A stretch of 56,497 bases of DNA from a virus (Duplodnaviria; Caudoviricetes): the IMG/VR virus record IMGVR_UViG_3300024517_000001, positions 1 to 56,497 of that record; one strand, given 5' to 3'. Positions 1-56,497 of this stretch are shown here, in pieces; within the stretch, counting starts at the first letter, position 1, and the number at the start of each line of letters is the position of its first letter. The translations under genes were made by a program, and so were the position numbers. Under the pieces are notes generated by a model that worked only from the letters and a program-made list of their open reading frames with translations, did no database searches and had not been told where the DNA came from.

Positions 1-35
1 ACAGGTACTTACACAGGTACTTACACAGGTACTTA
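1..35. repeat. 12-bp tandem repeat (ACAGGTACTTAC x ~3), identical to the last 35 nt of the window
   Basis: 1-35 = 56463-56497; circular overlap or contig break inside a tandem array. Confidence 0.95.
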
Positions 36-103
36 TAGTATTTTTTATATATTTTTAGACTAAGGTACTTGTATAGGTAGTAATAATAGTATATAATATA
101 ACT

Positions 104-1642
104 ATGAACAATTTAGAAGAAGGTTATCTAGAGTCTTTTATAAATCTTAGAGGACTTCTCTCTCAAAAAGTTAATTATCAATCACAGTCAGACTTTCTTA
201 CGTTTGTCAGACTGATGGTTCCTTCTCTTGTGTCTAACTTTGAGATGGGTAGCCATATAAAAGTTATATCTAATAAGTTAAAAGAACTAGAAGAAGGTAC
301 AATTAAGAGGTTGATGGTCTTTCTTCCTCCTCGTTCCTCCAAATCAGTTATATGTTCAAAGCTTTTCCCTGCATGGTATATAGGTAGACACCCTGAACAT
401 GAGATATTAACTGTATCTCACAGTGATCAGCTATCATCTGACTTTGGTAGGTCTGTCAGAGATGTAGTAAATACAGAAGAATTCGGCAAAATCTTCACTG
501 GAGTACAATTAAGGAGCGATGTTAGGGCAGCAGGGAAGTGGAAGACCAATCAGGGAGGAACTTATTATGCGGCTGGAGTCAGATCTCAGATAGCAGGTCG
601 AGGAGCGCATGTAGCTATACTTGATGATGTAATGTCTGAGGAGGATGCCTTCTCTGATGCAGGTAGAAGGTACATAAAAGAGTGGTATCCAGCAGGACTT
701 AGAACACGTATCATGCCTAATGGAGCTATTGTCATAATAAATACCAGATTTCACTATGATGATCTATGTGGATGGCTCCTTAAACAACAGGAAGACATGA
801 GCGAGTACGAAACAATCCCTTGGGAAGTCATAAAGATCCCTGCATGGCTGGATGAAGAAGCAGCAGACTTACTGGATTTACCTGTAGGAGGGAGTTATTT
901 CCCTGAATGGAAGCCTGAACACATACTACGTATAGATGAGAACGAAATTAAGGCTAGTAATGGAAGCCGATACTGGAATTCTCTCTATATGCAAGATCCT
1001 ACTCCAGAAGAAGGAGGCTTAATCAAGAAAAAGTGGCTACAATCATGGGATGAAGAAGATCCTCCCGGTTGTGACTTCATTATACAGACATATGATACAG
1101 CTTTCTCTACCAGAACAACGGCAGACTTCAGTGTTATCCAGACATGGGGCATATTTTACCTATATGACCATGATGAAAGAGGATATGAGAACTATGCTCC
1201 CAATCTTATCCTACTAGGCAACATAAAAGGACGCTTTGAGTACCCTGAACTCAGGAAACTGGCACAAAAACTCTATAATGAACACAGACCTGATGTCTGC
1301 ATGATAGAAAAGAAGGCATCTGGTCAATCTCTCATACAGGATATGCGGAGAGCAGGACTACCTGTCATGGAATACAACCCTGATAGAGATAAAGTAGCCA
1401 GAGTTTATGCTGCTTCTCCTATTATGGAAGCAGGTAGGCTATGGATACCTCAAGGTAAGAAGTGGTCAGAAGATCTTATAGAAGAACTCATCAGATTTCC
1501 TAATGCAGCACATGATGATCAGGTAGATGCTCTTACAATGGCTGTACACTACATGAAAGAGTCTTGGCATCTAACACATCCTGACGATCCAGAAGATGAA
1601 GACGAACCTTCTGAACAAAAGAGTACGTACTGGACGTTCTGA
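104..1642 (+). CDS. terL: terminase large subunit
   Basis: Walker A-like LPPRSSKS, Walker B AILDD, C-terminal nuclease motifs YDTA and HDDQVDA. Confidence 0.95.
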   Translation: MNNLEEGYLESFINLRGLLSQKVNYQSQSDFLTFVRLMVPSLVSNFEMGSHIKVISNKLKELEEGTIKRLMVFLPPRSSKSVICSKLFPAWYIGRHPEHEILTVSHSDQLSSDFGRSVRDVVNTEEFGKIFTGVQLRSDVRAAGKWKTNQGGTYYAAGVRSQIAGRGAHVAILDDVMSEEDAFSDAGRRYIKEWYPAGLRTRIMPNGAIVIINTRFHYDDLCGWLLKQQEDMSEYETIPWEVIKIPAWLDEEAADLLDLPVGGSYFPEWKPEHILRIDENEIKASNGSRYWNSLYMQDPTPEEGGLIKKKWLQSWDEEDPPGCDFIIQTYDTAFSTRTTADFSVIQTWGIFYLYDHDERGYENYAPNLILLGNIKGRFEYPELRKLAQKLYNEHRPDVCMIEKKASGQSLIQDMRRAGLPVMEYNPDRDKVARVYAASPIMEAGRLWIPQGKKWSEDLIEELIRFPNAAHDDQVDALTMAVHYMKESWHLTHPDDPEDEDEPSEQKSTYWTF

Positions 1643-1674
1643 TTTGGGAAAAGATTAATATTATGCTATAATAA
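1642..1674 (+). promoter_or_regulatory. sigma70-like late promoter, copy 1 (TTGGGA-N17-TATAAT, extended -10)
   Basis: 33 bp identical to 6465-6497; intergenic, upstream of an RBS. Confidence 0.75.
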
Positions 1675-1699
1675 AGTAGGGATTAAGAGAGGAATTATT

Positions 1700-3118
1700 A
1701 TGCACAAATCAAAAAATTATGATATGGCTACTCAAGTCGCAATGGATAAGCTGATGCCCAAGCCTATTCAAATTACAATCTCCATGCAAGGTGGAGGTGG
1801 ACTAAGAGGTTTACAAGAAAGACCTATTAGCAGTGTATATGGCAGACCTATACCTAGAACTATCTATAGAGATAATGGTGGTGGTATATCAGAAATAAAT
1901 AAACCTATCAACATAAATGGACAGCCTCATAAACTAGCATGGATTAGACCAGATGAAGCTTCTGCCTTGAGAGCTATGGGTGGTAGTGGTCGTAAAGTAG
2001 GTGGTGTACCTGCTTATTTCTTTTTTGATCAAGGTGGTTCTCCAGAAGTTACAGGAGGAGGAGATCCTGAAGCAGGAGTAGATTGGGCTTCGGATGTAGT
2101 TACTTATACAGATATGACTCTAGATCCCGGTGCTAGAGGAGATGTTGTTGAAGATTTTACTACTACTACTACTACTACTGATCCTGAAGAGCAACGTGGT
2201 GGTTTTGGTTATACTGAGAAAGATGTAGTAAGAATGCAACCTCCTACTCCTAGAGATGATAGTGGTGGAGATAATGATTACCAACAATCATTAACTGAAG
2301 TTGTAGAGAATCGACCTAGATATCTAGTTCCTTTTTGGAATACTTTAAAAGAGGGAGGAATGAGTAATCAAGCAGTAACAGAATATCTGGCAGGAATGGG
2401 AACTAAAGGACTTGCTAGTCTGAAAGAAGCATATAATACAGGACAATTTCATAGGGGTGGTTATTCGGGTACAATGGAAAAAATACTAGACGATCAAGCT
2501 GGAGTTTTGAGTGAGAAAATAAAAAAATTAATAGAAGAAGATAAAGGTATTAGAGATCAGGCGGATATGCTTGCTTCAGAGAAAAAGGAAGTAGACAAAG
2601 CTGGATTATCAGGATTTTTGGATAAAGCTATTAATCTTCTTGGCGGTCCTCTCGGTACTGGAAAAGAACCTACATCTACTACTATAGCACGTATCAAAGC
2701 AGCAGCTGACGAAGCTGGTGCAGTATTTACTCCAGTAAATCGTAACCCAAATGTAATGAATGCAGTAACAAATTTTATGATACCAGCAATAGGACATCTT
2801 TTTATGCCTAATTCTATTGGACATATAACAAAAGGAGGAGTAACTTTTAGGGTAAATGAAGATGGAATGGTAACTCCTATGGAGAATTATCCTTCTAATA
2901 TAAATGAAGGTCCAGATCCAGAACCTATACGTAGGCGTAAACAAAGAGGAGGATTTGGTGTTACTCAAGAAGATGTAGAAAAATTACAAGAGGAACCTTT
3001 AACAGGAATGTCAGGATTATTAGCTAAACGTGGTCCTACTGATAAATCAGCAGGTACTGATAGGTTAGAAGAACTATTAGCTAGTCTATATCCCAACAAA
3101 GATTTTAATATAGGATAA
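1700..3118 (+). CDS. hypothetical protein, probably internal virion protein
   Basis: 472-aa ORF with RBS between terL and portal; HKLAWIRPDEASALRAMGGSG segment; QRGGFGxTxxDV occurs twice. Confidence 0.7.
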   Translation: MHKSKNYDMATQVAMDKLMPKPIQITISMQGGGGLRGLQERPISSVYGRPIPRTIYRDNGGGISEINKPININGQPHKLAWIRPDEASALRAMGGSGRKVGGVPAYFFFDQGGSPEVTGGGDPEAGVDWASDVVTYTDMTLDPGARGDVVEDFTTTTTTTDPEEQRGGFGYTEKDVVRMQPPTPRDDSGGDNDYQQSLTEVVENRPRYLVPFWNTLKEGGMSNQAVTEYLAGMGTKGLASLKEAYNTGQFHRGGYSGTMEKILDDQAGVLSEKIKKLIEEDKGIRDQADMLASEKKEVDKAGLSGFLDKAINLLGGPLGTGKEPTSTTIARIKAAADEAGAVFTPVNRNPNVMNAVTNFMIPAIGHLFMPNSIGHITKGGVTFRVNEDGMVTPMENYPSNINEGPDPEPIRRRKQRGGFGVTQEDVEKLQEEPLTGMSGLLAKRGPTDKSAGTDRLEELLASLYPNKDFNIG

Positions 3119-3121
3119 AAA

Positions 3122-5635
3122 ATGGCAACTGAAAAAAACCCATATGATCGCATACCAGAAGAAGTACCTAATGTAGTTCCTATGGCTCCTGTAGAAGAAA
3201 CATCTCTTGATGCTACCTTTGAAGTAGAAGATGATGGTGGAGTCATAGTAGACTTCGCTAGTGAAGCTTCTATAATGGAACCTTCAGAAGATGTAGCAGA
3301 ATGGTACGGAGACTTATGTGATACACTGGAAGAAGAAGAATTAAGAGAAATCTCCGCAGATGTAATAGAGAACTATCAGGCAGATAAGGATTCCAGAGGC
3401 GAATGGGAGTCTATGTTTGAAAGAGGATTTGACTTACTGGGACTTAAGCTTGAGCCGGGGTCAGAACCTTTTGAAGGAGCTTGTACAGCAGTACACCCAC
3501 TCCTGATTGAGTCAGCAGTTAAGTTTCAGTCAAAGGCTTCTGGAGAACTCTTCCCTAGCAAAGGTCCAGTAAAAGCAAACATACTAGGTAAGATAACTCC
3601 TGAGAAAGAAACACAGGCTAATCGTGTTCAGAACTTTATGAACTATCAGTTAACTGAACAGATGCCTGAATACTTCGATGAGTTTGAAAGGATGCTGTTC
3701 CATCTTCCCCTGATAGGATCAGCATTCAAAAAGATATATTATAGTTCAACACTTAAACGACCTGTCTCTGAATTTATTCCTATAGATCAATTCTATGTAT
3801 CTTATTATGCAACTGATTTAAGGAATGCAGATAGATATACACATGTTATATATAGAAGTCCTGTAGAAATACAGAAAGATATACTAGCTGGTGTCTACAA
3901 AGAAGCAGATCTTCCTACTCCTGATCAATCACCTGTTACATCTTTCACAGAAAGAATGGATACTATACTTGGTATATCTCCTTCGGCAGATAAAGATCCT
4001 CAATATGTATTACTGGAACAACACTGTTATCTGGATATAGAAGACAAAGATCAATCTCTTCCCTATATCGTAACAGTAGAACAACAGTCCAGACAAATAC
4101 TCAGTATTCGTAGAAACTATGAACAGAATGATTCTACAATGGAGAAGAGAAGTCACTTCGTTCATTACAGGTTTGTACCCGGATTTGGCTTCTACGGATT
4201 AGGCTTGATACACTTCCTTGGTAATCTTACTATGAGTGCAACTGCTGCAATGAGATCCCTAATAGATGCAGGTCAGTTTGCTAATTTACCGGGAGGTTTC
4301 AAGGCTAAGGGACTTAGGATAGTTGGTGACAATGAACCTATTTCCCCCGGTGAGTTCAAGGAGGTTGAAGCAACTGGAATAGATCTGGCAAAGGCTATTA
4401 TTCCTCTCCCCTATAAAGAGCCTTCCTCTACTCTATTTCAGATGTTACAATTCGTAGCTACTGCTGGTCAGAAGTTTGCGGATAGCACAGAGCAGGTTAT
4501 CTCTGATGCTGCCTCCTATGGACCCGTTGGAACAACTATGGCTCTACTAGAAGCCAGTAGTAAGTTTTTTACTGCCATACATAAACGTCTTCATAAAGCA
4601 CAAAGAGATGAATTTAGAATACTGGCTAAGATAGATTATGATTATCTTCCAGCAGAATATCCTTATGATGTTCCCTTTGAAGACCGTAGTATATTTAAAA
4701 ATGATTTCGATGGAAGAGTAGATATAGTTCCTGTCTCTGATCCCAATATCCCATCCAATGCTCACCGCATGATGATGGCTAATATGGCTCTTCAGATGGC
4801 ACAACAGTCTCCTCCCGGCATGTTTAATATGGAGGCATTGAATAGAACAATACTCAATGCCGCCAACATGCCTAACCTTGAAGAAATACTCCCTCCCAAG
4901 ATAGAACCTAAACCTATGGACCCTGTGTCGGATATTATAGCTGCTACGAAGGGAATACCTATAGCAGCTTTTCCGGGGCAGAACCATGATGCTCATATTC
5001 AGGTTAAGATGGCCTACCTTCAAGATCCTAAGAATGGAGCTAATCCTATTATGCAGAGAATACAGCCTATACTTCAGGCTAATATTCAGGAACATTCTGT
5101 AATGAAATATCAGGAACAGGTTAATGGAGTAACTGAACAACTCATGACACAAGTTCCACCAGAACAAGCACAAAATCCAAATACAATAGAAATGATAATG
5201 GCTCAAGCTGCTCAACAGGTTATGAATGCTAATCAGGCTATGGGTCAGGCACAATCACCAGAACAGCAACTAGTAGCTCTGGAACAAGCTAAGGTAGAAT
5301 TACAGAAACAAAAGCTTCAATCAGATACAGTTGTACAGGCTGCTGAAATGGAGATTAAGAATAAGCAGCTTGAACTAGACGAAAACGAACAGATCATAGA
5401 TATGTTGAAGTCAGGGGCTACAGACGAATTTAAGAAAGAAAAAGATTCCAAGGATAGAGAATCTAAAAAAGAAATTAAAGAGATGGAGATTGATGCTGAA
5501 GATAAAAGAGTTAGAGAACGAATTATGAAAGATATTATTGAACAGAATAATAGAGATGAAAAAGATCTGGATATGAAAGGTCTTGAAGCTTTAGTTAAAT
5601 TAGCAATTGAACAATCCAAGAAAGAAGGAGGTTAG
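3122..5635 (+). CDS. portal protein
   Basis: 837 aa, position after terL, podovirus portal-like segments (HPLLIESAVKFQ, PGFGFYGLG), Gln-rich coiled C-terminus. Confidence 0.88.
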   Translation: MATEKNPYDRIPEEVPNVVPMAPVEETSLDATFEVEDDGGVIVDFASEASIMEPSEDVAEWYGDLCDTLEEEELREISADVIENYQADKDSRGEWESMFERGFDLLGLKLEPGSEPFEGACTAVHPLLIESAVKFQSKASGELFPSKGPVKANILGKITPEKETQANRVQNFMNYQLTEQMPEYFDEFERMLFHLPLIGSAFKKIYYSSTLKRPVSEFIPIDQFYVSYYATDLRNADRYTHVIYRSPVEIQKDILAGVYKEADLPTPDQSPVTSFTERMDTILGISPSADKDPQYVLLEQHCYLDIEDKDQSLPYIVTVEQQSRQILSIRRNYEQNDSTMEKRSHFVHYRFVPGFGFYGLGLIHFLGNLTMSATAAMRSLIDAGQFANLPGGFKAKGLRIVGDNEPISPGEFKEVEATGIDLAKAIIPLPYKEPSSTLFQMLQFVATAGQKFADSTEQVISDAASYGPVGTTMALLEASSKFFTAIHKRLHKAQRDEFRILAKIDYDYLPAEYPYDVPFEDRSIFKNDFDGRVDIVPVSDPNIPSNAHRMMMANMALQMAQQSPPGMFNMEALNRTILNAANMPNLEEILPPKIEPKPMDPVSDIIAATKGIPIAAFPGQNHDAHIQVKMAYLQDPKNGANPIMQRIQPILQANIQEHSVMKYQEQVNGVTEQLMTQVPPEQAQNPNTIEMIMAQAAQQVMNANQAMGQAQSPEQQLVALEQAKVELQKQKLQSDTVVQAAEMEIKNKQLELDENEQIIDMLKSGATDEFKKEKDSKDRESKKEIKEMEIDAEDKRVRERIMKDIIEQNNRDEKDLDMKGLEALVKLAIEQSKKEGG

Positions 5636-5639
5636 AGGA

Positions 5640-5837
5640 ATGACAATAAAGATAAAACAAATGACGAAAGGAAAAGGTTATATTACTTATGATAAAACCA
5701 AATCTGAGAAACCAATGACTTATGGAGATCCCTTTAAAGCTGACTGTATTGGTCCTTTTGAATCTAGGGCTGATCTTAATGAATGGGATTATGATAAGTT
5801 AAAATTCCCATCTCCTATAAAAGGTAAAAAAACTTAA
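5640..5837 (+). CDS. hypothetical protein
   Basis: ORF; start moved to the ATG after the portal stop and RBS. Confidence 0.6.
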   Translation: MTIKIKQMTKGKGYITYDKTKSEKPMTYGDPFKADCIGPFESRADLNEWDYDKLKFPSPIKGKKT

Positions 5838-5840
5838 CCA

Positions 5841-6035
5841 ATGGAAATTTGGGATGAGGTGGTTCAGGAGTTTAACGAAGAAATTCAGAAACTTAGAACT
5901 ACATTAGCCAGTGGTGCTGCTGAAGATTATTCTCACTATAGACAACTTGTAGGATCAATACAAGGTCTGGAATGGGCCAGAGGCAATCTCACTGAAATTA
6001 TTAAAAAGCGAACTTACGCAGACGATGAGGAGTAA
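5841..6035 (+). CDS. hypothetical protein
   Basis: 64-aa helical ORF tightly packed between portal and GroES. Confidence 0.7.
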   Translation: MEIWDEVVQEFNEEIQKLRTTLASGAAEDYSHYRQLVGSIQGLEWARGNLTEIIKKRTYADDEE

Positions 6036-6036
6036 A

Positions 6037-6459
6037 ATGCAACAAGTACAAATGGGTAAAGCCATCAAAAACGATTTATGGATTAGTGATCCAGAAGAAG
6101 TAGAAGATCCAGAAGTACTACCAGAACTACCGGGATTTCATATTCTGGTACGGCCAGTATCTGTAAAGAGCCAGACGAAAGGTGGTATCATTCTTCCAGA
6201 TTCAACCAAAGATGATATGTCTTATCTTACTACGGTAGGTAAGGTATTAGCTCTGGGTGATCTGGCTTATCTAGATAAAGATAAGTTTCCTGCTGGAGCA
6301 TGGTGTCATGTAGGAGATCATGTATGCTATGGTAAACATGCAGGAACCAAACTCTTTTATAAGGGAGTTAGAATGATCTTACTATTTGATGATCAGATTA
6401 CTATGAAAGTAGGAGATCCAAAAGATCTTGATCCTACCTTTAATTTAGGAAATGGTTAA
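6037..6459 (+). CDS. groES: co-chaperonin GroES/Cpn10-like protein
   Basis: PGFHILVRP...TKGGIILPD mobile loop, GKVLALG, VGDHVCYGKHAGT; GAGGAG RBS. Confidence 0.9.
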   Translation: MQQVQMGKAIKNDLWISDPEEVEDPEVLPELPGFHILVRPVSVKSQTKGGIILPDSTKDDMSYLTTVGKVLALGDLAYLDKDKFPAGAWCHVGDHVCYGKHAGTKLFYKGVRMILLFDDQITMKVGDPKDLDPTFNLGNG

Positions 6460-6464
6460 GACGA

Positions 6465-6497
6465 ATTTGGGAAAAGATTAATATTATGCTATAATAA
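6465..6497 (+). promoter_or_regulatory. sigma70-like late promoter, copy 2
   Basis: identical to 1642-1674; precedes scaffold/capsid genes. Confidence 0.75.
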
Positions 6498-6540
6498 GTT
6501 ATACGTTAAATCGTTGATTTCGTAGACAACGGAGGTAGAA

Positions 6541-7443
6541 ATGGAAAAGAAAGAAGAGTGGAGCGATATAGAAGTTCCGAATGAAGAGCAGAAAGAAGTA
6601 GAATTTGAAATAGAAGAGGAAGAAGTAGAACCTGAAAAGAAAGAAGAAGAAGCTCCAGAGTTAGAAGGTATCGAAACAAAGGGTGCTGAAAAAAGAATAA
6701 GGCAACTTATCAGGCAAAGAAAAGAACGTGATGAACAGATTACTGCTCTCATCCAAAAAAATGAGGCACTCTCAGGAAGCCTCAGAACAAAAGATAACGA
6801 AGTAACTCAAGTTAATAAGCTAAGTCTTGATGCTTCTGAAAAACAATTAACTGATAAACTTGAGCTTGCCAGAACAGTTTATATGGAAGCTTTTGAAGAA
6901 GGAGAAAAAGAGAAGCTTTTAAAAGCGCAGGAAATGTTGAATGAGGCACAGGCTGATCTAAAGTCAGTCTCTTATGCTAAACAAAATTATGCACAAGTAG
7001 AAGCAGTTGCTCCAGTACAGCCTCAGTATCAACCTCCTCCTCAACAAGCTAACGATCCTAGAGCCGAAGATTGGGCTTCAAAGAATAGTTGGTTTGGACA
7101 GGATAACATTAAGACTGCTGCTGCATTAGCTATAGATGCAGAACTTAAAAGCGAAGGCTATGATCCTACTGACAATGATTTTTATCAGGAAATTGATAAG
7201 AGAATTAATAAAGCGTTTTCTCAGAATACTGAGGAAACTACAGAACGTGTGCAGGAAAGCTCGTCAAAACCTGCTCAAGTAGTATCGGGGAGTTCACGCT
7301 CCTCTCCATCCAGTTCTAGTAAAGTCAAACTATCAAGAGAAGATGTTAGGCTTGCACAGAAATGGAATATACCACTTGAACAGTATGCTGCCGAAAAGCT
7401 CAAAGTTGATGGAGCAGACGGCAATTATACTAATGTAACTTAG
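6541..7443 (+). CDS. capsid scaffolding protein (putative)
   Basis: acidic N-terminus, long coiled coil, position upstream of capsid genes, GGAGG RBS. Confidence 0.7.
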   Translation: MEKKEEWSDIEVPNEEQKEVEFEIEEEEVEPEKKEEEAPELEGIETKGAEKRIRQLIRQRKERDEQITALIQKNEALSGSLRTKDNEVTQVNKLSLDASEKQLTDKLELARTVYMEAFEEGEKEKLLKAQEMLNEAQADLKSVSYAKQNYAQVEAVAPVQPQYQPPPQQANDPRAEDWASKNSWFGQDNIKTAAALAIDAELKSEGYDPTDNDFYQEIDKRINKAFSQNTEETTERVQESSSKPAQVVSGSSRSSPSSSSKVKLSREDVRLAQKWNIPLEQYAAEKLKVDGADGNYTNVT

Positions 7444-7459
7444 GCGTGGAGGAACAAAT

Positions 7460-7954
7460 ATGACACGAAATGAAATACGTAGTAATACTAATCGGGAAGC
7501 TCAGACAAGAGAAGTCGAAGAAGAATATGTCTTTGAGGAGCCAGATGCCCTCAGTATACCAGACACGGTACAAGCAAGATTTGACGCAGAGGACATGTCC
7601 TTACGTTGGATTCGCATATCTGTAAAAGGCGTAGATGACATCACTAATGTTGGTAAGAACCAGCAACAGGGATGGGTCTTCGTAACTCCTGATGAAGTTC
7701 CTGAAATGGCAATTACCTCCTTCGTAAGGGAAGAAGGTCGTTATCTTGGAGCCGTCTGTCGTGGAGACGTAGCATTGGCAAAGAAGCCAACCGCAAAGGT
7801 AAGGGCCAGACAGAAATTCTATGGGAATAAGAGTAATGATATGATGGATGCAGTAAATGCACAACTAATGAAAAACTCTGATTCTCGTATGCCAATTTCT
7901 AACACAAGTAAATCGGTAACAACAAGAGGAAGACAGCCTTCTTTTCAAGACTAG
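7460..7954 (+). CDS. hypothetical head-module protein
   Basis: 164-aa ORF with GGAGG RBS. Confidence 0.7.
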   Translation: MTRNEIRSNTNREAQTREVEEEYVFEEPDALSIPDTVQARFDAEDMSLRWIRISVKGVDDITNVGKNQQQGWVFVTPDEVPEMAITSFVREEGRYLGAVCRGDVALAKKPTAKVRARQKFYGNKSNDMMDAVNAQLMKNSDSRMPISNTSKSVTTRGRQPSFQD

Positions 7955-7983
7955 TCCTCCTCTATAACTTAAGGAGATAAAAC

Positions 7984-8598
7984 ATGTCAAGTACAAAAGC
8001 ATTTCGTGGTTTTGTCCCTGCTCGTACTAAAGGTGGCGGCTATAATGCCGGTGGCCCTGTAACAGATATGATTGAACCTACTTCCGGTGGAATAGCTTCA
8101 AATAGTATTTTTACTGGTGATCCAGTTGTAATGCCCGGATCTGCATTAGCGACTATTACGCCTTACATTGTAGCAACTCTTAAACCCTCTGGGATTTTTA
8201 TGGGTTGTCAATATGTGGAAAATGGCGAACAGAAATTTAGTCGTTATTGGCCGGGTGGAACAAGTGCCACAGATATTAAATTCTTTGTAATCACTGATCC
8301 AGATCAGACATATTATATTCAAGCTTCTCTATCTCTATCAGCAAATGAGCTTTTAGTTGTAAAGAATTATAATTGTACTGTAAGTTCAACTGCCAGTTCA
8401 GGTAGTACAGTTACAGGCCAATCAAGTTACTATCTTGATGGTGCGTCTGGTGTGGAAACCGCAAAGGGAGTTGCACGGGTTGTTGGAAGGGCTAAGTTTC
8501 CTGATGAAGCAGATGGAGATGCCTATCCAATAGTCGAGGTGTGGTTAAATCTACACCGAGATCGATTCGTGACAGCAACCGCTGCCGCAGCACTATAA
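7984..8598 (+). CDS. minor capsid/decoration protein (putative)
   Basis: beta-rich, small-residue-rich ORF directly upstream of the major capsid gene. Confidence 0.6.
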   Translation: MSSTKAFRGFVPARTKGGGYNAGGPVTDMIEPTSGGIASNSIFTGDPVVMPGSALATITPYIVATLKPSGIFMGCQYVENGEQKFSRYWPGGTSATDIKFFVITDPDQTYYIQASLSLSANELLVVKNYNCTVSSTASSGSTVTGQSSYYLDGASGVETAKGVARVVGRAKFPDEADGDAYPIVEVWLNLHRDRFVTATAAAAL

Positions 8599-8614
8599 CC
8601 GGGAGGAATGAATA

Positions 8615-9538
8615 ATGGCTATTAATAGAGCTAGTATTAGTAAAGAACTCCTACCGGGGCTAAACGCTATATTCGGTATGGAGTACGGAGAGGTTAATAA
8701 CGAGTTAGAACCACTCTATGAAATTGAAAACTCAGATCGTGCATTTGAAGAAGAAGTTCTCTTCACCAGTTTCGGGTCAGCCCCGGTAAAGGGTGAGGGA
8801 GCGTCTGTCTCGTATGATGATGCTCAGGAAAGCTATACAGCACGTTACACTGCTGAGACTGTAGCTTTGGCCTTTGCAGTTACGGAAGAAGCAATGGAGG
8901 ATAATCTTTATGATACCTTTGCTAAACTTCGGGCTAAAGGTCTTGCCAGAGCAATGGCTAATACGAAACAGGTAAAAGCTGCAAACGTATTCAACAATGG
9001 TTTCTCTGATACTATTGGTGATGGTGTTGCATTCTTCTCAGCTTCACATCCAACCGTAGGTGATGGTGTACAGAGCAACTTAATTGCTGCGTCTGATATA
9101 TCTGAAGCTACTATTGAAACCGCATTAACCAATGTACAAAAGATCAAAGATGATCGAGGTATTCTAATTGGTGCAAGTGCTGTTTCTTTGCATATCCCTG
9201 TTGACTCATGGGCAATTGCAGATAGGATCTTATCTAGTCCGGGCAACACTCAAGCGAGTGGTGGTCAGGCTGCTAATCCTAACATTAATGCAATCAATGC
9301 TACTCGTCATTTGGGTATGTTACCTGAAGGCTATCATATCAACCGAAGGTTTACTGATACGACTTCTTGGTTTGTTAAGACTGACGTACCAAACGGAACT
9401 AAAATGTTTGTACGTTCACCTCTTCAGACTAAGATGGAACCTGACTTTGATACTGGCAATCTTCGATTTAAGGCAAGGGAACGTTATAGTTTCGGTGTCT
9501 CAGATTGGCGAGGCTGGGCAGGTAGTCAAGGAACGTAA
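8615..9538 (+). CDS. major capsid protein
   Basis: 307 aa, MAINRASISKELLPGL start, AVTEEAMEDNLY, KARERYSFGVSDWRG end; strong RBS. Confidence 0.88.
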   Translation: MAINRASISKELLPGLNAIFGMEYGEVNNELEPLYEIENSDRAFEEEVLFTSFGSAPVKGEGASVSYDDAQESYTARYTAETVALAFAVTEEAMEDNLYDTFAKLRAKGLARAMANTKQVKAANVFNNGFSDTIGDGVAFFSASHPTVGDGVQSNLIAASDISEATIETALTNVQKIKDDRGILIGASAVSLHIPVDSWAIADRILSSPGNTQASGGQAANPNINAINATRHLGMLPEGYHINRRFTDTTSWFVKTDVPNGTKMFVRSPLQTKMEPDFDTGNLRFKARERYSFGVSDWRGWAGSQGT

Positions 9539-9546
9539 GTCTAATT

Positions 9547-9576
9547 GTGGGAGAGTACTTAAAACTACTCTCCTAC
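9547..9576 (+). terminator. stem-loop after the major capsid gene (no U-tract)
   Basis: GGAGAGTA-cttaaaac-TACTCTCC. Confidence 0.45.
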
Positions 9577-9593
9577 TACCTTAAGGAGAAACT

Positions 9594-9959
9594 ATGACTA
9601 CAAATATTAAAGTCGCACAAAATGTAAGTAGTGATGGAGCAATTATTACAGGCTTTCGTTATGTTGAGACTAATACCAGTTTAGGAGATGAAGGAACAGG
9701 TTCGAGTCCTACTCCATCAACAACCAGAGTTCTTGCCATGCATACTTATTCAACTCTTGCAGGTGAAATTGTTATTTCAGGATCGAAGCAGATTACAAAT
9801 AGGACAGCTAAAGGAACAGCTATTCGATATCGTGTAGCAGCATTAGATTCTAACGATCAATACATAGGAGATATGGGAGTAGGTGTTCACGGAATTGTAA
9901 GTGTTGCAACATCTGGAACAGGAGCAATGCTTCCAACAATTACATTATATCTGGGCTAA
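9594..9959 (+). CDS. hypothetical structural protein
   Basis: 121-aa ORF, AAGGAG RBS. Confidence 0.65.
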   Translation: MTTNIKVAQNVSSDGAIITGFRYVETNTSLGDEGTGSSPTPSTTRVLAMHTYSTLAGEIVISGSKQITNRTAKGTAIRYRVAALDSNDQYIGDMGVGVHGIVSVATSGTGAMLPTITLYLG

Positions 9960-9960
9960 T

Positions 9961-10641
9961 ATGGTTGCATACTCATATCTTAAAACAGATGTTATTCAAA
10001 CGTCTGAGAATGAGTCTACCGAATTTGCCAGTGCAATATCTTTCTTTGTAGATCGTACAGAATTAAGACTTCTGAAGGATCTGGATGATGTTGGCCTAGA
10101 TGAATTTAGTAGCATAACTCTTAGTGTTAATAATCCTGTTGTTAGTTTAAATGATAGAGTTCATATTATTCGTAATGTGAATTACACTACCAGTGTGTCT
10201 AGTCTTAAGACAAGTTTACTACAAAGAACATTTGAGTATGCCATTGATTATTGGCCTCATGTTAGTGCTTCTGTAGGTACACCCAGATACTATTCCAGAA
10301 AAACTAATTCATCTCTTTATATAGTACCAACTCCTGCTTCTACTCTAACAGGAGAAGTACAGACAGTTTCCAGACCGTTACCTCTGTCTTCCGCTACAGG
10401 AACAAGCGTAACTACACAGAATTATTTTAGTAATTATTGTTATGATGCTCTCTTTGCAGGATGTATGGTAGAAGCTACCATGTTTATGAAAGATTGGACT
10501 ACACTTCCAGTATGGCAAGGACAATATCAAACAGCAGTAGAAGCATTACGTAATCAGGCTAGAAGGACTAGACAGGACGATATGGCAGTTGCTGCCTCAC
10601 CTGCTGGTGGTCCTGATACAGTCATCTTAAAATCTAGTTAG
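9961..10641 (+). CDS. head-tail adaptor-like protein (putative)
   Basis: position; GTPRYY...LYIVPTP motif typical of podovirus adaptors. Confidence 0.55.
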   Translation: MVAYSYLKTDVIQTSENESTEFASAISFFVDRTELRLLKDLDDVGLDEFSSITLSVNNPVVSLNDRVHIIRNVNYTTSVSSLKTSLLQRTFEYAIDYWPHVSASVGTPRYYSRKTNSSLYIVPTPASTLTGEVQTVSRPLPLSSATGTSVTTQNYFSNYCYDALFAGCMVEATMFMKDWTTLPVWQGQYQTAVEALRNQARRTRQDDMAVAASPAGGPDTVILKSS

Positions 10642-10652
10642 GGAGAAAATCA

Positions 10653-11216
10653 ATGGCAAAGTCAAAAATTTTTAGAGATATAGTAAAAGGTGCTAAACAG
10701 ATGGCAGGAGCAGGAGATATGTCAGATGCACCAAGATATCAAAAAGGACGCAAGGCAGGAGCAGATATTGATTCTGGTATATCTCCTAAAGAAAGTGCTA
10801 AATTAGCTAGAAAAAAACAACAAATCGCTAGAGCAAAGGTACGAGCAAGAGGTGGTAAAAAAGCTCTTCAAATAGAATGGGATGATCTTACACCTTCAGC
10901 TAAAAGAGCAGAAAAAAAGAAATTTATGGAAGGTAAGGAAACTCCTTTTGATTCTATTATAAAAGAAAAACAACCAAAGAAAAGAAAACCAGTACAAAAA
11001 GTTTCTCAAAAGGAAGCGAATGAAGCAGCTATGAAAGAAGCAGAGAAAGCATTAGGTCTTAAAGGTGGTGGAATGACCAGACAAGGTTTATATCCAGCAG
11101 AAATGGCAAGAGCAGGTACAATGTCTCAGGCTAGGCGTAAGAGGTATATGAAGAAAGGTGGGAAAATTACCTATCGTATGACAGGCGGTCAGGTAGTAGA
11201 TCACGGCTATGATTAA
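10653..11216 (+). CDS. Lys/Arg-rich hypothetical protein
   Basis: 187 aa, very basic, several xxGG motifs. Confidence 0.7.
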   Translation: MAKSKIFRDIVKGAKQMAGAGDMSDAPRYQKGRKAGADIDSGISPKESAKLARKKQQIARAKVRARGGKKALQIEWDDLTPSAKRAEKKKFMEGKETPFDSIIKEKQPKKRKPVQKVSQKEANEAAMKEAEKALGLKGGGMTRQGLYPAEMARAGTMSQARRKRYMKKGGKITYRMTGGQVVDHGYD

Positions 11217-11448
11217 TAGATCAAGCATAAGGCAACAGATTATGAAACCGGGAAAGAAAAAGAAATTAAATATCAAGAAGGCTATTAAGAAACCGGGAGC
11301 ATTACGTGCATCCCTTGGTATTAAGAAGGGAAAGACTATCCCTAAGTCAGTTTTAAATAGGGCAGCAAAAGCTCCCGGTAAATTAGGACAAAGAGCTAGG
11401 TTTGCCAAAACATTAAAGAAATTACGGAAGAAGAAGAGGAGAGCTTAA
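11209..11448 (+). CDS. small, highly basic protein
   Basis: IKKAIKKPGALRASLG...KLGQRARFAKTLKK. Confidence 0.7.
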   Translation: MINRSSIRQQIMKPGKKKKLNIKKAIKKPGALRASLGIKKGKTIPKSVLNRAAKAPGKLGQRARFAKTLKKLRKKKRRA

Positions 11449-11449
11449 A

Positions 11450-11659
11450 ATGGGATTAGGACCACATACATTATTGGAACGTCCACCAAAATTAGACAAG
11501 ATACTTGGTAAGCCTACTGGACAAGGATTTGGTGCAGCCAGAAAAGGACCATCTATTGTTGGGAAACCACACGATGTCGTTGTAGATGAAGCTTATCCGC
11601 AAGGTAAGTCTTTTGAAATAGCTCCTACTGGTAAAGTAGATACTTACGGGGAGGCTTAA
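11450..11659 (+). CDS. hypothetical protein
   Basis: 69-aa ORF with RBS, GFGAARKG motif. Confidence 0.6.
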   Translation: MGLGPHTLLERPPKLDKILGKPTGQGFGAARKGPSIVGKPHDVVVDEAYPQGKSFEIAPTGKVDTYGEA

Positions 11660-11661
11660 TT

Positions 11662-13092
11662 ATGAGTGTTGTACGAGGTTTAACTGACTTAACTAAGAAA
11701 GCTTTAGGTAAAAGAGGAAGATTATCTAAAGCTGAAAAAGCAGCTATAACAAAAGCAGCTAATAAAAATAATATGTCTCCTACTGAATTTAGGAAAGCTG
11801 CTAAAGTAGAATTAAAAACTCCTACTGCTGCTCCTGCAACGACTAAGAAAAAGACTTATCCTTCTTTAGAAAGTTTAGGTAAGGGCAAAGCTAAACCTAC
11901 TCCTACAGCAAAAGATCAAGGTTCAACAAAAGGTTTAACTCGAAAACAAAAAGCACAAAGAAAAAGCCTTATAAAAAGATCTGAAGTAGATGAAAGAAAA
12001 GCTAAATTACAAAGAGAAGGTGTAGTTCTTAAAGGTGAAGAACCTGATCGTATTAAATTAACTGCTGGAGGAAGCTATGTTCTTCCTTCTAAAGAACAGA
12101 TTGATCCAAAGATTAGAAATTATTCTAAAAGACGCATTCGTGAGTTAATTAAAACTGGTCAAGCTAAAATGGTTGTAGATAAAAAAGGTAAACGTAGTAT
12201 TAAAACTACAGGTAAGTTTGCTTCTCCTCAATCAATGGTAGCTGAAGAAATGGGATTAGGTAGTAGAGGAGCTTTACCTACAGCAGAAGAAGCTAGGGCA
12301 TTAGGATTGACTGTTAGAAAGGGGGGTGGTATGGTAAAAGCTAAAGGGGGTAAGTTTATTAAAGGTTTAATAAGTAAAGTAAAGAAGGCTGTAAGTCCTA
12401 AAAAGAAAGCTGTAAAGAAACCTGTAGTAGCAAAGAAACCTGTAGTAGCTAAAAATAAACATGAAGAAGCTATAGCTTTTAATAAGGAGAGCCAAGATTA
12501 TTTTAGAGCTACAGGAAAAGTCCTTCCAGCATCTAAGGTGAGGGAGCGTCTGTTACGAAAGAAACCTGTAAAGAAACCTGTAAAGAAACCTGTAAAGAAA
12601 CCTACTGGTATTCGGAGAAAACTACAAGGAAAATCTGCTACAGATATTCATAAGGCTTATACAATTCCACAAATAAATCAGATGAAGAAAAATCTTGGAC
12701 AAGCTGGAACTCCTGACTCAAAACTTATTAATAGGCTTAATAAGGCACTTGCTGTTCGTAAAAAAGTAACTAAGAAACCAAAGACAAAAGAATTTGATTG
12801 GAAGGAAGCTGGTTATACAGAAAATGAATGGAGAGATGTATTAGGATTAACAAGAAAAGATCCTGAAACTGGAATGATGGTTCACCATAAAGGTGGTGGT
12901 AAAGTAGGTAAGAAAAAACAAGGTTATAAAGCCCGGAAAGATGAATCGATTGCGATGAGGGTCAAGAAGAAAAGGACCAAGAAACAACTTAAAGCAAGTC
13001 GAAATGAATCCTATGGTAAGCCCGGTAAGGGTAAAGGTAAAGGAAAGATAAATCGTTCTGGATCTTCTTTAGTTGCTTCCTCTTACGATTAA
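11662..13092 (+). CDS. histone H1-like Lys-rich protein
   Basis: 476 aa, low complexity, KKPV repeats. Confidence 0.7.
   Translation: MSVVRGLTDLTKKALGKRGRLSKAEKAAITKAANKNNMSPTEFRKAAKVELKTPTAAPATTKKKTYPSLESLGKGKAKPTPTAKDQGSTKGLTRKQKAQRKSLIKRSEVDERKAKLQREGVVLKGEEPDRIKLTAGGSYVLPSKEQIDPKIRNYSKRRIRELIKTGQAKMVVDKKGKRSIKTTGKFASPQSMVAEEMGLGSRGALPTAEEARALGLTVRKGGGMVKAKGGKFIKGLISKVKKAVSPKKKAVKKPVVAKKPVVAKNKHEEAIAFNKESQDYFRATGKVLPASKVRERLLRKKPVKKPVKKPVKKPTGIRRKLQGKSATDIHKAYTIPQINQMKKNLGQAGTPDSKLINRLNKALAVRKKVTKKPKTKEFDWKEAGYTENEWRDVLGLTRKDPETGMMVHHKGGGKVGKKKQGYKARKDESIAMRVKKKRTKKQLKASRNESYGKPGKGKGKGKINRSGSSLVASSYD
12559..12603 (+). repeat. coding 12-bp tandem repeat AAGAAACCTGTA x3.75 (KKPV)
   Basis: direct reading. 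Confidence 0.9.
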
Positions 13093-13267
13093 TAAAGAAC
13101 TTTACGAGAAGTCTGTTAGAGAAGGTCTTGATGATTATTCATTAATAGACTATAGTATTTCTAAACCAAAAGAAGAAGATTACAAAACTTTTAATGAATA
13201 TTTTCAAGATCTTTCTAATTATATATGTTTAAAATTTAGGTATACTTATGGCAGTAAAGCAGAATAG
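13073..13267 (+). CDS. hypothetical protein
   Basis: 64-aa ORF filling the gap; start uncertain (TTG). Confidence 0.45.
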   Translation: MLPLTINKELYEKSVREGLDDYSLIDYSISKPKEEDYKTFNEYFQDLSNYICLKFRYTYGSKAE

Positions 13268-13275
13268 GAGATACT

Positions 13276-13473
13276 ATGATTGATTATAAACATTTAAAAG
13301 ATGTTAAATTAAATTACATTAAACATCTTAGGTTTACATGGTTTGAAAGTATCAGAGGAATGTTGGTAATGATAGGATTAATAATACATGGCATATTCCC
13401 TTTTATTCTTACCAATATGTTTTCCTCTTATATTAAAAATGCTGAAATAAGAATTAAAGAAATTGGTACATAG
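13276..13473 (+). CDS. small membrane-associated protein (DUF6356-like)
   Basis: YIKHLRF...IHGIFPF pattern, AGGAG RBS. Confidence 0.55.
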   Translation: MIDYKHLKDVKLNYIKHLRFTWFESIRGMLVMIGLIIHGIFPFILTNMFSSYIKNAEIRIKEIGT

Positions 13474-13478
13474 AGAAA

Positions 13479-13631
13479 GTGGAAACGATAAGTCATGTTT
13501 GCATACATTGCGAACACCCCTGTCATTGCGATATGATGTGTTCTTTTCATGAAGATGGTAAAATATGTAAATGTGATGAATGTAATTGCAGACCTTCTGA
13601 TTGGGGCGCACCTACAGAATATATGGAATAG
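13479..13631 (+). CDS. small Cys/His-rich, metallothionein-like protein (not in ORF track)
   Basis: manual translation METISHVCIHCEHPCHCDMMCSFHEDGKICKCDECNCRPSDWGAPTEYME; fills the intergenic gap on the coding strand. Confidence 0.65.
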   Translation: METISHVCIHCEHPCHCDMMCSFHEDGKICKCDECNCRPSDWGAPTEYME

Positions 13632-13643
13632 AAAGGAAGTAAT

Positions 13644-14012
13644 ATGACACATCCCTTTCCTAAAGTTTGGGATAATGAATTACCAGATGGTATGATGTCT
13701 GATTCGGAGACTATGAACTTTTGTCTTGATTCTAATGGTGAGTGGGAAGAAAGCAAAAAGTATACAACTATTGGCAGTACAGTAGATGCTAAAGGAACTA
13801 TAACATCCCCAGATAATTATATGTGGGAGGTTAAGTGTTCTTCAGATACAGATCCTGAATGGGAAAAAGAATATGATAACGTACCTACTGGACAGGAAGT
13901 AGATTTTGATATTCATACAATGCTTGGAACGACAAAAGTTACTTTGAAAATCTATTCAATGAATGGATCTGCTGATGCAGGTGTATGCGGAACAGTTAAA
14001 TTGAGTACATAA
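13644..14012 (+). CDS. hypothetical protein
   Basis: 122-aa acidic beta-rich ORF with RBS. Confidence 0.65.
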   Translation: MTHPFPKVWDNELPDGMMSDSETMNFCLDSNGEWEESKKYTTIGSTVDAKGTITSPDNYMWEVKCSSDTDPEWEKEYDNVPTGQEVDFDIHTMLGTTKVTLKIYSMNGSADAGVCGTVKLST

Positions 14013-14013
14013 T

Positions 14014-14691
14014 ATGGCAGTATCAGGTACATATAACTTTAATCTGGATATAGACGAGATAATCCAAGAAGCTACCGAAATGATTGGTGGTGAAAATACA
14101 CTAGGACATACTCCAGCTACAGCCAGACGTTCTATTAACCTGATGCTGAGAGATTGGCAGAATAGAGGTGTTCTTCTCTGGACAACAAGTACTACGGCTG
14201 TTACAGTAGCTGCTTCCGTAGCCGACTATTCTTTAAGTAGTTCTACAATTAATGTTTTGGAAGCTACAACTCGCAGAGATAATACGGATATTAAAATTAC
14301 CAGAATTACTCCTGAAGAATACTTACTTATCCCAGCAAAAACTCAGACAGGAAGAGCTTCCCAGTATAGTATAAGGAGAGGGAGAGATAATCCTGTCATG
14401 TCTATATGGCCTATACCAGAAAATTCTACTGATATTCTTAGGATGGAAATTGTAAGTGAACTAGAAGATGTAAATAAATCTGCTATACAGAATGCAGATA
14501 CCCCTAAAAGATTTTTACCTGCACTTACCTGTGGTCTGGCTTATTACTTATCTATGAAAAGGCCGGGAGTAGAAGCTACTAAAACTGCAATGTTAAAGGC
14601 AAACTATGAGGAGATATTAGGAAGGGCAATGGAAGAAGACAGAGAAAGAGCTAGTATTTATCTTCTGCCCAGACTGACATTTTATAATTAG
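14014..14691 (+). CDS. head-tail connector/tail adaptor protein (putative)
   Basis: MAVSGTYNFNLDIDEIIQEA start, IWPIP, ALTCGLAYYL; position in tail module. Confidence 0.65.
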   Translation: MAVSGTYNFNLDIDEIIQEATEMIGGENTLGHTPATARRSINLMLRDWQNRGVLLWTTSTTAVTVAASVADYSLSSSTINVLEATTRRDNTDIKITRITPEEYLLIPAKTQTGRASQYSIRRGRDNPVMSIWPIPENSTDILRMEIVSELEDVNKSAIQNADTPKRFLPALTCGLAYYLSMKRPGVEATKTAMLKANYEEILGRAMEEDRERASIYLLPRLTFYN

Positions 14692-14706
14692 AGGAACTAG
14701 AGTTCT

Positions 14707-14982
14707 ATGGCAACACAACGAAGAGCATTAGCAATGTGTGATACATGTGGGTTTGTTTATCCGCATAGAGTCATGAGACTGAATAGTTATGGAATGTTGG
14801 TATGCCCTCAAGACTTTGAAGGACAATATGATTTAAAGAATAATCCTCAGAATAAAATACCAAGAGTAAAAGATAACCCTGCTATTAGAAATCCCAGACC
14901 AGACACTGGCGGCAGAAGTATTGCATGGAATAATGCTTCCACTAAATGGGATGAGACAGAAAGGCTTTGGCAACAGATATGA
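14707..14982 (+). CDS. small Zn-ribbon-like protein
   Basis: CDTCG...VCPQD. Confidence 0.65.
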   Translation: MATQRRALAMCDTCGFVYPHRVMRLNSYGMLVCPQDFEGQYDLKNNPQNKIPRVKDNPAIRNPRPDTGGRSIAWNNASTKWDETERLWQQI

Positions 14983-16538
14983 CAGATTTAACAGGAACAC
15001 TAATATCCAATACCTATAAGGATTTACTACAGGTTAACTCCAGTGCATCTAATGGGGGAATTACAACTTCTCTGACTAATATACAATCAGGTAATGGAGT
15101 TAATACAGCATTAAAACTTGCTACTAATCAAGCAAAGATAGATGGAAACTTAGAAGTAGCAGGTACAGTATGTGCATCCACATATTACGGAGATGGGTCT
15201 AATCTTACAGGTGTTTCGGGTGTTGTAGGAGGTAATATATGTGTAGGGAATGCCTCAGTTGTTGGTAATCTTTATGTAAGCGGAACAACAAGTATTACTG
15301 GTGCTACGGTTCTACATTCTACTGCAACTGTAAGTGGAGCTACTGGCTTTCTAGGAACAGTAAGAGTATCTGGAGCTACTTCTTTAGAAGCGGCTGTTGT
15401 TATGAAAGATACAGCAACTGTAAGTGGGGCTGCTGGATTTCTAAGCACAGTTAGAGTTAGTGGTAATACAACTATTGGAGGTACTCTGGATGTACTTGGG
15501 AATGTATGTCTGGGAGGAAATGTAACTGTAAAAGGAGATGTACATGTAAGCAGTAAAGTATGTGCTAGTGCTTTCTTCGGAGATGGTTCAAATATTACAG
15601 GTATTCCAATTAGTGGAAATATATCAGTAGGTAATGCTACCATAGCTGGTAATCTTTATGTGAGTGGGACAACAAGTATTACAGGAGCAGCAGTTCTTAA
15701 ATCTACAGCTACTGTATCAGGTAATGTAGGATTTCTTGGAACAGCTAGAGTAGCTGGAGCTACTTCTCTTGAAGGTGCTGTAGTAATGACTGATACTGCC
15801 ACTATTACTGGTAACTCAGGTTTTCTGGGAACTCTTAGAGTATCTGGGGCTACTAGTCTGGAGGCGGCTGTAGTAATGTCTGATACTGCTACTGTATCTG
15901 GAGCAGCAGGATTTCTGGGAACAGTCCGGGTAAGCGGTAATACGACTATTGGAGGTACACTTGATGTATTAGGAAACGTATGTCTGGGAGGTAATGTAAC
16001 CGTAAAGGGTGATGTTCATGTAAGTAGCAAGGTTTGTGCTTCTGCTTTCTTCGGAGACGGGTCTAATATAACTGGAGTCCCTGTAGCAGGTAATATCTCA
16101 GTAGGTAATGCTACCATAGGAGGAAACCTATATGTAGCAGGAACAGCCACTGTATCAGGTAATGCGGCATTCTTGGGACAAATAGCTCTCTCTAAATCAG
16201 CAGCAGCTTCTGTACATGCAACAGCAATAGATGGAATAACTTCTGTATCCCTTAATTTTGGAACAGCACAGAATTTTCTGACTACGGTTACAGCAGCACA
16301 TACAATGGCACAACCAACAAATGCTAGAGTAGGACAAACAGGAAGTATCTTTTTTGTACAGTCAGGAGGAAGTGGAACTCTCTCTTGGAATGCTGCTTGG
16401 AAATTCCCAGCAGCTACTGATCCAACTTTCTCTACTTCTAATGGAGCAGTAGATAGACTCGATTATATAGTTGCATCAGTATCAAGTGATGGTGCTGGTG
16501 ATAACATTCAGGCAATCTTATCACAGGAGTATGGTTAA
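14979..16538 (+). CDS. tail fibre/spike with beta-helix-like repeats
   Basis: G/A/T/V/S-rich hexapeptide repeats, GDGSNxTG x3, internal duplication. Confidence 0.8.
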   Translation: MTDLTGTLISNTYKDLLQVNSSASNGGITTSLTNIQSGNGVNTALKLATNQAKIDGNLEVAGTVCASTYYGDGSNLTGVSGVVGGNICVGNASVVGNLYVSGTTSITGATVLHSTATVSGATGFLGTVRVSGATSLEAAVVMKDTATVSGAAGFLSTVRVSGNTTIGGTLDVLGNVCLGGNVTVKGDVHVSSKVCASAFFGDGSNITGIPISGNISVGNATIAGNLYVSGTTSITGAAVLKSTATVSGNVGFLGTARVAGATSLEGAVVMTDTATITGNSGFLGTLRVSGATSLEAAVVMSDTATVSGAAGFLGTVRVSGNTTIGGTLDVLGNVCLGGNVTVKGDVHVSSKVCASAFFGDGSNITGVPVAGNISVGNATIGGNLYVAGTATVSGNAAFLGQIALSKSAAASVHATAIDGITSVSLNFGTAQNFLTTVTAAHTMAQPTNARVGQTGSIFFVQSGGSGTLSWNAAWKFPAATDPTFSTSNGAVDRLDYIVASVSSDGAGDNIQAILSQEYG

Positions 16539-16540
16539 AA

Positions 16541-17221
16541 ATGTTTCAGAATAATTTGTTAATGGCAGCGGCTAGTACTATTGCTGCTCCTGCTACAGCG
16601 ACATTTACACAAAGTTCAACAAATGCAGTAGCAGGGAATACATCGTATACTTTTACATCACAGGATTTTGGTACTGCTAAGACAGATCGAAAAATTATTG
16701 TAGCTGTAAATCTGGCAACTAACAGCGGTGCGTCTGGGGCTATTTCAGGTATGACGATTGGTGGGGTGACAGCATCTTTAATTAAATTCCAAGCGAATGC
16801 TGCTCAAGGAGGTTACTCTTCTGAAATGTGGCAAGCTGCGGTTCCTACTGGTACTAGTGGAACAGTGGCTTTTACACTATCTGCGGCTGGTTATCGACTT
16901 GGCATTGGTATCTATGCTTGTTATGGAGCTGCTGCCTCTGCTAACGACACTGATGGCGATGGTTCAAGCGATCCCATGACAACCACAATCGATTGTCCTG
17001 CAAATGGTTTTGTTATTGCTGCTGCTCAGTTCAATACTGCCACTGGAGTAACAGCTTGGACGGGTGTTGACGATGATTACTATGATGCAATTACCGAACA
17101 AAATTCAGCGGGAGCCAGTAAAGAATATTCTACAGTGCAGTCGGGGATAACAATTACCTGTGATCCGAATGCTAGTACGAATCGATTCGCAATGTCTGTC
17201 TGTTCATTTGGACCTGCATAA
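16541..17221 (+). CDS. tail fibre-associated/receptor-binding protein (putative)
   Basis: A/T/G/S-rich beta protein following the fibre gene. Confidence 0.55.
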   Translation: MFQNNLLMAAASTIAAPATATFTQSSTNAVAGNTSYTFTSQDFGTAKTDRKIIVAVNLATNSGASGAISGMTIGGVTASLIKFQANAAQGGYSSEMWQAAVPTGTSGTVAFTLSAAGYRLGIGIYACYGAAASANDTDGDGSSDPMTTTIDCPANGFVIAAAQFNTATGVTAWTGVDDDYYDAITEQNSAGASKEYSTVQSGITITCDPNASTNRFAMSVCSFGPA

Positions 17222-17249
17222 TTTGAATTATCTTAATAGGAGAATATAA

Positions 17250-17771
17250 ATGTTTAAGTACAAAGACAAAGAAATATTTCCGGGGAAAGGATGGAAAAAC
17301 GATGAAGGAGTCAGGCATCCAAAAAACTGGAATATTTGGTCTAGTGCTGAAAAAAAAGAAAGAGGAGTAGTAGAAATAATTCCTGATACTCCTCCTGATT
17401 CAAGGTTATATGAGTGGTCAATGGATGGTGATGGAAAGATAACATCTACTGCAAAAGATCTTAATGACAGTGGTTCTGGAGAAAATCTTGTTCTGGGTCT
17501 TAAATCTACCATGAAGAATGATGTTAAAGCTCAACAAGGATCTCTTTTAAGTCGAACTGATTGGGCATACATACGACACTATGATACTGGAACAGATGTT
17601 CCTGCTAATATTGAAACATGGCGCAATGCTATACGTGCCAAAGCTACGGAGATGGAAAATGCTATTGACAGTGCTACTGATACTGATGCAGTTGCCGCTC
17701 TTTTTATAAGTCACGATAAGGACGGTAAAAAAAGCGGAATACTTTATGATTGGCCTGAACTGGAGGAATAA
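17250..17771 (+). CDS. tail fibre assembly chaperone-like protein
   Basis: LLSRTDWAYIR...WRNAIR motif typical of Tfa-like chaperones. Confidence 0.6.
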   Translation: MFKYKDKEIFPGKGWKNDEGVRHPKNWNIWSSAEKKERGVVEIIPDTPPDSRLYEWSMDGDGKITSTAKDLNDSGSGENLVLGLKSTMKNDVKAQQGSLLSRTDWAYIRHYDTGTDVPANIETWRNAIRAKATEMENAIDSATDTDAVAALFISHDKDGKKSGILYDWPELEE

Positions 17772-18121
17772 TGTTTAAAAAAATATTAATAATAAATGTC
17801 TTACTTTTTTTTATTTCTGGAGTTGCATATTCTCAGGAACAAAAATCTGAATTAGTTTTAGGAACTATAATGACAACTCATAGAGCGCATTGCGCTCCAT
17901 CAAAAGAGATGACTAAAGTATTTAAAAATGAACAGATAGTATTTACAGGGGTTGTAGATCAATCTAATATATTTAAAGTATATTTGAAAGAGGATGGGAT
18001 TTGGACATCTATGTTAACTAATATATCAGGTGTATCCTGTATCTATTTCTCAGGAATGCCGGGAATATTAAGTCCTAAGAAGTCTATTAAAAAGGATACA
18101 AGTGCAAGGATATGGGAGTAA
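17771..18121 (+). CDS. exported hypothetical protein
   Basis: N-terminal signal peptide-like segment ending AYS, two Cys. Confidence 0.6.
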   Translation: MFKKILIINVLLFFISGVAYSQEQKSELVLGTIMTTHRAHCAPSKEMTKVFKNEQIVFTGVVDQSNIFKVYLKEDGIWTSMLTNISGVSCIYFSGMPGILSPKKSIKKDTSARIWE

Positions 18122-18126
18122 GATAA

Positions 18127-19089
18127 ATGGCTAGTACATATACAACAAATCTTCGCCTGACTAAACAAGGGGATGGAGACAATCCAAATACATGGGGCGA
18201 AGTTCTCAATAATGTTATTAGCCTTGTTGATCAGGCTGTAGCATCTTATACTACAGTTTCTATAGGATCTGCTGCTACTGTTACCCTTACTGAAAATCTG
18301 GGAAATTCAGATCAATCTCGCTCTGCCATACTGGAACTTAAAGGTTCAGTAGGGGGAGTAGCTACTTCTATTTTTGTTCTTATACCTAATTCACCAAAAA
18401 CTTATGCAATTAGGAATGTAGTTTCAGCTAATACAACTGCTAGTGATGCTGTTGTTTTAAGAGTAGCTGGTAATGCTGGTGTAACTGTGCCTACAGGAGG
18501 AATAGGTTATTTTCTTACTAATGGAACATCTGTATTTTCTCTTAATGCTGCTGGTATCCCCGGTTTAGGCACAGTAGCTACAAAAGATGTAGGAGTTTGT
18601 GCTACAAATATTCCTGATACATCCCTAGCTGATATAAGATATGTACGAACTTCCGTATCCAGTTCTATTGTAGCAGAGAAAACATTTACAGCTTCGGTTA
18701 TCTTTACCAGTGCAGTTAGAATGGAATCAGCAGTTAGAATGGATGGATTAGTATCTTTAGCAGGTGCTGTTAAATCTCACATAACAACTCTTACAGATGC
18801 TGCTTCAATTACTACAGATTTTAATACTGCTAATACATTTATGGTAACTTTAGCTGGTAATAGAACACTGGCGGCTCCCAGTAATGCTCTGGCAGGACAA
18901 ACAGGAAGTATATATGTAGTACAGGATGGTACTGGAGATAGAACTTTAAGTTATAATGCCGCTTGGAGATTTTCTGAAGGTTCTGTTCCTGTTGCTACAA
19001 CTGCTGCTTCTGCTGTAGATCTTTTAATTTATAATGCTAGAAGTGCAACTACAATTGATGCAGTAATGTTACTAGACTTTAAGAGATAA
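18127..19089 (+). CDS. tail fibre/tail structural protein
   Basis: MASTYTTNLRL...NTWG N-terminus; C-terminal domain paralogous to that of 14979-16538 (GQTGSI..VQ.G.G..TLS.NAAW.F). Confidence 0.7.
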   Translation: MASTYTTNLRLTKQGDGDNPNTWGEVLNNVISLVDQAVASYTTVSIGSAATVTLTENLGNSDQSRSAILELKGSVGGVATSIFVLIPNSPKTYAIRNVVSANTTASDAVVLRVAGNAGVTVPTGGIGYFLTNGTSVFSLNAAGIPGLGTVATKDVGVCATNIPDTSLADIRYVRTSVSSSIVAEKTFTASVIFTSAVRMESAVRMDGLVSLAGAVKSHITTLTDAASITTDFNTANTFMVTLAGNRTLAAPSNALAGQTGSIYVVQDGTGDRTLSYNAAWRFSEGSVPVATTAASAVDLLIYNARSATTIDAVMLLDFKR

Positions 19090-19092
19090 TAT

Positions 19093-21243
19093 ATGACCGC
19101 CAAGCTTGCAAAATTTGATTTCAATCAAGGGTTTAATAGGGAAACTACCCAGTATGCTGAAGAAGGAAACTGGTTTGATGGAAATCGTGTAAGGTTTCGT
19201 GCTGGTAGACCAGAGAATATAAGAGGATACCAGACAAAAGTTTCTGCTTCTTTTGATGGTTCTGCCAGAGATCTGATTGCATGGAAAGATAACAGCAATA
19301 AGAAGAGGTCTATCTTCGGTACGCCTGATAAGGTATATGAAAATAATGGAGATTCTATTACTGATATTACTCCTATTACTACGATTGTAACCCTGACTAA
19401 CTGTTTTGGTACAAGTGTAGGAACAACCAGAGTATGCTGTTCTGATGGGTCACATGGAAGACAAAAGAATGATTGGGTTTTATTTACTTCGGCTGCTACT
19501 TTTGGAAGTGATGTAAGTCTTACAGGAAATATATATCAGATTACTTCTATTGTAGATATAAATGTTTTTACAATATCTATTACGAGTAATGCAGCAGCTA
19601 CTTCTACTCAGGCAGGGTCAGCCAGCTTTAATTATTATATTGCTACAGGAACAAGTGTAGCTACACAAGGAGTAGGATATGGAGCTTCTGACTACAATGC
19701 GGCAGATCCTGTTTCAGTGGGTCTTAGCAAGATTACAGCTACTGGTGGTAATGCGCTTGTTACTGTTTCCTGTGCTTCTGCTCATGGTGGTGTGGCTAAT
19801 GATTTTGTAGTTTTTCAAAATACTTCCATAGATTCTGTGGCGGCTACCATAGGCGGTAATCTAAATCTAACCAAGTCAGCAGCAGGAGGTCCAGAGTTTA
19901 CTATTGTATCTGTTAATGGTACACAGGTTATTGTAAGTGCAGGAGCGAATGCCAGTTCCAGTGGAGATGTAACATCAGGGTTTAATATGACAGCCTTGAT
20001 CTATAAACAGACAGATGGAGGAGGATCAGGAAGAGCTTGGGATATTGAAGCTTCAGCAGATGCTACTGATCTGGCTTTGGATATAGCGCAATGGAGTATG
20101 GATAACTGGGGAGAAGATGTCTTATTAAATCGTAGGGGAAGTAATATATTTTATTTTGAGACTGCTCTTTCCACTACGCCCATGAGAGCAACGACTGTAA
20201 CGACATCTCCTATTAGTGTAAACTCTGTGATTGTCTCTCCAAACGACAGACATGTTGTTGCATTGGGAGCTAATGAATTTAGTCCTACTGCTACTGTAAG
20301 CGGAACATTTAATCCTATGCTGGTCAGATGGTCTGATCAGGATAATAGAACTAATTGGGTTCCTTCAGTAAGTTCTACGGCAGGTGAGGTTGTCCTGACA
20401 GACGGTACTCGTATTGTAGGAGCAGTCAGGTCAAAGAATGCTATTAATGTATGGACAGACAACTCTCTATGGCTGATGGAATTTGCTGGTCCTCCTTTTA
20501 CCTTTAAGTTTCAACAGGCAGGAACGAACTGTGGAATGATAGGACCACATGCAGGGATTGACTATAATGGTGTGACTTACTGGATGGGATTTGATAACTT
20601 CTATGCCAATACAGGACAGGTAGAAGTACTGGATTGCACAGTCAGAAGGTTTGTCTTTGATAGATTGAATACAACCTATTATGATAAAGTATATACAGGA
20701 ATTAATTCGGAGTTTAAGGAAATTATATGGCTTTATGTTTCCAGTACTGCAACAGAATGTGATAGTTATGTAATCTTTTCTCCTGAAGAAAACTACTGGG
20801 TATATGGAGATACATTCTTTACAACTTTCAAAGATAGAGAAGTCTTTGGAAATACAATAACTACTGGAGCTACTACTACAGGAAACTTCTTATTTGATAA
20901 TGAACCAGCAGGAGTGTTTGATGGGGATGGGGCAACACTAACTTCTTTTGTAGAGTCTGCTGACTTTGATGTAGATGATGGTAATGCCATTATGTATATG
21001 AGTAGAATTATACCTGACTTTGATTTAAGTACAGGTAAGATCAAGCTACATCTGACAAGTAAACAGTTTCCTGAAAGTACTGAGTCTGTAACAAAAGAGT
21101 TTGATATAACCAATACAACCAATAAAGTAGATTTTAGAGCTAGAGGAAGGCAAGCGAAGATTAGGGTATCTTGTGATTCTAACAATGCCAGTTGGAGATG
21201 GGGATCTGTAAGGCTGGCATTACAAGGAGACGGTGGAAGATAA
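19093..21243 (+). CDS. tail nozzle/tubular protein (P22 gp10-like DNA stabilisation protein)
   Basis: 716 aa, beta-propeller-like, LVRWSDQD, YWMG; position before ejection proteins. Confidence 0.65.
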   Translation: MTAKLAKFDFNQGFNRETTQYAEEGNWFDGNRVRFRAGRPENIRGYQTKVSASFDGSARDLIAWKDNSNKKRSIFGTPDKVYENNGDSITDITPITTIVTLTNCFGTSVGTTRVCCSDGSHGRQKNDWVLFTSAATFGSDVSLTGNIYQITSIVDINVFTISITSNAAATSTQAGSASFNYYIATGTSVATQGVGYGASDYNAADPVSVGLSKITATGGNALVTVSCASAHGGVANDFVVFQNTSIDSVAATIGGNLNLTKSAAGGPEFTIVSVNGTQVIVSAGANASSSGDVTSGFNMTALIYKQTDGGGSGRAWDIEASADATDLALDIAQWSMDNWGEDVLLNRRGSNIFYFETALSTTPMRATTVTTSPISVNSVIVSPNDRHVVALGANEFSPTATVSGTFNPMLVRWSDQDNRTNWVPSVSSTAGEVVLTDGTRIVGAVRSKNAINVWTDNSLWLMEFAGPPFTFKFQQAGTNCGMIGPHAGIDYNGVTYWMGFDNFYANTGQVEVLDCTVRRFVFDRLNTTYYDKVYTGINSEFKEIIWLYVSSTATECDSYVIFSPEENYWVYGDTFFTTFKDREVFGNTITTGATTTGNFLFDNEPAGVFDGDGATLTSFVESADFDVDDGNAIMYMSRIIPDFDLSTGKIKLHLTSKQFPESTESVTKEFDITNTTNKVDFRARGRQAKIRVSCDSNNASWRWGSVRLALQGDGGR

Positions 21244-21518
21244 TGGCAAGATATCCTGCTCTTCCAAAAAGATTAAATGATCAAGAACTCCTGTCAATGT
21301 ACAAACAAATACAAAGATGGGGATCAGTATTAATTAATGAACTGGATAGTAGGGATTTGGATGAACAAAATAGACCATCTACAAATATACTGAGCATAGT
21401 TACAATTACCAGTATAGGTAGACCTAAGAAGGGAGATATAACTTACTCAGCGAGTAGTGGAAAGTTTAGAGGGTATGTAAGTCTTGGAGCAGAAACATCT
21501 TGGCAGGATTTAAATTAA
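21243..21518 (+). CDS. hypothetical protein
   Basis: TAATG-coupled ORF. Confidence 0.6.
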   Translation: MARYPALPKRLNDQELLSMYKQIQRWGSVLINELDSRDLDEQNRPSTNILSIVTITSIGRPKKGDITYSASSGKFRGYVSLGAETSWQDLN

Positions 21519-21751
21519 TGAAAACAACAGCAGAACATATGAAATTTATCCATAATCCTAGTAATACTTATATACGTAATTTATATGGAGGAAGTATATT
21601 AGATAAGAGTAGGTACTCCATGCAGCAGAAGGTACAAGATCAGTTTAAAAAAATTAAGTCTGATTATAATAATATTAATAATTTTAAGGATGATAGTAGT
21701 AACTTTGCAAGTAATCAGTTACAACAGGTAGGATATAAATATGGCTCTTGA
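21518..21751 (+). CDS. hypothetical protein
   Basis: TAATG-coupled ORF. Confidence 0.5.
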   Translation: MKTTAEHMKFIHNPSNTYIRNLYGGSILDKSRYSMQQKVQDQFKKIKSDYNNINNFKDDSSNFASNQLQQVGYKYGS

Positions 21752-22403
21752 GAGAATGGGAAGAACAGGACAAGCAATGGCTTTTCAACAGGAAGCTAAA
21801 TCTAATCCTATGGGTGCTTTAGAAATGGCTAGAGGTCCACAAGGACTTCAGGCTGCTCCTCCTCAAGGTGCTACAGGAGGGATGGGAGGACAAGCTCCTA
21901 TACCTCAGTTTGTTCCTGATGAAGTTATGTCTATGGATGTTAAACAAAATTTAAATGAAATGCTGACAGCTACATTACCTGATGGAGATTCAATAGCAGC
22001 TAAAGCTTTAGAAAAAATGATTAAGAATAATAAATTACTTACAGGAATGCTTGAAGAAACAAGAGATATTACACAAGCTGCTTCTGGTGGTGGTCTTATG
22101 CAGTTAGCAGCAGGTGGTGAGTTTACAGGAAGAGTACCGGGAGATGGACATGGCATGGAAGATAATGTTCGTATGCCAATTAAAGAAGGGGAAGAACAAG
22201 TAGCTACATTGGCAGTAAGTCCTACTGAATATGTAGTTGATAGTTATACAATGGCAGCACTGGGTAATGGGAATCCAGATGAAGGAGCAGATGTAATGGA
22301 TAAGGTTGTAGAAAATGTTAGAGAAAAGGCATATGGTACAAACCAACAGCCTAATGAAATTAATGGCCTTGCTGCTCTAAGGCCAATGATAGAAAGGGTG
22401 TAA
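21741..22403 (+). CDS. internal virion protein (putative)
   Basis: GDGHGMED...EYVV...ALGNGNPDEGA segment; xxGG motifs. Confidence 0.6.
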   Translation: MALERMGRTGQAMAFQQEAKSNPMGALEMARGPQGLQAAPPQGATGGMGGQAPIPQFVPDEVMSMDVKQNLNEMLTATLPDGDSIAAKALEKMIKNNKLLTGMLEETRDITQAASGGGLMQLAAGGEFTGRVPGDGHGMEDNVRMPIKEGEEQVATLAVSPTEYVVDSYTMAALGNGNPDEGADVMDKVVENVREKAYGTNQQPNEINGLAALRPMIERV

Positions 22404-22406
22404 GCA

Positions 22407-25400
22407 ATGGGTTTTTTATCTTCATTATTTGGTATTAAGGGAAGTCAACCAAAGACTAGTACAGTTGTACAATCTCAAAAACTTCCAGAAGAAATATCTC
22501 CTTTTGTAAAAGAGATACTAGGAGAAGCACAAGATTTATATAAAGCAGAAATAGAGAGAGGTTATGATCCTTATACAGGAGAAACCATAGCTCCTTTAAC
22601 TGCTGAAGAAGAAGCTGCAATGGCAGGAATTGCTGGTCTGGCAGGTACAACAACTCCCTTTTTAGAAGAAGCTGTAGAAACATATCGTACTGGTGCAGAG
22701 AAGTTTACACCCGAAGCTGCCGAAGAGTATATGTCTCCTTACCAGAGGGCTGTTACCGACATTGAAAAGAGGGAAGCAGAAAGAACTTTTGAACGTGATA
22801 CCATGCCAAGGTTTGAAGCTAGTGGTGTAGAGGCTGGTGGTCTTAGCGGATTAGGTACAAGAGCAGGAGTACAGGCAGCAGAACTCCAAAGAAATCAAAA
22901 TATACTTCTTGCTGATATAGAAGCAAAAGGACAACAGCAAGCATTTCAGGATGCTCGTATGGGATTTGAGGCTCAGAAAGCCAGAGAAAGACAGATGGCT
23001 GGAGATGTAGGAAAAATTGGACCTGCTTTATTTCAAGCTGGACTAGCAGAACAAGGAGCATTACAAACTGTAGGAGAACAGAAGAGAGGTCTAGGTCAGT
23101 CAGCACTTGATGAAGCTTACTATAGATTCCTTGAAGAAAAACAATTCCCAAAACAAACATTATCTGATTACTCAGGAATGGTTTATGCTAATCCTATGGC
23201 TGGTTTAACAACTCAAACAGATACTACAACAGGAACTCCTTTTGTTCCTAGTACAGGTCAGCAAATAATGGGAATGGGATTAGCTGGTCTGAATGTATTT
23301 GGAATGGGTGGTGGATTTAGTCCGGGTGGTTTTGATGCTTCTAAAATCTGGTCTAATAAAGCAGAAGGTGGACCTGTAATAGGTAGAGCAAGAGGAGGGC
23401 AGACTGGAATTTGGAATGATGCTTATGCTGAATATAAAGAAACTCCATCAGGACTGCAACTAATGATGAAAGGATCTGATGGAAGATATTATACACAAGG
23501 AGGAGAAGATCAAAGAGGTTTATATTATCCTGAAGAGGTACGTGAAGAGATTGAAGTTGAAAGTAGTGATGAAATTACAGATGGTGCGCCTCCACCAACA
23601 CAACCATCTCCCTTACAACAAGAACTACCTCCACCAGCATCTCCTTTACCTCTTTCACAACCTATGACACGAGGACTTCCTTGGGGAACTGGAGATCAGA
23701 GTGTGACAAGACTAGGAGATGTAGACAGACAAGAATATGATAGACGACAACGAGATCAAGAATTTAATAGAGCGTTAAGAGAGATAGCTACTTGGAGAAA
23801 GCAAGATGACGGTCCTCCTGCTAGTCCTGCTTATCCTCCAACATATAGTGATTTAAGTCCGGGTGCTTTAGGAGGAAAATTACCACCTCCAAATCCTATT
23901 CAGACAATACTAACTCCAGAACAACAGGCAGCACAACAACAGAAAGATAGGGATCATTATTGGAATACAATACAAGCACAGGAAAAACTAAGAGGATCTG
24001 ATGATAAACCAGATGCTCCCGGATGGGGTGGATTAACTGGTGCGGATGTTGGATTTGGAGGAGCTTTCTTTAAACATGGAGGAGGTCTAAGTCAGTTAGC
24101 TAATGGTGGTCCTGTAATATACAGGCAACAGGGTCAAGGAGTAAGACCAAAATATGGACGAAGAACATTCTTAGGTAGAGGAAGACCTACTAGAGCAGGT
24201 TCCTTTTCTGCTATGCATCCTTCTTTAATGCAAACACAAGCAGGAGCTATACAACAAGCTACACAAGGTAGTACTATACCTGTAAGTCAATTAACTAATG
24301 TATTAGCTAGGCGGCAACAACGTCCTACAATTGGTAAGGCAACTCCTAGTGAATCAGGATTTGGTCTAACAGGAGGTGTAGTACAAGGAGGTGGTCAGCC
24401 GGGACAATTTGCTGGTGTTTCTACTCTAACTCAACCTAGAGGTCAAAGTCCCGGTAGAAGGATTGCTCAACATGGACAACAGGGAGCATTTACTACTGCT
24501 GGTAGTGCAGTTAATGCAGCTACTGTTCCCGGTGGTGGTATAGATACTACAGATATAGTTAATCGAACAATACAAAGTTTAGGGAAAGATTTTCTTTCAG
24601 GTCGTGGAAAAAATTTCTCTGAAACAGTTACTGAAGCTAGGACAAGGATAGGTGGAGAAGAAGGCTTTAGTAAAACAAAGATGACCGAATCTTTTACAGA
24701 TTACCAAACTAAACTAAAAACTTTACAGAAAAGAATGAATGCAAAAAATAAAGCTAAACGAGCAGAGTTTAATGAGGCTGATAAAAAAGCTTCTGAAGAG
24801 TTTTTTGCAGCACAAGAAAAAGCTATTAAGTCTGGTAATAATGCAGACATTATTGCAGGAGCTATGGATGAAGCCAACCAAAGGCAAATAAAACAAGGTG
24901 GAGGAACAATAGCTCAATGGTTAACTGACATAATGAATGTTGGTGTAAAGGGAATAGGAACCAGACGTAAGGAACAAGGGAAAGAATTAAGAGAACTTGC
25001 CAAAGCAAAATATAAGGAAGCTAGAACTGATCGTAAGACAAACAGAAGTGAAGAGCTTGCAGAGATTAATAAAGAATCCTTACAAGAAGCTAAACTTCTG
25101 GTCGATAAGTATGGCTTCACTAAAGAACTTGCCAATATGGATAGAGCTACCAAAACAGCAGCCTTAGCTGAGATAGCAGCTATGACAGCATTTGAACGTG
25201 GTGAATTAACAAAAGTAGAAATGATGGCTAAATTATTGGATGTTCAAAATAAAGGTAAAACAGGAGGAGGTAAACCTGTTAACTTTACTGATAAAATGAA
25301 AGAAATTAGACGTGGAGTTGCAGATATGTTTAATTGGACACTTGGTGATGATGATGAAGTTAGAGATGGAAATGGTAATGTTATATTGAAGAGTGATCCA

Positions 25401-25676
25401 TCATTACAACAATATATTGACGAAGTAAACAAACGACAAAGATTATTTTTAGAGACAGCAATTGCAGGTGGTATGACTCAAACAAGTCAGGCTATAGCTG
25501 TACATAAAGTAATACCACCAGCAGGTGCTACTACACAAGCAAGTAGTGCTACACCTCCTCCTAGACCACAAGGAGTTCCTTCTAATACTCAGCAAAGAAA
25601 GCAAGGTAATCAATATATTTGGGTAGATGTAACTTCTGGAAAAGCTTGGGATTCATCTGGAAATCAATTACCATAA
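22407..25676 (+). CDS. DNA ejection/pilot protein (putative)
   Basis: 1089 aa, G/A/Q-rich helical N-terminus (MGFLSSLFG, YMSPYQRAV), low-complexity middle. Confidence 0.65.
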   Translation: MGFLSSLFGIKGSQPKTSTVVQSQKLPEEISPFVKEILGEAQDLYKAEIERGYDPYTGETIAPLTAEEEAAMAGIAGLAGTTTPFLEEAVETYRTGAEKFTPEAAEEYMSPYQRAVTDIEKREAERTFERDTMPRFEASGVEAGGLSGLGTRAGVQAAELQRNQNILLADIEAKGQQQAFQDARMGFEAQKARERQMAGDVGKIGPALFQAGLAEQGALQTVGEQKRGLGQSALDEAYYRFLEEKQFPKQTLSDYSGMVYANPMAGLTTQTDTTTGTPFVPSTGQQIMGMGLAGLNVFGMGGGFSPGGFDASKIWSNKAEGGPVIGRARGGQTGIWNDAYAEYKETPSGLQLMMKGSDGRYYTQGGEDQRGLYYPEEVREEIEVESSDEITDGAPPPTQPSPLQQELPPPASPLPLSQPMTRGLPWGTGDQSVTRLGDVDRQEYDRRQRDQEFNRALREIATWRKQDDGPPASPAYPPTYSDLSPGALGGKLPPPNPIQTILTPEQQAAQQQKDRDHYWNTIQAQEKLRGSDDKPDAPGWGGLTGADVGFGGAFFKHGGGLSQLANGGPVIYRQQGQGVRPKYGRRTFLGRGRPTRAGSFSAMHPSLMQTQAGAIQQATQGSTIPVSQLTNVLARRQQRPTIGKATPSESGFGLTGGVVQGGGQPGQFAGVSTLTQPRGQSPGRRIAQHGQQGAFTTAGSAVNAATVPGGGIDTTDIVNRTIQSLGKDFLSGRGKNFSETVTEARTRIGGEEGFSKTKMTESFTDYQTKLKTLQKRMNAKNKAKRAEFNEADKKASEEFFAAQEKAIKSGNNADIIAGAMDEANQRQIKQGGGTIAQWLTDIMNVGVKGIGTRRKEQGKELRELAKAKYKEARTDRKTNRSEELAEINKESLQEAKLLVDKYGFTKELANMDRATKTAALAEIAAMTAFERGELTKVEMMAKLLDVQNKGKTGGGKPVNFTDKMKEIRRGVADMFNWTLGDDDEVRDGNGNVILKSDPSLQQYIDEVNKRQRLFLETAIAGGMTQTSQAIAVHKVIPPAGATTQASSATPPPRPQGVPSNTQQRKQGNQYIWVDVTSGKAWDSSGNQLP

Positions 25677-25685
25677 GGTAGAATA

Positions 25686-28600
25686 ATGCCTCCACAAATA
25701 GATTATACAAAATGGGGTGAAGCTGTAGAGCAACAACAAACTAAACCTATTGATTATACTCAATGGGGTGAAGCTGTTGATACACAAAAACAAACCCAAC
25801 CTCAACCTCAACAACAAACTAAACCTATTGATTATACTCAATGGGGTGAAGCTGTTACCACAACAGAGGTTGAACCTGTAGAAACTCCAGACGAAATGGA
25901 TGAAGATGTACTCGACACTAACAAACAGTGGCTGAGTAATGCTGCCATAATCTATCAAGCTGAAGAAGGAGAGAAGTGGAAAGGTTCTCAGAAAGCTCTC
26001 TCTGATTGGATGAAGGATAGACATTCAAAACTCAATTGGGATATTACCAATATGGGTATGACAGCCTATAATATGGATCAGCTAACTGAGGAACAGAAGA
26101 AAGCTTGGCTGGAATCCACAACTCAATACTCAGATACAGCTACAGATTGGTCACAATTTGGAAGAGGTCTATATCATACCTTAACAGATCCTGTTACTCT
26201 ACTTAGTATAGCTACTGGTATTGGTGCGCCTCTCTTATTTGGTGGTAAGGTAGCTGCTGGAGCAGGACTTAACTTTCTAGGTAAAACTCTTTATAAAAAT
26301 AATCTGAAAGATGCCCTTATAAAGAAAGGAGTTAGTGCAAAGCTGGCTGAACAGGCATCCAAGAAAGGATCAACAAAGGGAATAAAGAAAGCTGTTCTAG
26401 GAAAAGCCAGAAAGGAAGCTGCTAAAACAACTGCTAAATACTCAGGACTATATGGAGCAGTAGAAGGTGCTGCTTATATGACAGCAGAAGATATAGGTCA
26501 ACAAGCTTTAGATCTTGGTCTGGATGTAGACAGAATGAAATTTGTTGAAGCTGTTAATGAAGGAGCAAGTTACGAACAGGCTATGGAGATAGCCAATAAG
26601 ACTGATTTTGATTATGGTCAGATGGCAACAATGGCTGGAGCAGGTGCTTTATTTGGGGGAGTTATGGGAGGAGGGCTTACCAGACTCGCTGAAAAGATAG
26701 GGAGAAAGTCAGCCTTACAGAAGGCAGGATGGGAAGGACCAGAAGGAGAGGTCCAGAAGGTAAGTGAGGCTTCCATACTTATAGGATCAAAAGATACTCC
26801 TAATAATATTATAACTAAAGTAAACGAAGTAAAAGATAAGTTAGAAGTAGATGGTACAGTAACTGTAGATGTATCTAAATCCAGAAAAGATTTGGCTGAT
26901 GAATTAAGGGAAATGAAAAAGACAGATGAATGGAAGGATATGACTCCCAAACAAAGGAGGGAGTGGAGAACTAATGCTCGTAAAGGACATGTAGAAAGGG
27001 AAGTAACTGTACAAGATACATTTGAAAATGAAGGTATTGTACTAGAACCTGTAAAAGGACAAAGAGGAAAGTATGTAGGAAGAAAGATTACAGAGGAAGT
27101 AACAGAGGAAGGAAGCGGAATAGGAGATCAAAGAAAAGTTGGAGAAAGAATTGTAGCTAAATTTAAAGGAGAATTTTTTGATGATGGGGGTACTAATAAT
27201 GCTGTAAAATTAGCTAGAACCAGAAAGGATTCTGCCTTTAGAGCCATTGAAAGAAATGTAGAAGGATTATTAAAAAAGTATTCTAAAGCTATTCAAAAGA
27301 ATTATGAACTTCCTTTAAGAAAAATTCCTAAAGAATTAAATAAGGTATTAGATGATGCCTTCAGAGGAGATGCAACACAACTTGCCAAGCTTGAAAGTGA
27401 AGCTCCAGAAACTGCTACTGTAATAAAAGAAATGAGGGAACAAATTAAATTTCTTCAAAGGCAATTGGTTGAGGAAGATCCTACAACTGGAAAAAAATTA
27501 GGAATTATAAAAGAAGGAAAAGCAGGTGAAGAACTTGAAGCCAAGATTGTAGCTTCCATGACTGATACAGGTAAACCTACTCTCTATGTTACTCGTAAGT
27601 ATCAGATGCATGATAATCCTAAGTGGACAAAGTTTTTAAATAAAACAGATGAAGGTGCTAAAATAAGAGAGAGAGCCAGAAATTTTATTAAATTACAGGC
27701 TGCTTCTCGTCACCCGGCACTTGGGGCTGTCCTAAAGAAAAATGCTTCACAAAGAACAGTAGAAGATAAGCAGATCCTTGAATCCTATATGGGTACAGAT
27801 GGTTATGTAGATAATGTAATTACTGATATTCTTAAAATGAATGATGAATCAGATTTAATTACTGTATTTTCTAAAGAATACAATAAGAAAAATAGTTTAT
27901 ATGATAATGCTTCTGATATTTTAAAGAGAAGGCAAGATATTCCAAAAGAGATACGTGAGTTGATGGGAGAATATGATAATCCTGTTTCAAATTATGCCAA
28001 TACAGCAATGAAAGTGTTTCAGACTATTGAAGACTTTAAGTATGAAAAACAAATTGCAGATGCTATTAAACTGGGAGACATAGCAGGAACAGCTACTCGT
28101 AAACTTCCTTCAGAAGGAATAACAGTTCCATTAAGATCGAGCCTTCCACCCACAAAAGGAGTAGTACAACCTTTAGAGGAAGCAGCAGGTATAGTGAAAC
28201 CTCTGGCAGGAATAAAGGAGGGCGATCAAATGTATGGTACAAAAGAAGTCGCTGCCTTTATTGCCAATGGAAACGAAATGGCAATATCTTTTCCTAAATC
28301 TATACAGACATACCTGATGTTGCAAGGACATTCCAGAGCAGCTAAAACAATCTGGAGTGTAACATCTACAGCCAGAAACTTCCTTAGTGGTGGATGGATG
28401 GCTCTTGGAGCAGGATACCTGAACCCTAAACATCTGAAAGAAATTCCCAGAGTCTTCAGAGGAATGTATCTTAAATCTAATGAAGCTCTTAACATTGATA
28501 TGGAAAGAGGACTAGCTCTGGGTATTATACAGAGTGGTACAGATATAGGATCATTCAGGGGAGCTATGAAGGATGCTGGACAAGAATCTTTTTGGGATCT

Positions 28601-30173
28601 TACCTCTCCTCTTTATAAAGGAGAAAGAAGTCTAATAGATAGAGCTAAGAGTGCTAATACTACTGCTGCTAAATTCTATCAGTCAATGGATGATATGTGG
28701 AAACAGTATGCCTTTATGAATGAGAAGGGAAACTACAGACAGATCCTTATAGATCAAGGTGTTAATCCAGAAGAAGTTACCAGAACTCTTAGATCAACAG
28801 ATGGTCTTCCAATTGAAATAACTAAACTAGATGAAGCTGCTGCTGAAGCTGTAAATAAACATATGCAGAATTATGCAGGTGTGCCTAAGTTTATCAGGCG
28901 TATGAGGCTTGCTCCTTTTGCTGACTTCCTTGCTTTTAAATCAGAGATGCTCAGAACACAGAAGAATATAATTAAGTCTGCCTTCAATGATATTAAAGAT
29001 GGAAGTATCCAGATAAAGAAGGGAGAAAGAAATGCAGATGGTTCTCTGAAAGGAGTAGCCCAAAGAAATCTGGGACTTAAGAGAGCAGGATCTTTCCTTG
29101 CTGCTCAAAGTGCTGCTCCTGCACTAGCCACTACTTCGGCTCAATTGTGGGGAATGAATGAAACTTTGGAAGGACAGGATACTACAATAAAAGCTGGAAC
29201 AGAAGCCTTTGAACAGGAGTATAATAAGGGAGCTAACTTCTTCTATATGGGGAAACCAGATGAGAAAGGAAAAGGAAGAAGAATAAATATTAGTTATATT
29301 AATCCTTGGTCACCTATGCAAGATCCTATTATGGCAGGATTTAGAGCTTTAAATCGTGGAGAATATGTAGATGGTGTAGTAGAAGAAGCAGCTTATAGGG
29401 CTGTTGTCGAACCTTTACGAGATGCCTTTGGTCCTTCAATGGTAATGTCTGCTATCTCTCAATTTATGAATAATGTAGACGACTATGGAAACCCCATCTT
29501 TGATGACGTTACACAAACTACTGGTCAAAATATAGCGAATGGAATGTCTACTTTCATGCAAGCTTTTGAACCGGGAGGAGTAAAAAGTATTAGGGATATC
29601 TACCAAACCTACAACCTAATGGATCAAGATAAAAAGTTTGGTGTTGCTAAGAAAGGAAGAGAACGATATCGAGATGATGCTTGGATAGCTTTGTCAGGTG
29701 TTAAACCAGAACGATATGATATTAGTCAGGCTCTATCTTTTAAATTGTATGGATTAAAAAGAGATATGGGAGCTACAGATAAAATATTTAAGAATGCTTA
29801 CCAACAAAGAAGTCCTATCTCTGTAGATGAATTGGTAGATGCCTATAGTCAGGGAATGGAAAAACAGTTTGCCTTAGCTACCGAAATGTTTGACTATATT
29901 TCCAAAGCCAAGAGTGCAGGTCTGAGTAATAAGCAAATCATTAATGCAGTAACAGAGAATGGTTTATTCGGGAGTAGGCTGGATAATAAAGTACTTCATA
30001 ATATGGTTAAGAAGGGTGTCTTTGTTCCTCAACAGCCTTTAAAGAAAGATGTTTATTTATGGGGAATATCTACCCAAAAAAGAACAGGACAGAAACCTCC
30101 TATCAGGGAAGCCCAGAGAGAACTCATGAATGTCTATCGTTCCTATGTGGGCAGTAGAACTGGTGTGCGGTAA
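25686..30173 (+). CDS. large internal virion/ejection protein
   Basis: 1495 aa, last gene of the structural block; N-terminal IDYT(K/Q)WGEAV x3. Confidence 0.7.
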   Translation: MPPQIDYTKWGEAVEQQQTKPIDYTQWGEAVDTQKQTQPQPQQQTKPIDYTQWGEAVTTTEVEPVETPDEMDEDVLDTNKQWLSNAAIIYQAEEGEKWKGSQKALSDWMKDRHSKLNWDITNMGMTAYNMDQLTEEQKKAWLESTTQYSDTATDWSQFGRGLYHTLTDPVTLLSIATGIGAPLLFGGKVAAGAGLNFLGKTLYKNNLKDALIKKGVSAKLAEQASKKGSTKGIKKAVLGKARKEAAKTTAKYSGLYGAVEGAAYMTAEDIGQQALDLGLDVDRMKFVEAVNEGASYEQAMEIANKTDFDYGQMATMAGAGALFGGVMGGGLTRLAEKIGRKSALQKAGWEGPEGEVQKVSEASILIGSKDTPNNIITKVNEVKDKLEVDGTVTVDVSKSRKDLADELREMKKTDEWKDMTPKQRREWRTNARKGHVEREVTVQDTFENEGIVLEPVKGQRGKYVGRKITEEVTEEGSGIGDQRKVGERIVAKFKGEFFDDGGTNNAVKLARTRKDSAFRAIERNVEGLLKKYSKAIQKNYELPLRKIPKELNKVLDDAFRGDATQLAKLESEAPETATVIKEMREQIKFLQRQLVEEDPTTGKKLGIIKEGKAGEELEAKIVASMTDTGKPTLYVTRKYQMHDNPKWTKFLNKTDEGAKIRERARNFIKLQAASRHPALGAVLKKNASQRTVEDKQILESYMGTDGYVDNVITDILKMNDESDLITVFSKEYNKKNSLYDNASDILKRRQDIPKEIRELMGEYDNPVSNYANTAMKVFQTIEDFKYEKQIADAIKLGDIAGTATRKLPSEGITVPLRSSLPPTKGVVQPLEEAAGIVKPLAGIKEGDQMYGTKEVAAFIANGNEMAISFPKSIQTYLMLQGHSRAAKTIWSVTSTARNFLSGGWMALGAGYLNPKHLKEIPRVFRGMYLKSNEALNIDMERGLALGIIQSGTDIGSFRGAMKDAGQESFWDLTSPLYKGERSLIDRAKSANTTAAKFYQSMDDMWKQYAFMNEKGNYRQILIDQGVNPEEVTRTLRSTDGLPIEITKLDEAAAEAVNKHMQNYAGVPKFIRRMRLAPFADFLAFKSEMLRTQKNIIKSAFNDIKDGSIQIKKGERNADGSLKGVAQRNLGLKRAGSFLAAQSAAPALATTSAQLWGMNETLEGQDTTIKAGTEAFEQEYNKGANFFYMGKPDEKGKGRRINISYINPWSPMQDPIMAGFRALNRGEYVDGVVEEAAYRAVVEPLRDAFGPSMVMSAISQFMNNVDDYGNPIFDDVTQTTGQNIANGMSTFMQAFEPGGVKSIRDIYQTYNLMDQDKKFGVAKKGRERYRDDAWIALSGVKPERYDISQALSFKLYGLKRDMGATDKIFKNAYQQRSPISVDELVDAYSQGMEKQFALATEMFDYISKAKSAGLSNKQIINAVTENGLFGSRLDNKVLHNMVKKGVFVPQQPLKKDVYLWGISTQKRTGQKPPIREAQRELMNVYRSYVGSRTGVR
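25731..25856 (+). repeat. 48-bp coding direct repeat (25731-25778 = 25809-25856)
   Basis: direct reading; a third partial copy lies just upstream. Confidence 0.9.
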
Positions 30174-30535
30174 TGCTAGAACTAGGACCAAGAGAACTCC
30201 TGACATTTGGGATAGTGCTGGCTGGTGTAGCTACTACATGGGGAGTCCTGAAAGCTACCATTAGATCTATTATAAATCAACTGGATAGTATGAAACAAAA
30301 CGTAACAGAAATATTTACCCGGATAGATAAGGTAGAAGCAAGACAAGCTGTTGCTCTATCCTCTATTGATGTCATGGCAAAGGACATACTCTCTCCTCAA
30401 ATTCTGAAGGAAAGATCTGAGAGAGATGGAGCTATTGAAATGAGACTAGCAGCTATTGAAAAAGATCTGGATAGGTTCTATCGAATGCATAATGGAACAC
30501 ATCCCCCACCAACCAAAGAAAAGGAAGAAGAATAA
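30173..30535 (+). CDS. membrane-anchored coiled-coil protein, possibly lysis-related
   Basis: one N-terminal TM segment, next to the endolysin. Confidence 0.55.
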   Translation: MLELGPRELLTFGIVLAGVATTWGVLKATIRSIINQLDSMKQNVTEIFTRIDKVEARQAVALSSIDVMAKDILSPQILKERSERDGAIEMRLAAIEKDLDRFYRMHNGTHPPPTKEKEEE

Positions 30536-30912
30536 TGTGGCAGTACTTTAGTGTTGAAGAACTTAAGTGCAAAGGTACAGATGAATGTCAGATGGACACA
30601 GAATTTATGAAAAAGCTTGAAGCTTTGCGGAGGGAATTTAATCAGCCTATGATCATAACTTCAGGATACAGACATGAATCTTATAATCAGGTTATAGGAG
30701 GATCTAAAAACTCTCCACATTTATACGGTAAAGCAGTTGATGTCTTGGTCAGTGGTAAGACTGCCTATAGATTAATGAAGTTAGCTATCCAACATGGCTT
30801 CACTGGCATAGGAGTATCTCAAAGAGGACCACATGAAGGTAGGTTTCTACACATAGATACTATGGATAGTAGTAATATACATCCCAGACCTTGGATATGG
30901 AGCTATAAATAG
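30535..30912 (+). CDS. endolysin, peptidase M15A family
   Basis: ITSGYR, SPHLYGKAVD, FLHID zinc-peptidase motifs. Confidence 0.88.
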   Translation: MWQYFSVEELKCKGTDECQMDTEFMKKLEALRREFNQPMIITSGYRHESYNQVIGGSKNSPHLYGKAVDVLVSGKTAYRLMKLAIQHGFTGIGVSQRGPHEGRFLHIDTMDSSNIHPRPWIWSYK

Positions 30913-31230
30913 CTAATTAATAAATGTAAATGTATTATTTATTTTATCAACCGCTAACAATCTAATTCCTAATTCTCTCTGCTTTTGTTTTATATAAGGA
31001 AGATCAGTTACTTCTGTACCATCTCGTCTTATTCTACTGCTACAAGTCTTAACATCTATTTTTAATATTTCTTGAGTTTCCACATTATAAGCAATTATAT
31101 CTATTGGTCCTGAACAACATTCATTACGAAATACTTCATATCCTTGTTCCAATAGCCATACTACTGCTTTATGTTCTGATATATCTCCAGATCTATTTTG
31201 TGAAAACACGATTTTCATCCTACGGGCCAT
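30913..31230 (-). CDS. PD-(D/E)XK endonuclease
   Basis: GDISE...GYEVF...IDII...IDVKT. Confidence 0.7.
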   Translation of the reverse strand: MARRMKIVFSQNRSGDISEHKAVVWLLEQGYEVFRNECCSGPIDIIAYNVETQEILKIDVKTCSSRIRRDGTEVTDLPYIKQKQRELGIRLLAVDKINNTFTFIN

Positions 31231-31236
31231 ACAGCC

Positions 31237-31749
31237 TCATACAGGAGAAGTAGCCTCTTCAGGCTGGGGTAGGTCCAGAGACTCCTCTACACCCCCCTCA
31301 GTGACGCTCTCTGGCTCTCCATTTTCCTCATCATCCTCATAAATCGTAAAGTCACACTTAGATAGAAGGTCTAATACCTTTTCTTCTCCTAAAACGTTAA
31401 GACATCCTACAATTGCACCTTCTAAAGTTTCTTCATCCAGATTAATGTTAACATCTGAGTTAGCTCCCCTCACTCTGGAGAGTAATTCAAGAGCTTTGAT
31501 TGCACTATTGGTATGTCCATTTGCTTTGGCATAGGTATACTGACTTTCTATTTCTTCTATAACATTAACATTTGTTTCAAGCTCTTGTTCAAGATCTTTT
31601 ATTCTTTCTGTAATCTCATCTGACTGAAGTAATCTATATCCCTGATTGTAGGCAGATGCTTTTGCATAACCTGCTGCTCTAGCTGCTTCAGTAGCATTCC
31701 TGTGAAGAACATAAGCTTGAGCAAACTTTTCCTGTTTATCATTTAACAT
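31237..31749 (-). CDS. terS: terminase small subunit
   Basis: LNDKQEKFAQAY...NATEAARAAGY...GYRLL HTH; AIKALELL. Confidence 0.8.
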   Translation of the reverse strand: MLNDKQEKFAQAYVLHRNATEAARAAGYAKASAYNQGYRLLQSDEITERIKDLEQELETNVNVIEEIESQYTYAKANGHTNSAIKALELLSRVRGANSDVNINLDEETLEGAIVGCLNVLGEEKVLDLLSKCDFTIYEDDEENGEPESVTEGGVEESLDLPQPEEATSPV

Positions 31750-31993
31750 AATAAGATACCAATCCATTAATTAATAAGACAAGAGAGACAGCATTGATTA
31801 CAAGTAATGCTCTGTCATTCCAGATGATAGCTACAATAAACCATCCAAACATTCCAATGGCATGAACCATCAGGTTAAGAGGGTAGATGTTATTGCTGGT
31901 CAGGATAACTCCTCCTACCAGTATGATTGAAGCTATCCATTTAATATACCAATCAAGAGTATGAGTTGGTGTTTGTTTAATTAATTTAGTCAT
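31739..31993 (-). CDS. small multi-pass membrane protein (DUF6552/PnuC-fragment-like)
   Basis: KWIAS...IYPLN...GWFIVAIIWNDRALLVIN. Confidence 0.65.
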   Translation of the reverse strand: MTKLIKQTPTHTLDWYIKWIASIILVGGVILTSNNIYPLNLMVHAIGMFGWFIVAIIWNDRALLVINAVSLVLLINGLVSYYVK

Positions 31994-32319
31994 ACCTGAA
32001 AACTTTCTCCGCATCCACACATGGATTCTACATTAGGGTTATCAATCATAAGACGCTGACCAAAGATGTCCTTCTTATAGTCCACCGTCATTCCTGCTAC
32101 ATAAACACTGGAGATATTATCGATAACAAGTTTACCTGTATCCAGATCTATAATGAAGTCATCGATAATGTCATCGAACTCTTCCTCAGTGACAAGCTGC
32201 CAATCATAGGTAAAGCCAGAGCATCCTCCGCTGTTAACTGCTAGTCGAATAGCAGCTACCTTATTCTCTGCAACAACAGAGGATAGGTGTATGTCTGCGT
32301 TGTCAGTCAGCTTTATCAT
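31990..32319 (-). CDS. iscA: A-type Fe-S carrier protein (IscA/HesB family)
   Basis: GGCSG and CGCGESF signatures. Confidence 0.9.
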   Translation of the reverse strand: MIKLTDNADIHLSSVVAENKVAAIRLAVNSGGCSGFTYDWQLVTEEEFDDIIDDFIIDLDTGKLVIDNISSVYVAGMTVDYKKDIFGQRLMIDNPNVESMCGCGESFQV

Positions 32320-32418
32320 CTTTCTTACCTGAGAAATATTTAGGGTTACCTGTACCTGACAGCTTTTTATTTAGCCAGATACAGAACCTCCACTGCAATT
32401 TATAAAGCCACTTAAGCA

Positions 32419-32820
32419 TTACTTCATATTATTTCTTTGTATACCCTTGAACTTTTCAAAAGATCTCATAGATCCAAGACCTAGTAAGGATAAAGTTAAC
32501 GGCATTAAACCTTCTGTTTCAAAAAGTGGGAGCATAAGTTCTGATCCACTAACTGCAAGTATCCATGCAGCTACAGGCTGAAAGACAAACTGCCAACCCA
32601 GACCAAAGGCACATATCCACATGATGGCTGGCCTAGCTCCTGCAATAAACACACTGGAATGTTTTGCTTGCTCAAGGTTTGTTTGTGCCTGAGCCAGATC
32701 CAGTGATATAATTTGTGACTTAAGTTCTGATTCAAGTTTTCTCTTTAAATCTTTATCTTCAACAAACTTATCAAGAACTTTACCTGCTACTCCTACTACT
32801 GATTCTACTATTCCTAACAT
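32419..32820 (-). CDS. holin (GTA 3TM holin-like)
   Basis: ARPAIMWIC, LLGLGSMRSFEKFKG. Confidence 0.75.
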   Translation of the reverse strand: MLGIVESVVGVAGKVLDKFVEDKDLKRKLESELKSQIISLDLAQAQTNLEQAKHSSVFIAGARPAIMWICAFGLGWQFVFQPVAAWILAVSGSELMLPLFETEGLMPLTLSLLGLGSMRSFEKFKGIQRNNMK

Positions 32821-33548
32821 TCTTCTGCCTCCTCCTTTTGAAATTGTATTATTCTGGGGTAACTATCTATCTGATATCCTTTCGTTAGAACATGATCAAC
32901 ATCATCTTCAAAGAAGCCATTAAAGAAAGGATAGATAATAAGATCTTTATGGTTGCGACTTTCATGTGCCAAGAATTGTAACCAATCCTGATGATGGAAT
33001 ACTGAGACATGAACATTCGTACCATCTTTGAATTTTTTCACAGCTTCATAGCAAGCTACATTTACAAAGACCATCTTCTTGGCATAGGAAAATATTTCTC
33101 TGATGACCCATCCCAGATCTTCTTCAGGTACATGTTCCATAACATCAGTACATATAACTGCATCATACTTCTCTGTAGGTAGTGTTTTAAAATCTTCATA
33201 ACCGGGATCGTAGAGATGGTATGAATCCAGATTCCAGAAATAAGGAAGAGGTTCCTTTATAACATCTGTTACACTTTCAAAGTGTTCCTGCATATAAAGA
33301 TGTCCCTTCCCACATCCGTAATCAAGTAAGGTTTTACAATTGTTACCTTCCAGAAAATTTTTAATATAACTTACATACTTGACAAGACTTCTGCCATTAA
33401 AGATACCATACCCAGAATCATGCATGTCTTTGTATTCTTTTAGAAGAGATCTATATCTTTTGGAAGGATTATCTCTACTAAGTTTTGGATCAAAAGATAT
33501 AGGCTTACGATTAACTGTTTTACCTACAACTTCAATATCACTTGGCAT
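32814..33548 (-). CDS. class I SAM-dependent methyltransferase
   Basis: LLDYGCGKG, DAVICTDVMEHVP. Confidence 0.85.
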   Translation of the reverse strand: MPSDIEVVGKTVNRKPISFDPKLSRDNPSKRYRSLLKEYKDMHDSGYGIFNGRSLVKYVSYIKNFLEGNNCKTLLDYGCGKGHLYMQEHFESVTDVIKEPLPYFWNLDSYHLYDPGYEDFKTLPTEKYDAVICTDVMEHVPEEDLGWVIREIFSYAKKMVFVNVACYEAVKKFKDGTNVHVSVFHHQDWLQFLAHESRNHKDLIIYPFFNGFFEDDVDHVLTKGYQIDSYPRIIQFQKEEAEEC

Positions 33549-35919
33549 TATAGTACTCCTCAAATGCAGGTCTGTTTTCTTTTTCCAGAGCAATATCCCA
33601 GAGATCTGCTATCATTGTGTTCTCTCCGTGAAAAGTAAGAACTCCTTCCAATCCTTCATCTGAGAATACTTTCTCACAATCTTGAGCCATTGCCAGTAAC
33701 TCACCAGTAGTCCAGTAAGTTTTCTCTTTGACATTGACCTGTATGTACTTAGGTTTGGGAACTTCTCCACCATCTATATCACCTGTAGTCTCAGTCTTCT
33801 CTTCATTGGTAGGCTCATCCCGACAACATTCAAAACCAAACAGATGTATGTCCCTGAAGCCCATTGTATGCAGCATACCTATACCTCTCATGGCAGCACA
33901 TGTACCACCAGTAATGAGAGTAGATCCTTCAGGTATGCCCAGATCAGAGGAAAGCTTTACCTGTCTGTTCTGTATCTGATGTCCTTTCTCTGTATCTGTT
34001 CTGAGTGAGTCAGTAAAGGCATGCCATCCCCAGATCTGTGCTTTGTTTTCTATGAGATGATTTGTCACAGAAGGATCAGTCATAGAGGCTACAAAGAATC
34101 TGGTATCAGGATCTACTTTCTTAAACAAATCTTTACGAACAATGTTATGTGTAGACATACCAGTAATAGGTCTGGGATCTAGAATAATACAACCCCAAGG
34201 CTGTATGCCATGTTCAAGTAGTTTAGGGTAAGCATGTTTCACCGTCACTACTTTTACATCAGGATTTTCAATGGTAAATTCTTTTAACTTTTTATAATCC
34301 AGATAAGGACCAGCAGAAATAACAGCAGCCCTGTCTTTATGTACAGGATGTTTAGTAATCCACTTCTTCGGATCAATCAAGGTCATGTTAGAATTAATAT
34401 TATTCTTTATATAATCTTTAGGGACACAATCTCTGGGATGTACTATGATAGGTACTCTCTTCAGATCTTCTGGTATGTCTTCTAACTTAGAGTCATGAAG
34501 AAAAACCACAAGATGAGTATTACCACCGCCAACCACTTTATCACCTGAAGGTAATATATATTTTCTTGTTGCCGTAGATTCATCAAAGTTAGTCCATCCA
34601 TCTTTCGTTGTTTCCTGTGCATCCACTTTCTTTGTAGGTACATCATCAAATACATGTTTTACTCCTTGATATTTTTCAGGAGGAAGACCTTCATCATCAT
34701 CCGTAGTAAAGTAATGATCAGCTACAACTACTGGTACATGCTTAAGAACTTTATATTCTGCTTCAACAGTCTCCCGGCTGTTGCCGCTTCCCATCAAAGC
34801 AAAGTCAACGTCACTTATTTCCTCAGTCTTTAACATGCGATCAAGAGTTTCTCTGACATTTCCCTTATACAATTCAAAGGTAAATGTTTTATCTTCCTTA
34901 TCCTTTATATGCTTTGCAAATTCCTCAAACCTATTCCTTACAGCCTGTATAGTATTATGAGGTTTGACATTAAACTCTACATGATCTGTGTCTGTAGTAG
35001 CATCCTCAAACAAATCAAAGCCAATGTAATGAACCTTCTCCTTATGTTTGAATGCAGCCAAGGCCATCTCAATAGCCCTCCCTCCATTCCATGTTCCGCT
35101 TTCCAGTATACATTCAGGCTTGTAGAACCTGATGATGTCTGCCAGTTGTCTATATCTATTAGGAAGTATGTCAGGAGATGTCTCAGTATCCGACAATTTA
35201 ATAATGCGTTGGCCATCCTTATCTCTGACGGCCATGTTCTTTCGATCTTCCAGACTGACAATCATCTCTGAGATAGGGGAATGTTCAGGATCAATCTCAT
35301 GTACCTGCATACCATGAGCTTCATAGATAGTTCTTAGTCTATTCAGAATAAAAGTATCATGCCACTCCCTGTAGTTGGAGAACTCTCCTGAAATAAAAGC
35401 TCCTCTTAAATCTCCCAGTAAATCTACTGGCGTTTGTCTGCACAAATTATAGGCAGTTAGATAAGCCTCATCCTTTAAAGTAATCAAGTCTACCTTATCA
35501 GAGTTCTCTGGAAAGATAGATTCAATATCTTTAACAGATATATTCTTGGTATTGATGACACTGGGATCAAGCCAGATTAACCAACAACCACTACTCTCAA
35601 AGGCACACTCAGTCAGAGCTATAACTTTAGGAACAAACTTGATAGGATCAAGTATCTCATTATAAGGTATAGTATTTCCTTCAGTACCATTATGTTTACT
35701 AAATTCTTTTAGAAATTTAGGATAGTCCACTACCTCCATCAGGTTATGGTAGTGGATGTTAGCAGCTTTGGGAAGAGAATAGTTTGATAGATCAAGATTG
35801 TAATAGTAACAATGAAAGTCTATTTTATTTTCCCAGTTATCCTTGAACTCAGTAAGAAGTATACTAGTACTCTGTTGAAGAAAAGCCTCATCAAAGGCAG
35901 TTACAATTTTATATTTCAT
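33538..35919 (-). CDS. multidomain protein: glycosyltransferase-like + methyltransferase + DUF115/Maf-like domain
   Basis: N-terminal KVIAL...LIWLD...EWHDTFI; ILESGTWNGG...YIGFDLFE; VISAGPYL...MGFRDIHLFGFE. Confidence 0.65.
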   Translation of the reverse strand: MKYKIVTAFDEAFLQQSTSILLTEFKDNWENKIDFHCYYYNLDLSNYSLPKAANIHYHNLMEVVDYPKFLKEFSKHNGTEGNTIPYNEILDPIKFVPKVIALTECAFESSGCWLIWLDPSVINTKNISVKDIESIFPENSDKVDLITLKDEAYLTAYNLCRQTPVDLLGDLRGAFISGEFSNYREWHDTFILNRLRTIYEAHGMQVHEIDPEHSPISEMIVSLEDRKNMAVRDKDGQRIIKLSDTETSPDILPNRYRQLADIIRFYKPECILESGTWNGGRAIEMALAAFKHKEKVHYIGFDLFEDATTDTDHVEFNVKPHNTIQAVRNRFEEFAKHIKDKEDKTFTFELYKGNVRETLDRMLKTEEISDVDFALMGSGNSRETVEAEYKVLKHVPVVVADHYFTTDDDEGLPPEKYQGVKHVFDDVPTKKVDAQETTKDGWTNFDESTATRKYILPSGDKVVGGGNTHLVVFLHDSKLEDIPEDLKRVPIIVHPRDCVPKDYIKNNINSNMTLIDPKKWITKHPVHKDRAAVISAGPYLDYKKLKEFTIENPDVKVVTVKHAYPKLLEHGIQPWGCIILDPRPITGMSTHNIVRKDLFKKVDPDTRFFVASMTDPSVTNHLIENKAQIWGWHAFTDSLRTDTEKGHQIQNRQVKLSSDLGIPEGSTLITGGTCAAMRGIGMLHTMGFRDIHLFGFECCRDEPTNEEKTETTGDIDGGEVPKPKYIQVNVKEKTYWTTGELLAMAQDCEKVFSDEGLEGVLTFHGENTMIADLWDIALEKENRPAFEEYYNAK

Positions 35920-36676
35920 CTACAATTCCATTGAGTAAGAGGTAGCAATAATCTGCATTCCATTCAGAAGCATAATGTCCATCAATAGGACGTTTACATT
36001 TCCATTCTTTAAACCAAGGACCACCTGTTGTGAAGTGTACATTCTTGGGGGTAATATCTTCGCTTGAATGTCCATCAAGCCAGTTCCATTCTTCATCAAT
36101 AGAACCAATACCATTAACTTTCTCAGGGAGCCAGCCAAAGCCATGAAGAAACTTACCATCTTTCTTGTTTACTTCTTCAGGAGTAAGTACTTTGTTAGCC
36201 TCATGTCCACAGTTCCAGAGCATCAGACTTGACCAGTTCTTTCTAGGATAGGTTACCTGTTCTCTACCATCCATCTTGAATTTATCTGTAGGTTCATACT
36301 TATGTTTAACACAATACAGAGGGTAGTAGTCAGTATTATATTCCTGAAACAGTTCATTGATATCAGTTCTGGGATACATATCACAGTCCATATACAATGC
36401 CCATCCCTCATAGTGCATCAAAGCTGGTACTAAAAACCTACTAAAACTAAACTCAGTTGAGAAAGGTCTTTGATCTATCTTGTCTATGTACTGTCCGTTA
36501 ACAACCTCATGTAGGCGATAGTATAATCCCATCCTTTCCAGAATATCTTTGCGTAATCGTTTAACAACAATCGGAACAGGAGAATTTTCTTTCAAGGTCC
36601 ACTCTAAAAGTTTACAAGCAACCTCCTCCTTTGGATCATAACCTATATAGATTGTATTAAGTTTATCTTCTTTCAC
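35909..36676 (-). CDS. glycosyltransferase (GT-A fold, GT8-like)
   Basis: IYIGYD, STEFSFSRFLVP, DxD as YMDCD, RKNWSS, HFTTGGPW. Confidence 0.82.
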   Translation of the reverse strand: MKEDKLNTIYIGYDPKEEVACKLLEWTLKENSPVPIVVKRLRKDILERMGLYYRLHEVVNGQYIDKIDQRPFSTEFSFSRFLVPALMHYEGWALYMDCDMYPRTDINELFQEYNTDYYPLYCVKHKYEPTDKFKMDGREQVTYPRKNWSSLMLWNCGHEANKVLTPEEVNKKDGKFLHGFGWLPEKVNGIGSIDEEWNWLDGHSSEDITPKNVHFTTGGPWFKEWKCKRPIDGHYASEWNADYCYLLLNGIVDEI

Positions 36677-36686
36677 ACTAATCTCC

Positions 36687-36806
36687 TTATCCGTATTTTA
36701 AAACTAAATATAAAAATCCCCAAAGAAGAAAAAGATCAGCGCATATAGACCATACAATATATCCTTTTAATATCCATCTGCCTGTTTCTTTTATAGGTTT
36801 TTTCAT
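36687..36806 (-). CDS. small membrane peptide (39 aa, not in ORF track)
   Basis: manual translation MKKPIKETGRWILKGYIVWSICADLFLLWGFLYLVLKYG. Confidence 0.45.
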   Translation of the reverse strand: MKKPIKETGRWILKGYIVWSICADLFLLWGFLYLVLKYG

Positions 36807-36819
36807 TTATATTTTCCAT

Positions 36820-36853
36820 AAAAAGGGAAGGCACTCAATGAATGCCCTCCCTT
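36820..36853 (-). terminator. intrinsic terminator after hsp20
   Basis: minus strand AAGGGAGGGCATTC-ATT-GAGTGCCTTCCCTTTTT. Confidence 0.8.
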
Positions 36854-36857
36854 CTCC

Positions 36858-37304
36858 TTATTTAAATTCAATGAGCTTCGGCATTTTATCTTCTGGAATA
36901 TCCTGTCTGAGCTTGATGATAACCATCCCATTTTCAAATGAAGCTTCTGTGACTTCGATATTCTCTGCAAGATCAAATGTCTTTGTGAAAGCTCTGCTTG
37001 CTATGCCTTTATGTAGAATGTTTTCGTTGCCCTCCTTCTCAGAGTTGTTTCCACTTATGGTTAATCTTTGTTCTTCCTGAACCACTTTAACTTCTTCCTT
37101 TGTAAAGCCAGCCAAAGCCAATTCAATCTTGAACTCCGTATCCGATTCCTTAATTAGATTATGAGGTGGATAACTTTGATTATCATTCTCAGGCATATCC
37201 ATTATTCTTCGGAACAACCTGTCATAACCTATAGCCCTTCTCTCAAATTTCAGTAGAGAAGGAGTATTAAGGAACTTCCAATCACCTTCTAGTCTTACAT
37301 TCAT
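36858..37304 (-). CDS. hsp20: small heat-shock protein, Hsp20/IbpA family
   Basis: AIGYDRLF, SYPPHNL, IELALAGF, LHKGIASRAF, ASFENG; AAGGAG RBS before ATG at 37304. Confidence 0.93.
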   Translation of the reverse strand: MNVRLEGDWKFLNTPSLLKFERRAIGYDRLFRRIMDMPENDNQSYPPHNLIKESDTEFKIELALAGFTKEEVKVVQEEQRLTISGNNSEKEGNENILHKGIASRAFTKTFDLAENIEVTEASFENGMVIIKLRQDIPEDKMPKLIEFK

Positions 37305-37357
37305 AGCATTCTCCTTATTAAGCAAGAGGTTATGGAACCTATTATTAGCATTCCATA
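37305..37357 (-). promoter_or_regulatory. ROSE-like RNA thermometer in the hsp20 5' UTR
   Basis: UCUU(G)CUU-AAU-AAGGAGA hairpin occluding the SD with a bulged G; upstream UAUGGAA/UUCCAUA stem. Confidence 0.7.
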
Positions 37358-37363
37358 TACTAT

Positions 37364-37393
37364 ATTATACTACACAATGTAGTACTTTGTCAA
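37364..37393 (-). promoter_or_regulatory. sigma70 promoter of hsp20 (TTGACA-N18-TATAAT)
   Basis: consensus hexamers in the intergenic region. Confidence 0.8.
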
Positions 37394-37401
37394 ATGTTAT
37401 T

Positions 37402-39078
37402 TTAAACCCCACAAGTTCCACCTGATCCAGTGATCTCACAAATATCATGAGGTTGTATATTATCCTCAAATTCTTCACCAAGTTTTTCAATAGCTTCACT
37501 ATAAGGAACCTTGGTTAAAGGCTGACCGCCTCTACATCCATCAGGATAACAGGTGAAGCCTCTTAATCTATGAGCATACTTAGCTAAAGTCTGAGCAAAG
37601 TCCTCCACCTTACCTTCGTTGTTATCTTCTGTATCCCATGCTGGTAGATTAATTGTGCTGGAGATAGACATATCCACATACTCTTGGACATTAGCTTGGA
37701 AGTTTAATCTCCTTTCATAGTTAGTTACCAGATCAAGGGCAGACTCAATACTCTCAGGCTTAACACCATAGAGTTCTATCATCTCTTGTGCAGCACTATC
37801 AACTACATACTGGTAGTGCCATCTCTTGTTCTTTAGATACCTTCTCTTATAAGCTACAGCAAAGATAGGTTCTACCCCAGTAGATGTGCCTCCTAATATT
37901 CCTATCGTACCAGTAGGAGCTACTGCCCTAACAGCAACAGGAACAGAGATGTTAAGTGTATTAGCAAAGGCTCTAGCTACCTTGTCTGACTCAGCTTCAT
38001 ATACCTTGAACCATCTATGCAGTTCTGGTGTGGTTTCATACTTGTGTCCACGTTGTATCAACCACTCATGAAGACCCATCAAGCCAAGTCCTAAACGTCT
38101 ATTTGAATTTCTAACCTCATACACTTTCTCGTAGGGGAGTGTAGCTCTGAGTGTTCCACACAATAGAAACTTTGTGGCAAGTTGGACAACCTCTTGCAGT
38201 TGGTTAAGGTCATCAATACGAGCAAAATTGAGACTACCCAGATTACAAACATCACTGTCGTCTTCACTCGTAACTTCGGTGCAAGCGTTACGGAGGGTTT
38301 CGTTTTCTTTCTCAAAGAAGTTGAATGAGAATCCCGGTTCACCTGTTCTAAGAGCCTGATGTATATTAGTCCTAAAGACATGGCCTAGATCTCCTTTCTC
38401 CCAATAGTTTAACAACCATTCGGTATCATAGTTTACACTGATGTTGGTCATGTCCAGAGGTGCAGGAAAGTTGAAGTCATCTTGTTTAATATCAAACAAA
38501 GTCTTACCTGTCTTTCCTACTGGCATATCGAACCAGTTCTTGGCAGTCAGAAACTTATCTATGTCATCGTGCTTCCAGTTAAGAGAAGCATAGATAGCAG
38601 ACCTACGACTACCACCCTGCATAACCTTCTGACCTATAGAGTTAATCATCTGCATCTTAGGTATTGGGCCAGAAGCTACACCACCTGTACCCTTCAGGGT
38701 TTGTCCTTCAGATCTGTAAGTAGAATAGTCTACACCAATACCACCACCTGTCATCAGACAGGACTCAGACTTCCAAGACAGGTTAGCCCAATCTTCTCTG
38801 GTATCTTCTTCTGCTTTAAGAAGGTAACAGTTATTAAAGAACTTCTTATCTCTTCCTGCATAGTAAAGATACCTACCTCCGGGTAAGAACCTGAGATTGG
38901 AAATGTGATCTATCAATGCTTCCTTCTCGTCCTTACTCAGATTATTCTGACAGACATCCTCCACCAGAGTACAAGCTAACTCATGAAAAGTTTCTGCTCC
39001 TTCATGGGAATACTTGGTATAGAAAATGTCTTCACTAAACTTGGATCTGAATTGTGGATTACGATTTGACTTGAACAT
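37402..39078 (-). CDS. nrdJ: ribonucleotide reductase, class II (adenosylcobalamin-dependent)
   Basis: FLPGGR, NCY, NACTE, CNLGS, APTGT, C-terminal Cys pair; no beta-subunit gene seen. Confidence 0.88.
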   Translation of the reverse strand: MFKSNRNPQFRSKFSEDIFYTKYSHEGAETFHELACTLVEDVCQNNLSKDEKEALIDHISNLRFLPGGRYLYYAGRDKKFFNNCYLLKAEEDTREDWANLSWKSESCLMTGGGIGVDYSTYRSEGQTLKGTGGVASGPIPKMQMINSIGQKVMQGGSRRSAIYASLNWKHDDIDKFLTAKNWFDMPVGKTGKTLFDIKQDDFNFPAPLDMTNISVNYDTEWLLNYWEKGDLGHVFRTNIHQALRTGEPGFSFNFFEKENETLRNACTEVTSEDDSDVCNLGSLNFARIDDLNQLQEVVQLATKFLLCGTLRATLPYEKVYEVRNSNRRLGLGLMGLHEWLIQRGHKYETTPELHRWFKVYEAESDKVARAFANTLNISVPVAVRAVAPTGTIGILGGTSTGVEPIFAVAYKRRYLKNKRWHYQYVVDSAAQEMIELYGVKPESIESALDLVTNYERRLNFQANVQEYVDMSISSTINLPAWDTEDNNEGKVEDFAQTLAKYAHRLRGFTCYPDGCRGGQPLTKVPYSEAIEKLGEEFEDNIQPHDICEITGSGGTCGV

Positions 39079-39364
39079 GTCTACCCCTCTCTATTAAATC
39101 GTTAAATAGGTCTGCTTGTTTATCTTCTTCTGGATACTCTAATTCTAAAAGCAGTTGTGCATAGTGAATTACTTTTAATATATCTTTCTTGCCTTCTCCT
39201 TTTTTATTATGTCTGGTTATATATTTTACAATATTAGCTTCGCATGTATTTAAATTATTATAATGAGAGTAAACCGTAGGCTGTATGGCACAATCTTTAT
39301 AATGATCTCCACCTATCTGAACATCAAATGGGTTAGAGTAATGATTGTAATCTTCTTCTGACAT
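39059..39364 (-). CDS. DUF3310 / T7 gp1.7-like nucleotide kinase
   Basis: QIGGDHY...NIVKYITR...DILK. Confidence 0.75.
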   Translation of the reverse strand: MSEEDYNHYSNPFDVQIGGDHYKDCAIQPTVYSHYNNLNTCEANIVKYITRHNKKGEGKKDILKVIHYAQLLLELEYPEEDKQADLFNDLIERGRHVQVKS

Positions 39365-39659
39365 GATCTACATCTCCTGATTGAATGACTTCATAAGCAA
39401 AGGTTCTCACCTTAATGGGAGGTAGTCCTGCAAAATGACATACGGTTTCAAAGTCTTCACAGGTTACTCCTACAGAGGTAAAGAACCATGCATGGGCTTG
39501 ATCTCTATTGAGAGTTATATGAGTATCTTCTTCTTTTAGTTCAGGCTTGGTAAGATCTAAAAGAGCTTGTAATATTATAGCTAAGTATAAAGATTTATGA
39601 GGATCTTTATTTGTAAGATCGTATAAATCTTCAGTCGAGACACTAGTCTGTATGTTCAA
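39333..39659 (-). CDS. hypothetical protein
   Basis: LYLAIILQALLD...AHAWF...DFETVC. Confidence 0.65.
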   Translation of the reverse strand: MNIQTSVSTEDLYDLTNKDPHKSLYLAIILQALLDLTKPELKEEDTHITLNRDQAHAWFFTSVGVTCEDFETVCHFAGLPPIKVRTFAYEVIQSGDVDHVRRRLQSLL

Positions 39660-40041
39660 AGTATTCTTGAACAGGTCTGTAAAATTTACCTCCTACATAA
39701 TTATTATAGAAGGCTGGTTCATCTGTTCCCTCAAGTGTTTTAGTTAGCACACTATATTTTATTTGATAATAACATTCATAGTATCTTAGACTTCTTTTAT
39801 TTTTAAACTCTGCTAGAATTTTAAATTTGAAATTCTTTTTTCCAATCTTTTCTATATCGTCTAGTAGTTGTTTACTAGATCCCATATAAGATTTCCAGTT
39901 TGATTCAGATTTCTTTTTAGTTTTCTTATAATTAAAATATTGTTTGCATCCAACATAAGCTTTCTTATTTTTTAGATTGGTGATAATATAAACGAAGCCA
40001 AACTGGGAAAGATCTGGCTTACCTTTATACTCCCAATGCAT
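39643..40041 (-). CDS. GIY-YIG family nuclease
   Basis: GFVYIITNL...AYVG...FYNN. Confidence 0.7.
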   Translation of the reverse strand: MHWEYKGKPDLSQFGFVYIITNLKNKKAYVGCKQYFNYKKTKKKSESNWKSYMGSSKQLLDDIEKIGKKNFKFKILAEFKNKRSLRYYECYYQIKYSVLTKTLEGTDEPAFYNNYVGGKFYRPVQEYFEHTD

Positions 40042-40901
40042 TACCAGTTAACTACTTCAGGGACATCAGGTTCTTTACCAACTTGAACCAAGTATCTTTT
40101 ACCTTTTGCGTATTGAAAGACACGTATCCCTCTTCCTTGGTTAACATCAGACCAACATTCTTTTTTATGACCACAATAAACACAACCAAAGGGTAACTTA
40201 AGATTACCAGACTTGCCATCAGGTACAGGACTATAGCACCTATCAGGGATGCTACTGTCAGTAACCATTCCTTTAAGAAATTTAATCCTTTCTTTAGCAT
40301 TAATCATCTCCACTGAATGAACAGGAGTTAGGCAGATCTCTCCAGTAGATTTATCTATAGCAAGGAAAGCTGCCTCATCAACCCCATTAGCTTCTGCATA
40401 GGCAGAGATCTGAGCTATATATCCAAAGGGATCTTCCTCTAATAAGTTATTGTTTTTAAATTTATGAAAGCTGTTACCAGAGGCAGACTTACAATCAACC
40501 AGAACTCCATCTATCATAGAATCTTGATGACCTATAACTCCTTCTATCTCTACTTCCTTTTGCTGATCAGTTACCTTATGACCTGCAATCGCAGAACATA
40601 AAAGTAAAAACTCCTCCAGTATATAACCATATAAGAACTTAATTCTTGTACTAGCTTTCAATGGGATTGCATCTCTCTTGGTATTAACATCATACCAGAG
40701 TTGTCTGTCTGGTTTACCAATAGCTGACAATCTTAGGTTGCCATATTCTCTAGGCTTCTCATACATAAAATCTTTTATATGAAGCTTAAGCATTTCCCCA
40801 AAGGTATCTATATGTTTATCTACTTCTTCTTCCTTCATATCAATAGGATCAAGAGAGAATAAACTATATATATCTTCAACTAAAGTATTAATTTTTTTCA
40901 T
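40041..40901 (-). CDS. Cas4-like PD-(D/E)XK exonuclease
   Basis: LRLSAIG, GHQD...VDCKS, YIAQISAY, CVYCGHKKEC. Confidence 0.8.
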   Translation of the reverse strand: MKKINTLVEDIYSLFSLDPIDMKEEEVDKHIDTFGEMLKLHIKDFMYEKPREYGNLRLSAIGKPDRQLWYDVNTKRDAIPLKASTRIKFLYGYILEEFLLLCSAIAGHKVTDQQKEVEIEGVIGHQDSMIDGVLVDCKSASGNSFHKFKNNNLLEEDPFGYIAQISAYAEANGVDEAAFLAIDKSTGEICLTPVHSVEMINAKERIKFLKGMVTDSSIPDRCYSPVPDGKSGNLKLPFGCVYCGHKKECWSDVNQGRGIRVFQYAKGKRYLVQVGKEPDVPEVVNW

Positions 40902-40904
40902 ATT

Positions 40905-40946
40905 AAAAAATGGAGAGCAGCAAACTAACTAGCCTACTACTCTCCA
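40905..40946 (-). terminator. intrinsic terminator after ssb
   Basis: minus strand TGGAGAGTAGTAGG...TTTGCTGCTCTCCA followed by T6. Confidence 0.75.
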
Positions 40947-40961
40947 AGTCTCCTTTAGGGG

Positions 40962-41420
40962 TTACGAAGCAAAAGGAATATCTTCAACTTCATTATTAGT
41001 ATAGCCTCCTTCGACTACACCAAAGTCGTCCATACTGTACTCAACTAAGTCAGTTACTTGCACTGCATTAAGGTAGCCCTTAACACCACCACCATACACA
41101 GTATATTCCTTGGGGAAATAAGAAACATTCACCTTGGAACCATTCCCTACACGTTTGTCAGAGGGAAACGCATTACGTTGGGAATCCTTAACTGATATAG
41201 CTCTAGGCGTACCATCTTTGGTACGTGCATACTGCTTCAGGGTAACAAAGTCTCCTCTTTCATCACCCTTATTTTTGATGGTAAGACCATCGGCTTCTGC
41301 AACCTTTTTATTCTTAGCATTAAGGTTACAAACTTCTATACTCCATTCACCATCAGGATTGAACTTGGTGTTTGGGGTAATAACATGTGCCCAATAGGCA
41401 TCTCCAGAAATTACACTCAT
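40962..41420 (-). CDS. single-stranded DNA-binding protein (T7 gp2.5-like)
   Basis: VGNGSKVNV, YLNAVQVTDLVEY, acidic tail EDIPF. Confidence 0.8.
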   Translation of the reverse strand: MSVISGDAYWAHVITPNTKFNPDGEWSIEVCNLNAKNKKVAEADGLTIKNKGDERGDFVTLKQYARTKDGTPRAISVKDSQRNAFPSDKRVGNGSKVNVSYFPKEYTVYGGGVKGYLNAVQVTDLVEYSMDDFGVVEGGYTNNEVEDIPFAS

Positions 41421-41538
41421 TTACTTTACTCCTTGTGATAATAACATTAAGATAATAACATAACTGCTACCAAAACTTCTAGCAGCATAATTGATATAAA
41501 GATTTCAGTGAAAGCAACCTCCTCTCAATTGTTGACGA

Positions 41539-41567
41539 ATTATAGCATATGCCTGACACTAAGTCAA
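41539..41567 (-). promoter_or_regulatory. sigma70 promoter of ssb (TTGACT-N17-TATAAT, extended -10)
   Basis: near-consensus hexamers directly downstream of hairpin element 1. Confidence 0.8.
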
Positions 41568-41571
41568 ACAC

Positions 41572-41625
41572 TTAATTAACATACTGTAGAGTACGTAAGT
41601 ACTCCCTCTACAGTATGTTAATTAA
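41572..41625. repeat. hairpin element copy 1
   Basis: TTAATTAACATACTGTAGAG-tacgtaagtactcc-CTCTACAGTATGTTAATTAA. Confidence 0.95.
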
Positions 41626-42090
41626 TTCAGCTTCTTGATAAGGTATATGGAAGAATGGTTCTTGCAGATGAGGTTCTCCTATACGAGTGGAGTTCTGTAT
41701 CTTCCCTATGGTAGACTCACCTACCAGATCACCATCCATAAACCAAGCCTTAGAACAATCGGTATTAAAGACTACAAAGATAAGCTCATGATCTTTAAAT
41801 TCTTTCTTCCATTTATTAATTAGTCTTTGCTTCCTCTCAGGTATTCTTACTTCCTTCCAAGAAGAAGGCCAGATATTACTCCATTGATTTTTAATCTCAA
41901 CCTCGAAGAAATAATTCTTACATGATCCATCTACATGCCAAAGTTTGGCAGAGATATCAAAGAAGTAGTCTTCTCTTTGTTCAATATCTGAGTAACCTTG
42001 TTGATATAGGTAGTTACTCATTGCATCCTTAGCTTTCTGATCATTAGCCTTATAGGATTCCTTATCAAACTTTCGATTATTGTGTGGCAT
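41608..42090 (-). CDS. putative PD-(D/E)XK-fold protein
   Basis: FFDI...FEVEIK; paralog of 44340-44738; stop codon inside hairpin element 1. Confidence 0.6.
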   Translation of the reverse strand: MPHNNRKFDKESYKANDQKAKDAMSNYLYQQGYSDIEQREDYFFDISAKLWHVDGSCKNYFFEVEIKNQWSNIWPSSWKEVRIPERKQRLINKWKKEFKDHELIFVVFNTDCSKAWFMDGDLVGESTIGKIQNSTRIGEPHLQEPFFHIPYQEAELINIL

Positions 42091-42724
42091 TTAATGTATC
42101 TCCTTTAGATAAGATTAGCTTTATAAAATTCCCTAAACAATTTCTACATAACTGTAATCTTTCTTTGTATTGATGACCCATCTCAGTTCTTTTTTTCACA
42201 TTTCTTTTATACTTATTACTTTCAATAAAATCTGATAAGTCAGCTATAGTTCTTCTACTTAAGTTAAACCACTCTCCACTTACATTTACTTCTTCTAAAC
42301 ATTCATGTAATGTATGTTCTAATTCTAAGACAGTATCATTATCTGAAAAAGCAGATGAATATATAATCTCAAGAGGAACCCAAGAACTAGTTTGTAATTG
42401 TTTTAATCTGGATTTAACATCATTGCTTATTCCTATTTTTACAGGGGTACATAATTCTAATCCATCACTAGCTAGTCCTGCAATAAAATAAATAAAAAAT
42501 CTATCTACACCTGTAGGATTGGATGCTTCTTTATTATAAATATATTCAAACTGTGGGTTAAGACTAAGTATCCTTTCTTTAATTTCAGGTCTGTGAAGAA
42601 TCCTGTGTCCTTGATTATATAAAGCTGATACTGAATAACCTGCTGATCTAGCTGCCTCCTTAGCATTAGGATAAGCGACAAAAGCTTGACAAAAGGCTTC
42701 GTATCTGGGTTTAAGATGAAGCAT
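42077..42724 (-). CDS. TerS-type HTH fused to a GIY-YIG (T5orf172-like) domain
   Basis: FCQAFV...NAKEAARSAGYS...LYNQGHRIL then FIYFI...VKIGISNDVKSRLKQLQT...LEHTLH...GEWF. Confidence 0.7.
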   Translation of the reverse strand: MLHLKPRYEAFCQAFVAYPNAKEAARSAGYSVSALYNQGHRILHRPEIKERILSLNPQFEYIYNKEASNPTGVDRFFIYFIAGLASDGLELCTPVKIGISNDVKSRLKQLQTSSWVPLEIIYSSAFSDNDTVLELEHTLHECLEEVNVSGEWFNLSRRTIADLSDFIESNKYKRNVKKRTEMGHQYKERLQLCRNCLGNFIKLILSKGDTLNATQ

Positions 42725-44359
42725 TTAATGTGTTTCCTTCCATGTTGTTCCAATCTTGTACTCACAATCAAGAGGACATTGCATCTCTAATGTCTTTGTT
42801 GTTTCCAGCATAGCATCTTTGGTTATCTGACCAAATCTCTCTGCATCTGTCTTGGCTACCTCAAATTGGTATTCATCGTGGACTGAGGCTACCAGCTTGA
42901 CATCTACTCCTGCCTTTCTAATGCCTTCATCCATATGAACAAGCCATTGCTTACAGACTATAGCTCCTGCTCCCTGTATGAGGGTATTGAGGGACGCATA
43001 GTCTGCCCTTATATGGAGGACTCTTCCATCTAAAGCCTTTATTGTACCTGTCTGTGATGCTTCAATAACATTATCCCTTAGCTTTTTCAAGCGAGGCATG
43101 TTGCGTAGGAAGTTAGTGATTAACTGTTGTCCTCTCTTAGCTCCTGCCCCTACCACCTTACCTATTTTGGAAGGTCCAGCCCCATAAAGAAAGGCATAGA
43201 TGAAAGTTTTTGCTTGATCTCTAGTCTGTAGTCCAGCCATTTTCTGATTGGCAGTATGAACATCACCAGTAAGAACCTCCTTGGTAAACTTGGGGTCATC
43301 CATATAGTGAGCTAGACATCTTAACTCCAGACCACTGGCATCTGTACCTAAAAGAACATGGGTATCAGGATTATCTATAGTCCATAGATCTCTACACTCC
43401 TTACCATAGGGACTGTAGATGGCTGGTACTTGCGCCATGTTAGGACTATGGTGAGCCATCCTGCCTGTTACTGTCCTGAGAGTAAGTACCTTACCTCTAA
43501 CTCTTTCATCCTCCTCACAAGCTTGTATCCAAGCCTTGAGAAGACCTGTTCTCTTCTGAAGAAGGAAGTATCTGCTAAACATCTTAGCTTCTTTCATGTC
43601 CAGCTTATCAAGGATCTCCTCACTCACAATTATATTACCTTTGTCCGTAGTCTTGGTAGGTTTCCAGCCTCTCTTCATAAGCCTGTCAGCTATCTGCTTT
43701 CTGCTGGCTATGTTAAAGGGAATATACTTGGTCTTTGTTTTGAGGACAACCTCAGTAGGCTCAAACATTTCATCAGCCTTACGTTCCAGATCATGTTGTT
43801 CATCCTCAAGCTTGGATAGCAATACCATTGCTTCACGTATATTAAATGCAAACCCATTCTTTTGTTGTTGATCTATAATTGCTCTGATTTTTCTTTCAAG
43901 GTTATACGATCTTGATGAGAACGAACAGCCTTCGATTGATAGTTGATGAGCAAGTTTGCTAGTGAGTGCCGTATCCATCCGACAATACTCCAACATAGCT
44001 GGAGTGTACGTAGTAAAATCATCGCAGTCTCCTTTAGGAAAGTTAAGTCTATCCCCCCATGACTGAAGGGAATGTCCACCATCTCTGATGGGATTAAATA
44101 ACTGAGATTCAATTAAGGTATCTCTTATCTGAGATAACTTAATCTTGGAACCTGTTAGTCTGTTAAGGATGGGAGCATCAAAGCTAATACCATTATGCAT
44201 AATGAATTGATCTATCTGCTTAGACCACTCAGCAAACTGCTGGCATTCTTCTCCTATCCATATCTTTTCTTTATCAGAGTCATAGGATCGAGCTACAATA
44301 CAATGTATTTTACTTGCATTAAGACTATCTGTTTCTATATCAACTATTGCTTGGGTCAT
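42725..44359 (-). CDS. DNA polymerase family A (T7-like, Tyr762 type) with 3'-5' exonuclease
   Basis: DIETD, HNGISFD, YCRMD; DASGLELR; RDQAKTFIYAFLYG; VHDE. Confidence 0.95.
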   Translation of the reverse strand: MTQAIVDIETDSLNASKIHCIVARSYDSDKEKIWIGEECQQFAEWSKQIDQFIMHNGISFDAPILNRLTGSKIKLSQIRDTLIESQLFNPIRDGGHSLQSWGDRLNFPKGDCDDFTTYTPAMLEYCRMDTALTSKLAHQLSIEGCSFSSRSYNLERKIRAIIDQQQKNGFAFNIREAMVLLSKLEDEQHDLERKADEMFEPTEVVLKTKTKYIPFNIASRKQIADRLMKRGWKPTKTTDKGNIIVSEEILDKLDMKEAKMFSRYFLLQKRTGLLKAWIQACEEDERVRGKVLTLRTVTGRMAHHSPNMAQVPAIYSPYGKECRDLWTIDNPDTHVLLGTDASGLELRCLAHYMDDPKFTKEVLTGDVHTANQKMAGLQTRDQAKTFIYAFLYGAGPSKIGKVVGAGAKRGQQLITNFLRNMPRLKKLRDNVIEASQTGTIKALDGRVLHIRADYASLNTLIQGAGAIVCKQWLVHMDEGIRKAGVDVKLVASVHDEYQFEVAKTDAERFGQITKDAMLETTKTLEMQCPLDCEYKIGTTWKETH

Positions 44360-44738
44360 AATTCATATCCACTTGATAAGTAAATTTAAGAGGTATACAA
44401 TAAAAGTTATTTCTTACCTCACTTTCCATGACAATATCTCCTGCTATATGCCATGCTTTCTTTAGATCTTTACGATAGACTATAAAAGTTAAGAGATCTC
44501 TTCGATAATCTTTGTACCATCTATCAACAACATCTTTATTTTTATAGGGTAGTCGTACTTCTTCCCACTTCTCAGGCCATTCATCCTCCCATTCTTCTAT
44601 TACTTCGACCTGATATAAGATCTTGAGATCTCCTCCATTAATACGACACTTAATATTAAACTCTGAAGTATCTGGATCTATTATTATATCAGGAATATGC
44701 GATTCAATCCAGCCAATTGTTTGTTCTCTAGGCTGCAT
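44340..44738 (-). CDS. hypothetical protein, paralog of 41608-42090
   Basis: shared W..W.EVR.P...F.V...D..KAW...GD.V.ES pattern. Confidence 0.65.
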   Translation of the reverse strand: MQPREQTIGWIESHIPDIIIDPDTSEFNIKCRINGGDLKILYQVEVIEEWEDEWPEKWEEVRLPYKNKDVVDRWYKDYRRDLLTFIVYRKDLKKAWHIAGDIVMESEVRNNFYCIPLKFTYQVDMNYDPSNS

Positions 44739-45267
44739 TCTTTTCCTCCGTTATTTTTTTAAAGTAATTACCTACTTGTATGACCTGATCTGGTGTAGCA
44801 TTATTCTTTATTCTATTAGCAAGCATACATATAATTTGTACATTTCCTTTTACATATCCTACTTCAGGAATAATTCTATCTATAGATGGTGAAGCATCAA
44901 TCTGCATTCCTTCTCCTTTTTTAAATTCAATACTAAGGACAGGACACTTATTATCTTCAGGCCATATTTCTTTAATATATTCTTTATCAAGATTAAAAGA
45001 AATATTTTTATTTCTAATCCTACTTTTAGTAACTGAACACAGATGTGCTTCCTTATTTTCTTTTCTGTGTCTTCTTTGTTGTTTTAATAAATCTTCTTTA
45101 TTTTCTTCATAATATTTTTTATAACGTTCTGCTATAGCTTCTTTATTTTTTTCACGATATTTTTTACGACTTTCTGCTATAGCTTCTTTATTTTCTTCAC
45201 AATATTTTTTATAATATTCTGCTATAGCTTCTTTATTTTCTTCAAGATATTTTTTACTATGTGGCAT
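44728..45267 (-). CDS. HNH-like homing endonuclease with N-terminal 15-aa repeats
   Basis: KKYxExNKEAIAE repeats; CPVL...SPSIDRI...GYVKGNVQIIC..ANRIK; start after GGAGG RBS. Confidence 0.75.
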   Translation of the reverse strand: MPHSKKYLEENKEAIAEYYKKYCEENKEAIAESRKKYREKNKEAIAERYKKYYEENKEDLLKQQRRHRKENKEAHLCSVTKSRIRNKNISFNLDKEYIKEIWPEDNKCPVLSIEFKKGEGMQIDASPSIDRIIPEVGYVKGNVQIICMLANRIKNNATPDQVIQVGNYFKKITEEKNAA

Positions 45268-46873
45268 CATCCTCCTCCATAAAAGGATTATCAACCTGTG
45301 ACATCCTGCCTGTCTCCTTATTATAGTGGAGGTAACAGGCAATACCAGTGTCTCCTGTGTATCTATTCTTGAGTATACGAAGAGTAGTGGTGTTAGCCTC
45401 ATGCTCGTCTTCTGCTTGTTGATTTCTTTCCAAGGCTATAACACTATCAGATAGGTGAGCTATACTAGCTGACCCTCTAAGATGCGACAGGCTGACCTCT
45501 CTGCCATCCTCATGGCCTCTGTCTCCTGCTGGTCTACGTAGGTGAGATACCAGTAAGAGTGCTATCCCTGTCTCTTCTACAAGGGATCTTAACTTGGTCA
45601 TTAGTACATCAATAGACTTTCTTTCATCTCCAAACTCTTCGTTTCCTGATACCAGTATGGAGAGGTGATCCAGAAAGATCCACTTACAGTCCAGAGCTTT
45701 AGCCATATACCTTACTCTATCAAGAATTTCATTGTTAGATATAGAACCAAAGTGATCGAATGCATAGAACCTTTTACTATCAATGGTCTTCTTCTGCCAC
45801 TCCCTAAGTTGCTCAGTAGTATACTGATCCCTTATTTCTTTGATGTATAGTCGAGCATTCGCTTCTACTGACATAAGATTAAAGGCTGTATGTTTTACAT
45901 TTTCTTCCATACAAAGTACACCTATATTATCCAGAGTACTTAACATAATATGATGCATGAGTTCCCTAATGATACTACTCTTACCCATGCCAGCACCACT
46001 GGTAAACGTAATGAGTTCTCCTGTCCTCATGCCATAGGTTTTCTCATTCATCTTAGGCCAAGGATACAGACAGGTTTCATTATAGTTCTCCTCATAGAGG
46101 GACTCCCCAAGGTCTGCAAGATTTATAATACCTGCTGGTGTGTAAGGCTTGGAGTTCCACCATGCCTGAGTAAAGCTTTCACGCCTTCCTTTTTGCAGAT
46201 ACTCATTCGCATCCTTAAATTCAAGAGCCATAATCTTACACTTGTTAGGTTCAAATAACTGGGCTACCTGTTGTGCCGCTTCTTTACCGGGAGCATCGTT
46301 ATCAAAACAGAGGACTACAGTCTCAAACTTGTTAAGATAATTAAAGGCTTGCTTGCAATTCTCTACGGCAGATGCAGCCCCATTCTTAATGGAAACCACA
46401 GGCCATTTGCTACCCATTAATTCATAGGCAGACATAGCATCTACTTCACCTTCACATACTGTGATATACTTACCAGCCTGATTGAATATGTTCTGTCCAA
46501 ATAGACCAGCCATAGAGATGTTACCTTCTGACCAGAACTTTTTAGTCAGAGCATTGCGTACCTTATTAGCTATGTGATTGTTATCTTCATCAAAGTATCT
46601 ATAAATATGATGGGTTACTTTTCCTCCATCAGCTAACTGAACCAAGGTATTAAACCTTTGAACTGTGTCCTTGCTAATGCTTCGGTCAGGGATTGAAGAC
46701 ACCTGTCCAGAGGACTTTAAACTGGAGCTAACTTCTACATTCATGGGAATAACCTCTGCTGTACCATTTGAAAATCTAGTCTTACAACTATAACAATACG
46801 AATGACCGTCATCATATAGATGATGGGCATCACTGGAACTACAACTAGGGCATGGCCCCTTTCGTTTAAGCAT
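45257..46873 (-). CDS. DNA primase-helicase (T7 gp4-like)
   Basis: CPSC/CYSC zinc finger, TOPRIM EGEVD and FDND, GAGMGKS, FLDHL, LRGSASI. Confidence 0.95.
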   Translation of the reverse strand: MLKRKGPCPSCSSSDAHHLYDDGHSYCYSCKTRFSNGTAEVIPMNVEVSSSLKSSGQVSSIPDRSISKDTVQRFNTLVQLADGGKVTHHIYRYFDEDNNHIANKVRNALTKKFWSEGNISMAGLFGQNIFNQAGKYITVCEGEVDAMSAYELMGSKWPVVSIKNGAASAVENCKQAFNYLNKFETVVLCFDNDAPGKEAAQQVAQLFEPNKCKIMALEFKDANEYLQKGRRESFTQAWWNSKPYTPAGIINLADLGESLYEENYNETCLYPWPKMNEKTYGMRTGELITFTSGAGMGKSSIIRELMHHIMLSTLDNIGVLCMEENVKHTAFNLMSVEANARLYIKEIRDQYTTEQLREWQKKTIDSKRFYAFDHFGSISNNEILDRVRYMAKALDCKWIFLDHLSILVSGNEEFGDERKSIDVLMTKLRSLVEETGIALLLVSHLRRPAGDRGHEDGREVSLSHLRGSASIAHLSDSVIALERNQQAEDEHEANTTTLRILKNRYTGDTGIACYLHYNKETGRMSQVDNPFMEEDDAT

Positions 46874-46892
46874 CTCCACTCCTTTCAATGAT

Positions 46893-46946
46893 TTAATTAA
46901 CATACTGTAGAGTACGTAAGTACTCCCTCTACAGTATGTTAATTAA
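46893..46946. repeat. hairpin element copy 2 (identical to copy 1)
   Basis: direct reading; immediately upstream of the primase-helicase RBS. Confidence 0.95.
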
Positions 46947-47122
46947 TTTTTGGGTGATCCTCTTTCTTTAATAATTTTATATTCAAGATTAGGATCATAG
47001 CCCAGATGTTTACACAGATTATATCTGTTTTTAATTTCAGCCTGAGCTTCTCTCTTGCTGTTAAAATAATCAACAACAATATCACCGTAGTCTTTTTCCA
47101 GAACTATTTTCCACCTATCCAT
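46943..47122 (-). CDS. hypothetical protein (59 aa, not in ORF track)
   Basis: manual translation MDRWKIVLEKDYGD...; TAA supplied by element 2. Confidence 0.5.
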   Translation of the reverse strand: MDRWKIVLEKDYGDIVVDYFNSKREAQAEIKNRYNLCKHLGYDPNLEYKIIKERGSPKN

Positions 47123-47300
47123 CAGTAAAACTTTCCTTTAATATATTCTGCACAAAGTTTTCTTTGTCTTCCATCACCTCATTAACCTCCTGTTTTGCCA
47201 AGGATTTTGATTCCTTATGAGAGTACCCTTCGTTCCTGTACTGTTTTACTAGATGTTGAAATATATTATTACGTTCTCTTTCCCATAGATTTTTTGTCAT
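47115..47300 (-). CDS. hypothetical protein
   Basis: TAATG-coupled ORF MTKNLWERER. Confidence 0.6.
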   Translation of the reverse strand: MTKNLWERERNNIFQHLVKQYRNEGYSHKESKSLAKQEVNEVMEDKENFVQNILKESFTDG

Positions 47301-47443
47301 TACTCTACCCAACTTTGGTTTGCTCGTTTATAATTTAACTTAGATAATTCTTTACGTAATTTTTTTATAGTTTCTTCTTTCTCTTCTAGCTGTTGCTTTA
47401 AAGTCTCAATGTTTTTATGAAGGACTTCGTTTGTAGTTTGCAT
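47300..47443 (-). CDS. small coiled-coil protein (47 aa)
   Basis: manual translation, GAGGAG RBS. Confidence 0.55.
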   Translation of the reverse strand: MQTTNEVLHKNIETLKQQLEEKEETIKKLRKELSKLNYKRANQSWVE

Positions 47444-47455
47444 AGTATACTCCTC

Positions 47456-47926
47456 TTATTCCCTCATGTCAATGTAGAATAGGTGTTTACCTATTGATCC
47501 TAAAGCTTTAAAGTTTGGATCAGATGCCCAGCTTGGGGTTACATAGTTGGCATGATAGTGGGTAGCACCAACAGTTTGCTTTACTTGTATACCTTTGAGT
47601 GCCATCTCTGCAACATTAATAGATTTAATTAATCCTGATATATCTGTAAACCTTTCTGGTCTACCGTCACACCAATAACTGAAGTGACACTTATCCCTAA
47701 CAGGATTGTCTTTCCAATACTTACCTTGATGTACTACCTTGCATATCGTATTAGGATAGTTGCTGCTTTCTTTTCTTGTTAGTATTACATTAGCTACACT
47801 AAGCATACCTAGCAAAGTCTCTGACCTAGCCTCATGATAGACAGCCTCAACTAGACAATCAAAGTTGTCTGCTTTAGCTGAAGCTGCCATCATTAAAGTT
47901 ATTAAAGTTATTAATATTAATTTCAT
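47456..47926 (-). CDS. cell wall hydrolase, SleB/Hydrolase_2 family
   Basis: signal peptide, CLVEAVYHEAR, VANVI, FSYWCD, GATHYHA, IGKHLFY. Confidence 0.88.
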   Translation of the reverse strand: MKLILITLITLMMAASAKADNFDCLVEAVYHEARSETLLGMLSVANVILTRKESSNYPNTICKVVHQGKYWKDNPVRDKCHFSYWCDGRPERFTDISGLIKSINVAEMALKGIQVKQTVGATHYHANYVTPSWASDPNFKALGSIGKHLFYIDMRE

Positions 47927-48114
47927 TAGTGAAGCCTCACTATATGAATGTCTGAATTAAACCAGAGATCCTTTCCGAAACCCAGTTGCATTAGAAATTG
48001 AGAGGCTTCTATTTTACTATTAAATATCTGAACACCTTCGCCTTCTTGATCAGGTAATATATCCATTGATCTTAGATCATCTGGATCATCTACGTGAACA
48101 ATAATATAAGACAT
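47926..48114 (-). CDS. hypothetical protein
   Basis: 62-aa ORF with AGGAG RBS. Confidence 0.6.
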   Translation of the reverse strand: MSYIIVHVDDPDDLRSMDILPDQEGEGVQIFNSKIEASQFLMQLGFGKDLWFNSDIHIVRLH

Positions 48115-48168
48115 TCTTTTCTCCTATAGTAAAAGGAATAGTAATAATAAGATATCCATTTGCTCCTC

Positions 48169-48582
48169 CTATTCTACCTTTGTAAATAAGTTGCCCAGTA
48201 TTGAGCCGTCTTCCACCCTATTTTCTTTAGCTTCATATGATGCTCCACCTACATTAGTTCGTTGGATATCATTATGATTTAACTCAGCCCAGTAGATCTC
48301 CAAGGCTTCTGTCTCTTGATGAGCTATAAACTTATGCATCTCTCCTGCTGGTACGATAGAAGTATCGCCAGCAAACAGGTGAGTACTGTCACATAAGCCA
48401 TAGTCTTTCCATCTCTGGATCTCTAACTCACCACTGATTACATAGAACATATTGATCTTTGATTGATGCTTATGTTGTGAACAGTAAGCTCCAAGATCTA
48501 CCTTAATTCTATGTACTTCTACGGCTGCTGATTGCAGTATAGGTTCTGTACTGCCCCATACCTTACCTTCGATGACACTCAT
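48169..48582 (-). CDS. cupin-domain protein (sugar isomerase-like)
   Basis: KVWG, HKH, FYVISG, PAGEMHKF. Confidence 0.75.
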   Translation of the reverse strand: MSVIEGKVWGSTEPILQSAAVEVHRIKVDLGAYCSQHKHQSKINMFYVISGELEIQRWKDYGLCDSTHLFAGDTSIVPAGEMHKFIAHQETEALEIYWAELNHNDIQRTNVGGASYEAKENRVEDGSILGNLFTKVE

Positions 48583-48762
48583 TTACTTCTCCTTTTTTGG
48601 TTGGAAAAATACAATAGTAATTTCATTGGACGAACTATAAAGATGCTCAGGGTCTTCCTCACCATCAAGGATTTCCCAAGTAATATCTGTTCCATCAAGT
48701 AATTCTTCCAAAGCCTTTAATAAAGGTTTATGAATTACCATATCTGTATATGTCATTGACAT
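48583..48762 (-). CDS. hypothetical protein (59 aa)
   Basis: manual translation; bounded by AGGAGAAGTAAATG junctions. Confidence 0.55.
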   Translation of the reverse strand: MSMTYTDMVIHKPLLKALEELLDGTDITWEILDGEEDPEHLYSSSNEITIVFFQPKKEK

Positions 48763-48960
48763 TTACTTCTCCTCCAATCTAAAATAAATATAGTCATCTC
48801 CTACTGTAATAGATTTAACATTGGGGTTAACCTTTTGTTTTCCCACATAATTCCATTCCAGATCAGGGTTAGTGGTTGTCTGTTGATGGACTTCATCAAA
48901 GAACTCTTTGTTCTCTATATAAAAAATAAGATTTGTTATCATAGAAAATACTATAAACAT
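48763..48960 (-). CDS. hypothetical protein
   Basis: ORF with RBS junction. Confidence 0.6.
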   Translation of the reverse strand: MFIVFSMITNLIFYIENKEFFDEVHQQTTTNPDLEWNYVGKQKVNPNVKSITVGDDYIYFRLEEK

Positions 48961-49131
48961 TTACTTCTCCTTATATACAATGTGTAATTTAGATACTATC
49001 TCTTTAACTATGCCATCAAGGTAGGGTTGTAGCCCTGCTCTATGTATGTTAAATAATTTTTTATGTTGTTCAAGTTCTGATTCAAGAGATTTAATCTTTA
49101 AATCTTTTTCATCTAGTTCTTCATCAGCCAT
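48961..49131 (-). CDS. hypothetical protein (56 aa)
   Basis: manual translation MADEELDEKD..., AGGAG RBS. Confidence 0.55.
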   Translation of the reverse strand: MADEELDEKDLKIKSLESELEQHKKLFNIHRAGLQPYLDGIVKEIVSKLHIVYKEK

Positions 49132-49140
49132 TGTTTTCTC

Positions 49141-49377
49141 CTAATGTCCTAGTTTAGAGTTGCGTTCTACTGCTTCATCTCTGGTGATGCACTCAAACTT
49201 TTGAATGCTTACCATCTTATCTTTAAAGTGATTGTTAATTGATAAAGATAATGTATCTTTATATTCTCCAATATATTTCTCACACAAATTCTTATTAGTG
49301 TAAGGATAACTATATTGTATCCAGCCTAGGGGAGGATGAACATTCAGCATAATCAAGGCTGTAATAAAGTAGATCAT
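49141..49377 (-). CDS. hypothetical protein
   Basis: hydrophobic N-terminus, two Cys. Confidence 0.6.
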   Translation of the reverse strand: MIYFITALIMLNVHPPLGWIQYSYPYTNKNLCEKYIGEYKDTLSLSINNHFKDKMVSIQKFECITRDEAVERNSKLGH

Positions 49378-49550
49378 TTGTCTCTCTCCTCTTCAAGACT
49401 TTTAATAATACCAAGTAGTTCTCTGACATCAGCCCTGTAGAGTGACCAGTACTTCTCTTTGTCCAAGTCACCCCTGCTGTTATCAGCCCTTTTCAAATTA
49501 GCCAAGGCTATCTCCTTGACCTGTTCTATCCTTTCTTTTCTGAGTTGCAT
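49374..49550 (-). CDS. hypothetical protein
   Basis: TAATG-coupled start MQLRKE. Confidence 0.55.
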   Translation of the reverse strand: MQLRKERIEQVKEIALANLKRADNSRGDLDKEKYWSLYRADVRELLGIIKSLEEERDK

Positions 49551-50470
49551 TACGCTGCTAACGCCTCCCATTCTGGAGACGCTAACATCTTCCTCACCTT
49601 ATCTTCTCTGTTAACCTTCACATTATGAGGTGAACTTCCACGCTTACTATCAGGATGGGAAGACCAGTAGGTAGCTGCATTGTATGCAGTCCAGAGGGTT
49701 CCTTCCTCTCTCTTGCCATAGGTTTCATAGTGTCCTCGTCCATGTATGTGACGGTTCTCTTCATCGAAGATCTTCATGAGGTTAGATAGCATTACCTTAT
49801 TAGCTACCTTCTTCTTACTGACATTATCAGTACGTTGAGCCAGTGTTTTAGTGAAGAGATTGATAGCCTCATACCTTTTTAATGGGGTATCATACCAGTT
49901 ACGCATCTCTTCAAGACCTTTGCCAGAGATAAACTCACCAGCATTCCTAATCTTGGTAGCAAATCCAGAGATGTTAAAGTTCTTGGTATGCCTACCATAG
50001 ACATAGGCCAGCTTATCACCAGATACTAAGGTATTATAACAGAAGGATCTCCATAGTCCCATCATACCATTGTTAGCCCATGTCCTGTTATGGGATGTCC
50101 TGAAGACAAACTCAGGTATGATAGTATCTTTACCACCCATACGCATAGCATGGGCAGGGAACTTAGCTCTTAACTCCAGCTTGGCTCCATAATCATAGAC
50201 ATTAGTCGTAAAGTCAGCGTCAGTCATGTCTATCTCAGCCCTTTTAAGGGCTTCTTCTACACCATCTACGATCTCTGCATACTGGACAGGGAAGTACTCA
50301 TCAGAGACTATACCTATAGGTTCCTTGGTATCTGTACGCCTTAGACCTACTCCAATATGTGAGGGTATTTTCTCTGCTTTGGTGTAAGGAACTAAGTCTT
50401 CACCTGCTTGCCACTCATTAATAAGTGGAAATTTTTCTACCAAGAAATCTATCTTGCTATGATCAAACAT
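49550..50470 (-). CDS. DUF932/DUF945-family protein
   Basis: RRTDTKEPIGIVSDEYFPVQ, CYNTL, RHT, GTLWTAYNAATYW. Confidence 0.75.
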   Translation of the reverse strand: MFDHSKIDFLVEKFPLINEWQAGEDLVPYTKAEKIPSHIGVGLRRTDTKEPIGIVSDEYFPVQYAEIVDGVEEALKRAEIDMTDADFTTNVYDYGAKLELRAKFPAHAMRMGGKDTIIPEFVFRTSHNRTWANNGMMGLWRSFCYNTLVSGDKLAYVYGRHTKNFNISGFATKIRNAGEFISGKGLEEMRNWYDTPLKRYEAINLFTKTLAQRTDNVSKKKVANKVMLSNLMKIFDEENRHIHGRGHYETYGKREEGTLWTAYNAATYWSSHPDSKRGSSPHNVKVNREDKVRKMLASPEWEALAA

Positions 50471-50687
50471 AATTATCTCCATAGTTATTGTCATGGTACT
50501 GTTCGTACCCCTCCTCTAATGACCTAAGCTCCTCAGTGAGCCAGCCATTGAGTTCCTCTATGTCAACTCTATCTACATTAGAGCCACACATCTCTATGAA
50601 TTCCTCAACCATAGGACGACACCAGCCATCCTTCTCTGAGTTAAGGAACTTAACTATATCATTAGAAGTTTTAAATGTAGGTAACAT
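50463..50687 (-). CDS. hypothetical protein
   Basis: ORF in the early gene run. Confidence 0.6.
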   Translation of the reverse strand: MLPTFKTSNDIVKFLNSEKDGWCRPMVEEFIEMCGSNVDRVDIEELNGWLTEELRSLEEGYEQYHDNNYGDNYV

Positions 50688-50691
50688 TTAC

Positions 50692-50889
50692 TTACCCCTC
50701 CTCATGTTCAACTACGTTGTCATTAAAGTTCTTTATAATTTTATCATTACTGAATAAAGTTATTTGATCTTCAATTACCTTACCTTGATGACAGCTACTA
50801 ACTACTATCCTTGTAGACATACCAAGATCATCTCCCAAATCTCTGGAAGTTATGGTCACTTCTTGTACCCTATGTATGGAACTATCCAT
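50692..50889 (-). CDS. hypothetical protein
   Basis: AGGAG RBS immediately after element 3. Confidence 0.6.
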   Translation of the reverse strand: MDSSIHRVQEVTITSRDLGDDLGMSTRIVVSSCHQGKVIEDQITLFSNDKIIKNFNDNVVEHEEG

Positions 50890-50905
50890 TCTCTTTCTCC
50901 TATAT

Positions 50906-50958
50906 TTAATGAGTATCTAGTAGAGTTCGTTAGTACTCACTCTACTAGATCTCATTAA
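50906..50958. repeat. hairpin element copy 3
   Basis: TTAATGAG(T)ATCTAGTAGAG-ttcgttagtactca-CTCTACTAGATCTCATTAA. Confidence 0.9.
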
Positions 50959-51145
50959 TATTACAGTATCCCTTAACGATATAGTCTCGTCCAAATATAT
51001 ATCCATCAGGGCCATACTTAGCCTGAGCCTTCTTCAGGATATCAGACATAGCCCATCCCTTAACTGGACTATCTTTACCTTCCTGCATTAGTTCTTTAAC
51101 AAAATTAACTATGTCACGTTGGTAAATTATCTGGGAAGCATCCAT
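50945..51145 (-). CDS. hypothetical protein
   Basis: AAGGAG RBS; stop inside element 3. Confidence 0.6.
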   Translation of the reverse strand: MDASQIIYQRDIVNFVKELMQEGKDSPVKGWAMSDILKKAQAKYGPDGYIFGRDYIVKGYCNINEI

Positions 51146-51261
51146 TTTGCAGTCTCCTTATGTTTAAGTTTCCTATTATAACTGTTCTTACCTTTCTTGG
51201 CAAGCACAACTTTGTGCCTTAGCATCCTAAGACACTTCCAATACGGGTTTCTTTTCTTCAT
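51127..51261 (-). CDS. small basic ArfA-like protein (not in ORF track)
   Basis: manual translation MKKRNPYWKCLRMLRHKVVLAKKGKNSYNRKLKHKETAKWMLPR. Confidence 0.55.
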   Translation of the reverse strand: MKKRNPYWKCLRMLRHKVVLAKKGKNSYNRKLKHKETAKWMLPR

Positions 51262-51378
51262 CTTCCTTAACCTTTTCATTGTTAATGAGGTGGACAACCT
51301 GAGACATCAGCCATCCTATCAAGAACTCAGGGTGCTGACTAGGCAGTGTGTCCATTTCTGCCTGTAATTCTTCCAACG

Positions 51379-51609
51379 TCAATGCAATACTCTCTTATCT
51401 TCAGTATGCTGAACGCTTTGAATTGCCACATTAAACATCCCAATAGTACTTTCTTTGCCAATAGTTTCTACATATAACTTAAGGCAAGCACTTAACAAAG
51501 CACCTGATACCATCAGGATATTAGATTTACTTTCATCAGGAGGTGAAGTCTCTCTGATAAGTTCCCATAACTTATTCTGAAACTCAAGAAGTTCTTCTTC
51601 TTCAGTCAT
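51379..51609 (-). CDS. hypothetical protein
   Basis: 76-aa ORF with RBS. Confidence 0.6.
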   Translation of the reverse strand: MTEEEELLEFQNKLWELIRETSPPDESKSNILMVSGALLSACLKLYVETIGKESTIGMFNVAIQSVQHTEDKRVLH

Positions 51610-51742
51610 GGTTTTTTCCTTAGCATATTGAGAAGCTTCTCATACTGCATGAGCTTTGCCTTTAATTTTTTAATTCTAATGTGACTATTTTGCAACTGTT
51701 CTTGCAGTTCCCTCACATTTCTTTTAAGGATTTCTGTCTGGC

Positions 51743-51997
51743 TCATAGCTTATGTAACTCCTCTTTCAATTCCTCCAGTTGATTTATACTTTCATCACAC
51801 AAGTAACGTATAGCCTTTACTTTGTCTATACATAGGTTTACTTTAGCTTTTGCTTCAGGAATTTTTCCCATGATATAGGCATCATCGATAGGCATGTGGA
51901 TTTTCTTTAAACTATTCTTAGTATGCCCAAAGACTTCATCTAATTCTGGGATAGGTTCTCCTGTTTGTACAAAACCTGTTGCTTTTTTATCACTCAT
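51743..51997 (-). CDS. hypothetical protein
   Basis: ATGA-coupled ORF. Confidence 0.6.
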   Translation of the reverse strand: MSDKKATGFVQTGEPIPELDEVFGHTKNSLKKIHMPIDDAYIMGKIPEAKAKVNLCIDKVKAIRYLCDESINQLEELKEELHKL

Positions 51998-52209
51998 GCT
52001 ACCCTCTCAATCTTTAGAGCATCTGGATAGTCTTCCAAAAGATCAGCAGTATTTTCATATAACTCTGATAGTTCTGCAAAGGAAGTTGTTCCCTTACTAT
52101 CACATACCTGACATTCATATAGTCTGCTACTTGATAGGTCTGTATCTACTGCAAAATGTCCCTCACCATCACAGTTAGGACACGTAATCGTAATGTTATA
52201 GCGTGTCAT
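51994..52209 (-). CDS. small DnaJ-type zinc-finger protein
   Basis: CPNCDGEG and CQVCDSKG; GGAGG RBS. Confidence 0.65.
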   Translation of the reverse strand: MTRYNITITCPNCDGEGHFAVDTDLSSSRLYECQVCDSKGTTSFAELSELYENTADLLEDYPDALKIERVA

Positions 52210-52286
52210 AGAATCCTCCATAGTATAGGAAAACTAAACATAACATAGCAATGATGGTAACTCCCATCATCAGTTTAAATATTTCA

Positions 52287-52430
52287 TTAAGCATTCTCCA
52301 TCTCCTCCTCTGCTAAAGACATAGCTTCTAGCTCTGCTCTGTCTACATCATTATATATTGCCAGCATTTTAGTTAAATGCTTTTCATATATGTCCTCAAG
52401 TTGAGCCTGTATTGGTGAAGGTAAACTCAT
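52287..52430 (-). CDS. hypothetical protein (47 aa)
   Basis: manual translation MSLPSPIQAQLED..., GGAG RBS just after element 4. Confidence 0.5.
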   Translation of the reverse strand: MSLPSPIQAQLEDIYEKHLTKMLAIYNDVDRAELEAMSLAEEEMENA

Positions 52431-52445
52431 AACATTTCTCCATAT

Positions 52446-52500
52446 TTAATTACGTTCTCTATCTAGTACGTAAGTACTAACTAGATAGAGAACTAATTAA
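52446..52500. repeat. hairpin element copy 4
   Basis: TTAATTA(C)GTTCTCTATCTAG-tacgtaagtactaa-CTAGATAGAGAACTAATTAA. Confidence 0.93.
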
Positions 52501-52525
52501 GTTTAGTATAACATAAGTAAATTAA

Positions 52526-53107
52526 TTAATCAACTATATAGTCTTTATGTAGTCGACTAACATGCTGACCATTCTTGTATTTGTTGGGGTACTTCTCAGC
52601 TAGTAGGTCACACCAGCTATTCCATAGGAATTCACAACCACCTAGATCTTCACAAAGTTTTATATATAACTTTGCTTTGCCAAGGGCTGTATCATATTTA
52701 ACTTTGCTTATCTTGAAGGCTGATGCTGATAGTCCAAACCTTCTCAGGTTATGGACATCAAGACAACCAACCTTACCAAGGCATAGCTGTAATACAAAGC
52801 CAGCTTTGACTATACCAATCCCATTAATACTAGCTACTGCTAGTAATTTCTCAGCCATCGGAAGCTTACGGCTATAGATAGCCTTATGTAAGTCTTCCTT
52901 ATTGGCTAGGATGTAGTCCCAACCAGCCCTCTTCGATCCAAATAAGTATTTGGATTTTAATCCATTACTTTTTAGGTCAATTATCTGACGGCCTACCGTC
53001 TCCCATTGCTGTTGTATAGACAACAGAACCATAGCTATAATCCATTGGGTATTATCTGGGGACTTTCTTCCCCATCTTCCAATAGATTTTTGGTGCGTAG
53101 AAAACAT
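52526..53107 (-). CDS. HhH-GPD-like DNA glycosylase (putative)
   Basis: LLAVASINGIGIVKAGFVLQL...CLDVHNLR. Confidence 0.6.
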   Translation of the reverse strand: MFSTHQKSIGRWGRKSPDNTQWIIAMVLLSIQQQWETVGRQIIDLKSNGLKSKYLFGSKRAGWDYILANKEDLHKAIYSRKLPMAEKLLAVASINGIGIVKAGFVLQLCLGKVGCLDVHNLRRFGLSASAFKISKVKYDTALGKAKLYIKLCEDLGGCEFLWNSWCDLLAEKYPNKYKNGQHVSRLHKDYIVD

Positions 53108-53121
53108 TTCCTTCTCCTTAA

Positions 53122-53397
53122 TTAACAAGGATCTCCTAACTTTGGTTGGTTCTCAACAAAGTTAAGAAGCTCTTTTAGATCTTGAATATTTTCTTCAAGA
53201 TCTGGATGGTTCCTGTTTTGGATACCTAAGTTTCTCAACAGCCATCTAATATTAGATGTAATCCATAAGTTCCTTCTATGCTTTGGAACATCGAAGCTCA
53301 TGTCTGCAAGAAAGAAATCATGAATACCATTGTCAGGTTCGTTATCCAATTTGATGTTTACACAATCTGGATTGGTTGGTAATTTTATTTCACACAT
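53122..53397 (-). CDS. hypothetical protein
   Basis: ORF, start MCEIK after AAGG. Confidence 0.6.
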   Translation of the reverse strand: MCEIKLPTNPDCVNIKLDNEPDNGIHDFFLADMSFDVPKHRRNLWITSNIRWLLRNLGIQNRNHPDLEENIQDLKELLNFVENQPKLGDPC

Positions 53398-53410
53398 AGT
53401 CTTTACCTTG

Positions 53411-53470
53411 AAAAAAATAGGGAGATACAACGTAATCCCCATTAGATGGGATTGTAACAGGGTATCTCCC
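53411..53470 (-). terminator. long terminator-like hairpin with U-tract
   Basis: GGGAGATAC...GTATCTCCC then TATTTTTTT; inner AATCCC/GGGATT stem. Confidence 0.6.
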
Positions 53471-53479
53471 CAAGTTTAC

Positions 53480-53677
53480 CTAACGGTTAACATTAAAGAT
53501 TGGCCTAATACTAGAGCCAAACTTATTAAAAGTTTTGCCAGTAAACACATAGAAGCTACGCTTTCTAAAGTGCAGACCAACTGAGCTATCGCCAACGCTT
53601 ACGCCATAGCGATTTTCTACTGTCCTAGCTGGTTTAGAAAACCAACCTGTCTTATTGAGGATTTGAAATGAGGTCAT
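53480..53677 (-). CDS. hypothetical protein
   Basis: GGAG RBS after pseudoknot leader. Confidence 0.6.
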   Translation of the reverse strand: MTSFQILNKTGWFSKPARTVENRYGVSVGDSSVGLHFRKRSFYVFTGKTFNKFGSSIRPIFNVNR

Positions 53678-53696
53678 TTCATACTCCGTTAGTGGT

Positions 53697-53725
53697 GTCA
53701 GCATCAAACCCTGCCAACTTGGGGT
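53697..53725 (-). ncRNA. predicted H-type pseudoknot leader A1
   Basis: ACCC-caa-GTTGGCA-GGGT-ttga-TGCTGAC; homolog at 55053-55082 with compensatory changes. Confidence 0.6.
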
Positions 53726-53728
53726 ACT

Positions 53729-53780
53729 TTAATTAACTCCCTCTAGTTACGTAAACACTTAACTAGAGGGATTTAATTAA
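53729..53780. repeat. hairpin element copy 5
   Basis: TTAATTAAcTCCCTCTAGTTA-cgtaaacact-TAACTAGAGGGAtTTAATTAA. Confidence 0.93.
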
Positions 53781-53787
53781 GAAGATC

Positions 53788-53961
53788 TTAGTATACATAT
53801 CCTCGCCAAGATTTCACATGATCATTTATGGCTTTGGATATAGAAGCTTTCAAATCTTCCTTTTCGTTAACTGTTAAATCGTCACGAAATTCAACAGCTT
53901 TGAGCTTGTCAATTCGATCCTGTAGTGGAACACTAGAATAAGGTTTCCATGTTCTATTCAT
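53788..53961 (-). CDS. hypothetical protein (57 aa)
   Basis: manual translation MNRTWKPYSSVPLQ..., AAGGAG RBS. Confidence 0.55.
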   Translation of the reverse strand: MNRTWKPYSSVPLQDRIDKLKAVEFRDDLTVNEKEDLKASISKAINDHVKSWRGYVY

Positions 53962-53972
53962 TGGCAACTCCT

Positions 53973-54236
53973 TTAATTATTTAAGTCACGCATCAGGTAT
54001 TCACCTGATTTTATTTTAGCTTGCGTTTCTTTCTTAGTCTCACTGAGAAATCTATTTCTATATTTCCCTGTAGTTTGTGAGTAATCCCACTTGTTTTTAT
54101 CAAGAAAGACTTGGCCTCTGATAATCACTACAATGAGAGTATCATAGGATTGAAACCATTTCTTGTCACCATCAGTTACTACAAACTGATTAACTACTGG
54201 TTGCCCAGTATTTCCTATCATGTTGGAAACATACAA
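53973..54236 (-). CDS. phage hypothetical protein
   Basis: NQF...FQSYDT...WDYSQTTGKYRNRFL; AAGGAG RBS after element 6. Confidence 0.7.
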   Translation of the reverse strand: MYVSNMIGNTGQPVVNQFVVTDGDKKWFQSYDTLIVVIIRGQVFLDKNKWDYSQTTGKYRNRFLSETKKETQAKIKSGEYLMRDLNN

Positions 54237-54252
54237 TGTCTTTCTCCTTTCT

Positions 54253-54305
54253 TTAATTAACCCTCTGTAGTTACGTAAGTACTTAAACTACAGAGGTTTA
54301 ATTAA
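54253..54305. repeat. hairpin element copy 6
   Basis: TTAATTAAcCCTCTGTAGTT-acgtaagtactta-AACTACAGAGGtTTAATTAA. Confidence 0.95.
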
Positions 54306-54308
54306 TAT

Positions 54309-54587
54309 TTAAAAAGCCCACCATTCTTTGATGCACTTATCACTGGTTTTAATATGACTAACGTCAACAACTTGCCAGTGGCCTACTTCCTCATCTTTAC
54401 AATCTGCTGTAAAGATACCGTCAACATCTTCCTTTACAAAGCTATGACCAGCAAAGAAACTCATTGCTTTGATAGCTTCTATAGCTTCTTCTTTTGTAAT
54501 GAAAAAGGTTCCTATTCTTTTCTCGAATTCCCAATTATCAATCTCGTTAGGATCATCGAAAAAAGAACAATGCACTACCATAAACAT
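54309..54587 (-). CDS. hypothetical protein
   Basis: AAGGAG RBS. Confidence 0.65.
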   Translation of the reverse strand: MFMVVHCSFFDDPNEIDNWEFEKRIGTFFITKEEAIEAIKAMSFFAGHSFVKEDVDGIFTADCKDEEVGHWQVVDVSHIKTSDKCIKEWWAF

Positions 54588-54745
54588 AGTCTTTCTCCTT
54601 TCTTTAATCTATACCAAGTGAAGTTAATAAACTCCACTTGGCAGCCTAAATTCTCCCAACACCGCATAGCTTTCATCTCTTTAGGCAGAGCCTACTCACA
54701 TTTTTTTTGGTGTTTACTGTTGTCACATTGGACAATCTCCTTTAC

Positions 54746-54797
54746 TTAATTACTAAGTATTAGTTACGTAAATACTTAACTAATACTTAGTAATTAA
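54746..54797. repeat. hairpin element copy 7
   Basis: perfect 21-bp arms TTAATTACTAAGTATTAGTTA around cgtaaatact. Confidence 0.93.
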
Positions 54798-54799
54798 AG

Positions 54800-54827
54800 T
54801 GAGCAGTTTAATGACTTGCTCAGGTCA
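54800..54827 (-). ncRNA. predicted compact H-type pseudoknot B
   Basis: TGAC-c-TGAGCA-a-GTCA-ttaaac-TGCTCA. Confidence 0.5.
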
Positions 54828-54833
54828 GCCTAC

Positions 54834-55034
54834 TTAGGCTGCTTTCCGTGAGGTTTCTACACCTTCAGGGACTGCATCAAGGTTCTTAATGACCTTGAAA
54901 GCCTGTACTGTGTTACCCTCTTTGAGGGCATGCAGTACTGCTACTGGAATACCAGCATCAGCTTTGTCTTGGAAACCATCTTCTTTGATGGTCTGCCATT
55001 TATTTGCTTTCGTCAAGAACTGAAATGTTTTCAT
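54834..55034 (-). CDS. hypothetical protein
   Basis: MKTFQFL start after GGAG RBS and pseudoknot leader. Confidence 0.6.
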   Translation of the reverse strand: MKTFQFLTKANKWQTIKEDGFQDKADAGIPVAVLHALKEGNTVQAFKVIKNLDAVPEGVETSRKAA

Positions 55035-55052
55035 AAGAAAACTCCGTAATGT

Positions 55053-55082
55053 GTCGATCATCAAAGCCTGACCAACTTGGCT
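55053..55082 (-). ncRNA. predicted H-type pseudoknot leader A2
   Basis: AGCC-aa-GTTGGTCA-GGCT-ttga-TGATCGAC. Confidence 0.6.
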
Positions 55083-55086
55083 ATAT

Positions 55087-55138
55087 TTAATTAACCCTCT
55101 GTAGTTTCGTAAGTACTTAACTACAGAGGTTTAATTAA
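55087..55138. repeat. hairpin element copy 8
   Basis: TTAATTAAcCCTCTGTAGTT-tcgtaagtactt-AACTACAGAGGtTTAATTAA. Confidence 0.95.
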
Positions 55139-55144
55139 CTTCAA

Positions 55145-55321
55145 TTAAGAAGGAAACGTGTACACTGTAGCCTCTGGATTAAGAGCAAAGAACTCAGAAG
55201 CTTCAGCGAGTGCTAAAGCACCGTATGCAGCTTCAAGATCACCAGAAGCTTCATGAGAGAGAGCATCAGCAAAAAACTTATCAGCATATTCAGTGTATTC
55301 AGTAGTCGTCAATAAAACCAT
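55145..55321 (-). CDS. small acidic hypothetical protein
   Basis: GGAGG RBS; single gene between elements 9 and 8. Confidence 0.6.
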   Translation of the reverse strand: MVLLTTTEYTEYADKFFADALSHEASGDLEAAYGALALAEASEFFALNPEATVYTFPS

Positions 55322-55335
55322 CGACACCTCCAAAG

Positions 55336-55388
55336 TTAATTAACCCTTGGTAGTTACGTAAGTACTTAAACTACCAAGGTTTAATTAA
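55336..55388. repeat. hairpin element copy 9
   Basis: TTAATTAAcCCTTGGTAGTT-acgtaagtactta-AACTACCAAGGtTTAATTAA. Confidence 0.95.
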
Positions 55389-55400
55389 ACTCAATTAAGA

Positions 55401-55568
55401 TTAAAGAAAAGCAGTTTCAACATCGAGTGATGTCTTAAAAGTCTCAATCCATTCTCCTTCAGAGTTATGGATTTCAAAGCCTTGTCCAGTTACTGACGTA
55501 GTAACTGTGAATTGATCATTACCATGAACAAAATCGATCATGGTTTGCAAAGCAAGTTCGTCAGTCAT
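55401..55568 (-). CDS. hypothetical protein (55 aa)
   Basis: manual translation MTDELALQTMIDF..., ATGA coupling, AAGGAG RBS. Confidence 0.55.
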   Translation of the reverse strand: MTDELALQTMIDFVHGNDQFTVTTSVTGQGFEIHNSEGEWIETFKTSLDVETAFL

Positions 55569-55750
55569 GACATCTCCTTTATTGTTACGATTAGCAGGAG
55601 TATAACAAATACTCCTACTAAAGCAAAGATAAAACCTACACCAAGCATTATTACTTGGTGTTCACCAAAAAAGAATGGAAACAACAACCATTCCAGAGAG
55701 ACAACCCAGTAAGCTACTACTGGGATCATAAACGAGAGGAAAATTCTCAT
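55565..55750 (-). CDS. small two-TM membrane protein
   Basis: 61 aa, almost entirely hydrophobic. Confidence 0.6.
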   Translation of the reverse strand: MRIFLSFMIPVVAYWVVSLEWLLFPFFFGEHQVIMLGVGFIFALVGVFVILLLIVTIKEMS

Positions 55751-55896
55751 GACACTACCTCAATTCTCTCTTCGAGAATTTCTTCTCCTCTTGCCAAACC
55801 AATTTGCTCTATGGCTTGAACTCTTGTTGCAGCCCATTCATAGACATAATCAACTTCGACACCAAACTGAATTGGAATGCGATATTTCTCTTTCAT
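55747..55896 (-). CDS. hypothetical protein (49 aa), first gene of the early arm
   Basis: manual translation MKEKYRIPIQFGVEV..., ATGA coupling. Confidence 0.5.
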   Translation of the reverse strand: MKEKYRIPIQFGVEVDYVYEWAATRVQAIEQIGLARGEEILEERIEVVS

Positions 55897-55920
55897 AGCC
55901 TTAGCTCCAAAAAAAGGTTA

Positions 55921-55974
55921 TCAGGTAACTCTCTGTAGTTACGTAAAGTACTTAAACTACAGAGAGCTACCTGA
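55921..55974. repeat. hairpin element copy 10 (TCAGGTA base instead of TTAATTAA)
   Basis: TCAGGTAaCTCTCTGTAGTT-acgtaaagtactta-AACTACAGAGAGcTACCTGA. Confidence 0.9.
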
Positions 55975-56153
55975 ACTCAATTAAGATAAGAAGAACTTCA
56001 ACCTCGTCATCGATCTGTCAAGCCTCGTCAAAATCCTAGGGATTTCGTCATGTGTCAAAGATCTCTGATCTTCCTATGCACAAGTAAAATCCCTTGGATT
56101 TTCAAAGACTTATCGATAGGTTGAAGTATTTAGCAAAGCTAGGGATTGGGTTT

Positions 56154-56182
56154 TAATTACATCCTCTGGATGATTTTGTCAA
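56154..56182 (-). promoter_or_regulatory. candidate early sigma70 promoter (TTGACA-N17-TAATTA)
   Basis: consensus -35, weak -10, points into the early arm. Confidence 0.45.
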
Positions 56183-56230
56183 CCTTCCCCTAAACTTCGT
56201 TTAAACTTAGCCAATCCAACTACTAAACTA

Positions 56231-56271
56231 GGATCTCTCTAAGTTCAGTAAGAACTTCCTTAGAGAGATCC
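56231..56271. repeat. degenerate hairpin element copy 11
   Basis: GGATCTCTCTAAG-ttcagtaagaacttc-CTTAGAGAGATCC. Confidence 0.6.
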
Positions 56272-56462
56272 GTTTAAACCCCCAGAAATCAGGGGAATTT
56301 CCTCGTAATGTGCAGGTAGGGGGGGGAAAGATTCGTGTGCGCCTATATATATATAAAACAGACCTCTCAAAAAGTTTCAAAAATCTACGGCCTATTCATC
56401 AAATAGAAAATAAAATAATATAGTGATATATATAGCACATGTCGGGATACTTAAGTATAATT

Positions 56463-56497
56463 ACAGGTACTTACACAGGTACTTACACAGGTACTTA
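56463..56497. repeat. 12-bp tandem repeat, identical to 1-35
   Basis: direct reading. Confidence 0.95.

Follow-up and report, generated by a model that had tools for sequence, protein, structure and literature searches.

In the genome of an uncultured marine phage, analysed here as a window of 56,497 nucleotides (the whole stretch of DNA studied), eleven copies of one conserved hairpin separate the early genes, all of them in gaps of the minus-strand gene arm and, like the other features described here, on the minus strand. Two copies, at 41572-41625 and 46893-46946, match at 54 of 54 bases. In the former, a TAG at hairpin position 16 stops the upstream ORF (41608-42090), and a strong sigma-70-like promoter (TTGACT-17-TATAAT, 41539-41567, an 11/12 match with TG) follows just 3' of the hairpin; the latter lies directly upstream of the primase/helicase ribosome-binding site, and the stop of its upstream ORF falls within the TTAATTAA base. 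The copy at 50906-50958 is built on the base TTAATGAG, has a bulged A on its 3' side and holds the upstream ORF's stop at hairpin position 12, bringing to three the window ORFs that terminate inside a hairpin. At 52446-52500 there is a bulged G on the 3' side, and a promoter-like TTGATT-17-TATACT (52505-52533) ends 4 nt before the element. A.G mismatches occur at 53729-53780 (at bp 9), 54253-54305, 55087-55138 and 55336-55388; the first of these copies forms the right border of a locus with three alleles among close relatives, and the second is followed by AGGAG and a start codon. The stem at 54746-54797 is fully paired, and the copy at 55921-55974, on the base TCAGGTAG, pairs G with U at bp 8, where the plus strand would have an A.C mismatch. 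The first and shortest copy, at 56231-56271, combines a 13-bp stem with the same capped mini-helix and lacks the TTAATTAA base. Stop-rich boxes lie directly 5' of three hairpins—TCTTAATTGAAG at 55139-55150 (hairpin at 55087) and TCTTAATTGAGT at 55389-55400 (hairpin at 55336) and 55975-55986 (hairpin at 55921)—the last being, in the relative L113, part of a unit repeated at extra cassettes.

An earlier note, made from the sequence alone, had placed hairpins at these eleven starts, and all were recovered: nine through a repeat search, and those at 50906 and 56231 through RNA folding and a covariance model, R1. Run with filters off over both strands of the entire window, R1 scored the eleven sites at 51-76 bits on the minus strand and at 22-52 bits on the plus strand; beyond them the top score was 13.3 bits, and the late arm therefore carries no copy. 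The common orientation and restriction to the early arm that the note had described are thus confirmed, whereas its "degenerate" copy at 56231 proved, by R1 and by folding, to be a true member with a different base. The ten distinct window copies fold at -21.4 to -33.6 kcal/mol (z-scores -5.2 to -8.6; 0/200 shuffles equally stable). The cap 12-mer has 20 occurrences (at most 2 mismatches allowed; 5.1 ± 2.5 expected) and TTAATTAA also has 20 (4.1 ± 2.1 expected), with 0/100 shuffles reaching the count in each case; 12 of the 20 TTAATTAA occurrences are hairpin bases.

A covariance-model search of viral sequences, which the note had proposed, recovered the family in related marine viral contigs (17/80 and 27/65 in two sets), and it was found in 0/38 candidate stretches of prokaryotic genomes. 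Relatives can do without individual copies: the one upstream of the primase gene is present in 3/40 related loci examined, and 2/5 complete relatives have no R1-detectable copy. The family has no Rfam match above threshold, and the terms "hairpin", "stem-loop" and "promoter" are without match in the paper on the nearest cultured phages. The note's description of the elements as undescribed therefore holds for this family but not for its kind, to which the RNase III sites of T7 and the promoter-early stem-loops (PeSLs) of T4-type phages can be compared.

Family statistics were taken over 64 distinct copies, with median values of 21 for the number of pairs (range 15-24) and -24 kcal/mol for dG. 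Each hairpin starts from an 8-bp, AU-only, palindromic base and a weak point, above which the variable stem runs for 11-12 bp. A bulge of 2-4 nt on the 5' side then leads to a coaxial mini-helix of 4-5 bp, capped by C-UUAC-G. The weak point, 8-11 bp from the base, takes the form of a G.U pair, an A.G mismatch or a bulged purine, and the 3' side almost always contributes a G; in the window, the irregularity noted 8-9 bp from the base in seven copies is indeed present in 7/11, as four A.G mismatches, two bulges and one G.U pair. The stems covary, as had been claimed: pairing fills 91.6% of cells (72.8 ± 1.1 after shuffling), both sides change at 16/17 pairs of the main helix, and the covariation score reaches 0.51, whereas shuffles give 0.16 and slid partners no more than 0.12. 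Covariation extends to the mini-helix, which keeps a fixed loop while its closing pair alternates between A-U and U-A (10 to 10), and the L142 ortholog of the 41572 copy differs from it by compensated changes. The hairpin structure is under selection. Whereas stems vary freely, the cap is near-invariant (CTTACG in 40/64 copies, TTTACG in 7/64). The same genomes contain a second loop class, RWAGUG, and the cap 8-mer GTACTTAC is also the core of a 12-nt iteron where the two arms join; the lineage of the window is the only one in which iterons with a shared cap word were found.

The same set of copies indicates which strand folds. There are 25 G.U pairs in the mRNA-sense fold, from 18 hairpins whose stems differ, and 0 in the antisense fold. 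The 21 1x1 mismatches include no A.C apposition, and in 60/64 copies the sense strand folds more stably than its complement. What folds is therefore not the template but the transcript or else the non-template DNA strand, a result that contradicts the earlier emphasis on the plus strand with its C-GTAA-G loop, drawn from phage N4. G.T wobbles stabilise DNA hairpins too, and a fold of the non-template DNA strand, rather than RNA, is possible.

Copies sit exactly between a stop codon and the next Shine-Dalgarno (SD) site and are confined to the co-transcribed early arm; an SD-like motif lies at most 30 nt downstream in 54/64 copies and at most 5 nt downstream in 37 of those 54. The 5' arm contains stops in at least two frames in 63/64 copies (32.5 expected) and in all three in 28/64 (4.3 expected), the window figure for 5'-arm stops being 8/11, so that no upstream ORF can run past the helix. 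Most hairpin gaps are too small for a promoter, and sigma-70-like sites flank 8/64 copies, with about 4.4 expected; transcription would therefore have to read through. Only 7/64 copies have at least five T in the 9 nt that follow the stem, and the statement that no window copy has a U-tract is right for ten of the eleven, the exception being 55921, with a seven-T run 6 nt downstream on the sense strand. Assembled contigs break at hairpins in the one RNA run and in the DNA-like run alike. Three copies (41572, L142 and L024:6374) are followed at once by TTGAC(T/A)-17-TATA(A/C)T promoters, a layout expected at the end of a transcription unit, which counts against a processing role.

Protein searches bear out the earlier observation that neither an RNA polymerase nor an integrase is seen. 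No phage RNA polymerase was found with PHROGs and Pfam on the large virion proteins, by PDB sequence search or through a DFDGD-type motif, and searches of the complete genome for a tyrosine recombinase and for a Y1 transposase were negative, with positive controls in each case. Because no phage polymerase was found and the minus strand of the early arm holds three 11-of-12 sigma-70 matches, we infer that the host polymerase reads these genes. Among 30 early ORFs searched, none had a Pfam family, with only sub-threshold zinc-ribbon or coiled-coil matches.

Comparing gene content between elements in relatives, another proposal of the note, uncovered hairpin-bounded indels. Between the window and its close relatives, 3/6 indels adjoin a hairpin and the other 3/6 lie away from any. 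L113 carries extra units of box, hairpin and ORF, both L113 and L153 have dense arrays with one small gene per hairpin, and copies come and go between neighbouring genes that are themselves conserved. Of the 9 genes in the stretch at 53.5-55.9 kb, where hairpins are dense, 7 have no homologue in any of 19 related loci. Hairpins thus mark places of small-gene gain and loss. No window gene is common to the 8 hairpin-bearing loci yet absent from the 11 R1-negative loci; the absence of a phage gene that follows the hairpins agrees with the involvement of a host factor.

We put at about one in two the probability that these elements are intercistronic RNA hairpins of the T7 RNase III type, which would process and stabilise early messages and double as portable gene boundaries in the manner of PeSLs. 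Of the functions that the note had left open, mRNA processing and cassette shuffling gain support, whereas its template-strand, N4-type emphasis is contradicted by the strand bias of the G.U pairs. Against the processing reading stand the dispensability of individual copies and the lack of sequence similarity to the T7 sites; moreover, bacterial RNase III is not known to require a specific loop, and the near-invariant cap therefore points to a further, sequence-specific reader. The geometry fits the RNase III reactivity epitopes given in the sections of PMC1540722 drawn on here, namely a helix of about two turns and coaxial stacking of short helices; according to the same sections, internal loops or bulges limit the enzyme to cutting one strand, leaving a 3' hairpin. 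Early transcripts made by host RNA polymerase would fold in the sense strand, and a double-strand-specific endonuclease, most likely host RNase III, may recognise the irregular two-turn helix and cut at or near the weak point, as at the early sites of T7. A protective hairpin would thereby remain at the 3' end of the upstream message, and the downstream message would begin with a short AU leader directly ahead of its SD site. Since the element carries a stop and adjoins the next ribosome-binding site, it could work as a portable gene boundary, and in the hypervariable region with which the early arm starts, recombination at copies would add, remove or swap cassettes of one gene each.

The evidence of sense strand, position and stability applies equally to an RNA hairpin that is left uncleaved—an attenuator or partial terminator, a 3' exonuclease barrier or a cistron insulator, like the stem-loop half of a PeSL—which we regard as a serious if rather unlikely candidate. 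The three copies with a promoter next have the classic terminator-promoter layout, and in the portion of PMC2839356 used here the PeSL stem-loop cut reporter expression about as much as a strong terminator. However, few stems are followed by T-runs, strong termination would silence a next gene that mostly has no promoter in its gap, and neither a terminator nor an exonuclease block needs a helix as long as about 21 bp or a conserved weak point within it. Conservation of the cap far above that of the stems, covariation of the mini-helix around its loop, the second loop class and the reuse of GTACTTAC at the junction of the arms could all be read as the mark of a sequence-specific phage or host protein—a translational repressor, RNA chaperone, anti-terminator or dedicated endoribonuclease, for example—that binds 5' bulge, mini-helix and loop and co-regulates the early genes. 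We consider this improbable, given that the early ORFs belong to no Pfam family, no window gene follows the hairpins across loci, cap-word iterons are confined to one lineage and a hairpin of at least 20 bp is much longer than typical operator hairpins.

Hairpin-bounded indels, the repeated units of L113, the one-gene arrays, the turnover of copies between conserved genes, the tolerance of DNA hairpins for G.T wobble and a stop codon inside the element, as in some attC cassettes, would also suit a DNA element whose presence in RNA is incidental: a sense-strand single-stranded hairpin or cruciform acting as a recombination site (attC, REP/MITE-like) or replication signal. The complete genome without tyrosine recombinase or Y1 transposase, the exact stop-to-SD placement in the co-transcribed early arm only, the half of the indels that lie away from any hairpin and the variable stems, which leave just 8 + ~14 nt shared for homologous exchange, make this quite improbable. 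Template-strand hairpin promoters read by a virion-carried polymerase, the note's leading analogy, seem barely credible. The C-GTAA-G loop on the plus strand is of GNRA type and the copies keep to the early arm, but each sense-strand wobble becomes an A.C mismatch on the plus strand, the searches turned up no polymerase-like protein, the genome has canonical sigma-70 promoters, and stems of at least 20 bp contrast with the 5-7 bp of N4 promoter hairpins. Moreover, most copies end at most 5 nt from the next ribosome-binding site, so a transcript started there would lack a leader.

Set beside known systems, the processing hairpins proposed here recall REP/BIME, Correia/NEMIS and ERIC elements, which are likewise small, dispersed, co-oriented intergenic palindromes that fold in mRNA, with RNase III cleavage reported for Correia elements. 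Those elements are chromosomal and tied to transposases (RAYT) or target-site duplications, whereas the phage hairpins come without a Y1 transposase, were found in 0/38 prokaryotic stretches and are specific to the phage lineage. Integron attC sites are also imperfect palindromes at the 3' end of single-gene cassettes, with structure conserved above sequence, one strand favoured, unpaired bases and sometimes a stop codon within the site; the phage hairpins differ in lying in a co-transcribed early operon of a genome without integrase, with an SD directly after each and a conserved cap sequence, and they do not exactly match the attC consensus boxes. PeSLs, in the parts of PMC2839356 and PMC4122927 drawn on here, are conserved intergenic stem-loop motifs ending at the SD and start of the next gene, and both families cluster among hypervariable-region ORFans at indel borders between close relatives. 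In the same parts, the defining feature of PeSLs is a strong sigma-70 promoter, between or over whose boxes the stem-loop lies, and the stems are G/C tracts that terminate transcription, whereas the phage stems are long, have an AU-rich base and lack U-tracts. A promoter-like site beside only 8/64 copies, where about 4.4 are expected, sets the phage family further apart.

In T7, early mRNA carries the RNase III signals R0.3, R0.5, R1, R1.1 and R1.3; the folds that we obtain for the early intergenic gaps have 19-25 pairs and -17 to -26 kcal/mol, and a conserved motif recurs among these gaps. The two sets show no sequence similarity (covariance model R1 reaches a maximum of 10.9 bits in T7 bases 1-9000), and cleavage in the present phage, in which no RNA polymerase of its own was found, is predicted; what sets its family apart is the invariant mini-helix with its UUAC cap, the palindromic base made only of A and U, the stops built into two or three frames and the frequent turnover of copies. 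Both, however, are sets of related, irregular hairpins of about two turns and of similar size and stability, placed between early genes transcribed by host polymerase and just upstream of the next ribosome-binding site, with an internal irregularity of the sort that, in the sections of PMC1540722 used here, goes with cutting of one strand.

The genome is a complete viral record of 56,497 bp organized as two converging gene arms: a late arm on the + strand (0.1-30.9 kb) carrying terminase, portal, ejection, and large virion proteins, and an early arm on the - strand (31-56.3 kb) carrying a T7-like primase/helicase, a family-A DNA polymerase, a Cas4-like exonuclease, and ribonucleotide reductase, along with ~30 small ORFs to which a Pfam search assigned no family. 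Among cultured phages, the closest are HTVC115P and HTVC103P of Pelagibacter, whose primases are 48% and 43% identical to that of the window and which have the same two-arm layout; the phage falls inside or next to the HTVC103P-type group, which the paper describing it places in the top five by abundance for most ocean viromes (bioRxiv 10.1101/2019.12.14.876532). A megablast search of the phage collection with the early arm returned no match. A possible module for nucleotide-sugar or DNA modification lies on the minus strand at 32814-36676, where three ORFs sit side by side: one of 793 aa with an MptE-like domain (PF01973), one weakly matching glycosyltransferase-8, and one encoding a SAM methyltransferase.

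Phage RNA polymerase, tyrosine recombinase, RNase III, and Y1 transposase were all sought in this genome and none was found, in agreement with the earlier note, which had seen neither an RNA polymerase nor an integrase. The large virion proteins matched no polymerase family profile, had no PDB relative, and contained no DFDGD-type motif, searches that a very divergent enzyme could escape; PF00940 was also unmatched in the genome, a result made uninformative by a control that likewise matched nowhere. The profiles for tyrosine recombinases (PF00589; control matched in 14/14 genomes) and Y1/HUH transposases (PF01797; control matched in 6 genomes) were unmatched as well. Because no phage RNA polymerase was found and a promoter scan placed three sigma-70 matches of 11/12 on the minus strand of the early arm, we adopt expression of this arm by the host polymerase as a working assumption.

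Repeat listing, RNA folding, and a covariance model together recovered the eleven early-arm hairpins (- strand, 41572-56271) that the earlier note had described. The ten distinct copies have folding energies between -21 and -34 kcal/mol (z-scores -5.2 to -8.6); the copies at 41572-41625 and 46893-46946 are identical at 54/54 bases and bracket a 5.3-kb primase-to-polymerase (replication) module, and the stems of all other copies differ. The model, built from the eleven window copies and run over the whole genome with filters off, returned eleven sites and nothing further above 13.3 bits, which bears out the claim that none lies in the late arm, and at each site scores were higher on the - strand (51-76 bits) than on the + strand (22-52 bits). 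The cap word and the TTAATTAA base are both strongly over-represented in the window, where copies occupy 10 of ~35 early-arm gene junctions and one leader site.

Anatomy was read on the sense strand of 64 distinct copies pooled from the window and related viral contigs. The helix, of 15-24 pairs (median 21), starts from a base of (Y)TAATTAA, followed 8-11 bp from its foot by a weak point—an A.G mismatch (13 of the 21 1x1 mismatches), a G.U pair, or a bulged purine—with G nearly always on the 3' side. Above this come 11-12 bp of freely varying stem, usually ending GUAG/CUAC, a 5'-side bulge of 2-4 nt, and a covarying mini-helix of 4-5 bp (GUAC/GUAC, GUUC/GAAC, GUAUC/GAUAC) closed by a C-UUAC-G loop, the core being CTTACG in 40/64 copies and TTTACG in 7/64; a second loop class, RWAGUG, is found in 12/64. 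Within a 29-sequence alignment, 91.6% of cells were paired versus 72.8% in shuffles, both sides had changed in 16 of 17 main-helix pairs, and slid-partner controls collapsed. These statistics, taken on copies related to each other, uphold the proposal that the arms differ yet stay complementary and that the structure is selected. Since a DNA palindrome keeps both strands complementary, covariation alone tells neither whether RNA is the folded molecule nor which strand folds.

With copy orientation fixed from the asymmetric cap, the 64 copies contain 25 G.U pairs in the sense fold and 0 in the antisense fold; these wobbles are spread over 18 hairpins with different stems and trace to some ten independent changes in the main stem, while A.C appositions are absent from the copies' mismatches. 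The sense fold is the more stable one in 60 copies; in 3 the two folds are equal, and in 1 the antisense fold is the stronger. Orientation set by the cap also agrees with gene direction: 54/64 copies have an SD-like motif within 30 nt downstream, and 37 of these 54 have it within 5 nt. As both G.U counts and stability favor the sense strand, this is the strand that folds, which decides against the analogy with phage N4 that had been preferred: the C-GTAA-G loop of the template (+) strand is simply the complement of the selected fold. On G.U and stability evidence alone, the folded molecule may also be the non-template DNA strand.

The copies sit in intercistronic gaps of the minus-strand early arm, between the upstream stop and the downstream SD/start, much as had been described for most of them. 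In the window, the stop of the upstream ORF falls 5-38 nt ahead of the hairpin or within it, as with the minus-strand TAG at position 16 of copy 41572, TAA in the base of copy 46893, and TAG at position 12 of copy 50906. Across the family, the conserved words are themselves stops in different frames, with TAA at positions 2 and 6 and TAG near position 16. All three frames are closed within the 5' arm in 28/64 copies versus 4.3 expected from shuffles, and at least two in 63/64 versus 32.5, while the whole hairpin closes three frames in 54/64 copies and in 8/11 of those in the window. A stop-rich box, TCTTAATTGAR, precedes three copies. Stop content thus accounts for some of the conservation seen in TTAATTAA and GTAG, and the pattern is what one would expect of a boundary that has to function whatever ORF precedes it.

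Sigma-70-like sites lie beside 8/64 copies versus ~4.4 expected from shuffles (3 upstream, 2.1 expected; 5 downstream, 2.3 expected), among them a promoter-like site just upstream of copy 52446 and three strong promoters directly downstream of a hairpin, at copy 41572 and in two related contigs (L142 and L024:6374). Hairpin and SD take up most gaps, so that transcription of the next gene must run through the hairpin. Two further motifs were noted on the minus strand. A leader of ~45 nt (…CCAAGTTGG.CAGG.TTTGATG…ACGGAG) follows hairpins 53729 and 55087 (53685-53728 and 55042-55086), lies ahead of the next start codon, and is also present in the related contigs L014 and L113. A TTGAC(A/G) cluster (TTTGACA…TTTTGACGAGGCTTGACA…GATGACGAGGTTGAAG) at 55987-56065 lies just upstream of the 55921 hairpin, with similar TTGACGAGG…TTGACA clusters ahead of the first hairpins in three other related contigs (L054, L069, L153); such clusters may be early promoters or operator repeats.

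Members of the family were found in 17 of 80 IMG/VR loci encoding a primase 70-100% identical to that of the window, and a pattern scan over the viral collection picked out 70 stretches, of which 65 were given to the model and 27 hold members; the covariance model and viral database search proposed earlier have separated the family from background and located it in relatives. Copies of any one locus all run in the same direction, and density is highest in L113, with nine or ten members in a 5-kb contig. Three complete relatives carry 4, 1-2, and 5 sites, every one upstream of the primase gene; in another two, also complete, R1, the covariance model of the family, detects no copy, and neither HTVC115P nor HTVC103P has a member (best match E 0.73). 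A pattern scan of 185,579 prokaryotic genomes yielded 38 candidate stretches, about the chance number, of which 0 passed the model, giving no host clue. Rfam offered only miRNA-precursor models (23-34 bits versus gathering scores of 54-80), a literature search turned up no description, and the words "hairpin", "stem-loop", and "promoter" had no match in the available part of the HTVC103P-group paper (bioRxiv 10.1101/2019.12.14.876532); within Rfam, the literature searched, and that part of the paper, the family is undescribed for an abundant marine phage group, as the earlier note had supposed. In the related lineage of L021 and L017, whose primase is 77% identical, another hairpin family (CTAGTTA...TAACTAG, ~23 bp, one bulged A on the 3' side; L021:2487-2536, 2831-2880, and 5788-5837; L017:2474-2525) occupies the same stop-hairpin-AGGAG position.

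Comparison of gene content between elements in close relatives gave six indels, a small number of events: 3/6 abut a hairpin, and the other three, at 48.1-49.1 kb, lie away from hairpins. L113 has two extra units of box, hairpin, and small ORF, its homology to the window ending inside the 55921 hairpin and resuming 26 nt upstream, and it is missing the gene at 53788-53961 beside the 53729 hairpin; in L014 this gene is replaced by another hairpin and a different 346-nt segment, and a 427-nt insertion lies between the 52446 hairpin and the next start codon. Upstream of the primase gene, the hairpin copy interrupts a pair of conserved genes as an insertion; it is present in only 3/40 related loci examined and was rejected as a conserved clade-wide ortholog. 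In the hairpin-dense 53.5-55.9 kb, 7/9 genes have no homologue in 19 related loci. Six consecutive early genes at 48.1-50.5 kb (48169-50470) encode proteins 96-98% identical to their L021 counterparts, with the primase at only 77%, which indicates a recent block exchange between lineages with different hairpin families. Sequence comparison therefore suggests that the copies sit in a hyperplastic mosaic region, often at breakpoints. A co-occurrence search found no phage gene that tracks the hairpins.

The DNA polymerase is apparently split, a 544-aa piece (42725-44359) being followed by an ORF (42077-42724) with T5orf172/MUG113 and Terminase_2-like domains that looks like a homing endonuclease, and then by a 160-aa ORF (41608-42090) whose homologues in related loci are 30-42% identical. 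Contigs assembled from X2, a sequencing run of undefined kind, join 42085/42090 straight to 42729, which shows that some relatives lack the inserted ORF. A 45-nt tandem repeat (3.6 copies, 88% matching) lies in coding sequence at 45093-45256, just downstream of the primase gene, and several joints in X2 contigs fall within it. Assembled contigs from both X2 and X1, a single metatranscriptome run in which 0.08 of sampled words matched, break at hairpins (50896/50905, 46919, and 53775-54267 are examples), as assemblies do at repeats; the X2 joint 55374->55988 is most simply a relative whose 55921-type hairpin has the TTAATTAA base and was not counted as a deletion.

We consider it most likely, by analogy, that the copies are intercistronic processing signals in the style of T7. 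In published work on bacterial RNase III, reactivity epitopes span about two helical turns, short helices can be coaxially stacked to that length, and internal loops or bulges restrict the enzyme to one phosphodiester, leaving a protective 3' hairpin (PMC1540722). The family helix agrees with these epitopes in its two turns, coaxial stacking, and internal loop or bulge, and folding of the T7 early gaps, bounded by annotated genes in GenBank records that do not list the RNase III sites, gave hairpins of similar size and energy that also have a shared motif among themselves. By this processing model, the sense RNA of early transcripts would fold at each copy, cleavage of its 3' side at the weak point would give the upstream message a terminal hairpin, and the downstream message would start UUAAUUAA, then SD; every step past folding of the sense RNA is inference.

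N4 promoters are hairpins on the template strand with a short stem and a 3-nt loop, and such a promoter is very unlikely here, given that the sense strand folds, that stems reach at least 20 bp, and that searches of the large virion proteins found no polymerase. Identity with canonical intrinsic terminators was rejected, as a T-rich tail (at least 5 T within 9 nt after the stem) follows only 7/64 copies and none of 16 terminator-like sites in a terminator scan coincides with a family hairpin; the claim that no copy has a U-tract holds in the window except for copy 55921, which has a run of seven T 6 nt downstream. The 3' arm, G-TTAATTAA, differs at one position from GTTRRRY, the consensus of attC R/L core boxes, when compared by consensus alone, yet identity with integron attC sites was rejected with no IntI-type tyrosine recombinase in the complete genome, as was a REP/RAYT or IS200/IS605-type element with no Y1 transposase.

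Known properties of bacterial RNase III do not explain the invariant cap, which may be read by a sequence-specific factor. The cap 8-mer GTACTTAC, with 12 occurrences in the window versus 1.6 expected, recurs on the opposite strand as the core of a 12-nt iteron, ACAGGTACTTAC, present in ~3 copies at the junction of the two arms (1-35 and 56463-56497), where it accounts for the 35-bp "terminal repeat" of the record. Because the array is internal to the contig in L113 (1407-1441) and L105 (11397-11443), it is real sequence and not an assembly end. Shared use of this word would suit such a factor; yet iterons with the cap word are confined to the window's lineage (L113, L105), and no phage gene tracks the hairpins. 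We think it improbable that the hairpins are the cis half of a cassette system dedicated to an abundant marine phage group, a recombinase-free "phage integron" whose invariant UUAC-capped mini-helix is read by an unrecognised sequence-specific factor. Each copy would then be a self-contained gene boundary—stops in three frames, hairpin, then SD—and the factor, encoded by the host or among the ORFan early genes, would either process RNA or help single ORFan genes to be captured and lost with no integrase involved.

The device itself, an intercistronic hairpin of T7 type, is already known; what is new is a family variant with stops and a UUAC cap. Since its model tells members from chance matches, this RNA family provides a handle on how early expression is organized in such uncultured phages, and it also shows where their ORFan genes are exchanged. 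If RNase III cleavage is shown, the T7 strategy would extend to a marine phage lineage dependent on the host polymerase, and the built-in stops and fixed loop suggest a compact natural "insulator" part.

Like the RNase III sites of T7, the family consists of sense-strand hairpins in intercistronic gaps of what would be polycistronic early mRNA from the host polymerase, with promoter-like sites beside 8/64 only, and forms an irregular helix of about two turns (median 21 pairs) with an internal loop or bulge; unlike them, it is unrelated in sequence to the T7/T3 sites, the best R1 match in T7 bases 1-9000, with filters off, being 10.9 bits (E 2.6). It resembles the PeSL, the promoter-early stem-loop cassette of T4-type phages, in placing a stem-loop between the upstream stop and the downstream SD/start. 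PeSLs also mark the borders of indels in a hyperplastic region rich in ORFans; here the few events give 3/6 indels that abut a hairpin, and 7/9 genes of the hairpin-dense stretch have no homologue in 19 related loci. It differs from the PeSL in that a sigma-70 consensus promoter is not part of the copies (8/64 flanked versus ~4.4 expected); with that defining promoter absent and a T-rich tail in only 7/64, the element is neither a PeSL nor a canonical terminator. Stops in up to three frames and a fixed UUAC cap are two unusual traits, for which the parts of the literature consulted hold no such report on T7 sites or PeSLs. By analogy, then, the family would act like T7 RNase III sites and evolve like PeSLs, and, having no sequence relation to the former and no promoter as in the latter, is a member of neither.

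Follow-up and report, generated by a model that had tools for sequence, protein, structure and literature searches.

A small H-type pseudoknot upstream of ribosome-binding sites in uncultured marine phages, a candidate element of translation initiation

Introduction

To our knowledge, leader pseudoknots that control translation initiation are known in only a few bacterial and phage mRNAs. In the repA/repZ systems of IncB/IncI-alpha plasmids, translation is activated by a pseudoknot just upstream of the ribosome-binding site (RBS), which is formed by a distant hairpin loop and an RBS-adjacent site and is controlled by an antisense RNA. Knots of the rpsO (S15) type contain the Shine-Dalgarno (SD) sequence and the AUG, mimic rRNA sites and dock onto the platform of the 30S subunit, with S1 or a repressor as binding partner. 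Ribosomal-protein leader pseudoknots such as that of rpsO are named as folded leader elements in the part of PMC7708055 that deals with such structures, which also states that S1 binds H-type pseudoknots with high affinity, and that the standby site of tisB consists of a 5' pseudoknot and a single-stranded stretch, the knot being needed for binding of 30S and S1. For phage T4, the section of PMC535899 on the gene 32 operator describes an H-type pseudoknot of ~28 nt 5' of the RBS, followed by an unstructured segment of >40 nt with UUAAA/UAAA repeats, inside which the RBS lies.

The element described here occurs in two copies (A and B) on the minus strand of the window, i.e. the whole 56,497-nt stretch of phage DNA that was analysed, and in homologues from other phages. 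It resembles the gene 32 operator of T4/RB69 in being an H-type knot 5' of an RBS (25-30 nt here, with both stems supported), but only 17-24 nt separate it from the AUG, without UUAAA/UAAA repeats, and whereas the T4 operator is bound by its own SSB product, the proteins encoded downstream here belong to no Pfam or PHROG family. With the tisB +42 mRNA of E. coli it shares, upstream of the RBS, an H-type knot adjoining a single-stranded stretch. However, the tisB knot acts ~100 nt from the sequestered RBS of a toxin mRNA and has stems of 9 and 5 bp, whereas the present one has stems of 4 and 7-8 bp and lies 7-13 nt from the SD sequence and 17-24 nt from the AUG. Unlike in rpsO (S15)-type knots, SD and AUG are both outside the knot, and unlike in IncB/IncI-alpha, the knot is local and compact, with no antisense partner known.

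Two pseudoknot leaders in the window

The leader strings quoted in a first-pass annotation of this DNA are present on the minus strand, and both can be folded as an H-type pseudoknot with a stem 1 of 4 bp, a loop AA or CAA, a stem 2 of 7-8 bp and a loop UUGA. The parts listed below (all on the minus strand) are read from the sequence, and the two whole cores are defined in addition by descriptor match, covariance model (CM) and pair counts.

53697..53725, minus strand: pseudoknot copy A, whole core, 29 nt
53725-53722, minus strand: copy A, S1a (stem 1), ACCC
53721-53719, minus strand: copy A, L1 (loop 1), CAA
53718-53712, minus strand: copy A, S2a (stem 2), GUUGGCA
53711-53708, minus strand: copy A, S1b (stem 1), GGGU
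53707-53704, minus strand: copy A, L3 (loop 3), UUGA
53703-53697, minus strand: copy A, S2b (stem 2), UGCUGAC
53684..53687, minus strand: copy A, SD sequence GGAG, 9 nt past the knot and 6 nt ahead of the AUG at 53677
53480..53677, minus strand: ORF P0001 (P1), 65 aa, pI 11.4, no Pfam/PHROG family; directly 3' of the P2 gene in relatives
55053..55082, minus strand: pseudoknot copy B, whole core, 30 nt
55082-55079, minus strand: copy B, S1a (stem 1), AGCC
55078-55077, minus strand: copy B, L1 (loop 1), AA
55076-55069, minus strand: copy B, S2a (stem 2), GUUGGUCA
55068-55065, minus strand: copy B, S1b (stem 1), GGCU
55064-55061, minus strand: copy B, L3 (loop 3), UUGA
55060-55053, minus strand: copy B, S2b (stem 2), UGAUCGAC
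55042..55045, minus strand: copy B, SD sequence GGAG, 7 nt past the knot and 7 nt ahead of the AUG at 55034
54834..55034, minus strand: ORF P0002 (P2), 66 aa, FKVIKN[AL]D family, no Pfam/PHROG family; orthologues in relatives have the knot leader

The two copies differ as that annotation had described, by one C-G to G-C exchange in stem 1 and by a U-A pair that copy B gains in stem 2. Its statement that only the transcribed strand can adopt the fold is borne out too, because G-U pairs occur in both copies. The loop UUGA, which had been called invariant, is so in the two window copies only, loop 3 being variable among homologues. A structural descriptor run over the window finds exactly two sites, copies A and B, which score 85.2 and 17.1 bits, respectively, with CM R1, and 31.5 and 14.2 bits with CM R2. 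A slightly narrower descriptor, scanned over both strands of unrelated loci totalling 1.51 Mb, gives 29 raw matches, so that the window taken alone is weak evidence, and nested minimum free energy folding does not set the 66-68 nt leaders apart from shuffles (131/200 and 64/200 shuffles at least as stable).

Homologues and covariation

The decisive support for the pseudoknot being real is covariation in homologues. A homologue search, which the first-pass annotation had put forward as a check, was run and yielded 16 distinct versions. They come from contigs of related uncultured marine phages and from one unrelated phage, and compensatory change keeps both stems in them. Since MAFFT alone misaligned the cores, a CM was used for alignment. 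In the resulting model-guided alignment (A15; 17 rows, 16 distinct), standard pairs fill 177 of the 178 pair cells, with both-side changes at 8/12 pairs (47 cells), and only 23-48% of cells are paired in slid controls. The covariation score is 0.649 as against 0.282 in shuffles, and 0/500 shuffles reach it, a count that overstates independence because the model fitted A15 to stem 2 and related sequences make up its rows. As for stem 1, which lies outside the search model, 59 of 60 cells are paired in alignment A10, both-side changes occur at two of the four pairs and a single shuffle in 500 reaches the score.

Core length ranges from 25 to 30 nt across versions. Stem 1 is mostly ACCC/GGGU, loop 1 is AA and loop 3 is mostly UUGA (the variants being UAGA, UUGU, AUGA or a single G), while stem 2 comes as five unrelated sequences (GUUGG(U)CA, GUCAGCA, GCCAGUG, GCUGCUA and GGUGCGG). 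Sequence is conserved in stem 1, in loop 1 and, within loop 3, at G21, stem 2 being free. The most reduced version of loop 3 is that of the L222 subtype, which has one G and a 13-nt spacer. On this comparative evidence, the leader element is a real structured RNA that folds as an H-type pseudoknot on the transcribed strand.

It is close to negligible, in our estimate, that there is no RNA element and that the likeness reflects either shared coding sequence, i.e. an N-terminal extension from the UUG or AUG within UUGAUG, or a recent duplication combined with chance complementarity. In both window copies an in-frame TTG/ATG does precede the accepted AUG by 30/27 nt without an intervening stop, but the upstream ATG is missing in the L226, L222 and L301 types, the TTG is TAG in L025, ACGGAGU stands in different frames in copies A and B, and the possible L301 frame differs relative to the motif. 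Furthermore, complete replacement of the stem 2 sequence with 100% pairing kept argues against this reading. A pseudoknot that stimulates -1 frameshifting, which would lie within overlapping ORFs a few nt past a slippery heptamer, was rejected, both copies being intergenic, after the upstream stop codon and hairpin and before SD and AUG.

Relation to the upstream hairpins

Each copy lies directly behind a hairpin element, as had been claimed, with a gap of 3-4 nt. The two hairpins, listed here as context only, are separable modules.

53728..53781, minus strand: conserved-loop hairpin upstream of copy A (element 5)
55086..55139, minus strand: conserved-loop hairpin upstream of copy B (element 8)

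The earlier idea that the knot is part of the hairpin system does not survive the comparison of loci. Among the window's 10 conserved-loop hairpins, only two have a knot behind them, and four loci have the knot without a canonical hairpin: in L292 and L300, pseudoknot B stands behind unrelated sequence, and in the unrelated phage L301/L305 the knot is found 10 nt past a stop codon, without a long hairpin. Judging from this distribution, the knot is independent of the window's hairpin element system.

These data also bear on mRNA 5' protection, in which the knot would stop a 5'-3' exonuclease or RNase E scanning after endonucleolytic cleavage at the hairpin and so stabilise the message behind it. 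The window hairpins, of ~20 bp, have the size of RNase III substrates and covary (both-side changes at 13/21 hairpin pairs), both knots follow them at 3-4 nt, and the knot itself is compact, with coaxial stems and a GC-rich stem 1. Nonetheless, we find such protection improbable, and the nuclease block on processed mRNAs that had been proposed is weakened, because the other eight of the 10 genes behind hairpins do without a knot; the four loci that have one without a canonical hairpin (L292, L300 and L301/L305) and the tight spacing to the SD sequence, which points to the ribosome rather than to a 5' end, also stand against it.

Position relative to the ribosome-binding site

In 11 of 15 distinct cores, the 3' edge of the knot is 7-9 nt from the SD sequence and 17-19 nt from the AUG. 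The other four, which make up one subtype, have 13 nt to the SD and 24 nt to the AUG, and in L301 the distances are 8 and 18 nt. By this spacing, the knot lies at the 5' border of the mRNA stretch covered by the 30S subunit. Between knot and SD sequence runs an A/C-rich single-stranded spacer.

Unlike in tisB, where the RBS is stably sequestered, accessibility predictions close it in some variants only. In copy A the AUG is buried in a local hairpin (predicted unpaired probability 0.00), whereas SD and AUG are predicted to be mostly open in L305 (AUG unpaired probability 0.98) and open in part in the types L226 and L276. An alternative pairing that sequesters the SD sequence with the 5' half of the knot is seen in copy A only and is not conserved; more generally, accessibility predictions and comparison of the variants revealed no conserved alternative pairing of the knot with SD or AUG.

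A role in translation initiation

The reading that we favour, tentatively, is that the compact knot would act as a gene-specific cis element of translation initiation, docking 30S or S1. Stem 2 (7-8 bp, free in sequence) would stack directly on stem 1, and the folded knot together with the open spacer would offer the ribosome a place for docking or standby, by which initiation on small early genes is raised or secured. Its reader would be a factor that unrelated phages share, with the host 30S, via protein S1 or the platform, as the most likely one; in favour of a common factor, core and spacing recur in the unrelated phage L301/L305 before an unrelated ORF. Standby help would be needed at copy A, with its buried AUG, but is not obviously required in L305, where SD and AUG are mostly open, or in the L226 and L276 types, where they are partly so. 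Generic S1 binding fails by itself to explain why the sequence of stem 1, loop 1 and G21 is kept, and this conservation suggests a fit to a specific protein or ligand that is at least as good.

A translational operator, with control like that of T4 gene 32 or of the RegA type, is the alternative that deserves most attention, although we regard it as unlikely. A phage or host repressor on the core of stem 1 and loops would block 30S 7-9 nt downstream, shutting down P2 and P1 together. Such gene-specific control would fit the presence of a knot in two of the 10 leaders behind hairpins, the conserved core nucleotides beside a free stem 2, the copying of the module to P1 upon the split of the P2-P1 pair, the very basic P1 proteins (pI 11.4-11.9) and a knot of the size (~28 nt) given for T4 gene 32 in the operator section of PMC535899. 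Against it, three unrelated proteins (P2, P1 and P0003) are encoded behind the knot, so that autoregulation by the downstream product cannot be general; L226-type phages keep the knot, with no P1 homologue found in the loci examined; L301 has no detectable protein in common with the family (12 kb compared); and the P2 model (pLDDT 78) has no convincing fold match. A putative role as operator or enhancer, as given in the first-pass annotation, is still the best class of explanation.

The knot could also be a very small riboswitch, in which a ligand bound at the core of stem 1, loop 1 and loop 3 tunes initiation. A conserved core beside a freely covarying peripheral helix, occurrence in unrelated phages ahead of unrelated genes, and an H-type topology common to several small riboswitch classes are in keeping with this, and the preQ1-I, SAM-II/V, guanidine-III and fluoride riboswitches are similar in size range, topology and location in a 5' leader near the SD. 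Here, however, there is no CM match to these classes, and none in Rfam even at E up to 10, the knot does not include the SD, loop 3 differs among versions, neither SD nor AUG has a conserved alternative pairing, and the downstream genes give no metabolic hint, all of which makes a riboswitch highly improbable. A broader version, only slightly less doubtful, is a new and unusually small ligand- or ribosome-sensing aptamer, with stem 1, AA and UUGA as the pocket and stem 2 as a free clamp, that unrelated marine phages would exchange as a portable translational switch before small early genes.

The downstream genes

The genes behind the knot had been described as unrelated, and by sequence they are: three unrelated small proteins (P2, P1 and P0003) follow it, and BLASTP finds no similarity between P1 and P2. 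Despite this, P2 and P1 form a conserved gene pair in relatives, and the two ORFs open with similar stretches of ~7 codons (M.[TS]FQ[IF]L), which implies that the duplicated module extends into the ORF. On the initiation reading, the module would be portable, having been copied in the window's clade with the first few codons ahead of P1 when P1 separated from its partner gene P2, so that the pair would remain under the same control. The knot also points to P2 and the very basic P1 as small early proteins that would be regulated together.

A search of 50,697 phage records returned no homologue of P0003 or of the L226-type P2. Weak gelsolin-like matches of the P2 model (Foldseek best E 0.27, VIA best Z 4.4) were rejected as within noise, the P1 model (pLDDT 56) was too poor for structure search, and the ESM Atlas returned nothing but unnamed viral clusters (0.79-0.80). 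The gp2.5-like SSB gene of the window (40962-41420) has no knot copy.

Distribution

The knot leader is present in all 27 metagenome loci that have a FKVIKN-type P2 orthologue, and a second copy is found ahead of P1-like genes in the window clade and the L293 clade. The L301/L305 phage carries this core ahead of an unrelated 65-aa ORF, and its stem 2 is new and pairs perfectly; the phage shows no tblastx similarity to the window or to family loci, and no nucleotide match was found for the L301 region. This unrelated phage is one distinct sequence, retrieved with a pattern in which stem 1 and both loops were fixed. Run over 185,579 prokaryote species genomes, the same pattern gave 13 matches, none of which forms stem 2 (1-4 of 7 pairs). 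Covariation, and recurrence at an equal distance from the RBS in a phage that is unrelated, make this small, sharply defined knot a good candidate for a new RNA family, and a simple model for the tuning of initiation by a folded structure that borders the RBS on its 5' side.

Other candidates were discarded. A scan of viral contigs with the 5' half of the knot returned 54 stretches, of which four matches in three near-identical contigs are real and the rest chance; model R1 also matched L196 and L232, but within the primase gene, and these matches were put down to chance; and a hairpin-loop pattern scan gave, among the matches listed, single chance-like ones. Rfam has no match at gathering score in the whole window. 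With E relaxed to 10, the region 53600-55200 gives 30 matches, which include no riboswitch family and none on the knots. No description of the motif was found in the literature searched; the catalogue of 8,495 candidate RNAs from IMG/VR in PMC10690425 may include the knot or the hairpins. The phage group of the window is widespread, uncultured and marine, and its nearest isolate (by primase) is a pelagiphage with 48% identity.

The two window leaders

Two leaders on the minus strand of the window hold the core of an H-type RNA pseudoknot (hereafter, the knot), which consists of a 4-bp stem 1, an AA or CAA loop 1, a 7-8-bp stem 2 and a loop 3 that is mostly UUGA, followed by an SD (GGAG) and AUG.

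53725-53697, minus strand: pseudoknot copy A, read in the sequence
53480-53677, minus strand: P1 (P0001, 65 aa), the ORF behind copy A
55082-55053, minus strand: pseudoknot copy B, read in the sequence
54834-55034, minus strand: P2 (P0002, 66 aa, FKVIKN family), the ORF behind copy B

Both leaders exist exactly as the first-pass annotation wrote them, and its comparison stands, stem 1 differing by one C-G/G-C exchange and stem 2 gaining one additional U-A pair. In both copies, the knot starts 3-4 nt 3' of a hairpin element; it ends 9 nt (copy A) or 7 nt (copy B) before GGAG, which lies 6 or 7 nt, respectively, from AUG. P0001 and P0002 show no similarity by BLASTP, as had been supposed, and their first seven codons resemble each other, so that the common module comprises hairpin, knot, SD and first codons. 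The window by itself offers weak evidence for the knot: (i) 131/200 and 64/200 shuffles of the leaders have a nested fold that is equally good or better and (ii) a generic H-type descriptor matches both sites, while a slightly narrower one yields 29 raw matches in 1.51 Mb of unrelated loci, both strands scanned.

The P0001 start region lies in a predicted local hairpin (53659-53687, minus strand; AUG unpaired probability 0.00) that also pairs part of the SD, and which is kept in the near-identical copy of L023, a homologous contig, and absent from other knot types.

Homologues and covariation

Near-identical contigs already carry informative changes: stem 2b of L023 has three substitutions, all with pairing kept, and one stem 1 pair runs from A-U through G-U (L025) to G-C (L023). 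A primase search for related phages gave 80 loci from 284 stretches; among them, a model of covariance built on copy A located the knot 5' of a P0002 orthologue in L226 and L241. Scanning metagenomes with a P2 alignment added 27 loci, all 27 with the knot upstream of the P2 orthologue, and a second knot stands 5' of a P1-like gene in the L293 clade.

Since MAFFT misaligned the cores, a model-guided alignment was built from eight ungapped cores using stem 2 only, the remaining cores being aligned by the model. Further homologues, which might have broken either stem, keep both paired: across 16 distinct cores, 177/178 cells of the full pseudoknot are standard pairs (23-48% in slid controls), 8/12 pairs have changes on both sides (47 cells), and the covariation score is 0.649 versus 0.282 in shuffles, none of 500 reaching it, in an alignment fitted to stem 2 and of sequences related to one another. 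The sole unpaired cell is window copy A in the common register, and a one-base slip using A53725, the register of the first-pass annotation, restores it. Stem 1, which was left out of the model, has 59/60 cells paired in a 15-core alignment, with two of four pairs changed on both sides and a score reached by 1/500 shuffles, a support amounting to about three independent events. The G-U pairs make the fold specific to one strand, as had been proposed, 13/178 pair cells being G-U that would mismatch on the opposite strand. Covariation on this scale makes it almost certain that the pseudoknot is real. A coding explanation is ruled out: upstream start codons are missing or shifted, and the pattern of change does not fit one.

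The invariant columns are C3, C4, A5, G7, G15, G16 and the G of loop 3. UUGA, which had been called invariant, is so in the two window copies but not among homologues, where UUGA, UAGA, UUGU, AUGA or a single G occurs; this variation weakens a riboswitch reading.

The knot is absent from the more distant, FKVIRN-type P2 relatives (11 loci, at most 44% identity), whose leaders are short and CA-rich, some with a small hairpin. Such knot-free leaders (L231, L263, L267, L269, L271-L273; e.g. CAACAACCAGCCA) appear to resemble ACA-type translation enhancers. At L287:1430-1460, the 5' half of the knot is partly duplicated in tandem (ACCCAAGCC, twice), directly upstream of an intact copy.

A module separate from the intergenic hairpins

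41572-55976, minus strand: ten intergenic hairpins of ~50 nt, with conserved apical sequence AGUAC-UUACG and TTAATTAA flanks
55966, 55379, 55129, 54797, 54296, 53771, 52493, 50950, 46946 and 41625, minus strand: hairpin 5' ends

The stems of these hairpins covary too (both-side changes in 13/21 predicted pairs). The knot had been taken for a part of this hairpin system, which does not hold: it follows only two of the ten window hairpins, and L292, L300 and L301, the last from an unrelated phage, have it without the canonical hairpin. In L292 and L300, the 5' boundary of stem 1 is precisely where similarity to the window starts, other sequence replacing the hairpin. Knots without hairpins and hairpins without knots make the knot a separate module, and this independence weakens the idea that it blocks a nuclease. 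Relatives' hairpins include a second loop class (GAACUUUAGUGA), and hairpin size is compatible with RNase III substrates.

The same core in an unrelated phage

A pattern in which stem 1, loop 1 and the greater part of loop 3 were fixed, plus a downstream GGAG, matched eight stretches in viral contigs, six from family members and two (L301 and L305) of identical sequence from a phage of 47.5% G+C in which tblastx finds nothing similar to the window or family loci. Their stem 2 has a new, perfectly paired sequence (GGUGCGG/CCGCACC), GGAG follows the knot after 8 nt and AUG after 6 more, and the 65-aa ORF behind it bears no relation to P2 or P1 (hhalign probabilities 0.2% and 0.1%, respectively). 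The knot begins 10 nt 3' of the preceding stop codon, and the long hairpin is absent. As a control, the same pattern was run against 185,579 prokaryote species, each represented by a single genome, and gave 13 matches, which, with 1-4 of seven stem-2 pairs, are chance.

How the knot may act

Sequence comparison establishes the fold, strand, place, gene specificity and portability of the knot. Its place is fixed on the 5' border of the ribosome-binding site, an open, A/C-rich spacer lying between: AUG follows after 17-19 nt in 11/15 family cores and L301 (24 nt in the L222 subtype). Since the same core precedes unrelated genes in unrelated phages, the factor reading it is probably common to them. 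We tentatively favour, as a possibility somewhat short of even, that the knot would be read in translation initiation by the 30S subunit of the host and its protein S1: S1 binds H-type pseudoknots, and in the tisB standby site a knot on the 5' side adjoins a single-stranded stretch (PMC7708055), an arrangement that the window leaders resemble. The copy A AUG in a predicted local hairpin argues for the 30S/S1 reading; start sites predicted to be open in other knot variants, and core conservation exceeding the needs of generic S1 binding, argue against it. The main rival is an operator bound by a repressor, as in T4 gene 32 (PMC535899). Control of the downstream gene by its own product cannot be the rule.

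Rfam 15 has no match to the knot, whether at gathering score or with E relaxed to 10, and the literature searched does not describe it; a catalogue that lists 8,495 IMG/VR candidate RNAs (PMC10690425) may include it. Leader pseudoknots acting on initiation are a known kind of element, to which this motif would belong.

The P2-P1 gene pair

Neither protein belongs to a Pfam or PHROG family; no fold match to the predicted structure of P2 (pLDDT 78) is convincing, and the predicted structure of P1 was too poor to use. With a pI of 11.4-11.9, P1 proteins are highly basic. Relatives carry a P1-like gene directly 3' of P2, and in the L222 type (L222:3677-4074) the P2 stop and P1 start codons overlap (TAATG). 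Where the two are separated, in the clades of the window and of L293 (~1.1 kb apart in the window), P1 has its own knot copy and P2-like first codons, which suggests selection keeping P2 and P1 under the same control. The L226-type loci examined have the knot, but a P1 homologue was not found in them.

Genomic setting

The record, a complete uncultured virus of 56,497 bp, has direct terminal repeats.

1 to ~30 kb, plus strand: terminase, portal and structural genes
right end down to ~30 kb, minus strand: small early genes, then a T7-like replication set

This set comprises primase/helicase, Pol A, gp2.5-like SSB, Cas4-type exonuclease and RNR; no RNA polymerase family was matched by any of the 26 larger ORFs scanned. 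A 793-aa protein (33538-35919, minus strand) without a PHROG family has an MptE-like (6-hydroxymethylpterin diphosphokinase-like) domain at residues 507-700. Tandem 12-nt repeats (TAAGTACCTGTG, ~3 copies) occupy the right end (56440-56497), and several promoter-like stretches containing TTGAC (~56000-56200) lie after them and before the first hairpin. Judged by primase, Pelagibacter phage HTVC115P is the closest isolate (47.8% identity), and the sole early-region part with nucleotide similarity to cultured phages (53973-54236, minus strand; phrog_21575) is 69-82% identical to hypothetical genes in 12 Pelagibacter phages (Skadi, HTVC types).
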